Positions 1-64,000 are shown, numbered from the stretch's first letter. The stretch is DNA of 64,000 bases from Methanobacteriota archaeon (GCA_020697715.1 JAEHCO010000001.1:892490-956489); one strand, 5' to 3'. Translations and numbers: made by a program. The notes: a model not told the origin generated them from the letters alone.

Positions 1-2
1 TA

Positions 3-1265
3 GCCCGAAATACTGACGGTCTCTACGAAGGGATCGCCATCGGGGGCGACATGTATCCAGGAAGCACATTGATGGATCATCTCATGAGATATGAGAAGAA
101 CCCGAAGGTGAAGATGCTGGTATGTTTGGGAGAAGTAGGCGGAGTTGATGAATACAACATTGTCGAGGCTCTTGAAAAGAAGAAGATAAATAAGCCACTG
201 GTAATGTGGGTCACTGGCACCTGTGCCAAGGCCTTCAAGACCGATGTCCAGTTCGGACATGCAGGAGCGAAAGCTGACGCAGAGGCCGAGACAGCCGATG
301 CCAAGAACAAGGCATTGAAGAAAGCAGGCGCGATCGTGCCAAACTCCTTCGACGACTATGCCTTGAAGATCAACCAAACCTACAAGAAATTGGTCAAGGC
401 TGGCAAGATAAAGCCAGGTCCAGAACCAGTGGCTCCGATAATGCCAGCAGATTATGCCAAGGCTATGAAAGCCGGAGAAATAAGAAAACCATCCAGCTTT
501 ATCTCCACCATCTCAGATGAGAGGGGTGAGGAGCTTTACTACGGCAATATGGCGATAACCGATGTGTTCAAGAAAGATATCGGACTGGGCGGTGTTCTCA
601 GTATACTGTGGTTCAAGAAATTGATGCCAAGGTACGCTTGCAAATTCATCGAGAACGTGCTCATGGTCGTAGCCGACCACGGACCTGCTGTTTCCGGTGC
701 ACATAATACGATAGTCGCGACAAGAGCTGGCAAAGATCTCATTTCTTCACTTGTGAGCGGTTTGCTATGTATCGGGCCAAGGTTCGGAGGCGCGATAGAC
801 GGAGCTGCCCAGATGTTCTCCTCTGCTTATGATAGGGGACTGACACCTCAGGAATTCATCGATGAGATGAAAGCTAAAGGCGTGAACATCCAGGGCATCG
901 GTCACCGTGTGAAGAGTGTGCACAATCCGGATATGAGAGTGACAGTGATGAAGAACTACGTGAAGAAGAACTTCAAGAAATCACCATTGCTGGACTATGC
1001 TTTGGAAGTGGAGAAACTAACCACTTCCAAGCGTGACAATCTCATACTGAATGTGGATGGTGTCATTGGAATATGCTTCGCCGACATGCTGAGAAACGAG
1101 TTTCCGAAGGCTGTGGCGGATGAATACATCAACATGGGCGCATTGAACGGTCTTTTCGTTCTCGGAAGAAGCATCGGCTTCATGGGACATCATATGGACC
1201 AGAAGAGATTGAAACAACCGATGTACAGGCATCCGTGGGATGATATCCTTTACATGAAGGAGTAA
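3..1265 (+). CDS. aclA: ATP-citrate lyase alpha subunit (succinyl-CoA ligase-like plus citryl-CoA lyase domains), 5'-truncated by the window edge
   Basis: The frame is open from nt 3 ([21 protein letters not shown]). It carries the phospho-His motif QFGHAGA and the citrate-synthase-homology motifs [28 protein letters not shown] and LILNVDG. Confidence 0.9.
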
Positions 1266-1271
1266 TGGACC

Positions 1272-3500
1272 ATGACCAAAGGAAAGATAATATACACTAT
1301 CGTGGACGAGGCTCCCGGCCTCGCCACTTACTCCTTTCTACCAGTGGTGAAGGCATTTACAGAAGCAGCGGGTGTGTCCGTCGAAACAAGAGACATCTCT
1401 CTTGCTGGAAGGATCATAGCGAAGTTCCCCGAGAAACTCACGGAAGAACAGAGAATATCCGATGACCTGGCTGAGTTGGGTGATCTGGTAAAGAAACCAG
1501 AGGCCAATGTGATAAAACTACCATGCATCAGTGCTTCCCTGGGACAACTGAAGGCTACCGTGAAGGAACTTCAGGGAAAGGGATACAACCTGCCAGACTA
1601 CCCAGAGGACCCTCATACTGATGAGGAGAAGGATATCAAGAGCAGATATGACAAGGTCAAGGGCTCGGCAGTGAATCCAGTTCTGAGAGAAGGTAATTCC
1701 GACAGAAGGGCTCCAGCCAGTGTGAAGAACTACGCACGGGCAAATCCTCATCCGATGGGTGAATGGACAGCCAATAATCCTGCCCATGTATCCACCATGT
1801 CCGAAGGAGACCTCGCGCACAATGAGATATCCACCACTATCAAGCCACAGGATATTGGAGACTGTGTAATAGAATTCCATAAAATGGACGGCTCCAAGGT
1901 CGTGCTCAAGGAAAGGACACCTCTTCTGGACGGGGAGATAATCGATGCCTCGAAGATGAGCAGGAATGCTCTAAGGGTCTTCCTGGAGGAGCAGATCAAT
2001 GACTGCAAAGAGAAGGACCTGCTTTTCAGCATCCATCTGAAGGCAACTATGATGAAGGTGAGCGATCCCATATTCTTCGGGCATGCGGTCTCCGTATTCT
2101 TCAAGGAGGTCTTTGACAAGCACACCTCCACCTTTGAGGAATTGGGAGTGAATCCCAATAATGGCCTCTCCGAGCTCTATCAGAAGCTGGACAAGCTGCC
2201 TGATGACAAGAAAGCGGAGATAATCGCTGATATCGAGGCGGTCAAGGCAAAGAGACCCAAGCTGGCAATGGTGGACTCAGACAAGGGCATCACCAACCTG
2301 CATGTGGGCAGCGACACTATCATCGACGCATCATTGCCCAGGTATGTTCGTGAATCTGGAACCATGTGGGGCCCTGACGGAAAGCAGCATCCTGCAAAGG
2401 CCATCATACCCGATTCCAGCTACGCTGGCATATACCAGGCGACAGTGGACGACTGCAAGGCCAACGGCGCATATGATCCAACCACCATGGGAACAGTTCC
2501 CAATGTAGGCCTAATGGCTCAAAAGGCAGAGGAATATGGATCCCATGACAAAACATTTGAGATATCTGGCAATGGAACTGTAAAGGTGGTCTCAGCAGTA
2601 GGCAATATTCTTTTGGAGATCTCAGTAGAGGACGGCGATGTCTTTAGGATGTGCCAGGTCAAGGACCTACCGATCCAAGATTGGGTCAAATTAGCTGTTA
2701 CCAGGGCACGCGCCACTGGATGGCCAGCAATATTCTGGCTGGACAAGGACCGAGCCCATGATGCTGAATTGATCGAGAAAGTGCACACTTACCTGCAGGA
2801 CCATGACACGTCGGGCCTGAACATACAGGTCATGCCTCCTACCGAGGCCACCAAGTTCTCGGTCGAGAGGATGAGGAAGGGCGAGAACACGATCTCAGTG
2901 ACTGGCAATGTCCTCAGGGACTACAATACGGACCTATTCCCAATACTTGAAGTGGGGACCAGCGCCAAGATGCTCTCGATAGTACCGCTCATGAACGGCG
3001 GTGGATTGTTCGAGACCGGAGCTGGAGGATCAGCTCCAAAGCATGTGCAGCAGTTCCAGAAGGAGGGACATCTGAGATGGGATTCCTTGGGCGAGTTCCT
3101 TGCATTGGCAGCCAGTCTGGAGCATTTGGCCATCGTATTCGATAATCCTCGGGCGCAGATATTGGCCGACACACTGGACAAAGCAAATGGCAAGTTCCTT
3201 CTTGAGGACAAGTCACCATCCAGGAAGGTCAATGAGCCAGACAATCGCCACAGCCATTTCTACCTGACAATGTACTGGGCTCAGGAACTGGCCGCTCAGA
3301 ATGACGACCAGGAATTGCAAGCACGCTTTGCCAAGCTGGCGCAGGAATTGGAAGCCAATGAGCAGAAGATATATGACGAGCTCATGACAGCACAGGGCCA
3401 GCCAGTTGATTACAATGGCTACTTCAAGCCCAATGACGAGCTTGCAGTTAAGGCCATGAGGCCGAGCGCGACCTTCAATGCACTAGTGGACAACCTTTGA
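1272..3500 (+). CDS. icd: Monomeric NADP-dependent isocitrate dehydrogenase
   Basis: 742 aa with IIYTxxDEAP, [44 protein letters not shown] and [10 protein letters not shown], typical of monomeric IDH. Confidence 0.95.
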
Positions 3501-3517
3501 TCGAGCGGAAGCAGAAA

Positions 3518-3544
3518 TGAAAGGCCGCTTCAAACGGCCTTTCA
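3518..3544 (+). terminator. Hairpin terminator after icd
   Basis: TGAAAGGCCG-7 nt-CGGCCTTTCA, followed by a T-rich tract. Confidence 0.7.
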
Positions 3545-3590
3545 CCATTTCATTTTCTTCAATTTTTATTTATACCTCTTTCCCAATCTA

Positions 3591-4499
3591 TTGATGATGA
3601 AAAAACCCGAGCTCGCGGTCATGATAGCCGTTATCTCAGTATCCTTTTCTGCCATCTTGATCCGGTGGGCAACAGCTCCCGCACTGGCCATTGCTTTTTG
3701 GAGGCTTTTATTCACCACCTTGCTCCTCATGCCTTTCGCCTTGTTCTACAAGCGGGATGAGATAAGATCCCTGGGCTGGAAGGGCATAGGCAAGACAGCA
3801 CTCATTGGTTTAGTGCTGGCTACACATTTTTCACTATGGATACGCTCCCTGGAATTGACCACTGTGGCCAGTTCTGTCATACTTGTAACTGCCCATCCTA
3901 TCCTGGTGGCTGGATTATCATACTATCTGTGGAAGGAGCCAGTGTCCAAGACCAATGCCTTCGGTATTGGCATTGCGATAATTGGCATCATAGTGCTTTC
4001 ATGGGGTGATATGGGTGCGGGGAATCTCACCGGCAATGTACTCGCCCTGATTGCCGGAATATGTGCAGGTCTGTACATACTGGCTGGAAGAAGGATGCGC
4101 CGTGATGTATCTCTTCTTTCCTACGCATTTCTGGTCTACATATTCTGTGCCATATTCCTGGCCATCATGTGCCTGACCACGTCCACGAAATTCTACCCTT
4201 ATCCAAAAGAAGATTTTTACTTGTTCATCACCATGGCCGCTATACCCGGAATACTGGGCCACACTTTGTACAACTGGGCACTCAAACATGTAAAAGCCTC
4301 GGTCGTATCTGTAAGTCTGCTGGCCGAGCCCATCGGTTCAACAGCTCTGGCCTTTCTTCTGCTAGGAGAGACACCCGGGTCCATCCTTGTGATAATTGGG
4401 GGCGCATTGACCCTGCTAGGAATTCTATTGACTGTGAGAAAGGTTCGTACCAGAGGCAAAGCCAGAAGATCCAGGTCAAAAAAGATCACTACTTCTTGA
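3591..4499 (+). CDS. DMT/EamA-family transporter
   Basis: About 10 hydrophobic helices in two EamA repeats; LLAEPIGST motif. Confidence 0.85.
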   Translation: MMMKKPELAVMIAVISVSFSAILIRWATAPALAIAFWRLLFTTLLLMPFALFYKRDEIRSLGWKGIGKTALIGLVLATHFSLWIRSLELTTVASSVILVTAHPILVAGLSYYLWKEPVSKTNAFGIGIAIIGIIVLSWGDMGAGNLTGNVLALIAGICAGLYILAGRRMRRDVSLLSYAFLVYIFCAIFLAIMCLTTSTKFYPYPKEDFYLFITMAAIPGILGHTLYNWALKHVKASVVSVSLLAEPIGSTALAFLLLGETPGSILVIIGGALTLLGILLTVRKVRTRGKARRSRSKKITTS

Positions 4500-6279
4500 C
4501 CTTATGTCGCACACGCACTGCTTCGCCTTTCACACTCTGCACCATCTCGTCCGCATTCATCTTCGCAGTGCCAGCCCCTCTCAATGACCCATCCTGGCCA
4601 ATGATGCAAATCTCGTCCCCAACCCTTATCCGGGGGTCGGCTTCCTCCACACCAACCGCGAACAGGTTGCCGATCAGGTCGAAATCATGCATCTTCACCG
4701 TGTACAAGTTCTTCTCCACCATGAGCTTCGCCAGGTCCAGCGTGGGAATTAAAAATCCACTGGCCTCGGATACCATGGCCAGTTGTTGATTGCCCTTCCT
4801 GATCTTGAGAATAGGATAGCGGCCCTTGACATGGCAACCGTGGAAGATATCGGTCGCATCTTCACCCCACTGGAACCTGGCCATATTGGTGACCTCCTCC
4901 AATGTTCTTCTCTTCCAGTCTGGCTTGCTGTCCAATAGCGGGATATTATCCAGTGCGTCCCGGAGATCGACGAGGGATTGCGCATCCGTTGGTCTATCTC
5001 CAGCTGTGGAGATAGCGCCATCCAGGTATTCCTGATCGTCAAAGATATCATCGTCTCCAAAATGAACGATGATGTGATCATATTTGTTTATGGCCAGGTA
5101 CTCCTTGAGAAGCACATTGATCATTTTTTTCTCATCCTCATACCAATGGCCAGTTACAGGAATATCATAATGCTGGGCAGGATATGTGAGCTCCAGCTCT
5201 CTGGGAACAAGACCCAGGGGCGATGTGATGATAAGCTCATGCACCCGATGTCCAACTTTTGAATTGCTTATCACTTCTCTGAACTTCTGATGGCTCTTTG
5301 ATTTGGAATAAGGTTTCCTGGCCGAGCATGGCAATATCAGAAGAATATCCTGTTCCGATGGCTTCCAGTACCTTGTCAACACGCGCTCGCGGAACCGCTT
5401 GACATCCGGTCTTTCAAGAGATAATCTCGTAGTGGCCTGGAATTCAGGCCCAATAACTGGAGATCTCTTCTCCTCGAATTCGGGATACCTTTTGTCCATA
5501 AGCCTGAGCATGGCCACCAGCTCGGGCGAGGTTTTCGCCCGGTACTCGATGAACTGCCGCAAACCTCGTTTGGCCAGTTTACCCCTGATCTGCTGTAGTT
5601 CCGTCTGCAAGGCCAGGAAATTATGCTCCCGCAACCTATCATTGGCCGAGGCATCAAGGTCGCAGCCCCTGCATGCGCATTCTCCCTCGTCCACATCCTC
5701 GTGTGGTACAGCTCCATCAGATCTGAGGAACATTTTCTTGCGCGTTAGGAATACCACTCGGGTGGCATCCAGCAGATCCGCGCCCAGGTAAAATAAGATT
5801 CCGATATTGTGAGGCATGGCCACGCCCGGTAAATAAAGAATATTCTGATAACCAATGCCCTCTCTTATGCGAAGCATGGTCTCGACAAATCTGAAAGGAT
5901 TCTGATACAGTTCGACAGCTCCCTCGAGAATGAATATATCCGCCTTCTCGCGAATACCGATCATCTCGTCATCGGTTATACTGGCTCTGATGACCGCGAT
6001 ATTATCTTTAATTGTAAAATTCGGAAGCTCATAGCCTTTGAGATCATATCCATTGGGAACACCCGAGTAGCTTGGCAAGGAGATCGAAACTCCACCGATC
6101 TCCATCAGCAGGCCATTATTTCCACCACTCTCTTTCAGCACACCACCAGCATAGCCGGGAGCGTCCATCCTGTGGCTCTCTGGGAACAGGATGTTCGGAA
6201 TTGGAAGTTTCCAACCATCACCAGTATAAGTTCCAGACCTGACGGTCGCATCTCGTAATTTTACTTCGAGCATTGGCAC
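4489..6279 (-). CDS. arcS: Archaeosine synthase subunit alpha (TgtA2/ArcS) with C-terminal PUA domain
   Basis: LPCSARKPYSKSKSH, TSPLGLVPRELELTYPAQHYDIPVTGHW and PUA (ADPRIRVGDE...AVRVRH). Alternative ATG start at 6273. Confidence 0.9.
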   Translation of the reverse strand: MPMLEVKLRDATVRSGTYTGDGWKLPIPNILFPESHRMDAPGYAGGVLKESGGNNGLLMEIGGVSISLPSYSGVPNGYDLKGYELPNFTIKDNIAVIRASITDDEMIGIREKADIFILEGAVELYQNPFRFVETMLRIREGIGYQNILYLPGVAMPHNIGILFYLGADLLDATRVVFLTRKKMFLRSDGAVPHEDVDEGECACRGCDLDASANDRLREHNFLALQTELQQIRGKLAKRGLRQFIEYRAKTSPELVAMLRLMDKRYPEFEEKRSPVIGPEFQATTRLSLERPDVKRFRERVLTRYWKPSEQDILLILPCSARKPYSKSKSHQKFREVISNSKVGHRVHELIITSPLGLVPRELELTYPAQHYDIPVTGHWYEDEKKMINVLLKEYLAINKYDHIIVHFGDDDIFDDQEYLDGAISTAGDRPTDAQSLVDLRDALDNIPLLDSKPDWKRRTLEEVTNMARFQWGEDATDIFHGCHVKGRYPILKIRKGNQQLAMVSEASGFLIPTLDLAKLMVEKNLYTVKMHDFDLIGNLFAVGVEEADPRIRVGDEICIIGQDGSLRGAGTAKMNADEMVQSVKGEAVRVRHKVKK

Positions 6280-6313
6280 TGGAATACTGAGGCGGAATAT
6301 AAATGTGTTCAGC

Positions 6314-9300
6314 CTAAGGTATCATCCAGGGATAGAATCCATTAGAGTATATCCAGTAAGCTTGACCGATCTGGAAAGCGGCTCCATCAGGCATGGGCTC
6401 GATACCGTAAGTTGACATATCATTGAACCTCTCGATGGTCATGACCATACCTCCAGATTCCACTTTCAGATTGCCTGCTGTATAACCCTCAGTATCTGAT
6501 GGGTAACCCACCATGTTCCAGCCTGGTTGCAGAGTGACGACAGTTCCTGATGGGGCGCTTCCAGTCTCGCCCATTGTAAGAAGATTATCTCCATCATTTC
6601 TAGTCACATACATCCAGACACCCATTGTATTATCCACATCGGGCATATCTTGAGGTAAGCCAGCTGCTGCCTGTGCCTTATCATAGCACTTCCAATGGTC
6701 AATTGCATCTGCAGGATCATACCACATTATCGAGCTCCAGGTAGTTCCTCCATCTCCAAAGATGGTATCATTGAATATTATGTCCACTGAATTGTCCACA
6801 TTCACTGGGAATGATACAAATCTCCATCCTACATCCATCCCCATGTCATATGGAATCTCTGGAAGGAAGCCAGCTATGTAGATGGCAGTTGCATATGATC
6901 CTGCCCAATTGCCAGAAGAATCCTGCCCTCTGACCCATAGCTTATTCCATTCTCCAATGCTCCAGCCGGCTGTTACAGCCCCTGGTATGAAGACAGTGAC
7001 ATCCTCATTGATCTCATCCCACACTCCATCCACGACATTCATTGGAGTTCCTGGCCAGTTTGCGGTTTCTCCCAAGCACCATTCAGCTGCAGTGATGTAT
7101 GACTCACCAGTCATTGAATCATCAATTATGGCATTAAGGTTCACTGAGTCTCCTGGTTCTATGGGATTGATATCGCTAACAACACTTCCCGGCACTGTGA
7201 TCGGGGGCGTGTTATCCACGCCATGTTCTATTGTGAAGTCCATTGATTCTGAATAATCACTAAGAACTGCATAAGTTGCAGTTCCAAGGCCGACTACTTT
7301 TATTCTGTAAGTGTCCGCATCTTCAAGGGCGCTTATGTCCCATACCAAGCTTGTTTGACTACCTGGCAATGGAGCACCGTTTATCTTGATATATTCCTGA
7401 CCGCTGTTCGGGCTGTAATAGACATCTACGGACGTAGCATCAGATATTGTCCAATCAATTGTGTAAGTGGTCGTGGACGTGATGGTCTCCCCACCAATTG
7501 GATTTACTAAATCCGCGGTAGGATGGTTCCCGCCAAGTAGCCACTGAATTGTTTCATCAAGTAATTCCGCTCTCTCCAGGTCGATGGTCGGTGGAGATCC
7601 AGCTGGATCCCAGTTCCCGCCTGTATTTGTCGAATCGATCATATTGTGTGAGAAGGCATTGAAGGCTATCCTGGCCGTACCTGCAGCTCCACCACCTGTC
7701 TGCGCAACTCCCGCGGCAGTTCCACCATATTCATGATCATTATAATCCCATATGGCAACCCCTGGGGCTATGGCATTTATATCATCTGGCCAGAACCTGC
7801 TTGAGCCGTAAACATCCTGCTCAAGGTCCATATTGTCCAAGTTGTAAATATCATTCAGAACATGTCCATTATCTATAACCATGAAAGGATCTGTGCCTGG
7901 TGGACCACCACCGCCTTCATCTCCACCACCGCCATCAGCATCGTCTCCGAGGTATTCGGCCTTCAGATAGTCCTCACACCAGGTGACATCGGGATCTGTT
8001 CCAACTAAACTCATATCCCATGCTATGTCCTGACCCACTATGTAGGCCATTGGAACTGTTCCTTGGCTGGTCAATGGCTGGTCGAGATAACCTGCCAGTG
8101 CCTCTCTGTCATCAGCACTCAATTGAGGGAATCCTTCAGATGGGACCCAAATGATCATGGAAGCCTGATTAAGATCCTCGGTCGATGGAGAACCCAATAC
8201 ATTCATATCCCAATGACTGTAGGTCCATCCAGTGTATTCCAAATTATTCATCCAGTCCAGTTCATAGGGTGAGCCATCTAATGGAGATATACTGCCTATG
8301 TCGTCATCGACCAGCATTATCAGTGGCCCTCCGGTCGTGGCACTTCTGGTGCTGAATGTGTAATATCCTCCTCCATAGTCATCATAGGTGGATCTTCCAT
8401 ACATATCGGCGGATTCCACCCAGAACTCGTATTTCGTATCTCCCAAGAGTCCTGTCATTGGTATCTGATGATCCATGACGAGGTGATCATCATGAATAAT
8501 TGTCCATGTAGGCGAGCCAAACACTCTGTAATACACAGTGCTATTCGCATTTTCATCGGTATCCCAGGTCATTATGGTAGACACTCCAGATATCTCACTT
8601 GCAAATACATTTGATATGACTGGCTCATGAATATCAATTAATGCATATGCTATGGAGTCATGAATAGGAGATGTATCTGAATAAGTGGTGGTTATGGTCT
8701 CACCGTCACTGACCTGTAATTTTCCATCTCCTGGCGCTGCGATCCCCATATCTGTTAATATAGAGCCAGTATAAACACTTGAATTGAAGTCCAGGACATT
8801 CAATGTGACGATCTCTGAATCCCCACTAACACTTCCTGTGATCGTTATATCAACTGTAGGAGGAAAGCTATTGGTATCCTCCAATCTGAAATTTATGATA
8901 TCCGAATCATCATAGACAGATCGATCCATCTGAATAAGACCATGGCCATCATCGAAGTTCCCTGTCGCGACCAGGGCGAAGTTCTGAGGACCTATTGCGA
9001 TGTTCGAAGCATCGATCCTGATGGTGTAAATACCTGGAGATGGAATATTCAGATATGCGCATTCCACATTGTTCAATATATCATATGAACCATTGAACAT
9101 GGATTCTCCACCTGAGAAGACATTTCCCTTGTATTCCATTGCGCCAGGTGCGATCAATGTCAGATCCAGATCATTGACCAGTGCCTTTGCGGCTGCTGGA
9201 TCTCCTTGATAATCGGACCAGACCAAAGATATCTTCAATGGCTCAGAGGCATCTGTAACACTGATCTCATATTCCATATAGTCTCCAGTGACCATGCCCT

Positions 9301-11080
9301 GGGATTGATCAATGACCATCATTTCTTTTGAATCTCCTATGAAGTAAAGGCTATTATCCAGATGGATCCTGCCCCATCCCTCGTCCATATTGGGGATATC
9401 CGGGGTTCCAATGTCAACAGCCCCGTTTATCATGGTAGCTTTGAGAAGAGCCGCGGACGGACTCCATCCATTGGCATTTACAGGATATCCTTTAGGATAC
9501 CATCCTTCTCTGTAATATTGGCGGACCATGGCAGCTGCTCCACCTGCTGCGGCTGTTGCCCAGCTTGTTCCCTGCATTGTTTGATATCCGCCGCCTCCAT
9601 CAACTGACTGAACTGATTCACCAGGAACCACGATGTCTGGCTTGATACGGCCATCCATCGCAGGCCCTCTACTGCTGAATGCTGATACAGTGATCCCATC
9701 ACTGCTGGCCGAGCCAACTCCTATCACATTCTTTGATTCGGCCTGGCAATCTATAGTGTATCCTGATGGTCCATCACCGCCTACTGACCAGAACATGGAG
9801 AAATCCTGACTATCATAGACGTATGAGTCGATCATGACACATTGATCCCTGTATCCTGAACCACCACCCCAGCTATTGCTCTGTATCTTTGAATCGTAAT
9901 TATCTTCTGTGAATTTGAATAGATCATTATAGTAATCCTCGGGCGGGTATACATATTGCCATTCAAGGATATCAGGTGTCGCTGCATCATCTTCTCTCAT
10001 TATGTCCTGCATCACGATCTCCGCCATGAAAGCATGACCATCATATGTACCAGGATTCCAAATTCCATAAGGTGCTCCATCTCCTGCTATGACACCGGCT
10101 GCGAAGCTTCCGTGAAAGGCTGAACCTGATTCATCCCCTAATTGGCCATCTGCACCTTCGGGAACATAGTTAGCCTTGACCTTGAGATAATTGCCTGGAA
10201 TGCCATATACCGCCCCATTGAAACTATCATGATCAATATCTGAAAGCCCAATTCCCTCTGCAATACCCGAATCTGCGATAGTGACGACCTCTCCGCGGCC
10301 ATTAATGCCCTGTGCATGAAGTGGGCGGGTCGTACTTCCGGATTGGACCAGTGGAACATTATCATCATTCGAAGGCTCTGCGAGTACAAATTCAGAGACC
10401 CATTTGACCTCTGGCCTTGATATTAAATAACTTATCAAGGAAGCATCAACTTCCGCATTTACAGTATTGACTTCTCTGGAATTCGCAATGCCCAGTATAT
10501 TTCCACCAGAGTTTTTCGTGATCTCCCTCACGATGTCGCCATTGGACGAGCCCGGGAATAATGTGATACTTAATTTCACGATTCCAGTCGCTGTTGCCAA
10601 TGCCGGGTCCACTTTGTAAGCTGGCTCGTAGCTTCCGCACCATCTGATATCCTGAAGTGCATTGACCTTGCCTTTGGCATTCGTGTTCATCGTGACGAGA
10701 AGTGCATTGTCAGGAATATAACTGACAATGGTCGCCCCTGCCTTTATTATACCACTCTTCCACTCCTCGGTTATCTTGCCAGGAGCTTGGATGATATATG
10801 GCTGTTCCACCCAGGGAGAATTACCATAGGAATTTGCAGATGCGATGATTGGAGCATTACCGCCAATTGGGTCGAATGATCCATATTTCAATTTGATCAT
10901 ACCATTCGAATTGCCAGTTGGTATGGCATCATCAATATCATTGGTAGGGACAATATCATCATGACTATTATCTGCAAAACCAATTGTTATAGATGAGAAT
11001 ATAAGAGAAATAATTATAAAACCTACAAATAACCTGTTAACACTACCTAGCCCACTTTTTCTGTTCCCCATATCTTCCAT
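6314..11080 (-). CDS. Secreted S8 subtilase-family serine peptidase, multidomain (array gene 1)
   Basis: Signal peptide and prodomain; triad motifs IADSG / FHGSFAAG / QGTSWAT; FSSRGP..DGRIKPD; FN3/Ig-like domains; shared C-terminal GWN domain. Confidence 0.85.
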   Translation of the reverse strand: MEDMGNRKSGLGSVNRLFVGFIIISLIFSSITIGFADNSHDDIVPTNDIDDAIPTGNSNGMIKLKYGSFDPIGGNAPIIASANSYGNSPWVEQPYIIQAPGKITEEWKSGIIKAGATIVSYIPDNALLVTMNTNAKGKVNALQDIRWCGSYEPAYKVDPALATATGIVKLSITLFPGSSNGDIVREITKNSGGNILGIANSREVNTVNAEVDASLISYLISRPEVKWVSEFVLAEPSNDDNVPLVQSGSTTRPLHAQGINGRGEVVTIADSGIAEGIGLSDIDHDSFNGAVYGIPGNYLKVKANYVPEGADGQLGDESGSAFHGSFAAGVIAGDGAPYGIWNPGTYDGHAFMAEIVMQDIMREDDAATPDILEWQYVYPPEDYYNDLFKFTEDNYDSKIQSNSWGGGSGYRDQCVMIDSYVYDSQDFSMFWSVGGDGPSGYTIDCQAESKNVIGVGSASSDGITVSAFSSRGPAMDGRIKPDIVVPGESVQSVDGGGGYQTMQGTSWATAAAGGAAAMVRQYYREGWYPKGYPVNANGWSPSAALLKATMINGAVDIGTPDIPNMDEGWGRIHLDNSLYFIGDSKEMMVIDQSQGMVTGDYMEYEISVTDASEPLKISLVWSDYQGDPAAAKALVNDLDLTLIAPGAMEYKGNVFSGGESMFNGSYDILNNVECAYLNIPSPGIYTIRIDASNIAIGPQNFALVATGNFDDGHGLIQMDRSVYDDSDIINFRLEDTNSFPPTVDITITGSVSGDSEIVTLNVLDFNSSVYTGSILTDMGIAAPGDGKLQVSDGETITTTYSDTSPIHDSIAYALIDIHEPVISNVFASEISGVSTIMTWDTDENANSTVYYRVFGSPTWTIIHDDHLVMDHQIPMTGLLGDTKYEFWVESADMYGRSTYDDYGGGYYTFSTRSATTGGPLIMLVDDDIGSISPLDGSPYELDWMNNLEYTGWTYSHWDMNVLGSPSTEDLNQASMIIWVPSEGFPQLSADDREALAGYLDQPLTSQGTVPMAYIVGQDIAWDMSLVGTDPDVTWCEDYLKAEYLGDDADGGGGDEGGGGPPGTDPFMVIDNGHVLNDIYNLDNMDLEQDVYGSSRFWPDDINAIAPGVAIWDYNDHEYGGTAAGVAQTGGGAAGTARIAFNAFSHNMIDSTNTGGNWDPAGSPPTIDLERAELLDETIQWLLGGNHPTADLVNPIGGETITSTTTYTIDWTISDATSVDVYYSPNSGQEYIKINGAPLPGSQTSLVWDISALEDADTYRIKVVGLGTATYAVLSDYSESMDFTIEHGVDNTPPITVPGSVVSDINPIEPGDSVNLNAIIDDSMTGESYITAAEWCLGETANWPGTPMNVVDGVWDEINEDVTVFIPGAVTAGWSIGEWNKLWVRGQDSSGNWAGSYATAIYIAGFLPEIPYDMGMDVGWRFVSFPVNVDNSVDIIFNDTIFGDGGTTWSSIMWYDPADAIDHWKCYDKAQAAAGLPQDMPDVDNTMGVWMYVTRNDGDNLLTMGETGSAPSGTVVTLQPGWNMVGYPSDTEGYTAGNLKVESGGMVMTIERFNDMSTYGIEPMPDGAAFQIGQAYWIYSNGFYPWMIP

Positions 11081-11284
11081 GTAATCTCCTCAGGATCATG
11101 CCTTGCCAGACATGCGTCAGGAAACAGTAATTAGCATATATTCTTTCAATGAATTGAAGAAAATATCAGCTAGCCCTCTTCCCTGATATTGTATATAATG
11201 CATTGTTTTTGACGTATTTAAGTATATTCTTTGTTATGTTTACTTATAAGTAATAGATGAAAAAGATAAAAAGAAAGTAAAAGG

Positions 11285-11307
11285 GGGGAAGGCTTGGAAC
11301 CTTCCCC
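11285..11307 (-). terminator. Hairpin terminator after array gene 2
   Basis: GGGGAAGG-7 nt-CCTTCCCC, with a U-rich run following on the minus strand. Confidence 0.7.
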
Positions 11308-11328
11308 ATTATGCTTTTCTTAGGCCGC

Positions 11329-14300
11329 CTATGGTATTATCCAGGCATATGCTCCTGTGGAGTACACCCAGTATCCTTCACCGATCTGGAATTGATCGAT
11401 GTCCGGCATGACCTCTGTGTTATAGGCTGCTGCTCCATTGAAGCGCTCCACTGCTGTGACTGAGCCACCAGAATCTGTTTTCAGATCTCCGGCTGTGTAT
11501 CCCTCGACCTGTGATGGGAAACCGACCATGTTCCAGCCAGCCACCAGGTTTATCGTAGTACCTGATGGATTGACGCCAGTTACCTTGATAAAGCCATCTC
11601 CCACAGTGTCCACGAATATCCAGGCTCCCATTTCCTCATCCATGTAATTGTGGTTGATTCCAGGGAATGCCGAGATGTAGGTCTTCCAGTTGCTGCCGGG
11701 AGCTGCACTTCCATCATAGTGGTGGAAAGTGTTCCAGGTGGTGTCACCATCTGTATCCATCAGTGCATTTGGCAGAGATGTATCTCCAGGTAGTAATGGA
11801 AGTGAAACGAAGTTCCAGCCCGCTACTACAGGTATCAGATATTCCGGTGCTGTCACGGTGACTGTAACCGTAGTTACAGGTCCCCAACCATTTGGTCCGT
11901 TCCCACGAACACTCAAGATATGATCGCCAGCACCCCATGAGGACGTGTCAATGACCACTGTGAAGTTATCGAGTGGTCCATCCCAGAACAGATCGAATGG
12001 TGATGCTATTGCATTAGCCAGTCCTATGCCAGGATCGACAGTGTCGAACCATTCCGCACCATATAGGAATGGGAACACATTCTCGTCAACGGTCGTATTG
12101 TCCACGATATCCGCAGTTAGGGTGATAATGCCTGTTCCTATGGTTATGCTCAGTGGTGTTACACCATCAGCCAGCACATTGAAGGCTCCGGGTAGTGTAT
12201 CGAACTTGGAAACAATTCCCGAGTCTATACTATCGTATGTGCCATCTGTGGCAACCACGTAGTACCAGCAGTTCTCTGGATCCAGTATCTCATTGGTATC
12301 CACATACTGTGATGTACCAGCTCCAACGTTTCCAACCAGGCTGTATGGCCCTTCATACCACTCGCTATTTGCCTCATCGGCCTTGTAGATGTCATAACCA
12401 GTCACATCATATGCTCCAGCACCATCATCACTTGACAATGTCCATGTCAGTATCAGATCATCCGGACTTGTCGTGACGATAGTTTCCACATACATCTCAT
12501 CAATGCTGACCACATCTGCTGTAGTGGTGTCAGCTGGGTCGGTATCTCGGACTGCAACATAGAATGCTCCATTGAATCCAGCACCCAGGTCATATGAGAA
12601 TTGATCAAGACCTGGTGTTGAGTCTGTGGCCATTAGGGTCTCCTCACCTGCGAATGCTCCTGTCTGGGAGTAGTAATACTCGAAGGTATCATCGCCAGTG
12701 AATCCCGTGGTCGCGTAGAACATGTGTGTGCTGCCTGCAGGTACACCCTGGAACTGCCACTGATGCTCTAATGAATAAGAGGATCCTGCAGCACCATAAT
12801 CGTAGGTCACCCATACGTAGTCAAAGTATACTGCATCTGCTCCGCCTGGATCATTGTTGATGTAATGGACATCCAATGCCGCTATCTCCGCAATGGTGTC
12901 AACGCCATCTGCAAAAATATTATAGCTGGCCACTCGGTTATTATCACCATCGGTAGGCACAATACCTGTTCCCAACCAAGCACCTCCTTCGTTGATGGAG
13001 AATTCTACATCATTTGTGGCACCGTGGCCCGCCTGAGTAGAGAACTTCATCCAAAGGGTTGCTGCACTTACTGGATCGGGGTTTCCAGATGTGTCAAAAT
13101 TATCGATCCACATAATACCATTCTTGCCAATTGTGTTGGTTGTTCCGTCATCTCCATTGATCTGCGCGACAGTTGTTCCTGCTGTATCTCCAGCCTCTAT
13201 AACACTTGGCAGTGCATTGGCTGTTCCTCCGCCTGCTGAAAATAACTCAGTGATATCCTCTGTTACAGCATCTGCTGGCATCTGTGTCGCAGCATATGTG
13301 TTAACGATACCATTGTTTTCCACAGCTATATCACTGCTAGCTTGCTGGTAAAATGTTGATCCTGCACCTCCAGGCTGACTTAGAAGATCAGTTACTGGGC
13401 CAGGTGGCATCGAGTTCACAGTGTAGATATTGATCAATGTCTCATTGTTTATAGCCACTGCATCTCCTGGAAGCATGCTCATCACGGATATCTCGTACTC
13501 TGCCTCATCATCGAAGTCATACATCCAGTTCATCTGCTCGGTCTCGAGTTGAGCCAGCGTCAGAGTGGTGTCTTTAACATTAGTGTAGAGTGAACCCAGG
13601 CCTGCTGTCTTCTTCGATATCCTTATATCGTCAACATTCCAGCCAGTTCCACCACCTGCAAAGTCATCACAACCAGCCCAGTATCTTACCCAGACTGTAT
13701 TGTCACCAAGCCATGGTGTCAGGTCCACAGAATCTTCTACGAATCCTCCGCTTGCTCCGGTGAATGCATCAGCACCTCCGTCTCCATCTATTGGATTCGC
13801 ATATCCAGTTCCCAAAGCAGCATCATAGCCATTGGTCGATACGACCCTTGTCCATGCGGCTCCATCGGCACTGACATCCAGAACTCCGCCGTCCCAGCCA
13901 GCTTCCCAATCGTAGTTGTGGAACCATTTCCACTCTGCACTTGTGAAAGCTCCGGTCAGATCAAAGGGTCCGAATTCCAGTTTGTAGTCATGAGGTCCAG
14001 CCCCATAATTACCATTGCCGAAGTCCCATGATGTTGCCGGGCTATTGGCTGCATTCTCTCTCAGATCCCAACCAGGTGCGGCTGGTCCATCAGGTGTCCA
14101 GCCTGGTAGTATTCCACTTTCACAATCATCATTGAGTAGGTATGTGGTAGAGCCGAGATGATTGATCTCGATCTTTACTGGGAAAGGCCCTTGAGTTGTT
14201 GTTCCCGCATTCCCTATGGTTGCATCGATGGTTCTTGGTCCCCATTCATATGTGTTTCCATCGACCATTGAAGTGATACCGAAGCATCCGACATCCATTG

Positions 14301-16224
14301 GTGGTGCGATGTATATGTCCAGAGGGGCGATATTGTTGTTCTCATTGGATTCAGATATCGCATCAAGGTGATCTGGTATTATACAGAGTGCGTAATATCC
14401 CTCGTATCCTGTAGTATCCCAGTTGTAGGTGACATCGGATGTGCCTCCAGATGGTATGGTCCCTGCATTCTCCGTGCCTATTAGGGCACCGCCACTGGAT
14501 GGGTCTCCATCATATACGCCTACAATGACATCTGAACCGGTAGATGAACGTCCAGCATTGCTTACTGTTATGTGAACTGGGATGACATCTCCGCTATTTG
14601 GTGATGCAGAGTAGTTCAACCATGCATGAATGTATGATGGATTGTCCCACCATCCAGTTGGATAATTCGCAGGATTCAATGTAACTTCTCCTGTGCCATA
14701 ATCTAGGAAATAATCATCCCATCCGCCAGTACCAACTTCGAACATCTGCCACCAATCCCATGGGTCTGAACCGAACTCATTCTCATCTGCGAATATGGTG
14801 CAGTCAATTATATTGGAATATCCTAGGTTGAAAGATGTCTGGAACTCCACCATTGGGCCATATACTGTTTCATTGACCACTGCTAATGTTGGTGAATCAT
14901 AGTAGACATCTGATGCCTGGATGGCAACATCTGGAGTATTGTCTGCAAAGTCATAATAGACCGCCTGATGAACTTCCATTGTCTCTTCATCGTATATCGC
15001 GGCTATGACACCCAGCTCATCCAGGTTCCATGCGGGCATTGCCCCTCCACCAAGGTTAGCAGCTCTTACTACTGGGTTCCTGGAAAAGAATACATCCTGA
15101 TAGGTTATTGTTTCTCCCCTGTTAGTAAGTGTACCTTCAAGGGCCTCATCTGTACCCACCCACTGTTGCATGGAATATCTTATATTGTAATCCTTGACAG
15201 TGTATCCGGGACCTGTTGGTCCTAATGCATTGTTCCTCTGTACAACAGTGTTATAATCATCAACTATGAAGAAAGTGGTAACGAACTTGTCTGAATCATA
15301 ACCAAGGTCTCCCATGTTCCCAATTGATGATATGGCCAATGAGAAAGTCCCCTCCTCAAGGACATCGTCATATGAACCGTTCAATGTCATTGTCAGGTCA
15401 CTTGGTGTCGCGATCCTTGCATCCAAGTCTGTTTGAATGAACTCTGGAACTGCTCCTCCATCTCCATCCCATCTTCCTGTTGATGTTGAATCACAATCTG
15501 AGTAATAAGCACCACTGCCGTCATACTTTCCTCCAGCTCCACCATCTATGGCGAAACCACCGGCATTCATCAGATCATTTGCATCTCCTGCTGTATCTGA
15601 ATTAAGGTAAGCGGGGAATGTGTCCAGTCCATAAGGAGCTGTATAGTACTCTCTCATAGCAGCATCATCTGCTGGATCTCCTCCGAGAAGCCAATTGAAC
15701 TCTCCTGGAGCGAATTCCCAATCCTGCAATCCCCAATAAGATGCGCTGACGATGTTTCCATCCATCCAGCTGTTCAATTCCATAAGAGCGACATCATTCC
15801 TTGAGTAGGCCGCAGCCTGGTTACCTGCATATAGATACGCTGGTACAAAGGAACCATTGTCAATTCCAGATGCTATCTCAAGCAGAACGGTCCTGCCTGT
15901 GTCCACATCTGGGAACAGGGAATTTATTTGAGGAGGTTCTTCAGCTGCCAATATGACATTATCTCCCTCACTTGCTTTATAATCCGCTCTGTACTCGGTC
16001 AATTGTCTTATCCCGGGTGCAGAATCCAGAACAGTGCTTCCAGCCTTCATAGGTATTCTGTCAGCAACTATCTGCCGTGAAAGGTCAATGGATTCAGCAC
16101 TTACCAATGAATCTGAATTCGTAATACCAGATCCAATAAGTCCTGTAAGTGATGCCATTAGCATCACGATGATCAATATGCTTGCCCCAATTTTCTTATT
16201 TGTATGCATGCCCATTATATCCAT
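11329..16224 (-). CDS. Secreted non-S8 multidomain protein: Omp28-like domain, CARDB, jelly-roll domain, FN3-like domain and shared C-terminal domain (array gene 2)
   Basis: Start placed at MDIMG (GGAGGGA upstream); signal peptide; CARDB motif (ISESNENNN); GWDGG/WNVDDIRI jelly-roll; C-terminal GWNFVSLP...GWNMVGFP...GEGYWV. Confidence 0.75.
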   Translation of the reverse strand: MDIMGMHTNKKIGASILIIVMLMASLTGLIGSGITNSDSLVSAESIDLSRQIVADRIPMKAGSTVLDSAPGIRQLTEYRADYKASEGDNVILAAEEPPQINSLFPDVDTGRTVLLEIASGIDNGSFVPAYLYAGNQAAAYSRNDVALMELNSWMDGNIVSASYWGLQDWEFAPGEFNWLLGGDPADDAAMREYYTAPYGLDTFPAYLNSDTAGDANDLMNAGGFAIDGGAGGKYDGSGAYYSDCDSTSTGRWDGDGGAVPEFIQTDLDARIATPSDLTMTLNGSYDDVLEEGTFSLAISSIGNMGDLGYDSDKFVTTFFIVDDYNTVVQRNNALGPTGPGYTVKDYNIRYSMQQWVGTDEALEGTLTNRGETITYQDVFFSRNPVVRAANLGGGAMPAWNLDELGVIAAIYDEETMEVHQAVYYDFADNTPDVAIQASDVYYDSPTLAVVNETVYGPMVEFQTSFNLGYSNIIDCTIFADENEFGSDPWDWWQMFEVGTGGWDDYFLDYGTGEVTLNPANYPTGWWDNPSYIHAWLNYSASPNSGDVIPVHITVSNAGRSSTGSDVIVGVYDGDPSSGGALIGTENAGTIPSGGTSDVTYNWDTTGYEGYYALCIIPDHLDAISESNENNNIAPLDIYIAPPMDVGCFGITSMVDGNTYEWGPRTIDATIGNAGTTTQGPFPVKIEINHLGSTTYLLNDDCESGILPGWTPDGPAAPGWDLRENAANSPATSWDFGNGNYGAGPHDYKLEFGPFDLTGAFTSAEWKWFHNYDWEAGWDGGVLDVSADGAAWTRVVSTNGYDAALGTGYANPIDGDGGADAFTGASGGFVEDSVDLTPWLGDNTVWVRYWAGCDDFAGGGTGWNVDDIRISKKTAGLGSLYTNVKDTTLTLAQLETEQMNWMYDFDDEAEYEISVMSMLPGDAVAINNETLINIYTVNSMPPGPVTDLLSQPGGAGSTFYQQASSDIAVENNGIVNTYAATQMPADAVTEDITELFSAGGGTANALPSVIEAGDTAGTTVAQINGDDGTTNTIGKNGIMWIDNFDTSGNPDPVSAATLWMKFSTQAGHGATNDVEFSINEGGAWLGTGIVPTDGDNNRVASYNIFADGVDTIAEIAALDVHYINNDPGGADAVYFDYVWVTYDYGAAGSSYSLEHQWQFQGVPAGSTHMFYATTGFTGDDTFEYYYSQTGAFAGEETLMATDSTPGLDQFSYDLGAGFNGAFYVAVRDTDPADTTTADVVSIDEMYVETIVTTSPDDLILTWTLSSDDGAGAYDVTGYDIYKADEANSEWYEGPYSLVGNVGAGTSQYVDTNEILDPENCWYYVVATDGTYDSIDSGIVSKFDTLPGAFNVLADGVTPLSITIGTGIITLTADIVDNTTVDENVFPFLYGAEWFDTVDPGIGLANAIASPFDLFWDGPLDNFTVVIDTSSWGAGDHILSVRGNGPNGWGPVTTVTVTVTAPEYLIPVVAGWNFVSLPLLPGDTSLPNALMDTDGDTTWNTFHHYDGSAAPGSNWKTYISAFPGINHNYMDEEMGAWIFVDTVGDGFIKVTGVNPSGTTINLVAGWNMVGFPSQVEGYTAGDLKTDSGGSVTAVERFNGAAAYNTEVMPDIDQFQIGEGYWVYSTGAYAWIIP

Positions 16225-16602
16225 TCCTACTCCCTCCAAGATATCACGAATAAAGATGTGATATTGTTTTTATAAATCTCATATCTTGATTTCGAAGTTG
16301 AAAATATATATTGGAAGTAGGGCTATAAATAAGTATTCACTTAAAATATCATGGGTTTTTTATAATATATATATGTTTCTATATGATATATATATATCTT
16401 TGGGTTATCAATTGTTTGGTTGATTGAATTCAATATTATGAAAATTATATATATTGTTAATCTATTATACTATATATATTTTCCTATGGGATGTATTTAT
16501 ATGTTTCGCTCCGGCATTTTAACAATAGTTACTCGTCAGTTTTAAGAAAGAATCAACCCTCTATGCTGTTTGTAAAGGCTTGATAAAATAAAAAGTAAAA
16601 TG

Positions 16603-16626
16603 TGAGAGAGCCCGAAAGCTCTCTCA
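16603..16626 (-). terminator. Hairpin terminator after array gene 3
   Basis: TGAGAGAGC-CCGAAA-GCTCTCTCA; A-rich 5' flank on the + strand gives a U-tract on the - strand. Confidence 0.75.
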
Positions 16627-16644
16627 TTTTGCTTCTTTCTCTCA

Positions 16645-17061
16645 CTTACCAGTCCACAGTCCATATTGTTCCACTGCCGACCTTCACCCAGTACGCCTCA
16701 CCACGCTGTAGGACATAGTTATTCGCCAGTGTGATGATATTGTATGGCCCAGCACCGTAGCCCTCAACAGAGGTTGCTCCAGTATCTGCTTTGAGATCGC
16801 CAACATCATATGATGAATCATCCTGGGCGGGATAACCAATTAGGTTCCAACCAGTGTTCAGAGTGATGTCTGTATTTGTTGGTTCTTGACCCTCTCCGAC
16901 ACTCAGGAGTGCTCCGGCTGTTGTGAGCTTCACCCACATGCCCTTCGCATTGTCCACGGATGGCATATCCTGTGCTAATCCTGCAGCGAACTGTGCCTTG
17001 TCATAGGTCTTCCAATGGTCAGAAGCATCTGCTGGATCGTACCAGCAAACAACTTCCCATG
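16645..17061. repeat. ~417 bp exact direct repeat, copy 1 (copy 2 at 33314-33730)
   Basis: Line-by-line comparison shows identity up to the first mismatch at 17062/33731; similarity continues beyond it. Confidence 0.85.
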
Positions 17062-20000
17062 TGGTGTCACCATTACCCCAGTTCGCATCATCGAGAACTG
17101 TTAGCACATCTCCAGATGCTGTTATTGGGAATGAGACAAAGATCCAGTCTCCTGGCGCGGCTGTGCTGGTGTCGATGTCATATGGCACTGGTGCCACTCC
17201 TCCAGGTTCTGGCACTGCATTGGTGTTAGTATCCTCATTGCCAACATCATCCACTGCGCGTACGACATACCACCATGTGGTGACGTCGAACTCTCCCACG
17301 CCAGGATCCGTATATGTGTCGGTGCCTGCGGGTACACTGTCTATCAATGCTCCAGCATCCCATGGGCCGGCTGCATTATCAGCTCTGTAGATATTGTACT
17401 GAGCAACATCATCGGCTCCTGCACCATCATCTCCAGAAAGTGTCCAATTAAGGCAGTTATCATTCGTGCCGCCGGAAACAAGAGCCTCCACACGTACATC
17501 ATCGATATTCCATCCACAATATTGCCAGCTTCCATCACTGCCTCCTATTTCGAATCTTATGTAGACAGTTGCTTGGTTATCAGCCCATCCGGATATATCA
17601 TAGGTTTGTAGACCCCATGCGGAATCCGCTATAGTTGCTGTATTGGCCCATATCTCATTCCATGCCACTCCGTTTGTGCTGATCTCCAGATAAGCATGGT
17701 CATATAGTGGCTGTTCCACATTCAAATACCTCTGGAAGTAGAGAGTTGTGCCAGTTGCCAGGGAACAATCGATGGCTGGCGAGTATATGTAATTGGAATC
17801 TGTTCCCAGGTTTATTTCATAATCACCAGGATATGTACCAATTCCAGTAAGATCATTTCCTATGCTGAAGGTACCGCTGAACGCACCGTTCGGGTCTGCA
17901 TTTCCATAATTACCACCTAGTCCGCTAGGTGTATCTATTTCCCAGTCATTACTTCCGCCGCCAGTTGTCCATCCCAGTTCGGCAAAGGTCGGTGAGCCAT
18001 CGCCCTCGAAGTCTTCAAAGTAAACATCCTGGATAGCCTGTCCCCACCATTCCACTGTCAATCCAGTGACTGGCAAGACTCCACTATCTATCGTGGCAGT
18101 ATCTGTAACGGTTGCCGGGCCACTACCATCATTCAAGTCATTGTAGGTCGCGGTAATTGTGTCACCATTTGATACATGAAGAATTCCTCCGCCATCTGTG
18201 GCTGAAAGAGTGATCGTGCTCTCGAAAATACTTGTATCTGGGCCAGTTTCCGTGAGTGTCACGGTCTCACCCAATGGTTCCGTATTGCTGTTTATGTTGA
18301 TATTAACAGTCTCTGAAGACCCAGGGAGTGTGTTTAGATCGGTGTCGCCAACAGTTATCGTGGCCACATCTTCTCCAGCATAAACATTCTGATCCAGATC
18401 TATCGTTCCTTGCTGGGAAACATCCACTGCATTGTAAATGACCAGTGAATAATCCTGGTCGTCAGTACCATCAAAATCACAATCTCTTAGTATGTTAGTT
18501 CCAATGACCCGAACTGTATACTGGCCAACTTCAAGGCTTCCTGATGGAATATAAACACATTCCACATTGTTCACATTATCATATCCGTCTCCTGTGGTAT
18601 CCCAAATCGCTTGCGGGTCAGTATTTGCCGGTGTCCAGCCATTTAAGAATGCATTACCATGGTATATGTCACCCAATGGGCTCTCTATTTCAAGGTTAAC
18701 TTGATTCTGAAGCGTTGGGTTCGCACCACCCGTTGCATATAGGTCTGTGTATGCCAATGTGATCTTCAATGGCTCTGATGCATCGGCATATGAGAATGTG
18801 AATTCATCTGTCACGCCTGGTGTCAGTTCACCTACTTCGTCCTTTAGGATAAATGGTGCGGGAGGATCCATAATTGTTGGCAAGAACATCCTTCCCCATC
18901 CTTCATCTCTGTTTGGTATGTCCGCTGCGCCAATATCCACTGCTGTGTTTATTGTCAATGCCTTGGCCATGGAAGGTGTTATGATCTGACCGTATGTGGC
19001 CAGATACCATTCGTATATCACTGCAACACCGCCGGCCACTGTTGGGTTGGCCTGGGATGTTCCAGAGCACCACTCGTATCTATTATCATCATCGTAAGTT
19101 CCATATAGACAGTCTATGGAAGCATCTGTGGAGCGGGGAGAAAGTGTTCCAGAACCTGCTGCAACAACATCTGGTTTTATCCTATTATCATCGGTCCAGC
19201 CCCTTGAGCTGAAATCAATGATCTGATCTGGATTGTCAGCATCAGTGTTCGGATCAACATCGTTTCCATAGTTAGCCATGTCTGGCCAGTAATTCTCTGT
19301 CGCTCCCACCGTTATAACATTCTTCGCATTGCCAGGACTGCCTATGGTATTGGTCCCTGACCCATCATTGCTCGCTGCAACGGTGATTATCAATTGTTGG
19401 TTTCCAGCTGCATTGTCATCCGCATCCCTGACCGCATGGTCATATGCTTCATCACGAGCGTCATATGCCCCATATGTTGAGCCGCCCCATGAATTAGAGT
19501 GTACCATCACACCAGCTCTTTGGGCATCTTCTAAAATTGTATAATAATCTGCTGGGCCTGCCCAACCGCCAGCATCAGTGAATATTTTCTGTGCATATAT
19601 CTCGGCATCATATGCCAATCCCATTCCAGCGTAGTAGTCGCCGAATCCACTGTGAGTTACACCAGTTCCTTCGAAACCATTGGCAACTATAAGACCTGCA
19701 CAATGCGTCCCATGGCCATGTCCATCTGCCCAGTCGCCTGCTCCATATTCAGTTCCACCAATCACTCGATTTTCAAAATCAACATGGTTCGCATCCCCTG
19801 TGGTCCCGTCGCCTATGCCTGTATCTGCAATACCTACGATAACTCCATCGCCCGTCCATCCAAGGTGATTGACATATGTTCCGAATCCACCTCCTGTGTC
19901 TCTGTATGGTGTGTCTGGGTCACTATCTGGATCATCAACCCAAAGGAAGCCACCAATCTGTTGCATGCCGGATTCATCTTTAAGTTCATTCTCGATGTAT

Positions 20001-20524
20001 GGGGAAATGTAATGGACATCTTTAAAAGATGCCACTGTGTTCACGACACTGGCATCCTTCAATATTCCTCTTATGACATAGCCATTTGATGTTTCTCCTT
20101 CCTGGAAGACGTCGACATAATTCGCTATATCCTGCACGGTGTCCATCATACTGGCGGAATACATCAGAGATATGGCAACACCATTTCCATTTGCAGCTAT
20201 ATCTGGAGATATCTTCGCCTCGTTCGGTAACTCGCTGACCGTCTTCACATATGGAAGAGCCTCGGTGATAGTCTTTTCCGATCCCGACATCTTCACTTCA
20301 TATCCCTTTCCCTGAACATAGGTGATGATATCCACACCTATGGCATCCAGGGCATCGGACCACCCCTCCTGAACTGGTCCAGTGAAATCAACGTAATATA
20401 CGTCCTCCACATCGGCATATGCTTTCTGATCATTATCCGTGGCTAGACTTACTGGCATTATCATGCTAACAGCTATGATGATCGATATTAAAACGCCCAC
20501 GATATTCAATTTTTTAAATTCCAT
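16646..20524 (-). CDS. Secreted S8 serine peptidase, multidomain (array gene 3)
   Basis: Start MEFKK; triad IADTG / HGHGTHCAG / SGTSQANP; oxyanion AASND; FN3-like domain with inserted jelly-roll; shared C-terminal domain. Confidence 0.9.
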   Translation of the reverse strand: MEFKKLNIVGVLISIIIAVSMIMPVSLATDNDQKAYADVEDVYYVDFTGPVQEGWSDALDAIGVDIITYVQGKGYEVKMSGSEKTITEALPYVKTVSELPNEAKISPDIAANGNGVAISLMYSASMMDTVQDIANYVDVFQEGETSNGYVIRGILKDASVVNTVASFKDVHYISPYIENELKDESGMQQIGGFLWVDDPDSDPDTPYRDTGGGFGTYVNHLGWTGDGVIVGIADTGIGDGTTGDANHVDFENRVIGGTEYGAGDWADGHGHGTHCAGLIVANGFEGTGVTHSGFGDYYAGMGLAYDAEIYAQKIFTDAGGWAGPADYYTILEDAQRAGVMVHSNSWGGSTYGAYDARDEAYDHAVRDADDNAAGNQQLIITVAASNDGSGTNTIGSPGNAKNVITVGATENYWPDMANYGNDVDPNTDADNPDQIIDFSSRGWTDDNRIKPDVVAAGSGTLSPRSTDASIDCLYGTYDDDNRYEWCSGTSQANPTVAGGVAVIYEWYLATYGQIITPSMAKALTINTAVDIGAADIPNRDEGWGRMFLPTIMDPPAPFILKDEVGELTPGVTDEFTFSYADASEPLKITLAYTDLYATGGANPTLQNQVNLEIESPLGDIYHGNAFLNGWTPANTDPQAIWDTTGDGYDNVNNVECVYIPSGSLEVGQYTVRVIGTNILRDCDFDGTDDQDYSLVIYNAVDVSQQGTIDLDQNVYAGEDVATITVGDTDLNTLPGSSETVNININSNTEPLGETVTLTETGPDTSIFESTITLSATDGGGILHVSNGDTITATYNDLNDGSGPATVTDTATIDSGVLPVTGLTVEWWGQAIQDVYFEDFEGDGSPTFAELGWTTGGGSNDWEIDTPSGLGGNYGNADPNGAFSGTFSIGNDLTGIGTYPGDYEINLGTDSNYIYSPAIDCSLATGTTLYFQRYLNVEQPLYDHAYLEISTNGVAWNEIWANTATIADSAWGLQTYDISGWADNQATVYIRFEIGGSDGSWQYCGWNIDDVRVEALVSGGTNDNCLNWTLSGDDGAGADDVAQYNIYRADNAAGPWDAGALIDSVPAGTDTYTDPGVGEFDVTTWWYVVRAVDDVGNEDTNTNAVPEPGGVAPVPYDIDTSTAAPGDWIFVSFPITASGDVLTVLDDANWGNGDTTWEVVCWYDPADASDHWKTYDKAQFAAGLAQDMPSVDNAKGMWVKLTTAGALLSVGEGQEPTNTDITLNTGWNLIGYPAQDDSSYDVGDLKADTGATSVEGYGAGPYNIITLANNYVLQRGEAYWVKVGSGTIWTVDW

Positions 20525-20737
20525 TTTACCTTCTCCTTCCCTACACATCGAGAACCCTTGCCAGGTTCTCGAAAATGTAAATTCGATTTCCTTTGTTCAT
20601 TAAGTATTGGATAAAAAATAAATGTATAACATGCTATAAATAATTAGTTGTATAGTTTTTTCAACTAATTTTTTACTATTAATGTTTTTTGATAGAACCA
20701 TATAAAATAGTTTTGTCTATTTTTATAAATTGAAAAT

Positions 20738-20762
20738 ATGAGAGAGTCGAAAGCTCTCTCAT
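20738..20762 (-). terminator. Hairpin terminator after array gene 4
   Basis: ATGAGAGAGT-CGAAA-GCTCTCTCAT. Confidence 0.75.
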
Positions 20763-20777
20763 TATGCCCTCGCTCGC

Positions 20778-23700
20778 TTACCAGTCCACAGTCCAGGTAA
20801 TATCCGAAGATACATAGACCCAGTACGCCTCTCCACGCTGTAGGACATAATTGTCATCCAGTGTGATGATATTGTATGGTCCAGGACCGTAGCCCTCAAC
20901 TTTGGTTGCTCCAGTCGCTGTCTTCAGATCCAGAACATCGTAGATTGAATCATCCTGGGCCGGGTAACCGATGAGGTTCCAGCCAGTTTGCAGATCAAAG
21001 TTCGTCGTGCTTATTGGAATAAATCCTTCTCCAACAGTTAGTTCTGTCCCAGCTAATGAGAGTTTCACCCACATGCCCATAGTATTGTTGACATCTGGCA
21101 AGTCCTGTGCTATTCCAGCGGTTGCCTGTGCTTTGTCATAGGTCTTCCAGTGGTCTGCATCTGTCGGATCATACCACACGATGACCTCCCATTCAGTGTC
21201 ACCATTGCCCCAGTTCGCATCATCGAAAACTGTCAATACGTCGCCGGATGCAGTTATTGGGAAGGATACGAATATCCAATCACCTGGTGATGCCGCGCTG
21301 GTGTCTATGTCATAATATGGTGGTTGCGGACTAAATTCTGGAACTGAATTAGTGTTGGTATCCTCATTTGATGAAAAATCCTCGGCTCTAACAATATACC
21401 ACCAGAGTGTGGCATCTGCCATACCTGCTCCCATGTCAACCCAACTGGTTGTTCCAGATGGAACTGTATCCATTAGGGTCCATGGACCGATAGCAGTGTC
21501 GGATCTGTAGATATTGTACTGCTCCACATCTGGTGAGACGGACTCTGTCCAGCTCACAGTATTGTGGTCTGTAGGATCACCATCCACTGTCCAGCTAAAA
21601 CCAGCTATATTGGTATTTCGAGCTGCTGAGCCCCATTCCGCCATACTGCCAACCTGTGCAAGGCCTGCTACTTTTAGGTAGTAGCTGCAGGTCCATGCAG
21701 ATGCATCCAGCTGAGTTGCTCCAAGCACATTTGTGGTAAATGTCTCCCTCAATGTAGTAGGTGGTGAGCTTGTGGATACATATAGCCTAACAACTATCGA
21801 GTCTCCAGCATCCAGTGGAGTTACAGGTGGTGTCCATGTCGCGGTGTTTATACCTTCAGACTGAACAAGCCTGCTTGCAATACCAACTGCGGTTCCAGAT
21901 GTTATCTCTGTTTCCACACCTGCACTGCTTCTTTGCCAAACTCTTATTCCTGCATAGACTGGAACACGGTTACCCATGTTACCTGTGTTTGTTGCTGTAA
22001 TAGACTGGGTCAGATCGAGTGAGTCAGCTGCCAATCCATTGACATTCACTGCTGTAGTTGTGAGATATCTCTGCTCAACTGTGGAAGAACCTGCTGGCCC
22101 ATCATATTCCACGGTAAGTCCAGTCACCGGTACAGGTGGTGTTGTGTCAATAGTTGTGAAGGTCCATGTATCAGATTGTGTCGAGCCTGTTGCATCAGTT
22201 GCTATCGCGTACCAATTGTATGTGGTTTCTGAGAGCAGTGCTATTGCGCTGGTTGTGGCTGTGGCTCCGCTTGCAACTCCAACCACGGATGCGAATGGTG
22301 TGTCAGAAGGTGACCAGTAGAATACAATATTCATTGGATCTGATTCATAATCAGAAACATCAACGCTGAATGCCTTGCTCACTGGTACATCGAGCTCTCC
22401 ATCATATGGATCCGGGTTGGTAGGTTCATCCGGCCGTCTTGGTGCATCGATCAGTATCTCGGTCTCGGTCCAGTCTCCCCAGTTACCCTGGTCATCCTGT
22501 CCCTGGACCCATATCTTGTGCCATCCGCCTACCCAGCCAGTGGTATCAATGTGAGCTCCACTTACAGCTGCCTCGGCTGGAGAGCTGAATAATCCATCTG
22601 CTGGTGTCATTGAGACCGGTATTGGATTGACATCTGTCTTGTACTGAACCGCGGCAATATTATTGCCGCCGGTCTGCCAATCTTGTACATTGGCCATGAC
22701 CATGACTATTTCCCCAGGCGAACAAAATACCTTGTCTGTAAAGGCTTGTTCAGTTATTGGCCCCAGAATGTCTGGTTCGGTATCCCAGCCATTATAAACA
22801 TGCATGGCGACTATGTCTTGTCCGCCTTCTTTCACGAACTGGTTCTGTGCAATAAGTACCGTATTGGAGTTCTCCCATGATGCAGATCGCTGCTTGCCCT
22901 TGGTATAACTGTCAAGCGTCAGGTACTGCACCTTTGTAGCCACGCCACCCGTGTAGTCGTCGTCATAGAACATCAATAAATTCGTCTGGCCATATGGGTC
23001 GTACCTGGCATTTCTGTGCATGAACACATACATGTAATCATCTACTGTGTAATCCATGTCCAGAAGGAACCTTGATCCATAATCATGGTCACTCGCTACA
23101 GGCCCATATGGCCCGTATCCCAAATTTGCATTGTTATCGAAACTGTCTCCGCCATCATCGGTCCACATGACAATAACACTTCTGTCACCATCTGTGTTCG
23201 CACCCTTGAGGTAGGCACCATAGTTCCTATTGCCATTAACACCCTGGTTTGCGGATACGCCTTGTGGGAACATCAGATTGTCAGGAGAATTAAGAGCTGT
23301 CTTCATTGAGCTCCATGATCCAGTGTAATACTGGAATGTCGCGTCCCTGTCCTGGGCCGCTTCTCCACTGTCCCTTTCATAGTACCAAAGTGCTATGTTG
23401 CCGAGGTGATCTGTGTATGCATGCGGGAAGAAATAGTACATGCCAACTACACCTGGATCTATTCGTGTCAATGCAGACCATGTAGCTCCTCCATCAGAGG
23501 ATGATTTTCCTATTGCTGAGATAGAGACCAAGGAAGCAGTGCCTATGTCAGTACTTGAGTAACCGAAGTCCTCAACTATCAGATAGAATTGATCTCCATT
23601 TGGATACCATACTATGTTGGTCGTCCTGTATGTGTCTCTGCCAGCACTAACTACGCCTTCACCCTCAATGAAAGCATTTGACAATGTCCATGTGGTGTAA

Positions 23701-26700
23701 GGTGCGTCTGCGTAGTGTACCTTGACATATCCACTTCTAGTATCTGCCAGGCTACCGCCGTATCCATCCGGATTCCAGGCAGTGTATGCGATAGCGAGCC
23801 TGCCTTCATATACACCTGTTGTTGCCCTTGTTATTCCTACAAAACCTGGACCCCATGAATCCTCAGATATTGGTATTGGATTACTCCATGTCACACCAGC
23901 ATCATCGGATATGGTGAAGTACACCTTGTCACCGAACTGCCCGTCCTGAATGTAAGCACATGCGACATAATCATTGCCGCCTGATTCCCAGGAGACGAAT
24001 GAAGGAGCTTCCTCGTGCATTGGTGAATCAGCTATCTTCCAGGTATTCGGTGTCTCGGCTGTGACAACATCCACCTGGAACTTGATACTGGACTGTGCGA
24101 TAGGCGCTGAAACATCATTGTCTGAGATCGCTTGTATCTCTATGGTATAAGTTCCTTCTGTGACTATTCCACCCACATCGATGATCGCATATCCCCGAAC
24201 TCTCTCACCTGCATTCACAGAAACAGGTGAAGATGGGATGAAGGATACTACGAAGAAGGGTGGAATTGTGGGTGTACTCATGGTGTACTGGTCATCGGTT
24301 GCTCCGCCATTGTTTATCCAATATGGCACAATGACACTCCCGCCTGGAGCTGCTTTGAATATGCCTTCACCAAAGTCATCCCTTTCCTGAATTATCCTTG
24401 GGGTGTCCAGGGTCATACTGACCTTGTAGGTGTTGTCAGGTGCATTGACATCCGATGCAGGGTCCATGCCGCCTGTAACGGCAATATCGAATGGGTAAGC
24501 GCTGCCTGATTCCCAATACACCCGGATATCCCAGGTTCCGGCCATTGGTCTTTCTATCCTGATGACCTCGACATTGTTTATGTCATCTCCACCATTGTTA
24601 TTGGTATCAAAATCATAATCATCTTCATCTATCCAGCTGGGGAAAGAGGCATTTGCCCAATCTGCAGGTACTGAAATTGGTGTTGACCAGGCCTCTGAAA
24701 ATGCATTACCTTCATACCTGGTGCCATCTGGTGCAATGGCAACAAGGTTGTAATTGGTCGAAAGCACTCCTGTCCCGACCGAATCCCAATGGGACATCGT
24801 GATCTTCAGTGGAATTGATTCATCTATCACAGTGAGGTCCATCTGTGTCGACGCATCCCAGTTACCTGATGATATTCCGTCATGATGATACCACTGGAGG
24901 GTGTTTGGAGCTGGTGGGCAGATGGAGTTCCGAACATTCACCCTGCCCCATCCCTGGGCATAACTTGGATATCCATATCCGATATCCACTGCACCATGTA
25001 TAAGTAAATTCTTAATGACATTGGCATGAGGACTGGCAAAACCTTGAACATCTTCCAGATAGTCCCGGATAAGAGCGGCATCGCCCGCGGTCGCGGCCAC
25101 AGCCACGGAGGTACCTTCCATAGTTGTGTAATCCCCTAATCCATCGCCGTCCTCATCTATCAAACCCAAGTCATCATAAAGACCTGGAAGTTCCCATTCA
25201 CTAACATCATCAGATCTGACAGAGTAAACACCTGAGCCTGTTTCTACGATATCTGGTTTCACTCTTAGATCAGTACCGGATACCGGGCCCCTGCTACTGT
25301 CCTCCCAAACCTGATTGGGGTCATCGCTGTTGTCAAATTGTGTCGGCCTAAGATTTTCACTAGCTCCTATACCCAGAACCAATTTTCCTGTTGCCATTCC
25401 GCCGATCGAACTGGCTTTTGGCCCTTCACTGCCAGCAGGGAAGATCATCAATGCTCCAGGGTTTGCCGCCATGAACGTATCTCCTGTTGAGTCATATCCA
25501 ACAAAGGGACCTGATCCCCAGCTATTGCTGAATATCCTGGCTCCATAGGTGTAACCAGCTGACCACTCTGTTGAGACCAGGCCAGCTCTGAAGTAGATTG
25601 TTGCTTCAGGTGCTCTGCCAGCGAATCCAGCTCTGTCTGGTCTTCCTCTAGGATTTGAGCTTGCTAATTCATTGTAAACTCTATCTGAAGAACTTAGTCC
25701 GAGATAATCCTCCATCGACCCGCCATTGCCAGCAGCTACTCCGGTCATGAAAGTACCGTGAAAGCCTGGGTCAGATGTCGAGTCTGGGTTCACAAGCCTG
25801 TTACCCCAAGGTCCTTGAGTGAAATCCTTGTGTGTTGCGTCAATTCCAGTATCCTGAACATGGATGATCTGACCTTGACCCATTATGTCCTGAGGCAGAT
25901 TGGAAACATCCTGATCCCACAGGTCCCAGGCATTTGATATTCGACCGCCCACATTGCCCATTGGTTTCATTTCAGGAACATGATCTATCGAGGATATCGA
26001 ATCAAGCTTGGCCACATTGACAAGCTTGTCTGAGTCTATCCGGCAAATGACACTGCCATATCCGCTGTCTTCTATTTCCGAGGCTCCCAAACCTTTCAAT
26101 CTATATTCAATTTCAGAGATCTCTGAATCTGGAAATGCATAGGCCTCTATTTTCACCAGGCCGGTCATATCCTTGAGAATATCCCGAACCTTGAACTCTG
26201 ATTCATATGGCCCTATCCATTGGACATGGTCCAATTTTTGCACCATAGACTGTTGTTCTGGTGTCAGCCTTGCAACCACCATGTCATTGCCTATTTGCCT
26301 CAATATGCGGCCAGAAATGCTTTCGATCTCACCAAGCCAGTCATCTGAAAAAGGAATTATGAACTTTATCATGTAAGCATTTGATACTGGGTTCTTCCAT
26401 TCAGGTCTTGCATCATATCCCTCTTTGATATTGAAGGATATGCCTTGCTCCATCAGCATGATCTGATGGTTCTCAGGAACTGGGTCAACCTGCATGATAT
26501 TGGTCAGCTTTCCTTTCTGGCTTGCTGTGACCCAGGCATATGAACCAAATTCACCTTCTCTGAATATATCCGCACCCTGATCTTTTGCGATATTTTTATA
26601 ATCTGCCACATCAGAGCTCAGGAACACCATCTCTCTTGCCATATCTGATGTTCTATCTGAATATCCAGTACTTGGTACTGCCATTACAGGTACCAACATC

Positions 26701-26759
26701 GCTATGGCTAATAAAATCGAAAAAACAATGCCCACTCTCTCTGTGTGATATTTCCCCAC
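20778..26759 (-). CDS. Secreted S8 serine peptidase with BNR/Asp-box propeller region (array gene 4)
   Basis: Triad VQDTG / FHGTFMTG / EGTSVA; Asp-boxes SDDAGVTWS, SSDGGATWS and TDDGGDSF; FN3-like domain; shared C-terminal domain. Confidence 0.85.
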   Translation of the reverse strand: MGKYHTERVGIVFSILLAIAMLVPVMAVPSTGYSDRTSDMAREMVFLSSDVADYKNIAKDQGADIFREGEFGSYAWVTASQKGKLTNIMQVDPVPENHQIMLMEQGISFNIKEGYDARPEWKNPVSNAYMIKFIIPFSDDWLGEIESISGRILRQIGNDMVVARLTPEQQSMVQKLDHVQWIGPYESEFKVRDILKDMTGLVKIEAYAFPDSEISEIEYRLKGLGASEIEDSGYGSVICRIDSDKLVNVAKLDSISSIDHVPEMKPMGNVGGRISNAWDLWDQDVSNLPQDIMGQGQIIHVQDTGIDATHKDFTQGPWGNRLVNPDSTSDPGFHGTFMTGVAAGNGGSMEDYLGLSSSDRVYNELASSNPRGRPDRAGFAGRAPEATIYFRAGLVSTEWSAGYTYGARIFSNSWGSGPFVGYDSTGDTFMAANPGALMIFPAGSEGPKASSIGGMATGKLVLGIGASENLRPTQFDNSDDPNQVWEDSSRGPVSGTDLRVKPDIVETGSGVYSVRSDDVSEWELPGLYDDLGLIDEDGDGLGDYTTMEGTSVAVAATAGDAALIRDYLEDVQGFASPHANVIKNLLIHGAVDIGYGYPSYAQGWGRVNVRNSICPPAPNTLQWYHHDGISSGNWDASTQMDLTVIDESIPLKITMSHWDSVGTGVLSTNYNLVAIAPDGTRYEGNAFSEAWSTPISVPADWANASFPSWIDEDDYDFDTNNNGGDDINNVEVIRIERPMAGTWDIRVYWESGSAYPFDIAVTGGMDPASDVNAPDNTYKVSMTLDTPRIIQERDDFGEGIFKAAPGGSVIVPYWINNGGATDDQYTMSTPTIPPFFVVSFIPSSPVSVNAGERVRGYAIIDVGGIVTEGTYTIEIQAISDNDVSAPIAQSSIKFQVDVVTAETPNTWKIADSPMHEEAPSFVSWESGGNDYVACAYIQDGQFGDKVYFTISDDAGVTWSNPIPISEDSWGPGFVGITRATTGVYEGRLAIAYTAWNPDGYGGSLADTRSGYVKVHYADAPYTTWTLSNAFIEGEGVVSAGRDTYRTTNIVWYPNGDQFYLIVEDFGYSSTDIGTASLVSISAIGKSSSDGGATWSALTRIDPGVVGMYYFFPHAYTDHLGNIALWYYERDSGEAAQDRDATFQYYTGSWSSMKTALNSPDNLMFPQGVSANQGVNGNRNYGAYLKGANTDGDRSVIVMWTDDGGDSFDNNANLGYGPYGPVASDHDYGSRFLLDMDYTVDDYMYVFMHRNARYDPYGQTNLLMFYDDDYTGGVATKVQYLTLDSYTKGKQRSASWENSNTVLIAQNQFVKEGGQDIVAMHVYNGWDTEPDILGPITEQAFTDKVFCSPGEIVMVMANVQDWQTGGNNIAAVQYKTDVNPIPVSMTPADGLFSSPAEAAVSGAHIDTTGWVGGWHKIWVQGQDDQGNWGDWTETEILIDAPRRPDEPTNPDPYDGELDVPVSKAFSVDVSDYESDPMNIVFYWSPSDTPFASVVGVASGATATTSAIALLSETTYNWYAIATDATGSTQSDTWTFTTIDTTPPVPVTGLTVEYDGPAGSSTVEQRYLTTTAVNVNGLAADSLDLTQSITATNTGNMGNRVPVYAGIRVWQRSSAGVETEITSGTAVGIASRLVQSEGINTATWTPPVTPLDAGDSIVVRLYVSTSSPPTTLRETFTTNVLGATQLDASAWTCSYYLKVAGLAQVGSMAEWGSAARNTNIAGFSWTVDGDPTDHNTVSWTESVSPDVEQYNIYRSDTAIGPWTLMDTVPSGTTSWVDMGAGMADATLWWYIVRAEDFSSNEDTNTNSVPEFSPQPPYYDIDTSAASPGDWIFVSFPITASGDVLTVFDDANWGNGDTEWEVIVWYDPTDADHWKTYDKAQATAGIAQDLPDVNNTMGMWVKLSLAGTELTVGEGFIPISTTNFDLQTGWNLIGYPAQDDSIYDVLDLKTATGATKVEGYGPGPYNIITLDDNYVLQRGEAYWVYVSSDITWTVDW

Positions 26760-26859
26760 TTATCTCTCTCCTTCATTGAATTATATGTATATGGTATTCA
26801 TTTCTATTTATACCTACGGTTAATGATGGTTTAGTAAAAAGATAATATAAATTGAAAAT

Positions 26860-26884
26860 ATGAGAGAGTCGAAAGTCCTCTCAT
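26860..26884 (-). terminator. Hairpin terminator after array gene 5
   Basis: ATGAGAGAGTCGAAAGTCCTCTCAT, an imperfect member of the same hairpin family. Confidence 0.65.
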
Positions 26885-26905
26885 TCATATTTCGCTATGG
26901 CAGTT

Positions 26906-28702
26906 CTAAGGTATTATCCAGGTATAGACTCCAGTCGAGTACACCCAGTAAGCTTGTCCTATCTGGAATTCATCTACGTCGGGCATTATCTCCATATGGT
27001 ATGCCGCAGCATCATTGAACCTCTCAACAGATGTCACCAAACCACCAGAATCCGCTTTCAGGTCGCCAGCAGTGTAACCTTCTGTCTGTGATGGGAAGCC
27101 CACCATATTCCATCCAGCCTGCAGCTGGATGCTGGTTCCTGATGGTTCAAATCCTTCTCCGACTGTCAGGAATGGATCATCAGCTCCACCACCCGCATTA
27201 ATAATTCGTACCCATAGCCCCATCTTATTGTCCACGTTTGGCATATCCTGGGGTATGCCAGCAGTTGCTTGGGCTATGCTATAGGATTTCCAATGGTCGA
27301 TCGGATCAGTTGGATCATACCAATGGATCATGTTCCATGTGGTTCCTCCATCACCCCATGCTGCGTCATCTATGACCGTCAGTACATCCCCTGTGATATC
27401 TGTCGGGAATGAGACAAAGACCCATTGCTTGTCAGAAGCTCCTATCAGATCGATATCATATACATGTGCCGTAGCATATATGATGGTCACATCTGGTGTT
27501 CCAGGTGCTGCCTCGGTCTGTGGTGAATTATCTGATGCCATGGTGTATATATCATATGTTCCTGGGCCATCCGGGAAGTCAAAGCTCCAGGAACCACTGG
27601 CCACGGTTCCCGCTATCATAGCTGGATCATTTGCATCTTCCCATGATGCATAGCCACTGCCATCGAATTGATAGAATAATTCGATCTGTGTCAGATATAT
27701 ATCGTCTGTTGCTGACCAGTCGATCATAACTGTATTGGCGGATGTTGGGGATGCTCCAGTGTAGGATGCTGATGAAACAGGTGCTGAATCAGGTATATAT
27801 ATTGGCTCTGGCACAGAATTGGTGTTCGCATCTTCGTTTCCAATAATATCCTCCGCTCTTACCACGTACCACCACTGAATTCCGTCTGGAATTCCCATGA
27901 AAAAGTCTGTGTATGTATCTGTACCTGCTGGAACACTGTCTATCAGGGAACCAGCATCCCATGGGCCGTCGGGGTCAATAGATCTGTAAATATTGTATTG
28001 AAGTATATTATCTGCTCCAGCTCCATCGTCTCCGTCCAAGGTCCAATTAAGTGTATTATGGTCGGTTGGGACATTGGGGTTTCCACCAAGTATGTACATA
28101 TGATCTATGAGTATACTGTCAGCCCAGGTCTTATCGGTCCCATCTACTACTGTATCAATGAAGGTTACATCGACGATATCCCCTGGCGCGACTCCTGTAA
28201 GCAATGCCGATGTGTAGGCATCTGTGTCCGATGGCATGGTCACAGAACCTGCACTTTCTATCGCTCCTCCATTAACTGAATATGATATCGCCATCTCTTC
28301 AGATGATGTGTAGGCATCCAGGTATAAAGTGTATGGTCCAGTTCCTGAAGGGTCGATGTTTATTGTATATGTGATATTAAGTCGGTATTTCCGGCCTCCA
28401 CCGCCAGTACGCACTTCATCTGTCCTGTCATGTGTATCATCCTGCGTATTGGTGTTTGTGTGATTGGTAGAAGATTCGCCTGTTGTTATTAATTTTGAAA
28501 CAGTTATGTCTTCTGTATTTGTCACCACACCCCACCACTCGACCGTCAGGTCACTGGCCAATATCATGTCTCCATCTATGGAACTGATATTGGTGATCGG
28601 CCCGCCTACATGATATTCTACTAGGCTCATCGAGTTTGCTGACACCAGCAAACTAATTGATATTACAAATACGAATGTCAAGCCCACAAATTTATTGCCC
28701 AT
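26906..28702 (-). CDS. Secreted non-catalytic protein: signal peptide, FN3-like domain with insert, Ig-like domain and shared C-terminal domain (array gene 5)
   Basis: Start MGNKFVG with GGAG upstream; no S8 motifs; C-terminal half closely similar to array gene 6. Confidence 0.75.
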   Translation of the reverse strand: MGNKFVGLTFVFVISISLLVSANSMSLVEYHVGGPITNISSIDGDMILASDLTVEWWGVVTNTEDITVSKLITTGESSTNHTNTNTQDDTHDRTDEVRTGGGGRKYRLNITYTINIDPSGTGPYTLYLDAYTSSEEMAISYSVNGGAIESAGSVTMPSDTDAYTSALLTGVAPGDIVDVTFIDTVVDGTDKTWADSILIDHMYILGGNPNVPTDHNTLNWTLDGDDGAGADNILQYNIYRSIDPDGPWDAGSLIDSVPAGTDTYTDFFMGIPDGIQWWYVVRAEDIIGNEDANTNSVPEPIYIPDSAPVSSASYTGASPTSANTVMIDWSATDDIYLTQIELFYQFDGSGYASWEDANDPAMIAGTVASGSWSFDFPDGPGTYDIYTMASDNSPQTEAAPGTPDVTIIYATAHVYDIDLIGASDKQWVFVSFPTDITGDVLTVIDDAAWGDGGTTWNMIHWYDPTDPIDHWKSYSIAQATAGIPQDMPNVDNKMGLWVRIINAGGGADDPFLTVGEGFEPSGTSIQLQAGWNMVGFPSQTEGYTAGDLKADSGGLVTSVERFNDAAAYHMEIMPDVDEFQIGQAYWVYSTGVYTWIIP

Positions 28703-28894
28703 TTTCCAACTCCTCATTCATTTATCACTAAATGACGTCCTATATATTTAAAAATGTCCTATATATAAGTATTGAGCAAAACACCGACTTATACACCATC
28801 GCATTAACAATCGATGACCATCCATCTCGGTGCAGATTCACAGATATGGAAAGTTAAATCAGTGTTGTGAAATTATGGATAAAAATTGAAAAAG

Positions 28895-28918
28895 TGAGAG
28901 AGCCCGAAAGCCCTCTCA
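28895..28918 (-). terminator. Hairpin terminator after array gene 6
   Basis: TGAGAGAGCCCGAAAGCCCTCTCA. Confidence 0.7.
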
Positions 28919-28940
28919 TTCATATTTCGTTATGGCAGCC

Positions 28941-31900
28941 CTAAGGTATGTTCCATGCATAAGCTCCAGTCGAGTACACCCAGTAGGCCTGTCCTATCTG
29001 GAATGCATCCCCATTGGGCATGGTCTCGATATTGTAAGCCGCGGCATCATTGAACCTCTCTATCGAGGTCACCATTCCTCCAGTTGCGGCTATCAGATCG
29101 CCCGCGGTGTACCCCTCGGTCTGTGATGGGAAGCCCACCATGTTCCAGCCAGCCACCAGGTTTATTGTGGTTCCAGATGGATCAAATCCTTCTCCAACTG
29201 TCAGGAACACATCATCTGGTGGTCCGCCTGCATTTACCAGGTGCACCCACAATCCCATTGTGTTGTCTAGATTTGGCAGGTCTTGTGTGAGACCAGCCGC
29301 TGCCTGTGCCTTGTCATATGCTTTCCAGTGGTCCGTAGGGTCTGTTGGGTCATACCACATTGTGGCATCCCATGTTGTTCCGCCGTCACCCCATGCTGCG
29401 TCATCGATCAAGGTCAGGACATCCCCTGTTACATCTATTGGGAATGATATGAAGACCCATGAATTATCGCTAGCTCCGGTCAGATCGATGTCGTAGACCT
29501 GGATCGGTATGTATAAGATAGTCACATCTGGAGTTCCAGGTGCGCCCTCGGTCTGTGGGAGATCATCGGTCGCCCTGGTGTAGAAGTCATATGTTCCAGC
29601 ACCATCCGGGAAGTCAAAGCTCCAGGAGCCCGAGTCTGCGGTTCCTGACGCAGTTGCTGGGTTAGTGCCATCGGCCCATGAGGAATAGCCACCACTGTCG
29701 AACTGGTAATATAGTTCGACCTGTGTGAGATCAATGTCATCGGTCGCGGCCCAGTTGATCGTAACTGGATTATTGGGTGTTGGTGATGCTCCAGCATAGG
29801 ATGCTGATGAAACAGGTGCAGAATCAGGTACTGAGCCGGGTTCTGGCACTGCATTTGTGTTTGTATCTTCATTGCCAGCTCCGTCCTCTCCTCTCACGAT
29901 GTACCACCACTGTGTTCCATCTGACATTCCACGGTCAATGTCTATGTAGGTGTCTGTACCGGCTGGCACAGTGTCTATGACTGACCATGGTCCACCAGAA
30001 TTATCAGCTCTATAGATATTGTAACCTACAACATCATCAGCTCCTGCGCCATCATCACCAGACAATGTCCAGTTCACTGCATTGTGATCTGTTGATGTTG
30101 ACATGGCTGACCATGTGAAGCCCTCTATCCTGGTATTAGCTGTAGTAGAGCCCCAGGACACCCTATCCGCATTGTTCCTCTCAGATAGGTAAGAATAGAA
30201 GGTCCAAGTGGCTGCATCCAATTGTGTCGCGCCCAGTACCTCGGTTGTGAAGGTCTCCACCAGAGTGGTGGGTGGACTGGATCCACCACAATACCATTCC
30301 ACCACTATGGAATCTGTGTCTGATACTGTGGTCTGCGGACAATCCCATGTCGCGCTCACTGTTGCAGTCGTGGATGTACTGGCTATGGCAACAGGACTAC
30401 CGCCTGTTATCTCCGTCATTGCGCCTCCACTGGCCCGGGAGTATATCCTAATTCCTGAATAGATCGTACTGGTGCTTGATAATGTCACTGTTTGAGTGGT
30501 CGCACTCTGTGATGTTCCCAGGGAATCACACGTCAATCCATTCACAGTTGCCGAGTCCGATCTCATGAACCGAGTCTCGGTAGATCCCGCTGATGGTGCC
30601 CACCATTCGACAGTAAGTCCGCTGGTGGGAGCCACGCCCGCATCCACAGTTGCTGTATCGGTCACGGTCGCGGGTCCACTCCCATCAAATGCATCATTGT
30701 AGGTCGCGGTTATCAGGTCTCCATGTGATACCTGAAGGATACCGCCTCCATCTGTTTGGGAAAGTGTTAGTGTTCCAACAAAGACACTGGTATCTCCACC
30801 AGTCTCTGTCAAGGTCACACTCTCTCCGCCTGGCTCTGAGGTAGATGTCACGGTTATCGTGGTCGTCTGGACATTCGTATTTGTGTTGAGGTCCGTGTCG
30901 CCAACAGTTATTGTGGCTGTATCCTCTCCAGCATATACATTCTGATCCAGATCGACGGTTCCCTTCTCGGACACATCTTCGCAGTTGTACATGACCAGTG
31001 AGTAATCCTGGTCATTGGATCCGTCATTGTCACAGTCTGCTATTATGTTCGTTCCTATGATACGGACTGTGTACTGGCCAACTTCGAGTTGGCCCGGTGA
31101 GAAGTAAACACACTCGACATTGTTCCTGTCATCGTATCCATCTTGATTGGTGTCGAAGGTGGTGCTTGGGTTGCCAGTGGTGGAATATCCACCACTGAAG
31201 GCATTACCGTGGTATATTGTTCCCAATGGGCTCTCAACTTCCAGATTCACCTGGTTCTGAAGGGTTATAGTTGCACCGCTCTCAGCGTAGGCGTCTGTGT
31301 ATACCAGTGTGATCTTTACAGGCTCTGATGGGTCAACATATGAGAATGTGTAGCTATCTATGTCAATGGGATTATCGGGTATCAGCTCACCTGGATCCTG
31401 AAATATCATGAATGGTGCTGCCTGGTCAATTATTGGCATTATGTTCATTCTTCCCCAGCCTTCATTCTGGTTTGGTATATCCGCTGTGCCGAAATCCTCT
31501 GCTGTGTTGATCATAAGTGCCTTCACGGTTGCTGGTGTGGGTGCCATTCCATATGTGTAATCATACCATTCATAGACCACTGCACCGCCGCCTGCTGCTC
31601 CTGGGCAGGACTGGCTTGTTCCCGTGCACCAGGTATATCGGTCATCTGGTGTATAATCACCAAACAGTCCCTCATTGACCAGGGGGCTGCTGAGCGATAA
31701 AGTGTTCTGTCCAGGTGTTAGGATATCTGGCTTGATCCTGCCATCATCTGTCCATCCTCTTGAACTGCTGGCATACATGAGATCTGGACTAGTTGCATCA
31801 ATGGAGTATGTATTACCATAAGAGTCCGCATCCGGCGCATAGTTCTGTACTCCACCCACTGTTATTATGTTCTTGGCATTTCCTGGGCTTCCAATAGTGT

Positions 31901-33074
31901 TAGTTCCTGAGCCTGAATTTCCAGCTGAAGTGAATACGACCATCTGTTGGTTACCGGCTGTGCCTGGGTCAGCATCCCTCACTGCCTGGTCAAAGGCTGT
32001 ATCCGCGGCCCCATAAGCACCGCCTGATGTGGATCCCCATGAATTGGTATGGATCTGTGCTCCGCCGGTCCATCCCTGATAAATGATATCTTTGTAATCT
32101 GCAGGACCACACCAGGATGCTGAGGATCCCTCGAAGATCTGCTCTACATATATATCTGATTGTGAAGCAAGACCCTGACCCACATAGTAGGCTCCGAATC
32201 CAGCATATGTGACACCATTGCCGTTATAGGTATCACCAGCTGCCAGGCCTATGCAGTGTGTTCCGTGACCGTGTTCGTCCTGCCAGCCACCGGTTCCGAA
32301 ATCATGACCTCCGATAACACGGCCAGTTAGATCATTATGGCCGCCATTTGGGGTAGATCCGTCGCCAAGACCAGTATCTGCGATAGCGATCGTCACACCT
32401 GCACCGTACCAGCCCAGCTGGTTGACATGAGAGCCGTAATCATCTAGGGCTCTGTAAGGCGTGTTCATGTTCGCATCATCATCGTATACCCAGGCTCCGC
32501 CGCCGCCGATTTGGACAGCGATCTCGCTGTGAAGTTCCTCGGGGTAATATGGCTCAATGAAATGAACATCCATGAATGAAGCGATAGAGTTCAGATCATT
32601 CATATTGTTCATCCTGGCCTTCAGGATGTAACCCATATCTGTGTAATCCTCATCAATGACACTAACTAGTCCGGCCAATGAGTCCAGTGTGTCCTCCATG
32701 GTGTCAGAATTGGTAAGTGTGATTATCACGTCATTCCCATTGGCTGCGATATCTGGAGATATTTTGAGTTCCAATGGATATTCCTGTGCATATTCCACAA
32801 AGCTCAGATCCTCGATGGTCTGTAATTCTTTATAGGATAACTTTGCTTCATATCCCTGACCTGGAAGATAGGTTATTATCTCTATCCCTGCCTGATCCAG
32901 TGCATTCTGCCATTCAATAAGAACTGGCTCTTCCATATTGATAATGAAATTCCTCTTTCCCTGAAATGCCTCTGTATCCATATCCAATGTTGCCGCTCCA
33001 GCTGGTAATAGCATAAAAGCCGCTACACATATCGATAATAACACGCCCACATAATTGTTACTAATTTTATTCAT
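28941..33074 (-). CDS. Secreted S8 serine peptidase, multidomain (array gene 6)
   Basis: Start MNKISN with GGAGAGG upstream; triad IADTG / HGHGTHCIG / TGTSQSCP; oxyanion SAGNSG; shared C-terminal domain. Confidence 0.9.
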   Translation of the reverse strand: MNKISNNYVGVLLSICVAAFMLLPAGAATLDMDTEAFQGKRNFIINMEEPVLIEWQNALDQAGIEIITYLPGQGYEAKLSYKELQTIEDLSFVEYAQEYPLELKISPDIAANGNDVIITLTNSDTMEDTLDSLAGLVSVIDEDYTDMGYILKARMNNMNDLNSIASFMDVHFIEPYYPEELHSEIAVQIGGGGAWVYDDDANMNTPYRALDDYGSHVNQLGWYGAGVTIAIADTGLGDGSTPNGGHNDLTGRVIGGHDFGTGGWQDEHGHGTHCIGLAAGDTYNGNGVTYAGFGAYYVGQGLASQSDIYVEQIFEGSSASWCGPADYKDIIYQGWTGGAQIHTNSWGSTSGGAYGAADTAFDQAVRDADPGTAGNQQMVVFTSAGNSGSGTNTIGSPGNAKNIITVGGVQNYAPDADSYGNTYSIDATSPDLMYASSSRGWTDDGRIKPDILTPGQNTLSLSSPLVNEGLFGDYTPDDRYTWCTGTSQSCPGAAGGGAVVYEWYDYTYGMAPTPATVKALMINTAEDFGTADIPNQNEGWGRMNIMPIIDQAAPFMIFQDPGELIPDNPIDIDSYTFSYVDPSEPVKITLVYTDAYAESGATITLQNQVNLEVESPLGTIYHGNAFSGGYSTTGNPSTTFDTNQDGYDDRNNVECVYFSPGQLEVGQYTVRIIGTNIIADCDNDGSNDQDYSLVMYNCEDVSEKGTVDLDQNVYAGEDTATITVGDTDLNTNTNVQTTTITVTSTSEPGGESVTLTETGGDTSVFVGTLTLSQTDGGGILQVSHGDLITATYNDAFDGSGPATVTDTATVDAGVAPTSGLTVEWWAPSAGSTETRFMRSDSATVNGLTCDSLGTSQSATTQTVTLSSTSTIYSGIRIYSRASGGAMTEITGGSPVAIASTSTTATVSATWDCPQTTVSDTDSIVVEWYCGGSSPPTTLVETFTTEVLGATQLDAATWTFYSYLSERNNADRVSWGSTTANTRIEGFTWSAMSTSTDHNAVNWTLSGDDGAGADDVVGYNIYRADNSGGPWSVIDTVPAGTDTYIDIDRGMSDGTQWWYIVRGEDGAGNEDTNTNAVPEPGSVPDSAPVSSASYAGASPTPNNPVTINWAATDDIDLTQVELYYQFDSGGYSSWADGTNPATASGTADSGSWSFDFPDGAGTYDFYTRATDDLPQTEGAPGTPDVTILYIPIQVYDIDLTGASDNSWVFISFPIDVTGDVLTLIDDAAWGDGGTTWDATMWYDPTDPTDHWKAYDKAQAAAGLTQDLPNLDNTMGLWVHLVNAGGPPDDVFLTVGEGFDPSGTTINLVAGWNMVGFPSQTEGYTAGDLIAATGGMVTSIERFNDAAAYNIETMPNGDAFQIGQAYWVYSTGAYAWNIP

Positions 33075-33272
33075 CTTCAAACCTCTCCATTTAACGAATA
33101 AAGTGAATGTTGCCCACATCACTCCAACGATCTTAGTACATTTCCTATATTTTCAGAAATCCACATCGATTTATTTATAGTTAAGCTTTTTGGTATATAG
33201 TATATATAGATATGTAATTTGTATGATAAATAAGATATATTATCAGACGAATAATGTCAAAAATGTAAAAAT

Positions 33273-33296
33273 TGAGAGGGTTGTTAAGCCCTCTCA
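33273..33296 (-). terminator. Hairpin terminator after array gene 7
   Basis: TGAGAGGGTT-GTTA-AGCCCTCTCA. Confidence 0.7.
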
Positions 33297-33313
33297 TTTT
33301 GCTTTGTCAGTCG

Positions 33314-33730
33314 CTTACCAGTCCACAGTCCATATTGTTCCACTGCCGACCTTCACCCAGTACGCCTCACCACGCTGTAGGACATAGTTATTCGCCAGTG
33401 TGATGATATTGTATGGCCCAGCACCGTAGCCCTCAACAGAGGTTGCTCCAGTATCTGCTTTGAGATCGCCAACATCATATGATGAATCATCCTGGGCGGG
33501 ATAACCAATTAGGTTCCAACCAGTGTTCAGAGTGATGTCTGTATTTGTTGGTTCTTGACCCTCTCCGACACTCAGGAGTGCTCCGGCTGTTGTGAGCTTC
33601 ACCCACATGCCCTTCGCATTGTCCACGGATGGCATATCCTGTGCTAATCCTGCAGCGAACTGTGCCTTGTCATAGGTCTTCCAATGGTCAGAAGCATCTG
33701 CTGGATCGTACCAGCAAACAACTTCCCATG
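33314..33730. repeat. ~417 bp exact direct repeat, copy 2
   Basis: Identical to 16645-17061 by eye. Confidence 0.85.
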
Positions 33731-36700
33731 AGGTGTCACCATTACCCCAGTTCGCATCATCGAGAACTGTTAGGACATCTCCAGATGCTGTTATCGGGAA
33801 TGAGACAAAGACCCAATCCCCTGGCGCGGCTGTGCTGGTGTCGATGCCATATGGCACTGCTGGAGTTCCACCAGGCTCCTGCACAGCATTGGTGTTGGTA
33901 TCTTCATTGCCAAGGACATCCTCGCCCCTGACCACGTACCACCACAATGTTCCATCTGGTAGTCCTTTGTCCAGATCTGTGTATATGCCTGTGCCTGCTG
34001 GTACACTGGCTATGTAAGCTCCTGCATCCCATGGGCCAGCTGCATTATCAGCTCTATAAATGTTGTATTGAACCAGATCATCTGCTCCTGCTCCATCATC
34101 GCCGGATAAGGTCCAGTTGACAGTATTGTGATCATCTGGATTGGTTATCAGGGACCAGCTAAAGCCATCTATTCTGGTGTCGCGGGCTGTCGTGCCCCAT
34201 TCTATCGTACTACCACCCTGGCCTGTTCCTGCCACTACCAGGTAGTAATTGCAGGTCCATTCACTCGCATCAAGCTGGCTGGCTCCAAGTACATTTGTTG
34301 TGAATGTCGCCCTTTCCGCGGTAGGTGGTGAGCTTGTGGATGCGTATAATCTAACGACTATCGAGTCGCCCAGGTCCAACTGAGTTGCTGGTGGTGTCCA
34401 GGTAGCGGTGTTTATTCCTTCCGATGAAACTGTTCTTCCAGCAATACCAACTGCAGTTCCGGATGTGATCTCAGTCTCTACACCTCCACTGTCCCTCTGC
34501 CAGACCCTTATGCCTGCATAGACTGGAGCACGGTTACCCAGATTACCTCCGCTCTGCATTGTTGCTGACTGGGTGGTACCAAGTAAATTGGCTGCCAATC
34601 CATTGACATTGACTTCACTGGATACACCTCTCATGTATCTTGTCTCTATGGTCGAGTCACCAGGACCCCAGTACTCCACTGTTAGGTCGCTGGTCGATGC
34701 AACTCCTGCATCGACTATCGCGGTGTCTGTTACAGTAGCTGGTCCTGATCCGTCATCCGCGTCATCGTATGTCGCGGTAATGACATCATTGTGAGATACC
34801 TGGAGTATTCCTGCTCCATTGGTAGCTGATATCGTGATGGTTCCCTGGAATGTGCTGGTGTCATCTCCAGTTTCTGTGAGTGTAACAGTTTCAACACCAG
34901 TTTCTGTGTCACTGTCGATGTCCACGACAACGGTCTGAGGTGAGTTGGTGTTCGTATTGAGATCCCAGTCCATTACCTGGATCATCACTGTGTCCTCGCC
35001 AGCATATAATTCTTCATCTAGCTGAATAGAACCTTGAGAGGTGATTGGTATCATTCCACCAGATACGACAAGAGAGAAGTCCTGGGGGCCCTGGGCTACG
35101 TCCCCAGTTCGTCCATATACTTCCACTGTCCAGATACCGCTCTGTGGGTTCTGAACGAAGACATTTTCCAGATTGTTGAGGTCATCTCTGTGATCCGAGC
35201 CCCACTGGTTCGCTCCTGTTCCAGAAGCTGAGTAAAGGCTTGTCCACAAGCCATTGTTACCATAATATTCCACTCCACCTGGTGATATGACCTTCAGGTC
35301 TAGGTTATTGATCAATGCTCTTGCCGCATTGGTGGTTCCAAGTGCGGCAGGGTCTGTCCAGGCAAGTGAGATCTTCAATGGGTAAGTACCATCGACATAG
35401 GTCTGGCGTGAGTACATATTGCCTGAGTCCAGTGCCTGTGGGTATTCATCAATTTGATGATACTGAGCTCCCAGATTATACATGTATTCCATGTCTGGTG
35501 TTCCCCAGCCCTGCTCATTTCTTGTTGCATCTCCCAGATCATACTGGTATGCATCTGCCACCAAGAGGGCCTTGATAGTGCTTGAATAAGGAAGTTCTCC
35601 CAATGGGTTTGTATCGAAGTAATTCTCCTGCCACATATCATAGGCGATAACAGCTGAACCAGCTACGATGGGCGTCGCGCCACTTGTTCCACCAAAGTCA
35701 TCATAATAATCACCACTAGCATAGCCGCCAACTCTGTTGTCCACCGTGTATATCCAGTCAAATGGCGCGCACATCTCCGGCTTCTGTCTGCCATCTGCGG
35801 CTGGTCCTCTTGAAGGTGTATTTCCCTGTGATTGCAAAAGCCACTCATCATCCGCCATGTTCGCGGTGTTCTTGTGGAATATGGCTCCTATTGCCATGAC
35901 GTTCTTTGCACAGGCATCTTCGCTGAGATCTCCCTCGGCGGTTCCATCATTACCATTGCCGTTTGCCCAGAGAGATAGGACCTTTGGATAATCCACTGCT
36001 GCCTGATCATCAGCTGCAGCATTTATCTGATATAGTCCATCCTGTGTTCCGGAGCTCCATGAATTTGATTGGACGATGCCGTTCATCCCGGCACTTCCTT
36101 CATTGAAATTTCCATTCCAGAGATTTTCAATGGAAGTGTATCTTCCAGTTCCCCAGTCGGAGAAAACACCCACTGCTTCATAAGCAATTCCAAGTGCGTC
36201 GATGTCACCAGCTCCATTTCCGAAGACGATACCTGATGTGCAGGTGCCGTGATCATCATTTGATACTGATCCATCTGTGTATATGACATTAGCGAGATCC
36301 GGATGGCCAATGTCTATTCCATTGTCCTGAACTTCGGCCAGCATACCAGCGCCAGTGAATCCCACTGCTTCGGTGGTATCATGACCCATGAATGTATTGG
36401 ATGTGATAAGATTCATATATGCTTCTGGCTCCGCATCATGGCCGACAGATCTGACCTCTTGGATCTCAGCGATGGAATTGATCTTGGATGCGTCTATCGT
36501 GCATCTTAGGTATGTGAAACCTGTATTGACCTTGATATCACTGGCTCCCAGTTCCTCCAGGGATGCCATTGTTCTGAGTATTCCAGCATCTTCATGCAGG
36601 ACCACTATGACATCGGTCATGCCGGACTTTCCATCCAGGTCTGGATTGATCTTCATTGAGGAGATATATGGTTGAATATTATTCGAATATGTCATAAGAA

Positions 36701-36947
36701 GTCCATTTGATGATATGTCTCCCTTGACCAGGTAGGTTCCATCGTTCATGTAGTTCAGGAATTCAATACCTGTACTTTCGATGAAGCTCCTCTGCTCGCC
36801 ATTCGGTAGTTCCGAAAAGCTAACCAGGAAGTACCCATCATCCGTGTCCACATCTGCTAAAGTGATCGAGCTTGCTGGTATCAGTAAACTAATTGATATC
36901 ACAGCTACAAATATCAAGCCCACAAATCTATTGCCCATTTTTTCCAT
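33315..36947 (-). CDS. Secreted S8 serine peptidase, multidomain (array gene 7)
   Basis: Triad VQDNG / DHGTCTSG / GGTSGATP; oxyanion ANGNG; PSRGPAADGRQKP; shared C-terminal domain. Confidence 0.88.
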   Translation of the reverse strand: MEKMGNRFVGLIFVAVISISLLIPASSITLADVDTDDGYFLVSFSELPNGEQRSFIESTGIEFLNYMNDGTYLVKGDISSNGLLMTYSNNIQPYISSMKINPDLDGKSGMTDVIVVLHEDAGILRTMASLEELGASDIKVNTGFTYLRCTIDASKINSIAEIQEVRSVGHDAEPEAYMNLITSNTFMGHDTTEAVGFTGAGMLAEVQDNGIDIGHPDLANVIYTDGSVSNDDHGTCTSGIVFGNGAGDIDALGIAYEAVGVFSDWGTGRYTSIENLWNGNFNEGSAGMNGIVQSNSWSSGTQDGLYQINAAADDQAAVDYPKVLSLWANGNGNDGTAEGDLSEDACAKNVMAIGAIFHKNTANMADDEWLLQSQGNTPSRGPAADGRQKPEMCAPFDWIYTVDNRVGGYASGDYYDDFGGTSGATPIVAGSAVIAYDMWQENYFDTNPLGELPYSSTIKALLVADAYQYDLGDATRNEQGWGTPDMEYMYNLGAQYHQIDEYPQALDSGNMYSRQTYVDGTYPLKISLAWTDPAALGTTNAARALINNLDLKVISPGGVEYYGNNGLWTSLYSASGTGANQWGSDHRDDLNNLENVFVQNPQSGIWTVEVYGRTGDVAQGPQDFSLVVSGGMIPITSQGSIQLDEELYAGEDTVMIQVMDWDLNTNTNSPQTVVVDIDSDTETGVETVTLTETGDDTSTFQGTITISATNGAGILQVSHNDVITATYDDADDGSGPATVTDTAIVDAGVASTSDLTVEYWGPGDSTIETRYMRGVSSEVNVNGLAANLLGTTQSATMQSGGNLGNRAPVYAGIRVWQRDSGGVETEITSGTAVGIAGRTVSSEGINTATWTPPATQLDLGDSIVVRLYASTSSPPTAERATFTTNVLGASQLDASEWTCNYYLVVAGTGQGGSTIEWGTTARDTRIDGFSWSLITNPDDHNTVNWTLSGDDGAGADDLVQYNIYRADNAAGPWDAGAYIASVPAGTGIYTDLDKGLPDGTLWWYVVRGEDVLGNEDTNTNAVQEPGGTPAVPYGIDTSTAAPGDWVFVSFPITASGDVLTVLDDANWGNGDTSWEVVCWYDPADASDHWKTYDKAQFAAGLAQDMPSVDNAKGMWVKLTTAGALLSVGEGQEPTNTDITLNTGWNLIGYPAQDDSSYDVGDLKADTGATSVEGYGAGPYNIITLANNYVLQRGEAYWVKVGSGTIWTVDW

Positions 36948-37163
36948 TCAATCCATCTCCACTAATTACCATAACTTAACGATTGCAGAATATATAATAC
37001 TAATCCCCAATATTGATACATACTATTGTGACATAGATGCATATTGGTACAATTTATGTAGCTATTTCGTAGACAATTTATCTGATCATAAATTAAACAT
37101 ATAATAATTCAATAACTCTAATATCAAACTCTAATAACAAATTAATAATTTAAAATAAAAGAG

Positions 37164-37187
37164 TTGAAGGGCGGTTAGGCCCTTCAA
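37164..37187 (-). terminator. Hairpin terminator after array gene 8
   Basis: TTGAAGGGC-GGTTAG-GCCCTTCAA, with a U-tract on the minus strand. Confidence 0.7.
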
Positions 37188-37218
37188 TTGTTCGATGGCT
37201 AATCTTAATTTGTTGCTC

Positions 37219-40200
37219 CTACATCACAAAGAGCATTACCCAGTCCCAATCATCCATCCATCCAGGTATGGTTCCAGCTGGATCAATGTAGAACTCTCCC
37301 CAAGGAGTCAGGTATTGATTGCCGGGTATTCCTCCTTCAAATACACCCAGATCCTGCATTCCCATGGAATTGAGGGTCAGCATCTCAGATCCCATTCCGG
37401 GAGTTATGCTGAAGGTTCCATCAAAGGGCATTCCAGGTGGAGGTGGGAAGAACATTACGTCACTGGACCACCAATCCATTGGCCCATCTGCATGTTCGAA
37501 ATATCCCTGTGCCAGCATACCATCCCTGTCAAGGAATACATATTCTGCCAGGAAGGGAACTCCTATTGGAACCGGACTTCCGTCTGGAGGACTGGTCATC
37601 ATGACCTCATAAGGCACACCACAAACAACATCCTGTATTGACATGCCAGCTCCAACATTGACATAGGTGTAATTGTAGCCATTGTTGCCGTATGGCATCT
37701 CGAAGGTGGCATTGACGAATATAACATCTCCATCCGTGTAGTTCATGATGTCCACGGAGTACTGTCCTGTTGGTATTGTCACTGTGTTTCTGGTATTCCA
37801 TGCTCCCAAATTCCTGTCGAACCATGTCACTGCCACATCCGCGCCTGTTGATTGCAGTGGATTGTAGAAACCACCGCTGAACCCATCATATAGATACACT
37901 GTTCCAAATACTGGGTATGGGTCAGAGATCACGGCTGGAGCATTCAATTGCCACAGTACATTGGATGAGGAATACACCCAGTATGCATTTCCGTGTGTCA
38001 TCAGCACTGTGTCGAGCATCACTGTATCGGTAATCTTATAGGGCTGGCCAGTATCGTAATATGATATCATGGTCACCTGTGGGGGTAATGTATCGGATGC
38101 CATCTGCGAGATCATATCTGGATATCCAATAAGATTCCAGCCAGCATACAGCATGAACTCCGCATCCGCTGGGTCGTCGCCGCCAATACCAGTTGTCAGA
38201 TATTGATCGCCAGTATTGCCTGTTATGTGTATCCATAATCCCATCGTATTGTCAAGGTCTGGCATGGTCTGAACACCCGGGAAGTCCTTGTCGTAGAACT
38301 TCCAGTGATCATTGAAATCTGTTGGGTCATACCATTTCAAATGGTCCCAAGTTATGCCTCCATCACCCCATGCATGCAGTGAGTCATCCAGCACCGTGGT
38401 GGCCGGCCCGTTCATCTCAGATGGGAAGGATATGAACCTCCATGCCGGCCATGGTCCTGCTGGATCGGATATCGTTATATTGTATGGGTCTGGCCCTGGT
38501 ATGATGATGCCAGGAGCCTCAGGTATTATCAATCTTGATGGTGTCGAATCATTATCATATCCAAGAATGAACTCTGGAGCTGGTTTATCATAATGGATGG
38601 TCGCGGCAAGGTAGTTGACACTCACCTGCATTCTGGATGTTGTCTCGTACACACCCCATCTAATTCTATTTCCTGAGACATAGTTTCCTGGGTCAACGGT
38701 TATGCTCCTGGTCATCGTGATATCAACGCCAGTGGCTCCATACATCGTGGTCCCGATGGGCTCCCAGTATGATCCGGTGGATTGGTCCTCGACCCATATT
38801 TGATAGTCGCTGTCATCATCGCCCTGACCGACGAATGTCAGGTCTATTTGGGTGATATAAGCTGGATCCTCCAGCACCTCCATCGAGTTCCATATGAATA
38901 TCTCATCCTGGTTGCCAGGGTCTACCGATACGGCCCAGTCACTGTCCGTAACAGATGCGGAAACATACTGAGCATCCGTGAACTCAGGGGCTGAATTGTA
39001 ATCAGGTCCTGTTCCCACAGAGCATGAGTTGGTGTCCATGAAGTAGCAATAATCCGGCGGTGTTGCCTCGGTATCTCCAACATAATCATATGTCGTGGAA
39101 CCTGCTCCGCCACCGCCAGCCGTTGCATCAAGCCAGATCTCAACAAATACGCGATCACCTGCTGATATGGTGGTCGCAGGTATGGTATCTGTCCAGCTGA
39201 ATTCCGTGTATGAATATCTGGCATACACGTCTGTCGGGCATTGTGCTGGAGTTGGGTTCAGAAGTGTCATTGAGGGGTACTCGTAGATCTTGGCATACAG
39301 TGTGCCGGAGACATCCTCCGTGGTAACTCTCCCTTCAATGAAGAAATGCCAGTCACCATCAACATCCGTATCCTGTGCATATGGATCAGTCATCCATCCT
39401 ACATCCCCTACATGATATTGACCTGCAGCAGGTATCGGGCCTGTTGTGTTCGTCATGATACTTGCTTGATCTGGATCTGCTGGTAACAGGGACATATCTA
39501 TCCCGAAGGAGTTCTCCACATGCAGATAATATTGCTCACCAACATAGATCGTTATCGAGTAAATATTTCCCCAGTTGGCATCCGAGTCAAGTGCATGCAC
39601 AAATATAGTATGCACTTCTCCAGCCAGCCAGCCCTCAGCAGATATGTCAATTGTGGCATATCCATCCTCATTGGGGCTGTCATATGTACCATCAGATGGT
39701 GTGACCAATGTGCCAGTTCCATCTACTCCTACAGTATCAATGAAATATTCAGCATCAACTATATTTTGGATATCGGAGAAAGATGTGTAAACTGTTGTCG
39801 TGGCCGCTCCACCTGTTGGATTCGGGTCAGCGTATCCTGAAGCAACTGGCCCGCCACCTATATCGAAGCTGCCGCTTACCACCAGGGCGAAGTCCTGATC
39901 GGTAGCTGGTGTAGCTGAGACAGAGTCCTGCTGTATGTCCGTTCCATTGACATAGATACTCCACTGGCCGATCTCTGGTGTCTGGACATTGACACATTCC
40001 ACATTGTTTAGTGTATCTGCAACTGGGACTGGAGAGGGAAATGCCCATCCTCCTACGAACAAGTTGCCATTATACACTAATCCACTTGGAGAAATAACTG
40101 TAAGATCTATATCATTTATCAGTGCTTTTCCAGTACCTGTGTTCGAAGGTGCGGCCACATCTGTCCAGGCCGTAGTTATCTTCAATGGCTGTGAGACACT

Positions 40201-41400
40201 GTTTATGAAGATAGTATCATATAACTGACTGATTCCAGTTTCAAGAAGGATATTCTGATCATCATAATAAATATCGAATCCAGGCTCTATCATATTGGTC
40301 AAATTCACTCTGCCCCATCCCTCATCGTTGTTAGGGATATCGGATGTTGCCATATCGGTCGCACCATTGATCATCGCGGCTCTTGATATTGCGGGACTGG
40401 GCATAGCTCCGTTCACATCATTGTAATACTGTGCAAAGACCGCTACAGCACCAGTTCCGATGGCTGCTGATCCTCCTGTTCCTGTTGTATATTGATAATC
40501 TGCATTGATCGCCTCATTCCCTGTAACAGCCCCTGGATAGTGGGATGTCACTCCAGAGCCCCAAGACGCTGGAGCTACAAGATCAGGCTTTATTCTACCA
40601 TCAGCAGTGGGCCCAGTCGGGGATACAGAATATATCTCTTCAATATTGTCTGCATCTAAACTCTTGTGAGGTTTGTATCCCTCGCTCACAGCTATTGCCA
40701 GGCTGTTCTTTCCGCAGGCACTTTCCATCACATCTGCATTTCCGGGGGCCATAATGTTCAGTAATGGCTGGTCTCCTGGTGTTGTAGAATCTGCATCTCT
40801 GGCCGCCGTATCTATCTTATTGGCATTCAAACCATATTCACCAATTGCCCCGCCTCCCCATGAATTGGATAGAGCAAAGGTTCCTCTTTGACTGGCATCA
40901 GTGAATACATCGGCGATATCTCCGTTGAACCATGCAGCGCCATCGCCAAAGACCCGCTCGGTTATTATGCTAGCTCCTGGAGCCACACCAAGGCCGTAGA
41001 GCTTTCCATCCACTGGGTCAAATTGACCACTGGATCCATCTCCAGCCATCCAACTGACGAAAGGAGTGCTCATTCCATAGGAATCCTCGGCGACACCATC
41101 TGAGGCATCGACCTCGCACCAGTCAACCCAATGGTCAACTCTTCCTGCAAAGTCAGTGAAAAGGGCGGGTGTACCACCATCTCCAGTGTCCAGGCCAGTA
41201 CCCACCTCTCCTATGAGGATACCCGTACCATCGTATCCTAATCCTTGTGCCCTGGTCGCTCCTGTTATATCTGTTAGAACTTCCCCCGCACTGACATTCT
41301 CCGTTGTATCGAAGGTGGTAAAAGGAACCACCATCATCAAACTCAAAATTATTACTATCAACTTACCCACATTTGCTGCTCTATCTTCCATTAATGTCAT
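37219..41400 (-). CDS. Secreted S8-fold pseudo-peptidase (triad lost, no prodomain) with the shared GWN domain and an extra C-terminal extension (array gene 8)
   Basis: S8 scaffold kept (SNSWGG, GPTADGRIKPDL, EGWGRVNL), but the triad positions read GEVGTG / YGMSTP / TGTGGSAA. The start may be 41391, which has better RBS spacing. Confidence 0.8.
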   Translation of the reverse strand: MTLMEDRAANVGKLIVIILSLMMVVPFTTFDTTENVSAGEVLTDITGATRAQGLGYDGTGILIGEVGTGLDTGDGGTPALFTDFAGRVDHWVDWCEVDASDGVAEDSYGMSTPFVSWMAGDGSSGQFDPVDGKLYGLGVAPGASIITERVFGDGAAWFNGDIADVFTDASQRGTFALSNSWGGGAIGEYGLNANKIDTAARDADSTTPGDQPLLNIMAPGNADVMESACGKNSLAIAVSEGYKPHKSLDADNIEEIYSVSPTGPTADGRIKPDLVAPASWGSGVTSHYPGAVTGNEAINADYQYTTGTGGSAAIGTGAVAVFAQYYNDVNGAMPSPAISRAAMINGATDMATSDIPNNDEGWGRVNLTNMIEPGFDIYYDDQNILLETGISQLYDTIFINSVSQPLKITTAWTDVAAPSNTGTGKALINDIDLTVISPSGLVYNGNLFVGGWAFPSPVPVADTLNNVECVNVQTPEIGQWSIYVNGTDIQQDSVSATPATDQDFALVVSGSFDIGGGPVASGYADPNPTGGAATTTVYTSFSDIQNIVDAEYFIDTVGVDGTGTLVTPSDGTYDSPNEDGYATIDISAEGWLAGEVHTIFVHALDSDANWGNIYSITIYVGEQYYLHVENSFGIDMSLLPADPDQASIMTNTTGPIPAAGQYHVGDVGWMTDPYAQDTDVDGDWHFFIEGRVTTEDVSGTLYAKIYEYPSMTLLNPTPAQCPTDVYARYSYTEFSWTDTIPATTISAGDRVFVEIWLDATAGGGGAGSTTYDYVGDTEATPPDYCYFMDTNSCSVGTGPDYNSAPEFTDAQYVSASVTDSDWAVSVDPGNQDEIFIWNSMEVLEDPAYITQIDLTFVGQGDDDSDYQIWVEDQSTGSYWEPIGTTMYGATGVDITMTRSITVDPGNYVSGNRIRWGVYETTSRMQVSVNYLAATIHYDKPAPEFILGYDNDSTPSRLIIPEAPGIIIPGPDPYNITISDPAGPWPAWRFISFPSEMNGPATTVLDDSLHAWGDGGITWDHLKWYDPTDFNDHWKFYDKDFPGVQTMPDLDNTMGLWIHITGNTGDQYLTTGIGGDDPADAEFMLYAGWNLIGYPDMISQMASDTLPPQVTMISYYDTGQPYKITDTVMLDTVLMTHGNAYWVYSSSNVLWQLNAPAVISDPYPVFGTVYLYDGFSGGFYNPLQSTGADVAVTWFDRNLGAWNTRNTVTIPTGQYSVDIMNYTDGDVIFVNATFEMPYGNNGYNYTYVNVGAGMSIQDVVCGVPYEVMMTSPPDGSPVPIGVPFLAEYVFLDRDGMLAQGYFEHADGPMDWWSSDVMFFPPPPGMPFDGTFSITPGMGSEMLTLNSMGMQDLGVFEGGIPGNQYLTPWGEFYIDPAGTIPGWMDDWDWVMLFVM

Positions 41401-41591
41401 CTCCTCTAAACTAAATTTCTGATATTATCTATCAAATCTATTTTCGCTTATATATAACTAATCTGTAGATAACCTACTTATACACCATAACGATAGAAAA
41501 GTATCCGATAGCGTCTGAGCTAAGTGGGAAAGGTATAAATAGCCCAAATCCGATTATTCGGGTAGTACATAGATCGACATTGGTGCTGTTC

Positions 41592-41756
41592 ATGGAGAAA
41601 GAGATACACCTCAAAATAGACAAGAACGACCCGGACATGACCCTGAGGGCTGTCATGGAGAAGATCCAGGAGCTTCAAGCAGATAATCCTGGTCTAGAGG
41701 TATTCTTCGATGGCGATGAATATGCCATATGCAGTCGACCAAAAAGAGAAATATAA
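41592..41756 (+). CDS. Small hypothetical protein, 54 aa (not in the ORF track)
   Basis: MEKEIHLKIDKNDPDMTLRAVMEKIQELQADNPGLEVFFDGDEYAICSRPKREI; GGTG upstream; TATA-like TATAAAT near 41534; lies 18 bp before hypB. Confidence 0.65.
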   Translation: MEKEIHLKIDKNDPDMTLRAVMEKIQELQADNPGLEVFFDGDEYAICSRPKREI

Positions 41757-41774
41757 TATTTTTAGAGGGATATC

Positions 41775-42425
41775 GTGCATAAAGTTGTTGATGTGGAGCT
41801 GGGCGCAGATCTTCTGGAAGCAAATGATCGAATAGCCAGAGATAATCACAAACTTATGGAAACGAACAATGTGAGGTCCTTTGATCTCATTGGCTCAATT
41901 GGCTCTGGGAAGACAATGCTCATCGAGACCATTGTGGATATTCTCAATAAGCGCGGGATAAAAGCCGGGGTCATATGCGGCGATGTGGCTGGTGATGATG
42001 ATTTCAAAAGAGTTGCTGGCCATGATGTGGATGTCAAGAATCTCAATACTGGAAAAGAATGCCATCTCGATGCTCATCTGGTCGATCATACATTGGAAAA
42101 GTTCAACCTCGAGGAATTGGATGTCATGCTCATTGAGAATGTGGGAAACCTCGTATGCCCTGGAGACTTCTGGCTCGGCACTGATAAGAGAGTGGCGGTC
42201 GTATCGGTCACGGAGGGCGATGACATGATAAGAAAACACCCGATAATCTTCGGACTGGCTGATATAATTGTCATAAACAAGGTAGACCTTGCGGAGGTCA
42301 TAGAGGTGGATCCACAAGTCTTGGTGTCCGATGCTGCTCGAATAGCTCCCGGGAAACCAGTCATACTCACGGATGCGAAAAGAGGTGCCGGCGTGGAAGA
42401 ATTGATGGCCGCAATGGGAATTTGA
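41775..42425 (+). CDS. hypB: Hydrogenase nickel incorporation GTPase HypB
   Basis: GSIGSGKT, TGKECHLDA, IENVGNLVCP, SVTEGDD..KHP and NKVD. Confidence 0.92.
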   Translation: MHKVVDVELGADLLEANDRIARDNHKLMETNNVRSFDLIGSIGSGKTMLIETIVDILNKRGIKAGVICGDVAGDDDFKRVAGHDVDVKNLNTGKECHLDAHLVDHTLEKFNLEELDVMLIENVGNLVCPGDFWLGTDKRVAVVSVTEGDDMIRKHPIIFGLADIIVINKVDLAEVIEVDPQVLVSDAARIAPGKPVILTDAKRGAGVEELMAAMGI

Positions 42426-42505
42426 GGCCAAAAACACCCATTTTATGCCTGAAATAAAGAATAGTTTAATAAACCCCTTCCGTGATTAGCCTCCAGGTGA
42501 ATTAT

Positions 42506-42646
42506 ATGGTAGAAGCATATTGTGTAAAATGTAGAAAGAAGGTAGAAATGAAAGGCGCAAAGAAGATCACGATGAAGAACGGAAAGCCAGCACAGAAGGG
42601 TTCATGCCCAGACTGTGGCACCGGTGTCTTCAGAATCGGCGCATAA
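42506..42646 (+). CDS. DUF5679-type zinc-ribbon mini-protein, 46 aa (not in the ORF track)
   Basis: MVEAYCVKCRKKVEMKGAKKITMKNGKPAQKGSCPDCGTGVFRIGA; GGTGA RBS 5 nt upstream. Confidence 0.85.
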   Translation: MVEAYCVKCRKKVEMKGAKKITMKNGKPAQKGSCPDCGTGVFRIGA

Positions 42647-42665
42647 CCGTTTTCTACCTATCATA

Positions 42666-42692
42666 ATGGCGCTGCATTTTGTGTAGCGCCAT
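42666..42692 (+). terminator. Hairpin terminator
   Basis: ATGGCGCTGCA-TTTTG-TGTAGCGCCAT, followed by a pyrimidine tract. Confidence 0.7.
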
Positions 42693-42763
42693 CCTTTTCC
42701 CCATCCTTTTCTAATACAATTGTCACGAAACTAATATATATGCTGAGCATTTCCCTGGACTTA

Positions 42764-42900
42764 CAATACAGTCAATTCAATGACCGTATTGGTGGAGAAC
42801 GATACACGTTCTCCAGTCACAAGGCGGAACGATGTTCCGATGGGGATGTGCCCGGAATGGTTGCCACCGATGCAGCCAGTTTCTAGATGGGTGAACCCAA
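42764..42900 (+). promoter_or_regulatory. Structured 5' leader of rpl15e (candidate eL15 ribosomal leader)
   Basis: Consecutive hairpins CAATACAGTCA/TGACCGTATTG, TGGAGAACG/CGTTCTCCA and CGGAAC/GTTCCG, then GGAATG...GGGTGAACCC. Confidence 0.5.
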
Positions 42901-42924
42901 ATACTCCAAAAGGAGGGTGATACT

Positions 42925-43626
42925 ATCGCAGATGAAAAAGCAAAAGAAGTTGAAGAGCAGAGCGAAGAAGCTCCAGTCGAGACAGTAGAGGAGCCAGAAT
43001 TCGTAGAGATAGGCCAGGAAGTGAAAGAACCAAAGCATCATGCCAGTTTGTATTCTCACATTGGTGAGGCCTGGAAAGTTCCAGCAAATTCATATGTCAA
43101 GGAACTCCAGTGGAGCAGGATGCAGGAATGGAGGCGTGAGAACACCTTCACAAGGGTCGATCACCCAACAAGACTGGACAGGGCACGAAACTTGGGATAC
43201 AAGGCAAAACAAGGATATGTCATTGTAAGAGCCAAGGTAAGGCGCGGATCTATGAGAAAGCCCAGGATAAACAAAGGTAGAAGGGCCAAGAGAAAGGGAG
43301 AGAAGAAGATCACAGCTGCCAAGAGCATACAGAGGATGGCCGAGGAAAGGACATCCAGGCACTATCCAAATCTCGAAGTTCTGAACTCATACTGGGTTGG
43401 AGAAGATGGTAAGCACAAGTATTACGAGATCATAATGGTCGATCCTCATCATCCTGTCATCAAGGCAGATAAGAAGATCAATTGGATATGCGAACCACAG
43501 CACACACGCAGAGTTCAGCGCGGCCTGACATCAGCTGGAAAGCGCGGTAGAGCTCTTCACAAGAAGGGTAAGGGCGTGGAGAAGGCCAGGCCATCCCGAC
43601 GTGCGCACGACAAGAAGATTAAATGA
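42925..43626 (+). CDS. rpl15e: 50S ribosomal protein L15e, probably with an acidic N-terminal extension from an ATC start (track start is GTG 43021)
   Basis: [31 protein letters not shown] and RGLTSAGKR. The frame is open upstream to ATC at 42925, just after AGGAGGGTGA. Confidence 0.95.
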
Positions 43627-43841
43627 TCAATGCACCAGCATGATCCCAACAAACATGCCCCGTCTGATTGACCCAATAGGGCCAAGGAGGGCGGGGTACT
43701 CTTATTATTTTGTTAGCGAGTGACAGCGATGTCTCTGCAAAAAAGATGAACTTCTCGCGTTCAGAGCGAGAAGGAAAATTAAGCCCCGTCCCGAGAGACG
43801 CAGGGTCGGGGGTCCTTATCCACACCCAGCCTAACAAAAAT

Positions 43842-43877
43842 GTAGAAAGGTTCGCTAGCGATACCGAACCTTTCTAC
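43842..43877. terminator. Perfect 13-bp inverted repeat, probable bidirectional terminator
   Basis: GTAGAAAGGTTCG-10 nt-CGAACCTTTCTAC, between the convergent rpl15e and thiI-like genes. Confidence 0.7.
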
Positions 43878-43911
43878 CTTATCTGATATAAAATTTATCT
43901 TGCCAAATACT

Positions 43912-44805
43912 CTACGCTTTCTCAATCATTTCCAGCATATCCAAGACCTCTTGATCCGACAGTCCGATCCTTGGATGGAATATCGGCAATGGAATATCCA
44001 ACTTATTTTCATCCAGGTCTTTCAGGTCCCAGCCCAGTACCAATCCTTCGGCCTTCTTTCTCCTTGCCCATGTCATGATCAATTCCGGATTCTGGCTGAT
44101 CGGAATGTCCGGTGTATGATTCTCGAAGTCCAGTAATTTCATATCTGGATCCCATGCCCACAGGCTGTCGATGATACTCTCATCCTTTGGAAGAACGAAT
44201 ACACGGCATCCTCTTTTCATCATGAGCCAGATGGAAACAATATCCCTCCTGTTCTCCGCAATGCCGATCACCCTGCCCTGGCTGCCAAGAGGCATGCCGC
44301 CTGGCCCAGGTGTTTTGCCAATGAATAAGTAAGTTTTGTTCTGCCTGGTTTCTACAAAGACCTCGACCTCGGGCTTGGTGAGGTTCACCTTCAGCTCAAG
44401 TTCTTCATTTGCTAGATAAATGGCAGATCCCACATCCCGTCCCAGGTCCACACTGGTAAAATCATGCTCGCCAGTTCTTCTGGCCCTGACCGCGAAATGC
44501 GTTCCCTTGCTGAGAAGGCCTTTTGATATGCCGATAGCTACTTTTTTGATATCCTCCATGTCTGAGGTCGTTTCCACGACTTCAGAAAAGGAGACGATCC
44601 CAAAGACCCTTCTCAAAATGGTTCTGGCATCTTCCGCATTCTCCGTCCACAGATACACCCGTCCATAATCCGAGGTGGTTCTGCATTCCAATCCCATCTT
44701 CATGAAATGGTTTTGTATATTGTTGACGAGTATTCTCTGGAACCTCTCACGAACTGCCTTGCTCTTGAGACCTATCTCGCCATACCTTATCAGGAATTGT
44801 ACCAT
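43912..44805 (-). CDS. THUMP-domain ThiI-like protein with degenerate PP-loop domain
   Basis: Start MVQFLIRYGEIGLKS; VFGIVSFS, VNLTKPE, GPGGMPLGSQG and WLMMKRGC; lacks SGGxDS. Confidence 0.8.
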   Translation of the reverse strand: MVQFLIRYGEIGLKSKAVRERFQRILVNNIQNHFMKMGLECRTTSDYGRVYLWTENAEDARTILRRVFGIVSFSEVVETTSDMEDIKKVAIGISKGLLSKGTHFAVRARRTGEHDFTSVDLGRDVGSAIYLANEELELKVNLTKPEVEVFVETRQNKTYLFIGKTPGPGGMPLGSQGRVIGIAENRRDIVSIWLMMKRGCRVFVLPKDESIIDSLWAWDPDMKLLDFENHTPDIPISQNPELIMTWARRKKAEGLVLGWDLKDLDENKLDIPLPIFHPRIGLSDQEVLDMLEMIEKA

Positions 44806-45018
44806 TCGAGGGCGAATAAGAGTGGATGTCAATAAGGTTTCGCCTGATGTTCGACCTAATATTAGGCGTGGTCTTCTATGCCACACACACGATATTTTCA
44901 GTTTTAATAAATCAATCTAAAAATATATATGTATATTAACCAATACTATGCCAATAATTATCTAAAAAGATCATTGGTTCATATCGAGTTCGATGGTCTT
45001 CAGGTTGGTGGAGGTTGC

Positions 45019-46407
45019 ATGGCTCGTAAAGGACATACACAAGAAGGCACTGTTCATTGTTCAGAATGTGGTTCTGGCATAGAGGGCAGTTCCACGACCT
45101 GCGAGCATTGTGGAGAGTCCCTGGATGGTGAATTCCAGGCAATGATATGTCCTTATTGCGGAACTGTTCTGGAAGGTGGTGCGAAGGATTGTTTTAACTG
45201 TGGGTTAAAATTCCAGGCCACAAGAGATGTCACCGCCCTTCGTAGTGAAGAGGATGAGGAATTCCTGTCAAGATTGCTTCAATGGGGCAAGACCCAGAAA
45301 GTGCCAGAGGCTCCTTCCCATGAGGATAAGAAAGAAGAAGAAGATGCTACAAAGATATTCTCCACTGTCCTTGGATCACAGCAACCCACTCCTGTTGTGG
45401 AAGAGAGCATCAAGGAGATCCAGAAGACCGCTGAAGAAGTTACTGAATTTGAAAAGCGAGAGCAGAGCATATTGAAGCTAGCCTCTCCATTACAGACTGC
45501 TCTGAAGGCAAGACGAGAATCACTCGACAAGGCCGAAGCAGAGACCAAGAGCATAAAAGATGAGCTTAGCCAGATGTCCGATATGGATGATCCCGAGGCC
45601 ATACAGAAACGTGCGGAATTGGAAAGACGTATGTCCAATATCTCCATCGAGAGGGATGAGATCCATCAATTGGAGGACAATATCAAGAACATGGATGAGA
45701 CATATCGCCATCTTCTTGAGAAACATCAGGAAGAGCTCATAGAGAAAGAGAAGAAGTTCAAGGTCAGGCTGGATTCCTTCAAGTCCGAGATGGCAAGGCG
45801 GGAAGAAGAAAAGGCAAGGATGAAGTCCAGGGAAGAGTTCCTGAAAAAGAAGGAACAGGAACTCAAGGACAGGATAGACTCATTGAAAAGTAGAGAGAAG
45901 AGCCTCAGGAAGACAGAGGAGGAAATGAGGAAGACGATAGATTCTCTTCAAGAGGAGAAGGGTGATAATAAAGCGATCTGGGAACAATTGCAATATATTT
46001 GGATGATAGAAGAGAAGGAATTGAAAAGCATCATGAACAAGAGCAAGAAGGCCAGGACGGAATGGATGGAGAATCAGGTCGTGGCCCAAGGCGAACTTAA
46101 AAAGAGCATACAAAGCGGCAAAAGTCCAGAAGAGATCGCTGAGGAATTGAACATATTCGCTAAGAAAGAGAAGGAGCTTACCAAGAAGATAGCATTGCTG
46201 GAATCCGAGCTTGAGAAAGCGGAAGTGGAGGAATCCGAGCTATCTGCCGAGGAAAAGAAATTAATAGATATTCACGATGATATAAAGGATATATTAAATG
46301 AGATAGATGATCTTCTGGGTCACCTGCCTCAGGATAAAATAGATGCATTTGCGAAATCAGAAAAGTTCAAGACATATGAGAAGGTGATGGATGAACTAGG
46401 ATTATAG
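45019..46407 (+). CDS. Multi zinc-ribbon plus coiled-coil protein
   Basis: Start MARKGH after GGAGGT; four CxxC pairs, then an E/K-rich heptad region. Confidence 0.75.
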   Translation: MARKGHTQEGTVHCSECGSGIEGSSTTCEHCGESLDGEFQAMICPYCGTVLEGGAKDCFNCGLKFQATRDVTALRSEEDEEFLSRLLQWGKTQKVPEAPSHEDKKEEEDATKIFSTVLGSQQPTPVVEESIKEIQKTAEEVTEFEKREQSILKLASPLQTALKARRESLDKAEAETKSIKDELSQMSDMDDPEAIQKRAELERRMSNISIERDEIHQLEDNIKNMDETYRHLLEKHQEELIEKEKKFKVRLDSFKSEMARREEEKARMKSREEFLKKKEQELKDRIDSLKSREKSLRKTEEEMRKTIDSLQEEKGDNKAIWEQLQYIWMIEEKELKSIMNKSKKARTEWMENQVVAQGELKKSIQSGKSPEEIAEELNIFAKKEKELTKKIALLESELEKAEVEESELSAEEKKLIDIHDDIKDILNEIDDLLGHLPQDKIDAFAKSEKFKTYEKVMDELGL

Positions 46408-46417
46408 GCGGAATGAT

Positions 46418-49400
46418 ATGGGATTAAGGGACAAGGCAAGGAAATCTCTCGAAGAGAAACCAGAAGAAGATGTGGTCATAGAGGAATCTTCGAAGGAAGA
46501 GATCGAGCCAGTCCAGACCCCGGAGGAATCCACCCCCGAAGAGCCCACCATAATTGACGAACCATCATCCGAAGAAGAAGTCATTGAGGAAGCGGCGGGA
46601 GAGATCAACTGCCCCAATTGCAATGCGGTTAACAGCGGAGATTCTTCACTTTGCTTTTCATGTGGTACCAATCTCAAGGATCCGAATATCGAGGATGATG
46701 ATGAGGAAGATACTGCCGAGATGGTGGACATAACCTCGCAGATCATGGACAAGGTGGAGATCCCTACATACAAGGTGAAAGATAAACCTAAGCCAAAGGA
46801 AGAACCCAAGCCTAAGACCGCGGAGAAAAAGCCCGAGGTCAAAGAGGAACCTGAGCCAGTTAAGGAAGAACCCAAACCAGCTGATGAGCTGGGCACCGAT
46901 ATGCTATCCAAGGCAATGGAAAAGGCCAAGGAAAAGGAAGCTGCCAGGGATAAAGAGATACAGGATCAGATATCGGCTAAAGATGATGAGATAAAGGCCT
47001 TGACAAATGAACTGGAAGCTCAGAAGAAAGAGGTCAAAGATCTATCCAAATTCAAGAAAGAGGCTGAAGAACTTGAGGCCAAGATATCTCAAATGGATGA
47101 TGATAAGAAGAGCCTTGAGACTCAAATATCTAAATTGGAGAAAGACCAGGACAAGCTCAAGGAATCCGAAGGCAAAGGAAAGGAATCTGAAAAGGAGATC
47201 GAAGCCCTCAAAGATGAGATTTCTGACCTTGAAAAGAGATTCAAGGGACTGGGTGAGGAGTACAAGAAGCTTGGAAATGAGAAAGCCGACCTTGAGTCCA
47301 AGGTATCCGACCTTGAAGCTGGCCAGGATAAGCTGGAAGAGGATAAGAAATCTCGTAGCAAGGCAGAAAAGTCTCTTGAAAAGGAAATAGAAAAATTGAA
47401 AACTGAAAAAGAGGAATTGGAAGTCAAGTACAATGAGCTTGAAGAAATAAACAAAGAATCCGATGCCCGAATTTCAATCCTTGAAGGGGACATTGAGGGA
47501 CTGGACAAGGTCAAGGCCAAAACAAGTAATGAAAAGGCCGATCTCAAAAAGGCTCTGAAAGAACAGGAATCACGATCAAAGGAACTTGAGGGGGAACTCG
47601 AATCCCTCAAGTCCGAACTTGAAGCCCAGAAACTGGAATTTGAATCTGCAGAGCAGGACGCGAGTAAAACAAAGGGCGAGCTGGATACAAAGTCCAAGGA
47701 GCTGGCTGACCTCGAGAATGATCTGGCCGAGAGGACGAAGGAGCTCGAATCCAAGTTGGCCGAATATGAAGATAATTCCAAGACCCTGGAAGAAAGGGAA
47801 TTGGAGCTCACAGCATTGAAGGAGGAACAGGAAACTCTCAAGGAAGATCTTGAATCTCGTGAATCCGAGCTTGAAAAAGCTAAGGAGGAAATGGCTCAGG
47901 AATCCGAGCGCATATCGAGCAAGGAGAAAGAGCTTGATGATGGTCAATCTGAAGTGGACGGCAAGATCACCTCGCTCGAAGCTGAACTGGCCGAAACAAA
48001 TGAGAAGATCGTCGAACTGGACACGATCATCGCGGATAAGGATTCGGAGATCGAGAAACTGAATTCAGACCTATCTGAATCCAAGGACCATATCTCCGCG
48101 AGCGAGATCGAGCTTGAAGAGAGGGAAAAGGTCCTCGCTGCCAATATGGCGGAATATGAGAAGAACGAGGCGGATTATTCCGAACGCTTTGAGGAATTGA
48201 AAGCCAATGAGAAATCCATGGCAAAGAGGGAGAAGAAGACCGCCACGGAGAGAAAGAACATTGATTCCGATATACAACTTCTAATTGCAGATAGAGAAGA
48301 ATTCGAGGAAGAAAAAAGTAAGCTGGAGTCAGAACTGAAAGAACTTCAGGAAACCCTTGATGCCAAAGAAGAGGAGCTCACCGAGAGTCGAAGTGATCTT
48401 GATGAGCAATGGCAAGAATTGGAGAATATGAGGGAAGGCATAACCCTGTCCAAGGGCGAGATCGGGGAGAAAGAAGCCGATATCCTTGCCAAACGAGAGG
48501 AGATCTCAAATCAATTGAAGGACCTGGAAGAGAAGAAGGAAGCCCATGATATCGAATCCAAGGACCTGAAGAAGCTGGCCACCAAACTAGAAAAATTGGA
48601 AAGCAAGCTTAATGAGAAAGAAGAAAAGCTTGCGACCAAGGATTCTGACCTGAAGTTAACAGAAAAAGAATTACGAAAGGAAAGAAGCGATCTGGACAAG
48701 GAATCCAGGCGATTGGAACGTCTGGAAGCTGACCTGTCCGATCGATCCGAGAAGCACACACTTCTATCTGCGGAACTATCCGAGAAGCATGATACTCTAT
48801 CCGTGGAGCTGTCCGAGAAAGAGGCCGAACTTACGACCCTGGAACAGGAACTTGAGTCCAGAAAGAAAGAGTTGGACCTTCAGGTCGAAGGGGCGGATGA
48901 AAGGGATAATGTTCTGAGCGAGATGGAAACAATGCTCAAGAACCAGGAGAATGAGCTTGAGAAGGACAAGGACAGGATGGCTCAGGACAGGCAGCACCTT
49001 GCGGAGGATATCGAGGCCTACAAGCAAAGGAAGCTGGAGATCGGAAAAGAAGAGAAGGAGCTCAAGCTCAGAGAGAATGCCATCAATGAGGCAGATTCCG
49101 GACTCCGGGAGAGGGAGATAAAATACGAGGCCAATCTTGCCAGACTCGAAGAGAAGAAGATAAGGTATGAGAACGATCTCAATGATTTCAAAAAGTCACG
49201 ATCAGATAAGGAAAGCGAATTCACAGAACAACAGGATGCCCTTCACCGGACAGATATAGAGCTGAAGGAGAGGGAACGCCAGGTGAACAAGAGATCAGAA
49301 GAGCTTGACCAGAGGAACAAGGAACTGGCCCAGTTGGATGGAGAGCTTGCTGGAAGGATGGAGGATCTATCGATCAAGGAAGAGGAGATCGATAAGAGAC

Positions 49401-50767
49401 TGGAAACAGCCAGGCTGGAAGAGGAAAGGGTCAATGAGGACTCCAAAGATCTATCAGATAGGCAATCCGAATTCACGATAAAGGAAGCTGACATAATCCA
49501 GAGGGAGAAGAGAATAGAAAGTACAAAACTATCTCTGGAGAAAAAGGAAGCCAGCCTTAAAGAAAAGGAGAAGGAGATAAATGACGAGAACACTCGCCTC
49601 ATAAGCCAGAAGGATGATATGGACAAGGTGTGGAAAGACCTTGGCAAGGAGACCAAGAGGCACGAGGCGAAGGAACGGCAACAGAAAGACCTTGATAGGG
49701 ACCTGGAAAAGAAATCCGAGGAGATAAAGAAGAGAGGCATCCAGATCAAGGTGGAAGAGACCGAATTAAATTACAAATACGATGAGCTGGCCGAGAGAGA
49801 GAGGGATCTTGGCGACAATATCGAGAGGATCGCCAAGGAGACCGAGGAATTGAAGGTCAGGGCGGAAATAATGATCCGCAGAGAGGACGAACTGGCAGCT
49901 CATGAGGCCGACCTCAATCAGATGGAGGTCGATCTCAGCCACAAGATGCAGAACATCCGCGAGGAGCAGGACAAGCTGGAGACACTAAAAGGCGACCTGC
50001 CGCAAAGGATGAAGGAGATAGAAAGGCAACAGAAGGAATTGAGGGAGAGAGAATCCGACCTCAATAGGATGAAGCGCCTGCTGGAAGAGGAGATGGACAA
50101 GCGGGATGCGGAAATGCAGATGCTGAAGGAAGAGCGTGGGGAACTGGATGATATGAAGCAATCCGCTCTTTCACTGATGAAATATGCAAAGACCGTGGAG
50201 CAGAAGCGCAATGAGGATCTTCTGAAGAAACTGACGGATGAAAAGAATGAGCTGGCCGAGGTCAAGGAAGAACTTGACACCAACCTGAAGGCCAGGGAAG
50301 AAGATATTTCCAAGCGCGAGCGCGAGATCCTGCTGATAAACGAACAGCACAGGACCAGGGAAGATGACATTCAGAAGAAGGCGGAGAAACTGGCCATTGA
50401 GCTCGAGGCTCTGATGGCGGAGAAGAAGGAATCCGCCGAAGTGTGGAAACAGATCGAGATAGAATCTCAAAAAGCAATAGACGCGGAGCACATAATAAAG
50501 TCCAGAGTCGAAAAGACCCTGGAGACCGAGCGCAAGTCGATAGAAAAAGAACAGAAGCGGCTTGAGAACCTGGAGAAGGACATGGCCAAGAAGGAAGCGG
50601 AACTGGCCAAGAAGGAGAAGTCCCACTCGACGACAAAGGAAAAGACCGACGAGCTCCATGCGGAATTAAAGAAGAAGGAAGCTGATATTGCGAAGAAGGA
50701 GAAGCAATTGGAAGAGCGCAAGGAATATCTGGATAGAATGAAAGAGCACCTTAGTTCAATTCTTTAG
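46418..50767 (+). CDS. Giant coiled-coil protein (1449 aa) with N-terminal zinc ribbon
   Basis: CPNC/CFSC, a Pro/Glu/Lys linker, then ~1280 aa of E/K/L-rich sequence almost free of Pro; no TM segment or P-loop. Confidence 0.8.
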   Translation: MGLRDKARKSLEEKPEEDVVIEESSKEEIEPVQTPEESTPEEPTIIDEPSSEEEVIEEAAGEINCPNCNAVNSGDSSLCFSCGTNLKDPNIEDDDEEDTAEMVDITSQIMDKVEIPTYKVKDKPKPKEEPKPKTAEKKPEVKEEPEPVKEEPKPADELGTDMLSKAMEKAKEKEAARDKEIQDQISAKDDEIKALTNELEAQKKEVKDLSKFKKEAEELEAKISQMDDDKKSLETQISKLEKDQDKLKESEGKGKESEKEIEALKDEISDLEKRFKGLGEEYKKLGNEKADLESKVSDLEAGQDKLEEDKKSRSKAEKSLEKEIEKLKTEKEELEVKYNELEEINKESDARISILEGDIEGLDKVKAKTSNEKADLKKALKEQESRSKELEGELESLKSELEAQKLEFESAEQDASKTKGELDTKSKELADLENDLAERTKELESKLAEYEDNSKTLEERELELTALKEEQETLKEDLESRESELEKAKEEMAQESERISSKEKELDDGQSEVDGKITSLEAELAETNEKIVELDTIIADKDSEIEKLNSDLSESKDHISASEIELEEREKVLAANMAEYEKNEADYSERFEELKANEKSMAKREKKTATERKNIDSDIQLLIADREEFEEEKSKLESELKELQETLDAKEEELTESRSDLDEQWQELENMREGITLSKGEIGEKEADILAKREEISNQLKDLEEKKEAHDIESKDLKKLATKLEKLESKLNEKEEKLATKDSDLKLTEKELRKERSDLDKESRRLERLEADLSDRSEKHTLLSAELSEKHDTLSVELSEKEAELTTLEQELESRKKELDLQVEGADERDNVLSEMETMLKNQENELEKDKDRMAQDRQHLAEDIEAYKQRKLEIGKEEKELKLRENAINEADSGLREREIKYEANLARLEEKKIRYENDLNDFKKSRSDKESEFTEQQDALHRTDIELKERERQVNKRSEELDQRNKELAQLDGELAGRMEDLSIKEEEIDKRLETARLEEERVNEDSKDLSDRQSEFTIKEADIIQREKRIESTKLSLEKKEASLKEKEKEINDENTRLISQKDDMDKVWKDLGKETKRHEAKERQQKDLDRDLEKKSEEIKKRGIQIKVEETELNYKYDELAERERDLGDNIERIAKETEELKVRAEIMIRREDELAAHEADLNQMEVDLSHKMQNIREEQDKLETLKGDLPQRMKEIERQQKELRERESDLNRMKRLLEEEMDKRDAEMQMLKEERGELDDMKQSALSLMKYAKTVEQKRNEDLLKKLTDEKNELAEVKEELDTNLKAREEDISKREREILLINEQHRTREDDIQKKAEKLAIELEALMAEKKESAEVWKQIEIESQKAIDAEHIIKSRVEKTLETERKSIEKEQKRLENLEKDMAKKEAELAKKEKSHSTTKEKTDELHAELKKKEADIAKKEKQLEERKEYLDRMKEHLSSIL

Positions 50768-50813
50768 TTCCAACTTCAATATTTTAGAATATGGGTTCAA
50801 AATAGTGTACAGG

Positions 50814-51704
50814 TTATCTGGTCGTGACCTCACAACCCTTCTCGGTCACGATTATAGTATGCTCGGCCTGGGACACCATACCCTTCTCTATTTCCAGAAG
50901 TACAGGGTATGTCGTGACTATACCCGAGCGGAATAGTTTTCTGAGAACTGGCTTCGGCTTCTTCACCTGCCTGGCCACCCACCTTTCCGAGAAAGGCAAA
51001 CCTCGAAACTCATCGTATATCTTTCCGATGAGTTCATTGAGCTGTGGATCATCCGTATCTCTTTTTCTCATCATCCTGTAGATGTTGCCGCTTTTCCTTC
51101 CGGCAACTCTTCCTGCTCCATTGGTCGCGAAGGGCTCGATCGCGATGGCATCCCCTTCTTTCACGATGTCGTCGGAGCCATCCATGATGTTCGGGATGCT
51201 CAATCCCGCGTGTAAATTATATCTTCTAAGGCTGTGGCCAGTTAGATTGGTTATCGGGGTGTAGCCGTATGCTTCTATCGTTCGCTCGACAGCCCCTCCG
51301 ATCTCCTTGGCCCTTATGCCGGGTTTGGTAACATCGATAGCGGCCTCCAGAGCCTCTGTGGAAGCCTTAATGAGCTCGTGCCAGCGATTGGTACCCACTT
51401 CCTTTGTAAAGGTGCTGTCCGCGATATAACCATCAACATGGGCTCCCACATCGATCTTGGCAAGCATGCCCTTCTTGAAAACTTGTGTATCGACGGATGT
51501 TGGTGTGAAATGGGCAGCTATATTATCGACAGCGATGTTAACTGGAAAAGCGACCTTCCCACCCTGCTGCTCGATCTTGAACTCTATGGAATCCGCCACT
51601 TCTCGGAAGGACGCTCCTTCAACAACAAGTTCCCTACCCAGTTCCCTTGCCATTGATCCGATCTTACCAGCTTTGAGGTATTTTTCTCTGACATCATCGT
51701 CCAT
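50814..51704 (-). CDS. map: Type II methionine aminopeptidase
   Basis: AFPVN, AAHFTP, KIDVGAHVDGYIAD, NLTGH, AIEPFAT and SQAEHT. Confidence 0.95.
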   Translation of the reverse strand: MDDDVREKYLKAGKIGSMARELGRELVVEGASFREVADSIEFKIEQQGGKVAFPVNIAVDNIAAHFTPTSVDTQVFKKGMLAKIDVGAHVDGYIADSTFTKEVGTNRWHELIKASTEALEAAIDVTKPGIRAKEIGGAVERTIEAYGYTPITNLTGHSLRRYNLHAGLSIPNIMDGSDDIVKEGDAIAIEPFATNGAGRVAGRKSGNIYRMMRKRDTDDPQLNELIGKIYDEFRGLPFSERWVARQVKKPKPVLRKLFRSGIVTTYPVLLEIEKGMVSQAEHTIIVTEKGCEVTTR

Positions 51705-52314
51705 GAATATCCATAACCTGCTCTTCGGGAATAATTCCTTCCCTAATAATCCTTACCGCTGATGAGGTCAGGTCCACGATAGTGGAGCCCTGTCCAAGCT
51801 CAGTGGCTCCGCTATCTAGATACAGCCCAACTTCCTCACCCAGATCATCGATCGCTGTCTGGATATCTGTGGGATCCTGTTTACCATGTCGATTGGCACT
51901 GGTCGCGGTGATAGGACCAATGGTCTTGCAGATCGCATCTATCAAGGCCGAATCCGGAAATCTGACGGCCAAACTACCATCTTTTATCAACAAAGATGGT
52001 ACATTTGATTTTGCTGGAAGCACGAATGTCAATGCGAGATCGGAATTCAGAAGTGGCAGTGCGGTGACTGGAATATCGCAGATGTCTGTAATATTCTCAC
52101 GCCTTATGAAGACCGACAGAGGCATACCATGTGGCCTCTGTTTGACCTGCATCAGCTTCTCCACGCCCTCTTTTGAAAATATGCTGGCTCCCAATCCGTA
52201 GAGGGTGGATGTGGGATACACTATCAAGCCACCAGATCCTAGGATATTTTCGATATTTCGGGTAAGATCTGAAGAAGGTGTCTTATCCTTATCCAGGGTG
52301 ATGATCTCAACCAT
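51694..52314 (-). CDS. sua5: L-threonylcarbamoyladenylate synthase (TsaC/Sua5 family)
   Basis: IVYPTSTLYGLG, KQRP, ITATSAN, STIVD and IIREG. Confidence 0.88.
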   Translation of the reverse strand: MVEIITLDKDKTPSSDLTRNIENILGSGGLIVYPTSTLYGLGASIFSKEGVEKLMQVKQRPHGMPLSVFIRRENITDICDIPVTALPLLNSDLALTFVLPAKSNVPSLLIKDGSLAVRFPDSALIDAICKTIGPITATSANRHGKQDPTDIQTAIDDLGEEVGLYLDSGATELGQGSTIVDLTSSAVRIIREGIIPEEQVMDIHGR

Positions 52315-52963
52315 ATGCACCATACCCTTTTAGATTTTTCAAACTGAGCTTGATATGTTCAGCTCCATTCTTCTCGGCTGGCATTCCATGGCCTGGGTAA
52401 AGGGAAACTATGGGGAGCTCCGCGAGGGCTTCGATAGATTTGAGCAACATCTTGAAATCCCCGGTTGGAAGGTCCCAGCGACCGACACCACCTTCGGTGA
52501 ACACAGTATCTCCGGAGAATAATCCGCCTTCACTGTCCAGAAGACAAATGCCCCCGGTCGTATGTCCCGGGGTCTTCATGACCTTCAATGATCCGCCGTC
52601 TCCCAGATCGATGACATCGCCATCATCCAGATCGACAACATCCATGGGCTTGACCCTTGTTCCGAACATCCTGGCTCCCGTGGATTCCGGGTCACCCTGG
52701 CGTAGAGCTTCCGCCTCTTCCTTCTGCGCGTATATCGTTCCACCGAACTTTTTCTTAATAGCCAAAGCCCCGCCGATATGATCCACATGCCTGTGGGTGA
52801 GTATGATCTTGTCCAGTTCTTTCCCGCCCAATGCTTGCTCTATCTGGGGTGCTATTCTATCGATATTGGCATCCCATCCAGTGTCGATAATAACTGGATG
52901 GTCTCCCTCTATCAGGTAAATATTGCCGCTGAAGCCACCACCCTCAATGAAATGGATCATCAT
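52307..52963 (-). CDS. MBL-fold metallo-hydrolase
   Basis: THRHVDHIGG, TPGHT, LFSGD and YPGHG; start placed at MMIHF. Confidence 0.88.
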   Translation of the reverse strand: MMIHFIEGGGFSGNIYLIEGDHPVIIDTGWDANIDRIAPQIEQALGGKELDKIILTHRHVDHIGGALAIKKKFGGTIYAQKEEAEALRQGDPESTGARMFGTRVKPMDVVDLDDGDVIDLGDGGSLKVMKTPGHTTGGICLLDSEGGLFSGDTVFTEGGVGRWDLPTGDFKMLLKSIEALAELPIVSLYPGHGMPAEKNGAEHIKLSLKNLKGYGAYG

Positions 52964-53067
52964 GCTTCTGATAATGATATCAATGGTATAAATGCGTTTC
53001 ATTGATGTGATATGTATATCCATATTATCAATAATTATTATTATGAATAAGTACCTTGTACTCGCAT

Positions 53068-54279
53068 ATGACAAGTCGTGTGTATGTGCGAAACTTCGAT
53101 GACCCGCGCCAGATAGAGGCCGAGATGAATAGGATCGGTGTCGATATCGGAGGCGTGGACGTTATGGTTCCTAAGGGTCGATTCTTCACTTTCATTCTCA
53201 GGGACATCGACCCCAGGGCGGCCAATATCATCAAGCAGGAATTCTTAAGCAAAGGTGGTGAGGCGGCTCTCGCTTACCATTGCCTATCAGATCTTGACAA
53301 ATGCAGTGACATGCTTCTCATGGCCACCGAGAAGCAGTATAATATTATTATTTCTAAATTTCAAAAGCAGCCCTTTGGGCTCAAGGACATCGCGGTACAG
53401 CTCGAAACCGCGATGGCCAACCTCGATTGCCCAAGAGATTTCAGCATCTCATGCGGTAATAAGATATTCAAAATTGGAGGCCACACCTGGATAATGGGAG
53501 TTCTGAATGTCACTCCCGACTCTTTCTCGGATGGTGGGAAATTCTCCAATGTGGAGGAAGCTGTGGCTCATGGTATGAGGATGGCGGAAGAAGGAGCTGA
53601 CATTATAGATATTGGAGGCGAATCCACCAGGCCAGGTTCTGCTTCGATCAGCGTGGATGAGGAACTTGGTCGGGTTATACCTGTGATCGAAGAGCTCGTC
53701 AAGATCACGGAGATCCCCATATCCATCGATACTTCCAAGCCAGAGGTTGCTGAGGCTGGCATTGATGCTGGCGCATCAATGATAAACGATATTACGGGAT
53801 TGGCAGATGAAAGGATGATGAAATTGGCTGCCGAGAGGGATGTGCCAGTGGTCATCATGCACATGTCCGGAACTCCCACGGACATGCAGAAAGACCCAAA
53901 TTACGATGATGTGGTCTATGACATCATCGATATCTTCATGGAACGGGTTGCGCGGGCGGTCGAGCAAGGCGTGTCAAGAAATAATATCATCATAGATCCT
54001 GGCATCGGCTTCGGCAAGACACTGGATCACAATCTGCAGATATTGAAGAGACTATCGGAATTCAAGATACTGGGTCTTCCTATCCTTGTAGGAGCTTCCA
54101 GAAAATCCTTCATTGGAAAGCTTCAGGGCACTGATGAGGATGAAAGACTGGAGGGCAGTGTGGCAGCGGCGATCATATCCGCGATGAATGGCGCGGATAT
54201 TGTTAGGGTTCATGACGTGAAGGAGACAAAGATGGCACTTTTGGTTGGTGATGCCATAGGTTCTTCTGGAAATTTATAA
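53068..54279 (+). CDS. folP: Dihydropteroate synthase with N-terminal extension
   Basis: MGVLNVTPDSFSDGG, IGGESTRPG, DPGIGFGK, SRKSFI and VRVHDV. Confidence 0.93.
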   Translation: MTSRVYVRNFDDPRQIEAEMNRIGVDIGGVDVMVPKGRFFTFILRDIDPRAANIIKQEFLSKGGEAALAYHCLSDLDKCSDMLLMATEKQYNIIISKFQKQPFGLKDIAVQLETAMANLDCPRDFSISCGNKIFKIGGHTWIMGVLNVTPDSFSDGGKFSNVEEAVAHGMRMAEEGADIIDIGGESTRPGSASISVDEELGRVIPVIEELVKITEIPISIDTSKPEVAEAGIDAGASMINDITGLADERMMKLAAERDVPVVIMHMSGTPTDMQKDPNYDDVVYDIIDIFMERVARAVEQGVSRNNIIIDPGIGFGKTLDHNLQILKRLSEFKILGLPILVGASRKSFIGKLQGTDEDERLEGSVAAAIISAMNGADIVRVHDVKETKMALLVGDAIGSSGNL

Positions 54280-54286
54280 AGGCATT

Positions 54287-54322
54287 TTGCCCAACTTGTC
54301 CAACTTGCCCAACTTGTCCAAC
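54287..54322. repeat. 9-bp tandem repeat (TTGYCCAAC)x4
   Basis: TTGCCCAAC TTGTCCAAC TTGCCCAAC TTGTCCAAC. Confidence 0.85.
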
Positions 54323-54369
54323 AAGTTAATATACCGCTGTTCGCATAATCAGATGCGTAATGGAATGGT

Positions 54370-54630
54370 GTGAACATGATATTTGTTACAATGATAGAAA
54401 CAATGCCTGGAACTTTTGAAGAATCCCTGAGAGCCATGAAGAGGCTGAAAATTCCAGAGAATATCAAGATCAGAGAGTTCCTGGGTCTTTTTGGTGGCAT
54501 AGATGCGATCATAGTTTTTGAGGCCGAGGATCAGAGGGATGCGGCGGATTTCATCTCCCATATCGCTTGCTATGTCGAATGCAAGACCTCCTTCGCTCTG
54601 CCAATTGATGAATTCACCTGGACAAGATGA
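54370..54630 (+). CDS. Small GYD-like/ferredoxin-fold protein
   Basis: 86 aa; GLFGGIDAIIVFEAED resembles the GYD family signature. Confidence 0.55.
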   Translation: MNMIFVTMIETMPGTFEESLRAMKRLKIPENIKIREFLGLFGGIDAIIVFEAEDQRDAADFISHIACYVECKTSFALPIDEFTWTR

Positions 54631-54662
54631 AAGCACATATTTGGATAAGTATGTGGTGATAT

Positions 54663-55313
54663 TTGGTGTCTCCTTCAGATGACTACAAGAAAAAGGTCAT
54701 AAAACGTTATGATGGCTTCAGTAAATATTATGATTCTCTAGACACTGGTCTGGTACAAACGACCGTCGAGAGGAGGAAAAAAGCGGTTGGACTTTTGAAT
54801 GTCCAGCCAGATCATATAGTTCTCGACGTGGGCACAGGAAGTGGCCTTGTTCTTCCCTGGATCGCTAAGAAACTGATCAGCGGTAAAGTCTATGGAGCAG
54901 ACCTCTCGACCGGGATGCTGGAAAAGGCGCGAGAAAGACTGACACCTGATATTGTAGATCGGGTGGAGCTGAAAGTGGAGGACATCGAAGCCATGACCTT
55001 CGATGATGACTTCTTTGATTCCATGATAGCGACCTACACTTTGACAACAGTTCCGGACCCGTGGAAGATGATGAGGGAGTGTTATCGTGTCCTGAAGCCT
55101 GGTGGCGTATTCGTGATGCTGGATACCGGCCCTCCAAGTAAGAAAAGAGGCATACCTGTCTATCTATGGATGCGACTTTCCGCTATCCTATTTGGCTATA
55201 CCAAGATAAACCGGAGGCTGGAAGATTATCTGCCACCAGGACTGGTCATAGAAAGTGAAGAGAGATTTTACGGTTATACCGTGTACTTGACGGTGATGAG
55301 GAAAATTAAATAG
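54663..55313 (+). CDS. Class I SAM-dependent methyltransferase (UbiE-like)
   Basis: VLDVGTGSG, ADLSTGML and YRVLKPGG. Confidence 0.88.
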   Translation: MVSPSDDYKKKVIKRYDGFSKYYDSLDTGLVQTTVERRKKAVGLLNVQPDHIVLDVGTGSGLVLPWIAKKLISGKVYGADLSTGMLEKARERLTPDIVDRVELKVEDIEAMTFDDDFFDSMIATYTLTTVPDPWKMMRECYRVLKPGGVFVMLDTGPPSKKRGIPVYLWMRLSAILFGYTKINRRLEDYLPPGLVIESEERFYGYTVYLTVMRKIK

Positions 55314-55340
55314 GCCCATCGATCTTATATTTTTAATGTC

Positions 55341-55388
55341 TGTATAAATATATGTATAAATATATGTATAATTATCTGTATAAAATTT
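55341..55388. repeat. 12-bp AT-rich tandem repeat, TGTATAAATATA x~4
   Basis: Two perfect and two degenerate units. Confidence 0.7.
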
Positions 55389-55417
55389 ATTGTCGAGCCG
55401 TATAGCTCGGCAATAAA
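55386..55417 (-). terminator. Hairpin downstream of tRNA-Trp and the convergent methyltransferase
   Basis: TTTATTGTCGAGC-CGTATA-GCTCGGCAATAAA. Confidence 0.65.
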
Positions 55418-55426
55418 AAAATAAAG

Positions 55427-55678
55427 TGGGAGCACTGGGAATTCCAGTCAAATGTCCTTAAACCAGACATTTGATTTTGAACCCAGATCAACGGGTATCT
55501 GCCGCAGGAATGAGCTATGACATAAGTCAAAGTCATTTTGCCTGCAAAGACCATCTACGGGTCATCGCTCCAGTTATTCATCACATGAAATAGATCGTCA
55601 TCAATCTCATCAGAATACCCGATGGAAATCATTCCTGTAACTGGAGCCCATGAGGATACCGTGTTACCCCATACTCCC
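55427..55678 (-). tRNA. trnW: tRNA-Trp(CCA) with two introns: 55497-55640 (position 37/38, 144 nt) and 55441-55475 (position 59/60, 35 nt)
   Basis: Acceptor GGGAGUA/UGCUCCC+A; anticodon stem AUGGG/CCCGU with loop CUCCAG|A; T-stem CUGGG/CCCAG with loop UUCAAA|U after both introns are removed; BHB-like junctions. Confidence 0.88.
55497..55640 (-). ncRNA. Intron-encoded box C/D guide RNA for Cm34 and Cm39 of its own pre-tRNA-Trp
   Basis: Guides CGGGUAUU-CUGA and GUGAUGA-AUAACUGGAGCG-AUGA; the +5 rule lands on C39 and C34. Confidence 0.8.
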
Positions 55679-55700
55679 ATTTAAGGAGGCATAGCCTAGA

Positions 55701-55808
55701 CTATTTGTTTCTCATCTTCTGGGCTCGCTTTCTGCGCCGCATTTTCTTCTTTCTCCATTTCCAGCGCTGATTGCCCCTTTTTTTCCAGACTCTTGAACCT
55801 CTCTTCAT
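55701..55808 (-). CDS. rpl41e: Ribosomal protein L41e (eS32), 35 aa (not in the ORF track)
   Basis: MKRGSRVWKKRGNQRWKWRKKKMRRRKRAQKMRNK. Confidence 0.85.
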   Translation of the reverse strand: MKRGSRVWKKRGNQRWKWRKKKMRRRKRAQKMRNK

Positions 55809-56046
55809 TGGACATCCTCGGTGGCACAGGGAAACACTCCCCATTTATATGATTTCCGCTTGTTTTGGCCTGTTATTGTATTAATCTTTAGTTCTTAAGG
55901 TTCTCAAATTGTAAAATTCAGATAAAGATGGGTTAGGATAATGGTGTAAATTCAAAGATTGGCACTTTGGTAGAAGCCTTTATAAACATTCATGCGATTA
56001 TCATAGAAGTCTATATACGTAAAGGTAAGGGAAAGGAGGTAATCAT

Positions 56047-57636
56047 ATGGCCCTTTTTGGAGGTAAGAAATCTAAAAAAAGCAAGGTAGTTGCGGAGATA
56101 GAGACTATTCTATCTGATGCGGATACATACCTCAAGAACGGAAATACTGAGAAGTCCGCATCCGAGTACAGGCGTGCTCACAGATACCTTTACCGTGAGG
56201 AGAAGGTTGCCGAGGATCCAGAGGAGTTCTCAGAACTTTATACTCGTACTGGTCACGGTCTATTTGAGACCGGGGAGCCAGATAGGGCGATAGAATGTTT
56301 TGATAAGGCAACTCAGCTATCTCCAGATAATGTCGATGCTTGGCTTAGTAGAGGTATGGTACATCTTAGCAATAAGACCATGCTGAATTATGCTATAATG
56401 TGTTTCAATGAGGTTCTCAAACGTTACCCGAATAGTGTCGAGGCTCTTGAGAACAAGGCCGAGGCCTTCACCTTGGATGGCAGGGATGACGACGCAAAGG
56501 AAGTTTACATTAAATTAATGGAGGTCAATCCATCCAGAAAGGACGAGTATGCCTCCAAAACAGGCGGAGAAGTTCCACCACAATCATTGGATACTATTGA
56601 GGCAATTGATGAAGCCCTTCGTAAGGATCCAAAGGATGTTGAGCTATGGAAAAAGAAGGCTGAACTCCTTGAAGAGAAAAATGATGCTGAAGAAGCTGTT
56701 GAATGTTATTTGAGATTAGGCCATTTGACAGAATCAGATGATCCTTACAAAAAGGTATTGGAACTGGATCCAGATAATGTCCATGCAAAAGAAAAGCTTG
56801 GCATTGAGGCCGAATCAGCTCCTGAGATCGAAATTGCCGAAGAACCTGAAGTCGAGCCAGAGCCGATTCCAGAAATTGCAATTGAAGAGCCTGTTGCTGA
56901 TGAACCCGCACCAGAGCCAGTTGTCGAAGAATTTACTCCTGAACCTGTTATTGAGGAGCCAACCCCTGAGCCCGAACCAGTCATTGAGGAACCAGTTCCA
57001 GAACCAGTCATTGAGGAACCAGAGCCCGTTGCTGATGAACCAGTTCCAGAACCTGTTATCGAGGAGCCAACCCCTGAGCCCGAACCGATCATTGAGGAAC
57101 CAGTCCCAGAACCTATTGTTGAGGAAGTTCCTACTGAAGAGGCACCAATGTCCGAAGAAGACCTGATCTCAAAGGGAGATGAATACTTTGAGAATGGGGA
57201 CTTTGATAATGCACTTGCTTGCTTTGACAAATTGGCAGAGCTCAAACCCGATGACCCAGATACACTTCATAATAAAGCCGCAGTTCTATTCCAATTGGAA
57301 AGATATGATGATGCCGTAGGTGTCTTTGACAAGCTTTTGGAGCTCGATCCAGAGGATGTCACTGCTTATCTTACCAAGGGCGCATCCCTTTACAGAGCCG
57401 GCAAATATGATGACGCTATCAATACCCTAAATAATGTCGTGAAGAGGGACATGAACAATGGAACTGCCTGGTATTACAAAGCCTGTGCAGAGGGTTCAAA
57501 AGGAAATAATCAGCTTGTATTCCCATTCCTCACACGTGCTGTTGGCATAGATGAGGATTTCAAAGAAAGGGCCAAGGACGAAGAGGCCTTTGCGGCAGTT
57601 AGAGAGGAGCAAGCCTTCAAGGACATCATAGGCTAA
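56047..57636 (+). CDS. TPR protein with central Pro/Glu-rich repeat linker
   Basis: GGAGGT RBS; N- and C-terminal TPR repeats; (EPVIEEP)n linker. Confidence 0.85.
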   Translation: MALFGGKKSKKSKVVAEIETILSDADTYLKNGNTEKSASEYRRAHRYLYREEKVAEDPEEFSELYTRTGHGLFETGEPDRAIECFDKATQLSPDNVDAWLSRGMVHLSNKTMLNYAIMCFNEVLKRYPNSVEALENKAEAFTLDGRDDDAKEVYIKLMEVNPSRKDEYASKTGGEVPPQSLDTIEAIDEALRKDPKDVELWKKKAELLEEKNDAEEAVECYLRLGHLTESDDPYKKVLELDPDNVHAKEKLGIEAESAPEIEIAEEPEVEPEPIPEIAIEEPVADEPAPEPVVEEFTPEPVIEEPTPEPEPVIEEPVPEPVIEEPEPVADEPVPEPVIEEPTPEPEPIIEEPVPEPIVEEVPTEEAPMSEEDLISKGDEYFENGDFDNALACFDKLAELKPDDPDTLHNKAAVLFQLERYDDAVGVFDKLLELDPEDVTAYLTKGASLYRAGKYDDAINTLNNVVKRDMNNGTAWYYKACAEGSKGNNQLVFPFLTRAVGIDEDFKERAKDEEAFAAVREEQAFKDIIG

Positions 57637-57645
57637 AGTGATTTT

Positions 57646-58605
57646 ATGAATGAGGTCTGGGTTGAGAAATACCGTCCAAAGACTCTGGACGAGATCGTTG
57701 GTCAGACCGGTGTTGTTGAAAGACTGAAAAGCTATGTGGAGACAATGAACATGCCACATCTCATGTTCGCTGGACCTGCGGGAACTGGAAAGACCACATC
57801 GGCTCTTGCTCTTACGAAGGAGATGTTTGGCGAGAACTGGAAGCTTAATTTTCATGAATTGAATGCCTCTGATGAGAGAGGTATCGATGTGGTGAGGAAC
57901 AAGATCAAGGATTTTGCTCGTACCGCTCCCATTGCTGATACTCCTTTCAAGGTCATATTCCTTGATGAGGCCGATTCGTTAACCTCTGATGCCCAGGCTG
58001 CTTTGAGAAGGACGATGGAGAAATATACTAACACTTGCCGATTCATCCTATCATGTAATTATTCATCAAAGCTCATAGATCCAATTCAATCAAGATGCGC
58101 GGTCTTCAGATTCAAGTCTCTGAATGGCGACGATGTCAAGAAATATCTTCGAAGGATAGCTGTCAGCGAAAAGCTGGGAGTGACCGAGGATGGTATGGAT
58201 GCTCTACTCTATGTTGCAAGTGGTGACCTTCGAAGGGCCACCAATATCATGCAGGTATCCGCATCTTTGGGAACTAAGATCGATGCGGAAGCAGTTTACA
58301 AGACCAGCTCGACTGGCCGTCCGGAAGAATTGAAGAACATGATGATCACGGCATTGAAAGGCGAGTTCATAGAGGCGCGTAATCTACTCGACAAACTTCT
58401 GATAAATTATGGATTGTCTGGTCATGATATCATCAATCAAGTTCACAGGAATGTCTTTGACCTGGATGTGGATGAACATATCAAGATCAAGGTGATCGAA
58501 AAGATAGGCGAGACCGAGTTTAGATTGATAGAGGGAAGCAATAGCAGGATACAGATCGAAGCCTTGTTAGCTTTCATGGTCTCTGTTGGTGGACATGCAA
58601 GATGA
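57646..58605 (+). CDS. rfcS: Replication factor C small subunit
   Basis: WVEKYRP, GPAGTGKT, ELNASDERG, LDEAD and IQSRC. Confidence 0.96.
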   Translation: MNEVWVEKYRPKTLDEIVGQTGVVERLKSYVETMNMPHLMFAGPAGTGKTTSALALTKEMFGENWKLNFHELNASDERGIDVVRNKIKDFARTAPIADTPFKVIFLDEADSLTSDAQAALRRTMEKYTNTCRFILSCNYSSKLIDPIQSRCAVFRFKSLNGDDVKKYLRRIAVSEKLGVTEDGMDALLYVASGDLRRATNIMQVSASLGTKIDAEAVYKTSSTGRPEELKNMMITALKGEFIEARNLLDKLLINYGLSGHDIINQVHRNVFDLDVDEHIKIKVIEKIGETEFRLIEGSNSRIQIEALLAFMVSVGGHAR

Positions 58606-58696
58606 TAGATGGTAACTCCTAATTATTCAGAAACCATTTAATAGGTCTTCTTTAATCTGTGCGCACCAGATAATAAATAATCAAAGGTGAGATAAA

Positions 58697-58846
58697 ATGG
58701 CAAGATTTCCAGAAGCTGAGGCAAGGTTGCTTAACAAGAAGATATGCATGAAATGTAATGTTGGCAATCCAGTAAAGGCTACAAAATGCAGAAAGTGTGG
58801 CTACACCCAGCTTAGGCTTAAAGCCAAAGAGAGCAGAAGCCGATAA
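58697..58846 (+). CDS. rpl40e: 50S ribosomal protein L40e, 49 aa (not in the ORF track)
   Basis: [49 protein letters not shown]; GGTGA RBS. Confidence 0.93.
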
Positions 58847-58970
58847 GTACGTGCTGATGCTTTCGATTATTATATTCCACTTATCAGCGTGAGCTCTAAA
58901 TGGATATATTTTCTTCAACAAGCTTAGATAGCCCAACACTGCTCGCTCGGTTAGCTCTGCATTATATTGC

Positions 58971-59621
58971 TTATATCTTCTTAGCCAGTACGAAATAGTG
59001 TTGTTCGTCTTCCCCATCGAACATAGCATGCTCCAATGAAGACTGAACGATCTCGAAGCCAGTTTCCTTGATCATGGCTTCGGTCTTCTCTGCTCCGAGC
59101 TGCGACCAGTACATGGGCTCTCCCATGAATTTCTCATCCGGCTCACTGACCCAGTCATCATTGCCGATGGCGATCAGCAGGTAGCCATCGGTTTTCAGGA
59201 TCTTATGTATGTCTGCAAATAATTTCGCTTTCTCCTTGCGGGGAACATGGATGATGGCCAGATAAGAGAAAATACCGTCAAATGATTCAGGCGGGAATGT
59301 CATCCGGGTCATGTCCATCTTGTGGAATTGCCCCCAAGGCACGTTCTTCCTGGCCAGCTCGATCTGATTTTGGGAGAAATCTATGCCCATGATCTTAAAA
59401 TGCTTGGCCAATTCCTTTGTTATCGGAATTCCTGGTCCACATCCGAGGTCCAGAACACATGAATCTCTCGGAAGGTGCTCGGCAAGAATATCGATGTATT
59501 TCTTGTTGCCATCGCTCAATGTTCTGACCTCGGCATATCTTTCAGCCAGCTGGTCGTATCCTTGCTCCACTATCTTCTTCGCATCAGTGGGTTCGAGTAT
59601 ATCATCGTGATTTACAGACAT
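58971..59621 (-). CDS. Class I SAM-dependent methyltransferase
   Basis: VLDLGCGPG, GIDFS and AIIHVP; start placed at MSVNH. Confidence 0.85.
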   Translation of the reverse strand: MSVNHDDILEPTDAKKIVEQGYDQLAERYAEVRTLSDGNKKYIDILAEHLPRDSCVLDLGCGPGIPITKELAKHFKIMGIDFSQNQIELARKNVPWGQFHKMDMTRMTFPPESFDGIFSYLAIIHVPRKEKAKLFADIHKILKTDGYLLIAIGNDDWVSEPDEKFMGEPMYWSQLGAEKTEAMIKETGFEIVQSSLEHAMFDGEDEQHYFVLAKKI

Positions 59622-59625
59622 CCAA

Positions 59626-60417
59626 TTACTTCCCTTTGAAATTCGGCTTTCTTTTCTCGAGGAAAGCTGTAACACCTTCTCTAAAATCTTCGGTATATCC
59701 AGATTGGGAGATCATATGCCTTTCTGCTTCAAGGTGATCCATGATGGTGGAATGTTCGCTTATTCGTAGAAGTGTCTTGGCCCGACCTATGGCCAGTATT
59801 GGACCATTATCGATCCTCTTTGCCATCTTCATCACCTTTTTCATGAGCTCGTCGCCATCGACCACCATATTGATAAGTCCGATCCTGTGGGCTTCCTTGG
59901 CATCGATGGTCTCGCTCAGGAAAATAAGCTCGGCTGCTTTCGCCCGCCCGACCAACTTTGGTAAGAAGAATGTCCCACAGCCAGGTGCCAGTCCGATGTT
60001 CATGAATCCCATATTGAATTTAGCTTTCTTCGAGGCCACTCGAATATCACAGGCCATTGCCAGTCCGCAACCAGCTCCAACAGCATGGCCATTGATGGCA
60101 CAGATGATCGCCTTGTCCATGTTCCACATGCGGATTATCGGACGGTGGATGCCACTGGCCAGCTCTCCCAGGAATTCCGTAGGTTTACCAGCTTCTGCCA
60201 TTGCTTTGACATCTCCACCTGCACAAAATGCTTTGCCAGTTCCAGTTAGGACAATGACATTGACATCGTCATCTTCCTCCAGCTTGGCAAAGACATCGTC
60301 TAGCTCGGCTGAAAGAATATCATCGAAGGCATTCATCTTCTCTGGCTTGTCAAGAGTTATGATGGCTATACCGCCCTCTATCTCGGCCTTGATAGAACTG
60401 TACTCGGGATATTTCAT
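59626..60417 (-). CDS. Enoyl-CoA hydratase/isomerase family protein (PaaG-like)
   Basis: AFCAGGD, INGHAVGAG..LAMACD and EDFREGVTAFLEKRKP. Confidence 0.9.
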   Translation of the reverse strand: MKYPEYSSIKAEIEGGIAIITLDKPEKMNAFDDILSAELDDVFAKLEEDDDVNVIVLTGTGKAFCAGGDVKAMAEAGKPTEFLGELASGIHRPIIRMWNMDKAIICAINGHAVGAGCGLAMACDIRVASKKAKFNMGFMNIGLAPGCGTFFLPKLVGRAKAAELIFLSETIDAKEAHRIGLINMVVDGDELMKKVMKMAKRIDNGPILAIGRAKTLLRISEHSTIMDHLEAERHMISQSGYTEDFREGVTAFLEKRKPNFKGK

Positions 60418-60447
60418 GTGATCTCCAAACCTATCGGGTCATTAATA

Positions 60448-61926
60448 TTATTTTCCATCTGGCAGGGTGCATTCTAAGTCATCTGGTAGAGCTTCTGGGC
60501 TTGTTTCCTTGTTCTTCGGAACACCCATGATCTTTTCATGGATATCCATGGCGGACATCCTTCCAGCTCCCATGGCTTCAATAACTGTAGCCATGCCTGT
60601 GACGATATCTCCGGCAGCCCAGACATTTTCCTTGCTGGTCTTTCCATATTCATCAGCCACGATATAGCCCCATTTGTTCAGCTCCAAACCCTCCGTGCTC
60701 TTTGTCAACAGTGGGTTGGCATTTGCTCCAATGGAGTTTATTATCAGGTCGAATTCGATATCATGCTCCGAGCCCTCTATCTCGACTGGCCTGGATCTGC
60801 CCGATTCATCTGGTTCTCCAAGTTCCATCTTGACACATTTCAGGGCCTTTGCCATATTGTTCTCGTCACCGATTATCTCAACTGGATTGGTAAGAAGCAT
60901 CATCTTCACGCCTTCTTCTTCAGCATGGTGTATCTCCTCGCCTCTTGCTGGCATCTGCTCTCTCGCTCTGCGGTATACGATATAAGTGTCCGCTCCAAGC
61001 CGAACCGCAGTTCTGGCCGAGTCCATCGCGACATTTCCGCCACCGATGACGCAAACCCTCTTTCCCATGACGATCGGTGTGTCATATTCTGGGAATCTGT
61101 AGGCTTTCATGAGATTGCTTCTGGTAAGGTATTCATTGGCCGAGTAAACTCCACCATAGTTCTCACCTGGTATGCCCAGGAACTTGGGAAGTCCGGCACC
61201 GACGCCGATAAAGACGGCGTCGTATCCTCTCTCTCCGAGAAGTTCATCGACCTCCACTGTCTTGCCAACTATCGAATTGTATTCTATCTTCACACCAAGC
61301 TGGACCAGATAATTTACCTCGGATTCCACTATGGCCTTCGGTAGCCTGAACTCTGGAATTCCGTACATCAGAACTCCGCCTGGCTTGTGGAATGCCTCGA
61401 ATATCGTTACCTCGTATCCAAGCTGAATAAGATCGCCCGCGACGGTCAGACCAGATGGTCCGGAACCTACAACTGCCACTTTCTTTCCATTTGGCTGTGC
61501 TTTCTCTGGCAGTTCTATCAGATCATTCTCTCTTTCATAATCTGCGGCGAACCTCTCCAATCTGCCTATGCAGATGGCGCGTCCCATTCTATTGTACACA
61601 CATTGTGCCTCGCACTGGCTCTCCTGTGGACATACACGTCCACAGACAGCTGGAAGCGCATTGGTTTCCTTTATCTTCCTTGCGGCCTCTGCGAAATTAC
61701 CCTCAGCGATCTCCTTGATGAAGGCTGGAATATTAATGTTAACTGGACAGCCGCAGACACATGCTGGAACTTTACACTGGGCGCATCTGATAGCTTCTTC
61801 AATGGCCATTTCCTCTGTGTAACCCAAAGGCACTTCCTTGAAATTGGTCGCCCTTACTTTCGGATCCTGTTCCGGCATGGGCATTCTCTCTTTCCTCTTC
61901 GGCTTCTTAGCTACTTCCTCGCCCAT
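60448..61926 (-). CDS. nfnB: NfnB/SudA, GltD-like Fe-S flavoprotein (large subunit of electron-bifurcating transhydrogenase or sulfide dehydrogenase)
   Basis: CAQC..PACVCGCP, CGRVCPQESQCE, GSGPSGL, YGIPEFRLPK and GGGNVAMD; adjacent to nfnA. Confidence 0.85.
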   Translation of the reverse strand: MGEEVAKKPKRKERMPMPEQDPKVRATNFKEVPLGYTEEMAIEEAIRCAQCKVPACVCGCPVNINIPAFIKEIAEGNFAEAARKIKETNALPAVCGRVCPQESQCEAQCVYNRMGRAICIGRLERFAADYERENDLIELPEKAQPNGKKVAVVGSGPSGLTVAGDLIQLGYEVTIFEAFHKPGGVLMYGIPEFRLPKAIVESEVNYLVQLGVKIEYNSIVGKTVEVDELLGERGYDAVFIGVGAGLPKFLGIPGENYGGVYSANEYLTRSNLMKAYRFPEYDTPIVMGKRVCVIGGGNVAMDSARTAVRLGADTYIVYRRAREQMPARGEEIHHAEEEGVKMMLLTNPVEIIGDENNMAKALKCVKMELGEPDESGRSRPVEIEGSEHDIEFDLIINSIGANANPLLTKSTEGLELNKWGYIVADEYGKTSKENVWAAGDIVTGMATVIEAMGAGRMSAMDIHEKIMGVPKNKETSPEALPDDLECTLPDGK

Positions 61927-62763
61927 TTACAATCCCTCCTCTGCCTTGTAATTGTCAAGTGATTCCTTCTCCTGGTCCAGGTAAATACGCTGTCTGGATC
62001 CAAGAAGGTTCCAGTCCACCTGGTGACCATCGAACTCAGGGCCATCAACGCATGTGAACTTCGTCTCTCCCTTAACTTCACATCTGCAACCGCCACACAT
62101 TCCAGTACCGTCAACCATGATGGAATTAAGGCTCACCATGGTCAGGTTTCCGAAGGGCTTGGATGTTAAAGCTGAGAATTTCATCATCGGGATCGGGCCG
62201 ATAGCATAGATTATACCAACCTTGTCACCATCTCTTTCCAAAATTTCCTTCAATGGCTCTGTGACAAGACCCTTTCTTCCATGGGTTCCATCATCGGTCA
62301 TGACGATATGCTCATCACTTACGGAGGCCATCTTATCCTCCCAGAATATCAGGTCTTTATTCCTCGCACCCTGAATGGTGATGATCTTATTGCCCGCCTC
62401 TTTGAGGGCTCTGGCAATCGGATATATGGGGGCGGTTCCAACGCCGCCAGCGACACAGATTACAGTGCCGTAATCCTTGATCTCGGAAGCGTGACCTAGC
62501 GGTCCAACAAAGGCGTAATATGAATCCCCGGCCTTCATCTTTGAAAGCTTGTAGGTGGATTTTCCTATCGTCATGAAGACGATCGTTATCGTGCCTGCTT
62601 CTCTGTCATAATCGGCCACTGTGAGTGGTATTCTCTCGCCTTTCTCATCGGCCATAACTATCAAAAACTCTCCGGCCTTGGCTTTCTTCGCCATCTCTGG
62701 TGCCTTGACCACTGCCTCAAATATATCTGGAACCAATTCCTTCATGCTGATAATTTCGTACAT
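61927..62763 (-). CDS. nfnA: NfnA/SudB, PyrK-like FAD/[2Fe-2S] subunit
   Basis: GERIPLT, AGGVG, MVDGTGMCGGCR and CVDGPEFD; start MYEIIS after GGGAGG. Confidence 0.88.
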   Translation of the reverse strand: MYEIISMKELVPDIFEAVVKAPEMAKKAKAGEFLIVMADEKGERIPLTVADYDREAGTITIVFMTIGKSTYKLSKMKAGDSYYAFVGPLGHASEIKDYGTVICVAGGVGTAPIYPIARALKEAGNKIITIQGARNKDLIFWEDKMASVSDEHIVMTDDGTHGRKGLVTEPLKEILERDGDKVGIIYAIGPIPMMKFSALTSKPFGNLTMVSLNSIMVDGTGMCGGCRCEVKGETKFTCVDGPEFDGHQVDWNLLGSRQRIYLDQEKESLDNYKAEEGL

Positions 62764-62996
62764 TGTTGACCTCCCTTGATACGTCAATTGGTGTAATACC
62801 AACAAGGAATTTGCTGGCAAACCTAAGGGTGAATGATAGAACTCCTATATATGACTTAACATAGACTATATATGATAATTATGATAATTAACTAAGTTAA
62901 TGCAAGTTTAATTTAGTATATGCAATGATAAAATATGATATTCATGTATCATTTATCATGAACTAATATCATCCAATATATCACTCATCTTTCATA

Positions 62997-63599
62997 TCAT
63001 CTTTCTAAAATAATATCAATGAACATCTCATGGATTCGCGTGTCCATGGTTAATTCTGGATGAAAGACCATGGCCAGCATATTATTCTGCCTGGCTATGA
63101 CCATCTCATCATTCAGGATTGCCATGGGTTCAACACCATTTCCCACCTCGGTGATCATGGGCGCTCTGATGAAGACCGCACCATATGGCTTGTTCATGTT
63201 CTTGATCTCGATATAATGCTCGAAAGATTCTTTCTGTCTTCCGAAGGCATTGCGCTTGACGGTTATGTCCATGAGGCCAAGAGGTACGGTGATCTCTTCG
63301 TCCATGTCGGTTATCAATCTTTTTGCCAATAGGATCGTGCCAGCACATGTTCCCATTATTGGAAATCCCTGTTCCACCATACTGTGAATTTCCTTATCCA
63401 TCTCCAATCTTGCCAGCTGTGCGGATATGGCCGAGCTCTCACCACCTGGAAGAGCCAGTCCATCGATACCTTTCAGATCATCCAGGGTCTTGACCAACTT
63501 TGTCGATCCCTGCATATTCTTTGCTTTGAAGGCTCTTTGAAATGCTACTTCGTGCTCTGAAACAGCTCCCTGGATATCGAGAATACCGATTATCATCAT
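62997..63599 (-). CDS. pdxT: PLP synthase glutaminase subunit PdxT
   Basis: QGAVSEH, LPGGES, GTCAG, RNAFGRQKESFE, FIRAP and FHPE. Confidence 0.93.
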   Translation of the reverse strand: MMIIGILDIQGAVSEHEVAFQRAFKAKNMQGSTKLVKTLDDLKGIDGLALPGGESSAISAQLARLEMDKEIHSMVEQGFPIMGTCAGTILLAKRLITDMDEEITVPLGLMDITVKRNAFGRQKESFEHYIEIKNMNKPYGAVFIRAPMITEVGNGVEPMAILNDEMVIARQNNMLAMVFHPELTMDTRIHEMFIDIILER

Positions 63600-63629
63600 C
63601 CGGGGACAAACATCTGGTAAATAAAAGAT

Positions 63630-63938
63630 TTAGTATTGGTAGAAATTGATCTCTTCAACGCCTCTCAGGGCGAGGTAATCATCCGAATCGGATTCAAGAA
63701 CACTCGCATAGAGGCTTCTTGCCTCATTAATGAGTTCCTGGCTTCCCACTCGTCTTCCTATCCTGAAAAGAGAATCTGCCTTGAAGTTCAGTATCACATT
63801 GAGTAATGCGGCATCTGGATCATATTCCAAAACCCTGTCACATAATTGCACTGCCCTACCGTGCTTTTTGTCTGTCCTCATGTCACCTATCCTTCTCATG
63901 TACATGGCGATCTCTGGCTTCAATTTTCTACTTGACAT
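63630..63938 (-). CDS. Small TPR-like hypothetical protein
   Basis: Helical repeat pattern (VLEYDP, VLESDSDD..AL); start placed at MSSRK. Confidence 0.55.
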   Translation of the reverse strand: MSSRKLKPEIAMYMRRIGDMRTDKKHGRAVQLCDRVLEYDPDAALLNVILNFKADSLFRIGRRVGSQELINEARSLYASVLESDSDDYLALRGVEEINFYQY

Positions 63939-64000
63939 ATGAACCAAATCCGTGATTCCTCGAGGCCTAATAAATCTTTGTATTAATCCAAAGGTATATC

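Follow-up and report, generated by a model that had tools for sequence, protein, structure and literature searches.

We describe a 35-kb gene array (positions 6314-41400) in a stretch of 64,000 nt, hereafter the window, taken from Methanobacteriota archaeon GCA_020697715.1 (JAEHCO010000001.1:892490-956489), an uncultured member of the Thermoplasmata. The array consists of eight ORFs, all co-oriented on the minus strand and separated by spacers of 146-406 nt, and the flanking genes for L15e, archaeosine TGT and RFC identify the host as an archaeon. Each product carries a copy of one domain, which we call the tail domain. Each ORF is drawn from its first possible start codon, and translation may in fact begin a few codons further in; genes 5 and 6 correspond to entries of 598 and 1377 aa in the metagenome library. 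The features of the array, in window positions, are:

Gene 1, 6314..11080, minus strand: S8 protease with intact triad and an Ig/FN3-type stalk, 1588 aa, predicted exported
Gene 1 tail domain, 6317-6853, minus strand: residues 1413-1588, 0 residues beyond
Gene 2, 11329..16239, minus strand: non-enzymatic protein, CARDB and a MAM-like stretch, 1636 aa, predicted exported
Gene 2 tail domain, 11332-11841, minus strand: residues 1467-1636, terminal
Gene 3, 16646..20548, minus strand: S8 protease with intact triad, 1300 aa, predicted exported
Gene 3 tail domain, 16649-17173, minus strand: terminal
Gene 4, 20778..26759, minus strand: divergent S8-type protease, D/H/S present, 1993 aa, predicted exported
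Gene 4 tail domain, 20781-21305, minus strand: terminal
Gene 5, 26906..28717, minus strand: headless protein, unique N-terminal part of ~190 aa followed by an FN3-like and Ig-like stalk, 603 aa
Gene 5 tail domain, 26909-27451, minus strand: terminal, the copy modelled by AlphaFold
Gene 6, 28941..33122, minus strand: S8 protease with intact triad, 1393 aa, predicted exported
Gene 6 tail domain, 28944-29486, minus strand: terminal
Gene 7, 33315..36947, minus strand: divergent S8-type protease, D/H/S present, 1210 aa, predicted exported
Gene 7 tail domain, 33318-33842, minus strand: terminal
Gene 8, 37219..41400, minus strand: pseudo-protease, triad lost, 1393 aa, predicted exported
Gene 8 tail domain, 37942-38463, minus strand: residues 980-1153, internal
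Gene 8 extension after the tail domain, 37222-37941, minus strand: 240 aa, without a membrane helix by hydropathy

An earlier, sequence-only reading of this DNA had described eight co-oriented genes sharing one internally duplicated domain of ~170 aa, terminal in seven products and internal in that of gene 8. The ORFs, the alignment and an hhalign comparison of the two halves all agree with that description, with 0-1 residues between the domain and the stop codon in the seven terminal copies and 240 in gene 8. It had also proposed an N-terminal export segment for every gene and neither a C-terminal TM helix nor a PGF-CTERM anchor for any of them. A Kyte-Doolittle scan detects exactly one hydrophobic segment in each of genes 1-8, always N-terminal (8/8, from which export is predicted), and none at the C-terminus (0/8), where an anchor of the PGF-CTERM kind would need its helix. 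In genes 3-7 the tail domain directly follows FN3-like and Ig-like stalk modules.

The heads of the eight proteins are, with one exception, those that had been proposed. Alignment columns show the S8 triad D/H/S and the oxyanion Asn to be intact in genes 1, 3, 4, 6 and 7, the expected five proteases, and to be reduced in gene 8, the expected dead one, to the oxyanion Asn alone, all three triad residues having been replaced (D to G, H to M and S to G). Pfam Peptidase_S8 matches only genes 1 (E 2.1e-30), 3 (2.3e-41), 6 (1.7e-32) and 8 (a partial match, 6e-13); genes 4 and 7 match no Pfam family at all, and gene 4 has partial matches to NCBIfam subtilase models. Gene 2, thought to consist of binding modules only, indeed has no enzyme domain in the Pfam and NCBIfam scans, which report just CARDB and the MAM-like stretch. 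The exception is gene 5, which had been called Omp28-like. It matches no Pfam family even at E<=5, and an alignment of its residues 218-603 with residues 1011-1393 of gene 6 shows 71% identity. The Omp28 label is thus not confirmed and was rejected; judged by this alignment, gene 5 repeats the tail cassette of gene 6 without a head.

The tail domain itself is ~175 aa long and is built from two homologous alpha+beta lobes of ~85 residues, each with the pattern GWNxxxxP ... G.(A)YW. The eight copies align over 194 columns, 28 of them invariant, with a mean column identity of 61%, and genes 1-8 all match a profile of the domain with E-values from 1e-66 to 6e-90. The internal duplication is recovered when the first half is aligned to the second (hhalign probability 95.4%, E 1.6e-8, 64 columns). 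Conserved positions are mostly Trp, Tyr, Gly, Asn and Pro, Trp making up 4.0-5.7% of the domain against 1.6-4.1% of the rest of each protein, and the domain is very acidic, with a net charge of -9 to -22. AlphaFold gives a two-lobed model for the gene 5 copy (pLDDT 93.7, pTM 0.89), by which the tail is predicted to be a genuine folded domain. A predicted complex of two gene 5 tails, computed without controls, scored 0.01 against a mark of 0.42, a value that speaks neither for nor against self-association.

Searches for relatives of known function or structure returned very little. The Pfam and NCBIfam scans of genes 1-8 leave the tail domain without any family match, a sequence-profile search of the PDB gives 0 matches at E<=1, Foldseek finds nothing in the PDB at E<=0.001 with either the whole domain or a single lobe, and all 30 matches in the ESM Atlas are unnamed clusters without Pfam families. 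At E<=0.01 genes 1-8 match neither the Pfam SLH and TrkA_C families nor the Por_Secre_tail models of the T9SS in Pfam and NCBIfam, and our literature searches found no paper that describes the domain. The best and most consistent likeness comes from a single-lobe fold search, in which the top 12 rows are all RCK_C/TrkA_C domains (among them 4ys2_A and 7b5u_B) at Z 4.0-5.5, below the noise level of the tool at Z 7-8; the best match, to 4ys2_A, aligns 65 residues with an rmsd of 2.9 A at Z 5.5, again under that level. RCK_C domains likewise occur as paired lobes, but they belong to cytoplasmic regulators whereas the tail is exported, and Foldseek does not report them at E<=0.001. The sequence-only reading would have been contradicted by a known ligand-binding fold, by mainly internal or cytoplasmic occurrence and by a lack of partner or envelope binding; what we find is the weak RCK_C likeness (Z 5.5) and copies that are mostly C-terminal on exported proteins, which do not clearly contradict it. 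On these comparisons the tail domain is uncatalogued and would merit a Pfam-type family of its own.

The domain is by no means confined to the array. A profile search of the 2.1-Mb genome, which is 93.8% complete, finds 27 carriers on 7 contigs, of which the array accounts for 8; the 19 others lie elsewhere and have unrelated cargo. The domain is present in 22/22 genomes of this Thermoplasmata order, at 2-56 copies each, and in 19/401 genomes of an even sample of the phylum (G000 included), and 4831 cluster representatives in the metagenome library match it. From this distribution it is a hallmark of the lineage, the standard tail of the order's secreted proteins. Peptidases among the carriers of this genome are of the S8, M28 (x2), M14 and C1 types; other cargo comprises purple acid phosphatase, NosD/beta-helix, FG-GAP, DUF11, Big_5 and LTD proteins and an SBP_bac_5 solute-binding protein, to which relatives add Amidase_3, Peripla_BP, C11 and PKD/DPPIV. 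About half of the genome's obvious exo-peptidases carry the tail, as do many adhesin-like proteins.

The position of the domain is similarly consistent. It ends <=4 residues from the C-terminus in 24/27 carriers of this genome and <=6 residues from it in 142 of the best 150 library representatives, and is terminal in 72/81 matches in public MAG loci. Of the 142 library representatives with a terminal copy, 120 end in W (64) or P (56), and the P-ending and W-ending subtypes form clades common to several genomes. An N-terminal hydrophobic segment, predicting export, was detected by Kyte-Doolittle analysis in 27/27 carriers, while the C-terminal region of the terminal carriers is free of hydrophobic segments both in the library (0/142) and in this genome (0/24). 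Non-terminal copies are informative in another way. In 5/9 such cases in public loci the domain is followed by a linker of 75-96 aa, a hydrophobic helix and a basic tail, and the carrier at C22:240136-246258 in this genome has the same order of domain, linker, helix and basic tail; because these elements follow it, the domain sits next to the membrane. One clade holds 6/6 copies of a conserved subfamily in which the domain is N-terminal or internal, and includes a solute-binding protein with a membrane helix of its own, so the function of the tail does not depend on its being the only anchor.

A scan for all carriers together with a co-occurring receptor or scaffold, as had been suggested, thus succeeded in its first half, with the 27 carriers; the second half yielded no recurrent neighbour and no scaffold. 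Cohesin (PF00963) and Dockerin_1 (PF00404) have no match in the genome at E<=0.01, and among frames of at least 100 codons clustered from 78 public loci the only recurrent neighbours are shadow frames of the carriers and further carriers; there is therefore no scaffold candidate. A search of the genome for the Methanosarcina-type S-layer family PF07752 is likewise empty at E<=0.01. A gene for a 415-aa ArtC-like archaeosortase adjoins the carrier at C1:1445-5242, and such a gene occurs in 17/22 genomes of the order. As a partner of the tail this enzyme was rejected: across the phylum sample it is not specific, being found in 8/19 domain-positive and 38/382 domain-negative genomes, and it acts on substrates with a helix, which is missing from the tail.

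The clustering of eight carriers had led the sequence-only reading to propose a docking, anchoring or sorting module serving a dedicated proteolytic assembly. The generic part of this proposal agrees in kind with the data, since the domain behaves as a localisation module (C-terminal, on diverse cargo, with no C-terminal helix, and matching no catalogued family or solved fold). The dedicated assembly does not: only 8/27 carriers lie in the array, the domain occurs in 22/22 genomes of the order, no scaffold was found, and the array has a simpler history. Genes 3 and 7 share an identical tract of 417 nt at the 3' end (16645-17061 in gene 3), and from such sequence similarity the array looks as if protease genes had been duplicated in tandem and then exchanged sequence by gene conversion. 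It would comprise five predicted-active S8 proteases, a pseudo-protease and two proteins without an enzymatic role, all exported and stalked, and it is not supported as a dedicated multi-subunit machine. The proposal would have the module join the eight products into a surface proteolytic complex, in the manner of a dockerin, perhaps on gene 8 with its extension. It can point to the clustered, co-oriented carriers here, to a congeneric genome (G406) in which at least 5 consecutive carriers occupy a 20-kb stretch (C11:278140-297755), and to the dead head, internal domain and 240-aa extension of gene 8, the last conserved as a homologous 246 aa after the domain in the public MAG locus L055. Like the dockerin-cohesin pair of the cellulosome, the tail is one module common to enzymes with different heads, but there is no Dockerin_1 or Cohesin match, the carriers are scattered genome-wide with nineteen outside the array on unrelated cargo, and the 146-406 nt spacers, together with a gene similarity explained by duplication and gene conversion, count further against it. 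We regard such a complex as very improbable.

We favour instead, at about even odds, the reading that the tail domain is a non-covalent, membrane-proximal module for retention at the cell envelope. In favour of this reading are the C-terminal position, the helix that follows some non-terminal copies, the breadth of the cargo, the export segments and stalk modules, the distribution across the order and the predicted fold. Once Sec had exported the protein, the tail would form its base, close to the membrane, and we infer that it there binds a common component of the envelope, which may be a surface protein or a glycolipid or glycan. Hydrolases and adhesin-like proteins would thereby be kept on the cell and not lost by diffusion. 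Against it stand the searches, which brought up neither an envelope ligand or receptor nor PF07752, and the clade of N-terminal or internal copies with its already anchored solute-binding protein. A domain so acidic would, moreover, hardly bind anionic lipids by simple electrostatics, and its conserved aromatic residues would be just as suitable for binding a glycan or a substrate. An alternative is a module resembling a CBM, in which the cleft between the two lobes binds an external polymer or particle and targets enzymes and adhesins to food particles. Candidates for such particles are detrital glycan, protein aggregates and mineral-bound organic matter. The dominance of Trp, Tyr, Gly, Asn and Pro at conserved positions accords with this, as do the N-terminal, internal and tandem copies (tandem in library entries P0013 and P0019) and the likeness to RCK_C/TrkA_C, whose lobes work in pairs to clamp a small ligand, although that likeness, at Z<=5.5, is under the noise level. 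Relatives of this genome among the Thermoplasmata of sediments are also reported to break down detrital protein actively (PMC9123169). The cargo is, however, too broad for a substrate-specific module, including as it does many non-enzymes and a membrane-anchored solute-binding protein, and the helix-bearing variants put the domain beside the membrane, the worst spot from which to reach external particles. Binding of food particles is in our view a doubtful explanation.

A further possibility is that the tail is a C-terminal sorting signal of a novel archaeal pathway, recognised by a machine that then removes it or uses it to attach the protein covalently, as in the T9SS or with a sortase. Its extreme C-terminal position in 142 of the best 150 representatives, with W or P last in 120/142, the diverse cargo of the carriers, which number dozens per genome, and the P-ending and W-ending clades shared across genomes are what such a signal would show. 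The T9SS CTD of the Bacteroidota is similar in its placement: it forms the very end of highly diverse exported hydrolases and adhesins, dozens per genome, and typically follows Ig/FN3-type modules. It is a single beta-sandwich, with no sequence match to the tail, which is predicted to form two alpha+beta lobes; the 175 residues of the tail are about twice the length of known sorting domains, and the host is an archaeon without a known outer membrane. The N-terminal, internal, tandem and helix-followed copies of the tail also count against it, since a signal that had to be read at a free C-terminus would fail where the domain is not at the free end. No partner gene came to light either, the ArtC-like archaeosortase being non-specific and the 78 public loci having no recurrent neighbour, and we consider a sorting signal of this type decidedly improbable. 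A broader version, in which the tail is the tag of an undescribed archaeal surface-display pathway, seems to us unlikely; it would involve either a machine that processes or attaches 1-3% of the proteome or a new class of anchor by which exoproteins dock on the coat of glycolipid or lipoglycan that surrounds the wall-less Thermoplasmata, in which case the subtypes (P-ending, W-ending and non-terminal) would each be directed to a different site.

For envelope retention, our preferred reading, the closest functional parallels are the SLH, Listeria GW and LysM modules, terminal tandem repeats that need no membrane helix to keep a variety of exoproteins at the cell. By this analogy we think that the tail works like an envelope-binding repeat of their type, though no homology to them was detected by Pfam in genes 1-8. 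The ligands of those modules, peptidoglycan, secondary wall polymers and lipoteichoic acid, are not expected in Thermoplasmata. A ligand for the tail, once found, would explain the surface organisation of these archaea, and would turn a domain with thousands of metagenome relatives, a confident fold prediction and no solved relative into a simple sequence marker for the surface proteome and a new display tag.

The PGF-CTERM/archaeosortase A system of the Euryarchaeota resembles the proposed role of the tail in being archaeal and in fixing exported proteins by the C-terminus. ArtA is present in this genome (120 bits, cut-off 75), as are a few proteins with PGF-like tails, while the PGF_CTERM model itself matches nothing in it at E<=0.1. 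The substrates of that system end in a short motif, a membrane helix and a basic cluster; because the tail has neither helix nor basic cluster, its carriers make up a class of surface proteins apart from those substrates, and a larger one, within one cell.

The eight large open reading frames at 6314-41400 of the window are separated by spacers of 146-406 nt and flanked by routine housekeeping genes of archaea (archaeosine tRNA-guanine transglycosylase, ribosomal protein L15e, RFC and a HypB/UreG-type GTPase). Their products end in, or in one case contain, a common 'GWN' domain, here called the tail domain, and differ in their heads:

6314-11080, minus strand: gene 1, Pfam match to Peptidase_S8
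11329-16239, minus strand: gene 2, CARDB and a MAM-like stretch only
16646-20548, minus strand: gene 3, Pfam match to Peptidase_S8
20778-26759, minus strand: gene 4, protease-like region
26906-28717, minus strand: gene 5, without any Pfam match, even at E<=5
28941-33122, minus strand: gene 6, Pfam match to Peptidase_S8
33315-36947, minus strand: gene 7, protease-like region
37219-41400, minus strand: gene 8, partial Pfam match to Peptidase_S8

By hydropathy each product has one hydrophobic segment, N-terminal and never C-terminal, and all eight are thus predicted to be exported. When the six protease-like regions are aligned, genes 1, 3, 4, 6 and 7 prove to have Asp, His, Ser and the oxyanion Asn, and gene 8 to have Gly, Met and Gly at the triad positions, which bears out the five proteases and one dead protease counted in the sequence-only reading. 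The Omp28-like identity which that reading gave to gene 5 is rejected, since Pfam is empty and residues 218-603 instead share 71% identity with gene 6 residues 1011-1393; gene 5 is a headless paralogue, a copy of the gene 6 stalk-and-tail cassette. The first ~190 mature residues of gene 5 match no family.

The C-terminal ~175 residues of genes 1-7 can be aligned with gene 8 residues 980-1153; 28 columns are invariant, and mean column identity is 61%. The 240 residues that follow the internal domain of gene 8 (37222-37941) have neither a Pfam match nor a membrane helix; a homologous extension of 246 residues occupies the same position at L055, a locus of a public Thermoplasmata MAG. Array genes share 60-82% nucleotide identity over long stretches, and between genes 3 and 7 a tract of 417 nt (16645-17061 and 33314-33730) is fully identical, from the stop codon over most of the tail, with identity decaying upstream. 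This identical tract indicates a gene conversion that is recent and confined to the tail domain. In a congeneric genome at least five carriers of the domain lie consecutively within 20 kb.

The two halves of the domain are homologous (hhalign probability 95.4%, E 1.6e-8, 64 columns), each following the pattern GWNxxxxP ... Y ... G.(A)YW, and AlphaFold2 gives a confident model of two alpha+beta lobes (pLDDT 93.7, pTM 0.89, 44-row alignment); a lobe modelled separately reaches pLDDT 89.8 (97 sequences). Scans of the array proteins matched the tail to nothing in Pfam or NCBIfam, a profile search of PDB sequences returned nothing at E<=1, Foldseek with the models of the whole domain or one lobe returned nothing at E<=0.001, and the ESM Atlas matches were unnamed, archaeal-dominated clusters in 30 of 30 cases. 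The best scores of an exhaustive VIA-align search, Z 5.2 for the whole domain and Z 5.5 for one lobe (4ys2_A, rmsd 2.9 A, 65 residues), lie under the noise level that the tool gives, Z 7-8. RCK_C/TrkA_C domains fill all top 12 rows for the single lobe, a resemblance that is consistent but under that noise level, and that we treat as a lead on topology rather than as membership. The tail is highly acidic, at a net charge of -9 to -22. The exported carriers of the genome are extremely acidic, tail and cargo alike, with a computed pI of ~4.05, the median over all ORFs of at least 200 aa being 5.4.

Carriers extend far beyond the array, a ninth lying ~28 kb upstream of the window.

Occurrence of the tail domain
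Own genome (93.8% complete; 2.12 Mb in 34 contigs): 27 carriers, spread over seven contigs, with eight carriers in the array
Same-order genomes: present in all 22, at 2-56 matches per genome
Even phylum sample, 401 genomes, eight candidates scored per genome: a match in 19, own genome included
Metagenome library in clusters of 50% identity: 2101 representatives at E<=1e-10, rising to 4831 at E<=0.001
Species-representative genome collection: 544 confirmed stretches

Only one positive of the phylum sample from outside the order, a genome of the same class, yields candidates in large number (58). From the genome collection 78 loci were retained, every one in a MAG labelled Thermoplasmata, Thermoplasmatota, Methanomassiliicoccales, Methanobacteriota or Candidatus Proteinoplasmatales, and the source names of relatives ("hypothetical", "DUF11 domain-containing", "choice-of-anchor J domain-containing") ignore the tail.

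Peptidase-type heads account for 12 of the 27 own-genome carriers (S8-type in eight, counting the dead gene 8, M28 in two, M14 and C1 in one each); others include purple acid phosphatase, NosD/beta-helix, FG-GAP, DUF11, Big_5, LTD and InlB-type repeat proteins and a solute-binding protein, and in three no domain could be recognised. Further heads seen in relatives are Amidase_3, periplasmic-binding-protein folds, clostripain (C11), CARDB and the PKD/DPPIV type. According to PMC9123169, labelled protein is taken up by Candidatus Proteinoplasmatales, whose predicted extracellular peptidases are dominated by M14A, M26, M28F, S8A and U69; the carrier heads match this set.

The position of the domain is strict. 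It lies within four residues of the stop in 24 of the 27 own-genome carriers and within six of the C-terminus in 142 of the 150 best library representatives and 72 of 81 public-locus matches, and the final residue is W (64) or P (56) in 120 of those 142. No hydrophobic segment was found in the final 60 residues of any of these 142 representatives or at the C-terminus of the 24 terminal carriers. Five of the nine non-terminal public-locus cases continue for 75-96 residues that look like a linker, then a hydrophobic helix, then a basic tail, and the own-genome carrier at C22:240136-246258 (contig C22) has the same build. In a tree of 165 distinct copies, P-ending and W-ending tails fall into clades that different genomes share, and six non-terminal copies form one supported clade (0.92), which includes an N-terminal copy on an 1820-aa SBP_bac_5 solute-binding protein with its own C-terminal helix.

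The genome also encodes archaeosortase A (contig C11, ~130888-131766; 120 bits, cut-off 75) and, at 5365-6609 of contig C1, an ArtC-like archaeosortase (65 bits, under the 100-bit cut-off). The PGF_CTERM model matched no substrate in the genome; at least three proteins end in PGF, helix and basic tail, and many large ones bear a C-terminal helix. Beside these systems, the tail carriers therefore count as a third, numerous class of surface protein. The ArtC-like gene is divergently adjacent to one carrier and was rejected as a companion of the domain, as its presence does not track the domain across genomes.

Strict terminal position, the lack of any other C-terminal anchor and the helix-adjacent position in helix-bearing variants together point to a module located where stalked surface proteins have their base, close to the cell. 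Our best explanation, to which we give about an even chance, is that it is a retention module which would bind an envelope component non-covalently and so hold the protein on the cell; its acidity speaks against attachment to anionic lipids by charge alone. Cargo of this variety does not fit a substrate-specific tail module. That the tail binds an external ligand seems unlikely, with aromatic-rich conserved positions, the paired, possibly RCK_C-like lobes and the subfamily of non-terminal copies in its favour. The conserved last residue would suit a sorting signal of some undescribed pathway, which the non-terminal and helix-followed copies nevertheless make distinctly improbable. The dockerin-like joining of array products into a surface proteolytic complex, as the sequence-only reading proposed, is very improbable: carriers are spread genome-wide, cohesin and dockerin profiles match nothing in the own genome (93.8% complete), and no recurrent neighbour gene was found at the 78 public loci. 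A literature search found no description of such a tail.

Elsewhere in the window, adjacent plus-strand genes at 44929-46407 and 46418-50767 encode proteins of 492 aa and 1449 aa, both with zinc ribbons at the N-terminus; coiled coil makes up most of the larger one, whose partial SMC/Rad50-type matches score far under cut-offs. The end of the window is the end of contig C11. Near the start of the window, a plus-strand gene (51-1265) combines a citrate-synthase C-terminal domain and a CoA-ligase domain in one protein and neighbours a monomeric-type isocitrate dehydrogenase (1272-3500, plus strand; PF03971, 1261 bits), a type that is mainly bacterial.

Follow-up and report, generated by a model that had tools for sequence, protein, structure and literature searches.

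The proteins encoded by g2 to g7, an array of genes in an uncultured Thermoplasmata archaeon, each carry a predicted FN3 domain that is split by a slot holding a passenger, and we propose, with a probability of roughly 0.7, that this slot is a socket for the display of nested domains, diversified by ordinary recombination among paralogues and not by programmed switching. One FN3 would serve as the socket: the chain would exit it after strand A, fold up as an autonomous and complete all-beta domain (150-370 residues) and then return for strands B-G. Because the chain leaves after strand A and re-enters at B, the passenger would be carried by a stalk of two strands, its site just before the C-terminal tail being fixed. 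The most likely role of the passengers would be to direct each enzyme or adhesin to its own substrate or surface. Their diversity would have arisen through gene conversion and homologous recombination of the ordinary kind between the numerous paralogues, with occasional acquisition of a passenger from farther away, and with selection retaining only those junctions that respect domain borders.

Carrier proteins and the split FN3 domain

The array lies within a 956-kb contig of a metagenome-assembled genome (34 contigs, 93.8% complete); the window analysed, from whose first letter positions are counted, is a stretch of 64,000 nucleotides. The products of g2-g7 are members of a large family of multidomain proteins, secreted or at the surface, whose heads are S8 subtilases and others and whose tail is common. 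Peptidase_S8 heads score above 21.8 bits (Pfam) in g1 (106.5), g3 (142.5), g6 (113.3) and g8 (49.2); a Pfam search at E<=0.01 did not find this family in g2, g4, g5 or g7, and the heads of g4 and g7 align weakly, by blastp, to those of other carriers. In g5 the slot follows a signal peptide and precedes an Ig-like domain, after which comes the tail. The C-terminal tail domain (g3) matched no Pfam family; a tail HMM matched 27 ORFs in the genome. The features are:

11329-16239, minus: g2 ORF
12193-13395, minus: g2 split FN3 (presumed strand A, VTDLL, 13381-13395, assigned by position and pattern only; remainder 12193-12471)
12472-13380, minus: g2 double passenger (T2 module plus a second, 'EHxW' module)
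16646-20548, minus: g3 ORF
16649-17200, minus: g3 common C-terminal tail, aa 1117-1300 (identity to g7 tail, tail HMM)
17201-17470, minus: g3 FN3 remainder, putative strands B-G, aa 1027-1116 (alignment, weak profile matches, structure matches)
17471-18040, minus: g3 passenger, MAM-like jelly roll, aa 837-1026 (Pfam below cut-off; structure matches)
18041-18061, minus: g3 putative FN3 strand A, LTVEWWG, aa 830-836 (motif position; within model strand E8-25)
20778-26759, minus: g4 ORF
21330-22118, minus: g4 split FN3 (strand A 22098-22118, remainder 21330-21575)
21576-22097, minus: g4 passenger, VNGL (sequence identity)
26906-28717, minus: g5 ORF
27800-28549, minus: g5 split FN3 (strand A 28529-28549, remainder 27800-28069)
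28070-28528, minus: g5 passenger, T3 (T3 cluster of 4)
28941-33122, minus: g6 ORF
29835-30617, minus: g6 split FN3 (strand A 30597-30617, remainder 29835-30098)
30099-30596, minus: g6 passenger, VNGL (sequence identity)
33315-36947, minus: g7 ORF
33318-33869, minus: g7 tail, aa 1027-1210 (identity to g3 tail, tail HMM)
33870-34142, minus: g7 FN3 remainder, aa 936-1026 (alignment, structure matches)
34143-34664, minus: g7 passenger, 'VNGL' all-beta module, aa 762-935 (family with g4, C33 and g6 inserts)
34665-34685, minus: g7 putative FN3 strand A, LTVEYWG, aa 755-761 (motif; model strand E8-13)

An earlier note on this DNA had described an FN3-like domain split in six proteins, and its insert coordinates agree with our recomputed borders to about 7 nt. 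The split is present in 6/6 genes: a short strand, LTVE[WY] (VTDLL in g2), lies 152-303 residues upstream of an FN3 remainder with the motif NWT(L/E)S...YNIYR...WWY.VR, whose conserved part is about 90 residues long. The g4 remainder is without the GDDGAG loop. Among the strong FN3 remainders in the top 150 database representatives, a few of which are the source genome's own proteins, the strand motif is found 149-373 residues upstream in 39 of 49 and 5 residues upstream in one; in the other nine no motif was detected by pattern, three of these starting less than 130 residues from a cut N-terminus. In the database relative P0144 the flanks are joined directly (...PTALTVEHWGP-VPP-TDHNTLNWTAS...) and the insert is absent, and in three loci from more distant genomes of the class (L039, L040 and L041) the DDGAG-type FN3 is uninterrupted.

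The FN3 identity of the remainders is suggested by weak profile matches together with predicted structure. A profile of the remainder gives weak matches to FN3 domains in the PDB that begin at strand B (2yux, E=0.013; 3mpc, E=0.045). AlphaFold2 models of g7 (465 aa, pLDDT 84.5) and g3 (301 aa, pLDDT 75.4), whose alignments always contain both flanks, so that neither model tests the nesting hypothesis independently, were compared with 48,161 PDB chains (VIA). For g7, single FN3 domains make up all of the top 50 rows (Z 10.2-12.6), with only 85-106 residues aligned over a span from model residues 1-5 to 279-282, two rows reaching 390-391; examples are 1k85 (88/88 residues, rmsd 2.2) and 3mpc_B (92/96). 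For g3, FN3 domains account for 28 of the top 50 rows (range 1-3 to 295-301, 87-104 residues aligned, Z 10.5-12.6) and MAM/jelly-roll folds for 20 (about 18-22 to 202-208, Z 10.6-14); strand A continues into the insert (E8-25) and the final insert strand continues into strand B (E192-216). Solved whole FN3 domains match both models only if the first strand is combined with the remainder far along the chain, the pairing of the two being deduced from the extents and lengths of the alignments and not from contacts. The seven-strand FN3 sandwich including strand A is thus superposable on solved FN3 domains, as a predicted model only, and the AlphaFold check that the earlier note had advised supports a whole FN3 around the insert in both proteins. 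These results support the view that the flanks form one FN3 domain enclosing a nested passenger.

We consider it very unlikely that there is no nesting and that LTVEW belongs to the preceding domain, a linker or the passenger, in a row of tandem domains with an FN3 lacking strand A. Such a reading would fit the silence of Pfam fn3 (PF00041), which matched 0/6 FN3 remainders at E<=10 and was not found in the whole proteins g2-g7 at E<=0.01, and it would fit the moderate confidence of the A-strand region, where the first 20 residues of the two models have a pLDDT of only 67-76. However, whole FN3 chains superpose only if model residues 1-14 are included, and the motif is invariant across four preceding contexts: a beta-sandwich (g3, g6, g7), an FN3-like domain (g4), a signal peptide (g5) and an FN3 of the same type (L056, L062 and L072). 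The directly joined flanks of P0144, and VNGL modules that stand free without the motif, also argue against it. In g1 an fn3 match elsewhere in the protein reaches 18.9 bits, under the cut-off of 25.

The source genome holds 10 strong copies of the split FN3, which is also found at E<=1e-10 in 27/41 related genomes, among them 20/21 other genomes of the order's four families, and, at E<=1e-30, in 95 database representatives. Judged by these matches, the arrangement is common across this archaeal order.

Passenger domains

The slots hold at least five sequence families of passenger as well as singletons, two being Pfam-confirmed (InhA-like MAM and lamin-tail). That the g4, g6 and g7 inserts are one module, as the earlier note had it, is upheld by amino acid identities within the VNGL family (g7-g4 70%, g7-C33 64%, g7-g6 45%); the inserts of g2, g3 and g5 have no relation to this family (16-23%). 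Its description of the g3 insert as jelly-roll or MAM-like agrees with our structure matches (Z 10.6-14), the Pfam match to InhA-like_MAM (PF20773) being below the cut-off of 26.9 bits (19.7 bits, E=6.6e-4). The g5 insert is indeed a third type, within the T3 cluster, and the double module of g2 resolves into T2 and a second module that is repeated, free-standing, in another protein (C28:228017-235810).

Jelly-roll matches of the g3 model include reelin, meprin, neuropilin, RPTPmu MAM, InhA2 and CBMs (Z 11.5-14), where MAM folds score Z 11.4-12.7 and the subrepeats of reelin 13.4-14. The passenger in the second slot of a C22 protein is above the cut-off for PF20773 (31.5 bits, E=1.6e-7), and in P0109, a database representative from outside the window, a lamin-tail domain (LTD, PF00932; 46.1 bits, cut-off 34.3; aa 532-627) sits inside the slot, between a strand A motif at 519-526 and an FN3 remainder from 699. 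The VNGL passenger of g7 matched no Pfam family and was assigned no fold. VNGL is present in 15/22 genomes of the order, nested in 21 of 30 loci and without a following FN3 remainder in the other nine, and VNGL, T2 and T4 also occur free-standing in the source genome (C22:217633-223185, C28:228017-235810 and g8 aa 771-945). These free-standing copies indicate that the passengers are probably autonomous domains. The kinds of passenger seen here (MAM/CBM-like jelly rolls, lamin-tail and at least three unnamed beta modules) would be expected to bind ligands, as such domains do elsewhere; from fold and family we infer that they may be binding domains.

A close likeness to such display is offered by RrgA-type Gram-positive pilus tip adhesins, in which a vWFA domain is inserted in a CnaB/Ig-like stalk domain, so that a ligand-binding domain is placed between strands of a surface-protein beta-sandwich and displayed sideways. 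Here, in contrast, the host fold is FN3 (entered after strand A), the setting is archaeal, the passengers are others, with at least five unrelated families at one position of one host subfamily, and the proteins carry enzymes and are not pilus builders. Among our FN3 matches is 4zxb_E (chain range 593 to 804-807), FnIII-2 of the insulin receptor with its insert domain, an FN3 with a long insertion and its sandwich intact. The insulin-receptor insert lies in the C-C' loop and is largely disordered; it thus differs in occupying another loop, in being of a single type and in not being a folded autonomous domain. In cell-envelope S8 proteinases and streptococcal C5a peptidase a PA domain is inserted in the S8 domain, which is followed by FN3s and a wall anchor. 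Those proteins resemble ours in being secreted subtilases of large size whose architecture includes FN3 spacers, one domain nested in another and a region for attachment at the C terminus, but there PA is nested in the protease, whereas here the nested domain is in FN3 and its family varies, and our tail is another, unnamed domain. Immune inhibitor A (M6) and the metazoan MAM proteins (meprin, neuropilin, RPTPmu) share the fold of the g3 passenger (7uab, Z 12.1; 5l73, Z 11.8; 2c9a, Z 11.6; 4yu5, Z 11.4), but carry MAM in tandem and not nested inside FN3; RPTPmu is built as a MAM-Ig-FN3 series, and when two of its domains are superposed on the g3 model the rmsd is 18.7.

We suggest, tentatively and as something rather less than an even chance, that the A/B position of one FN3 subfamily accepts at least five, and probably at least eight, unrelated families, two sometimes nested in tandem, and that movement of passengers between paralogues and lineages is the main means by which the specificity of secreted hydrolases is retuned. 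If true, the plug-in socket would be a general rule for domain insertion, which could be copied in the engineering of FN3 (monobody-type) scaffolds.

Mosaic paralogues and passenger replacement in sister genomes

The last 175 residues of g3 and g7 are 99% identical; in 60-nt windows their tails are 100% identical from about 17033 to 16674 and 98% from 17093, giving some 420 nt at 98-100%. The g5 and g6 tails share 75% of amino acids and about 65-85% of nucleotides, so that the earlier note overstated this second pair as near-identical; its point that slot content is discordant with tail similarity holds. The g7 gene is a mosaic, with a pre-slot region like that of g6 (76%), an insert like that of g4 (70%), an FN3 remainder like that of g3 (73%, against 51% to that of g4) and a tail like that of g3 (99%).

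Sister genomes were compared with orthology taken from synteny and best hits among metagenome-assembled genomes. Against its orthologue in the congeneric G003, g3 has a nucleotide identity of 85-94% in the head (up to about aa 707), 57-72% in the pre-slot domain, 50-56% in the insert, 65-74% in the FN3 remainder and 76-93% in the tail. The two inserts are different MAM subtypes (22% amino acid identity, many indels). Each resembles, at 72-73% identity, an insert from another family-level lineage, and the g3 insert matches one of G021 at 73%. Up to aa 761, g7 and its G003 orthologue share 84% identity in the head, and the g7 orthologues in G001, G002 and G003 carry a T3 (g5-type) insert and a g5/g6-type tail; the g6 orthologue in G003 retains its VNGL insert (83-90%). 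The alternative insert/tail combinations that the earlier note had proposed seeking in sister genomes are present at the g3 and g7 orthologues, and these alignments show that passengers have been replaced among congeneric genomes while the outer flanks on either side were retained.

Over 55 slots, the insert types require 10 changes on the FN3 remainder tree, where the minimum is 7 and the shuffled mean 26.3; 0/200 shuffles were as low as 10. Forcing all VNGL-type remainders into one clade is marginally rejected (p-AU 0.026), and constraining g3 with its insert relatives is not (p-AU 0.138). The strong clustering of insert type on the remainder tree speaks against free shuffling. Exchange is rarer than the earlier note implied, with FN3 remainders mostly travelling with the insert.

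This clustering, the evident conversion of tails and the unrejected placement of g3 with its insert relatives would also be expected had the passengers diverged in place, by fast evolution or diversifying selection, and had conversion homogenised only the tails to give a mosaic look. We regard this as very unlikely: the g3 inserts differ with indels at 22% identity between flanks of 84-94% nucleotide identity and each resembles an insert of a different lineage, the g7 orthologues differ in insert family (VNGL vs T3), and unrelated Pfam families (MAM and LTD) occupy the same position. That the mosaics are chimeras, made by an assembler joining paralogues across repeats, would suit a genome in 34 contigs and the nearly identical g3/g7 stretch, but is barely conceivable given that the array lies inside one long contig, that the architecture recurs in 27/41 independently assembled genomes and in database representatives, and that the module borders differing between genomes are not at this nearly identical stretch.

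Conservation of the flanks and the mode of exchange

The A-strand codons of the six genes vary freely at third positions, and the conservation of this flank is therefore at the protein level, which does not support the flanks as recombination substrates, as had been proposed. Nor are the slot edges supported as general breakpoints: in the clearest case, g3 against its G003 orthologue, the low-identity tract begins near aa 707 and ends near 1097, and therefore covers the pre-slot domain and the FN3 remainder, beyond these edges. The recent g3/g7 conversion tract lies inside the tail, away from the slot. Of the proposal that conserved flanks allow recombinational exchange of passengers, the exchange is thus borne out between congeneric genomes and the enabling role of the flanks is not.

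A tblastn search of the genome with seven inserts and six FN3 remainders placed 85/85 matches in 18 ORFs of at least 450 aa, with no silent or partial cassettes, in an assembly whose 93.8% completeness leaves room for a silent copy on missing sequence. Within 6001-42000 there were 0 minus-strand blastn matches (E<=1e-3). The only direct DNA repeats are those from one paralogous gene to another, and the 21 other ORFs of the window contain no recombinase, integrase or reverse-transcriptase family. These searches do not bear out the dedicated cassette-based specificity system of the earlier note.

Programmed switching, in the manner of pilins, VSGs, shufflons or DGRs, would make the flanks recombination sites and passenger swaps frequent within a population. 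It would account for the same flanks with different passengers in tandem paralogues, for the very recent g3/g7 conversion and for the differing insert/tail combinations among congeneric genomes; but the free third positions, the full-length context of every match, the lack of inverted matches and of recombinase-type families over the regions searched, the placing of the conversion tract and the co-variation of most remainders with their inserts make it highly improbable. Three known systems were considered and, over the sequence searched, rejected: a diversity-generating retroelement, on the reverse-transcriptase search and the paralogue-to-paralogue direct repeats; a shufflon or invertase switch, on the inverted-match and recombinase searches; and a pilE/pilS-type silent-cassette system, on the 85/85 matches inside long ORFs. 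Like these systems, the slot places alternative variable segments between conserved flanks of surface proteins; unlike them, with their machinery and silent copies sought here and not found, it holds a whole folded domain, apparently exchanged over evolutionary time and not from generation to generation. In the g4 paralogue on contig C33 all modules are congruent with those of g4 (68, 63, 70 and 69%).

The array and its common tail

The FN3 domain that is split in genes g2-g7 is real, and is more general than could be seen from the sequence of the window alone: it forms a ‘socket’, widespread in an uncultured order of Thermoplasmata, which carries nested autonomous domains that are probably ligand-binding. 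We use ‘slot’ for the position after FN3 strand A, ‘insert’ or ‘passenger’ for what fills it, ‘remainder’ for FN3 strands B-G and ‘tail’ for the C-terminal domain. The genes concerned are:

6314 to 41400, minus strand: eight long ORFs in series (g1-g8), 603-1993 aa
16649-17200, minus strand: tail of g3
33318-33869, minus strand: tail of g7
37219-41400, minus strand: g8, without a split FN3 domain

Pfam places Peptidase_S8 in g1, g3, g6 and g8, and CARDB in g2. The array lies among housekeeping genes (an ATP-citrate-lyase-like protein, isocitrate dehydrogenase, an archaeosine-TGT-like protein, L15e and RFC) in a genome of 2.12 Mb (34 contigs, 93.8% complete). The tail, of some 180 residues with two W.F(V/I)S.P / GWN(L/M)(I/V)G(Y/F)P motifs, is C-terminal in g1-g7 and internal in g8; genome-wide it occurs in 27 ORFs and is C-terminal in 25, the exceptions being g8 and C22:2162-7654 (on another contig). 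It matched no Pfam family, and its nearest ESM Atlas clusters are unnamed archaeal ones (0.95; a lead only). It probably serves this archaeal group as a shared domain for surface attachment or sorting.

One FN3 domain in two pieces

The block NWT(L/E)S(G)DDGAG..V..YNIYR...WWY.VR is preceded in each of g2-g7, at a distance of 152-303 residues, by a short motif, which reads VTDLL in g2 and LTVE[WY] in the other five genes. The earlier note had read the two as a single FN3 domain interrupted after its first strand, and our insert coordinates agree with its own to within ~7 nt. The Pfam fn3 model matched none of the six remainders at E<=10; a profile built from their alignment gave weak matches to solved FN3 domains (2yux, E=0.013; 3mpc, E=0.045), the 2yux match opening at chain residue 33, its B strand.

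Among the best 150 of 3741 database representatives (95 at E<=1e-30) there are 49 strong remainders, and in 39 of these P(T/S)GLTV(E/Q/D)(W/H) is found 149-373 residues upstream. In one further protein (P0144) the motif is just 5 residues upstream, giving a contiguous FN3 domain, ...PTALTVEHWGPVPPTDHNTLNWTAS..., and three loci from more distant genomes of the class (L039, L040 and L041) likewise have an uninterrupted FN3 of the DDGAG type. The pattern was unmatched for the other nine remainders; three begin <130 residues from a cut N-terminus, and six have insert-like sequence immediately upstream. Strand residues L10, T11, V12 and W14 are invariant in an alignment of 20 slots with several insert subtypes, and the strand A motif occurs behind four different preceding contexts. 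This independent sequence evidence argues that the two flanks belong together as one FN3 domain.

AF2 models were made of two slots, with alignments taken from related genomes. That of g7 (aa 746-1210; 22 rows) has a mean pLDDT of 84.5; that of g3 (aa 821-1121; 20 rows) has a mean of 75.4, and two loops within its insert are of low confidence. The first 20 residues of the models have pLDDT 67-76, and every MSA row contains both flanks. The models were structure-aligned to 48,161 PDB chains, the pairing of flanks being read from aligned ranges and not from contacts or PAE. For g7, all 50 best rows are single FN3 domains (85-106 residues aligned, Z 10.2-12.6), which start at residues 1-5 and end at 279-282, except for two rows that end at 390-391 (rmsd 4.2). 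For g3, 28 of the 50 best rows are FN3 domains spanning 1-3 to 295-301 (87-104 aligned, Z 10.5-12.6); 20 are MAM or jelly-roll domains limited to ~18-22 to 202-208 (Z 10.6-14); and two cover both domains at rmsd >18. The whole FN3 chain 1k85 (88 residues; 88 and 87 aligned) fits the models only via the N-terminal strand plus the remainder some 180 residues on. The predicted structures are thus consistent with the proposal that the split FN3 folds around its insert, as whole FN3 domains match the flanks taken together. In the g3 model, DSSP merges strand A with the insert's first strand (E8-25), and strand B with the insert's last (E192-216); the predicted insert therefore connects to its FN3 host through a two-stranded stalk.

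Passengers and their distribution

Blast clustering of the inserts of the representatives and of this genome defined the following types, to which the loci of relatives add three further singleton types.

Table. Insert types and their members
Type: members
MAM-like (g3): 28
VNGL (g4, g6, g7): 6
T2: 5
T3 (g5 type): 4
T4: 4
Singletons: 2

Pfam recognises two passenger families: InhA-like MAM, at 31.5 bits (cut-off 26.9) in a protein on contig C22 that has two slots, where it lies in the second, and a lamin-tail domain, at 46.1 bits (cut-off 34.3) within the slot of representative P0109; the g3 insert scores 19.7 bits against InhA-like MAM, under the cut-off of 26.9, and VNGL, T2, T3, T4, T6 and T7 inserts matched no Pfam family. 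Passengers can be double, as in g2 (T2 plus a second module) and in the second slot of the C22 protein (373 residues). They can also stand free of the socket: VNGL lacks a following FN3 in 9 of 30 loci, and VNGL, T2 with the second g2 module, and T4 all occur outside any slot in this genome.

The g3 passenger resembles in fold, among others, carbohydrate-binding modules, the gingipain K1 adhesin domain and the ligand-binding domains of ephrin receptors; because of these matches we consider the passengers probably ligand-binding, a common fold being no proof of function. Neither the VNGL insert nor the tail received a fold assignment: the g7 rows above were all taken up by the FN3 domain, and Foldseek against PDB and BFVD found only multi-FN3 or Ig arrays at TM 0.1-0.2; the nearest ESM Atlas clusters of the VNGL insert are unnamed and mostly viral (0.90-0.92, with low recognition; a lead only).

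This genome has ten strong copies of the split FN3: six in the window, two in the one C22 protein, one at C11:109834-112344 and one on C33. A match at E<=1e-10 was found in 27 of 41 related genomes, including 20 of the 21 other genomes of the order's four families, with up to 20-23 matches per genome. A search of public records with the g7 remainder gave 19 loci, six of them from close archaeal MAGs (labelled Thermoplasmata, Methanomassiliicoccales or Methanobacteriota archaeon).

The C22 protein (156865-161763; 1633 aa) has its two split FN3 domains in tandem, the first slot holding T4 and the second its double passenger, which ends in the InhA-like MAM; by eye its head resembles a metallophosphoesterase. 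A larger array is seen in a related genome (G007:C4:1-36000), with at least 8 strong remainders on one contig stretch, several two-slot proteins and three adjacent, near-identical genes of VNGL type.

Mosaicism, replacement and the cassette reading

Table. Amino acid identity between array genes
Segment: pair, identity
Tail: g3-g7, 99%
Tail: g7-g4, 75%
Tail: g7-g6, 51%
Tail: g5-g6, 75%
Insert: g7-g4, 70%
Insert: g7-g6, 45%
FN3 remainder: g7-g3, 73%
FN3 remainder: g7-g4, 51%
Pre-slot: g7-g6, 76%

That slot content does not track the tail, as the earlier note claimed, holds within this genome; g3 and g7, for example, combine near-identical tails with inserts of ~50% DNA identity. In windows, g3 and g7 DNA is 100% identical from ~17033 to 16674 and 98% from 17093, making a tract of ~420 nt at 98-100% (~16674-17092 against ~33343-33760); from there to the 3′ edge of the slot at 17448 it is 78-86%, apart from a single window at 61%. 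The profile thus shows two conversion tracts: a very recent one that ends upstream within the tail, short of the slot, and an older one that ends where homology ends.

The array is syntenic in the same-genus genome G003, which is 94% complete; there it consists of g8 and the orthologues g7′, g6′, g3′ and g2′. Per 30 residues, g3 and g3′ are 83-100% identical over most of the head, 56-76% directly before the slot, 16-36% in the insert and 63-96% after the slot. Nucleotide identity falls from 85-94% (to ~aa 707) through 57-72% (to 823) to 50-56% across the insert, and rises again to 65-74% across the remainder and 76-93% across the tail. Between themselves the two inserts share 22% identity. The g3 insert shares 73% with an insert of G021, a genome from a different family of the order, and the g3′ insert 72% with one of G031, from a different family of the class. 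This is a replacement, and the exchanged tract exceeds the insert. For g7 and g7′ (compared by protein profile, as the global nucleotide alignment is unreliable past the slot owing to length differences), the heads are 84% identical to aa 761, directly past LTVEYWG; from there g7′ continues with a T3 insert, an additional Ig-like domain and a tail of g5/g6 type, as do G001 and G002. g2 and g2′ differ in part of their slot content, g2 having 148 residues and g2′ 306 for the stretch between g2 aa 998 and 1146; between g6 and g6′ the insert is conserved (83-90%) and the final ~110 tail residues are divergent (26-50%).

The earlier note proposed that conserved flanks allow exchange of inserts, and the replacement between sister genomes upholds exchange itself, but not the flanks as its sites. 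Strand A codons differ at third positions (CTT, CTG, CTA, TTG; ACA, ACC, ACG, ACT; and others), and hence what is conserved in the strand A flank is the protein sequence, not a DNA site. On a maximum-likelihood tree of 55 distinct remainders (89 columns), the 8 insert types require 10 changes, where the minimum is 7, against a mean of 26.3 with shuffled labels (0 of 200 shuffles as low as 10); remainders therefore mostly travel with their insert. The exceptions are found in this genus, in which g6 and g7 have remainders of VNGL type that group with those of T3 type. The AU test rejected a single clade of all VNGL-type remainders only at p=0.026, and did not reject a grouping of g3 with its insert relatives (p=0.138, at low power on 89 columns). 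The further proposal, a cassette-based specificity system, is not supported: we found no silent insert or remainder copies in the genome, no inverted repeats around the array, and no recombinase, integrase or reverse-transcriptase families in the 21 neighbouring ORFs scanned. The split FN3 array belongs to none of the cassette-switching systems for which the defining parts could be tested, and no new kind of genetic switching system is revealed; slot diversity probably comes from ordinary recombination and gene conversion among paralogues.

Domain nesting is known, usually with one host and one guest. Here one small host domain takes many guests at a fixed position, in hundreds of proteins of an uncultured archaeal order, and some have been replaced between sister species. 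The arrangement works in the manner of the nested-domain adhesins of Gram-positive pili and of FN3-bearing cell-envelope subtilases. No description of split or interrupted FN3 domains, or of these archaeal proteins, was found in full-text searches of the openly available literature. For protein evolution this is a clean natural case of an insertion hot-spot, in which mosaic surface proteins result from recombination and from selection for foldable junctions; a suggestion for protein engineering is that the FN3 segment past strand A tolerates insertion of a whole domain. Ecologically, it is probably the passengers that decide which targets are held by the extracellular subtilases and other surface enzymes of these archaea from sediment or water column.

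Smaller features of the array may be added. The g5 protein (603 aa) keeps a signal peptide, slot, Ig-like domain and tail, and across 77 nt its signal-peptide region (28629-28705) and the start of g7 (36865-36941) share 85.7% identity; g5 looks like a carrier whose whole enzymatic head was lost. g8 has a free-standing T4 module at aa 771-945 and is the sole member with ~240 residues beyond its tail (981-1161 of a 1401-aa frame). Short conserved elements lie downstream of the stop codons of g4 and g5 (20724-20763 and 26846-26885; 95% over 40 nt) and of g3 and g6 (16588-16628 and 28879-28920; 90% over 42 nt), and may be common terminators or the ends of conversion tracts. Beyond the array, a plus-strand ORF of 1449 aa (46418-50767), which matched no Pfam family, shows strong purine skew (AT skew ~0.4); its product is extremely E/K/L-rich and coiled-coil-like, with a CxxC...CxxC motif near the N-terminus.
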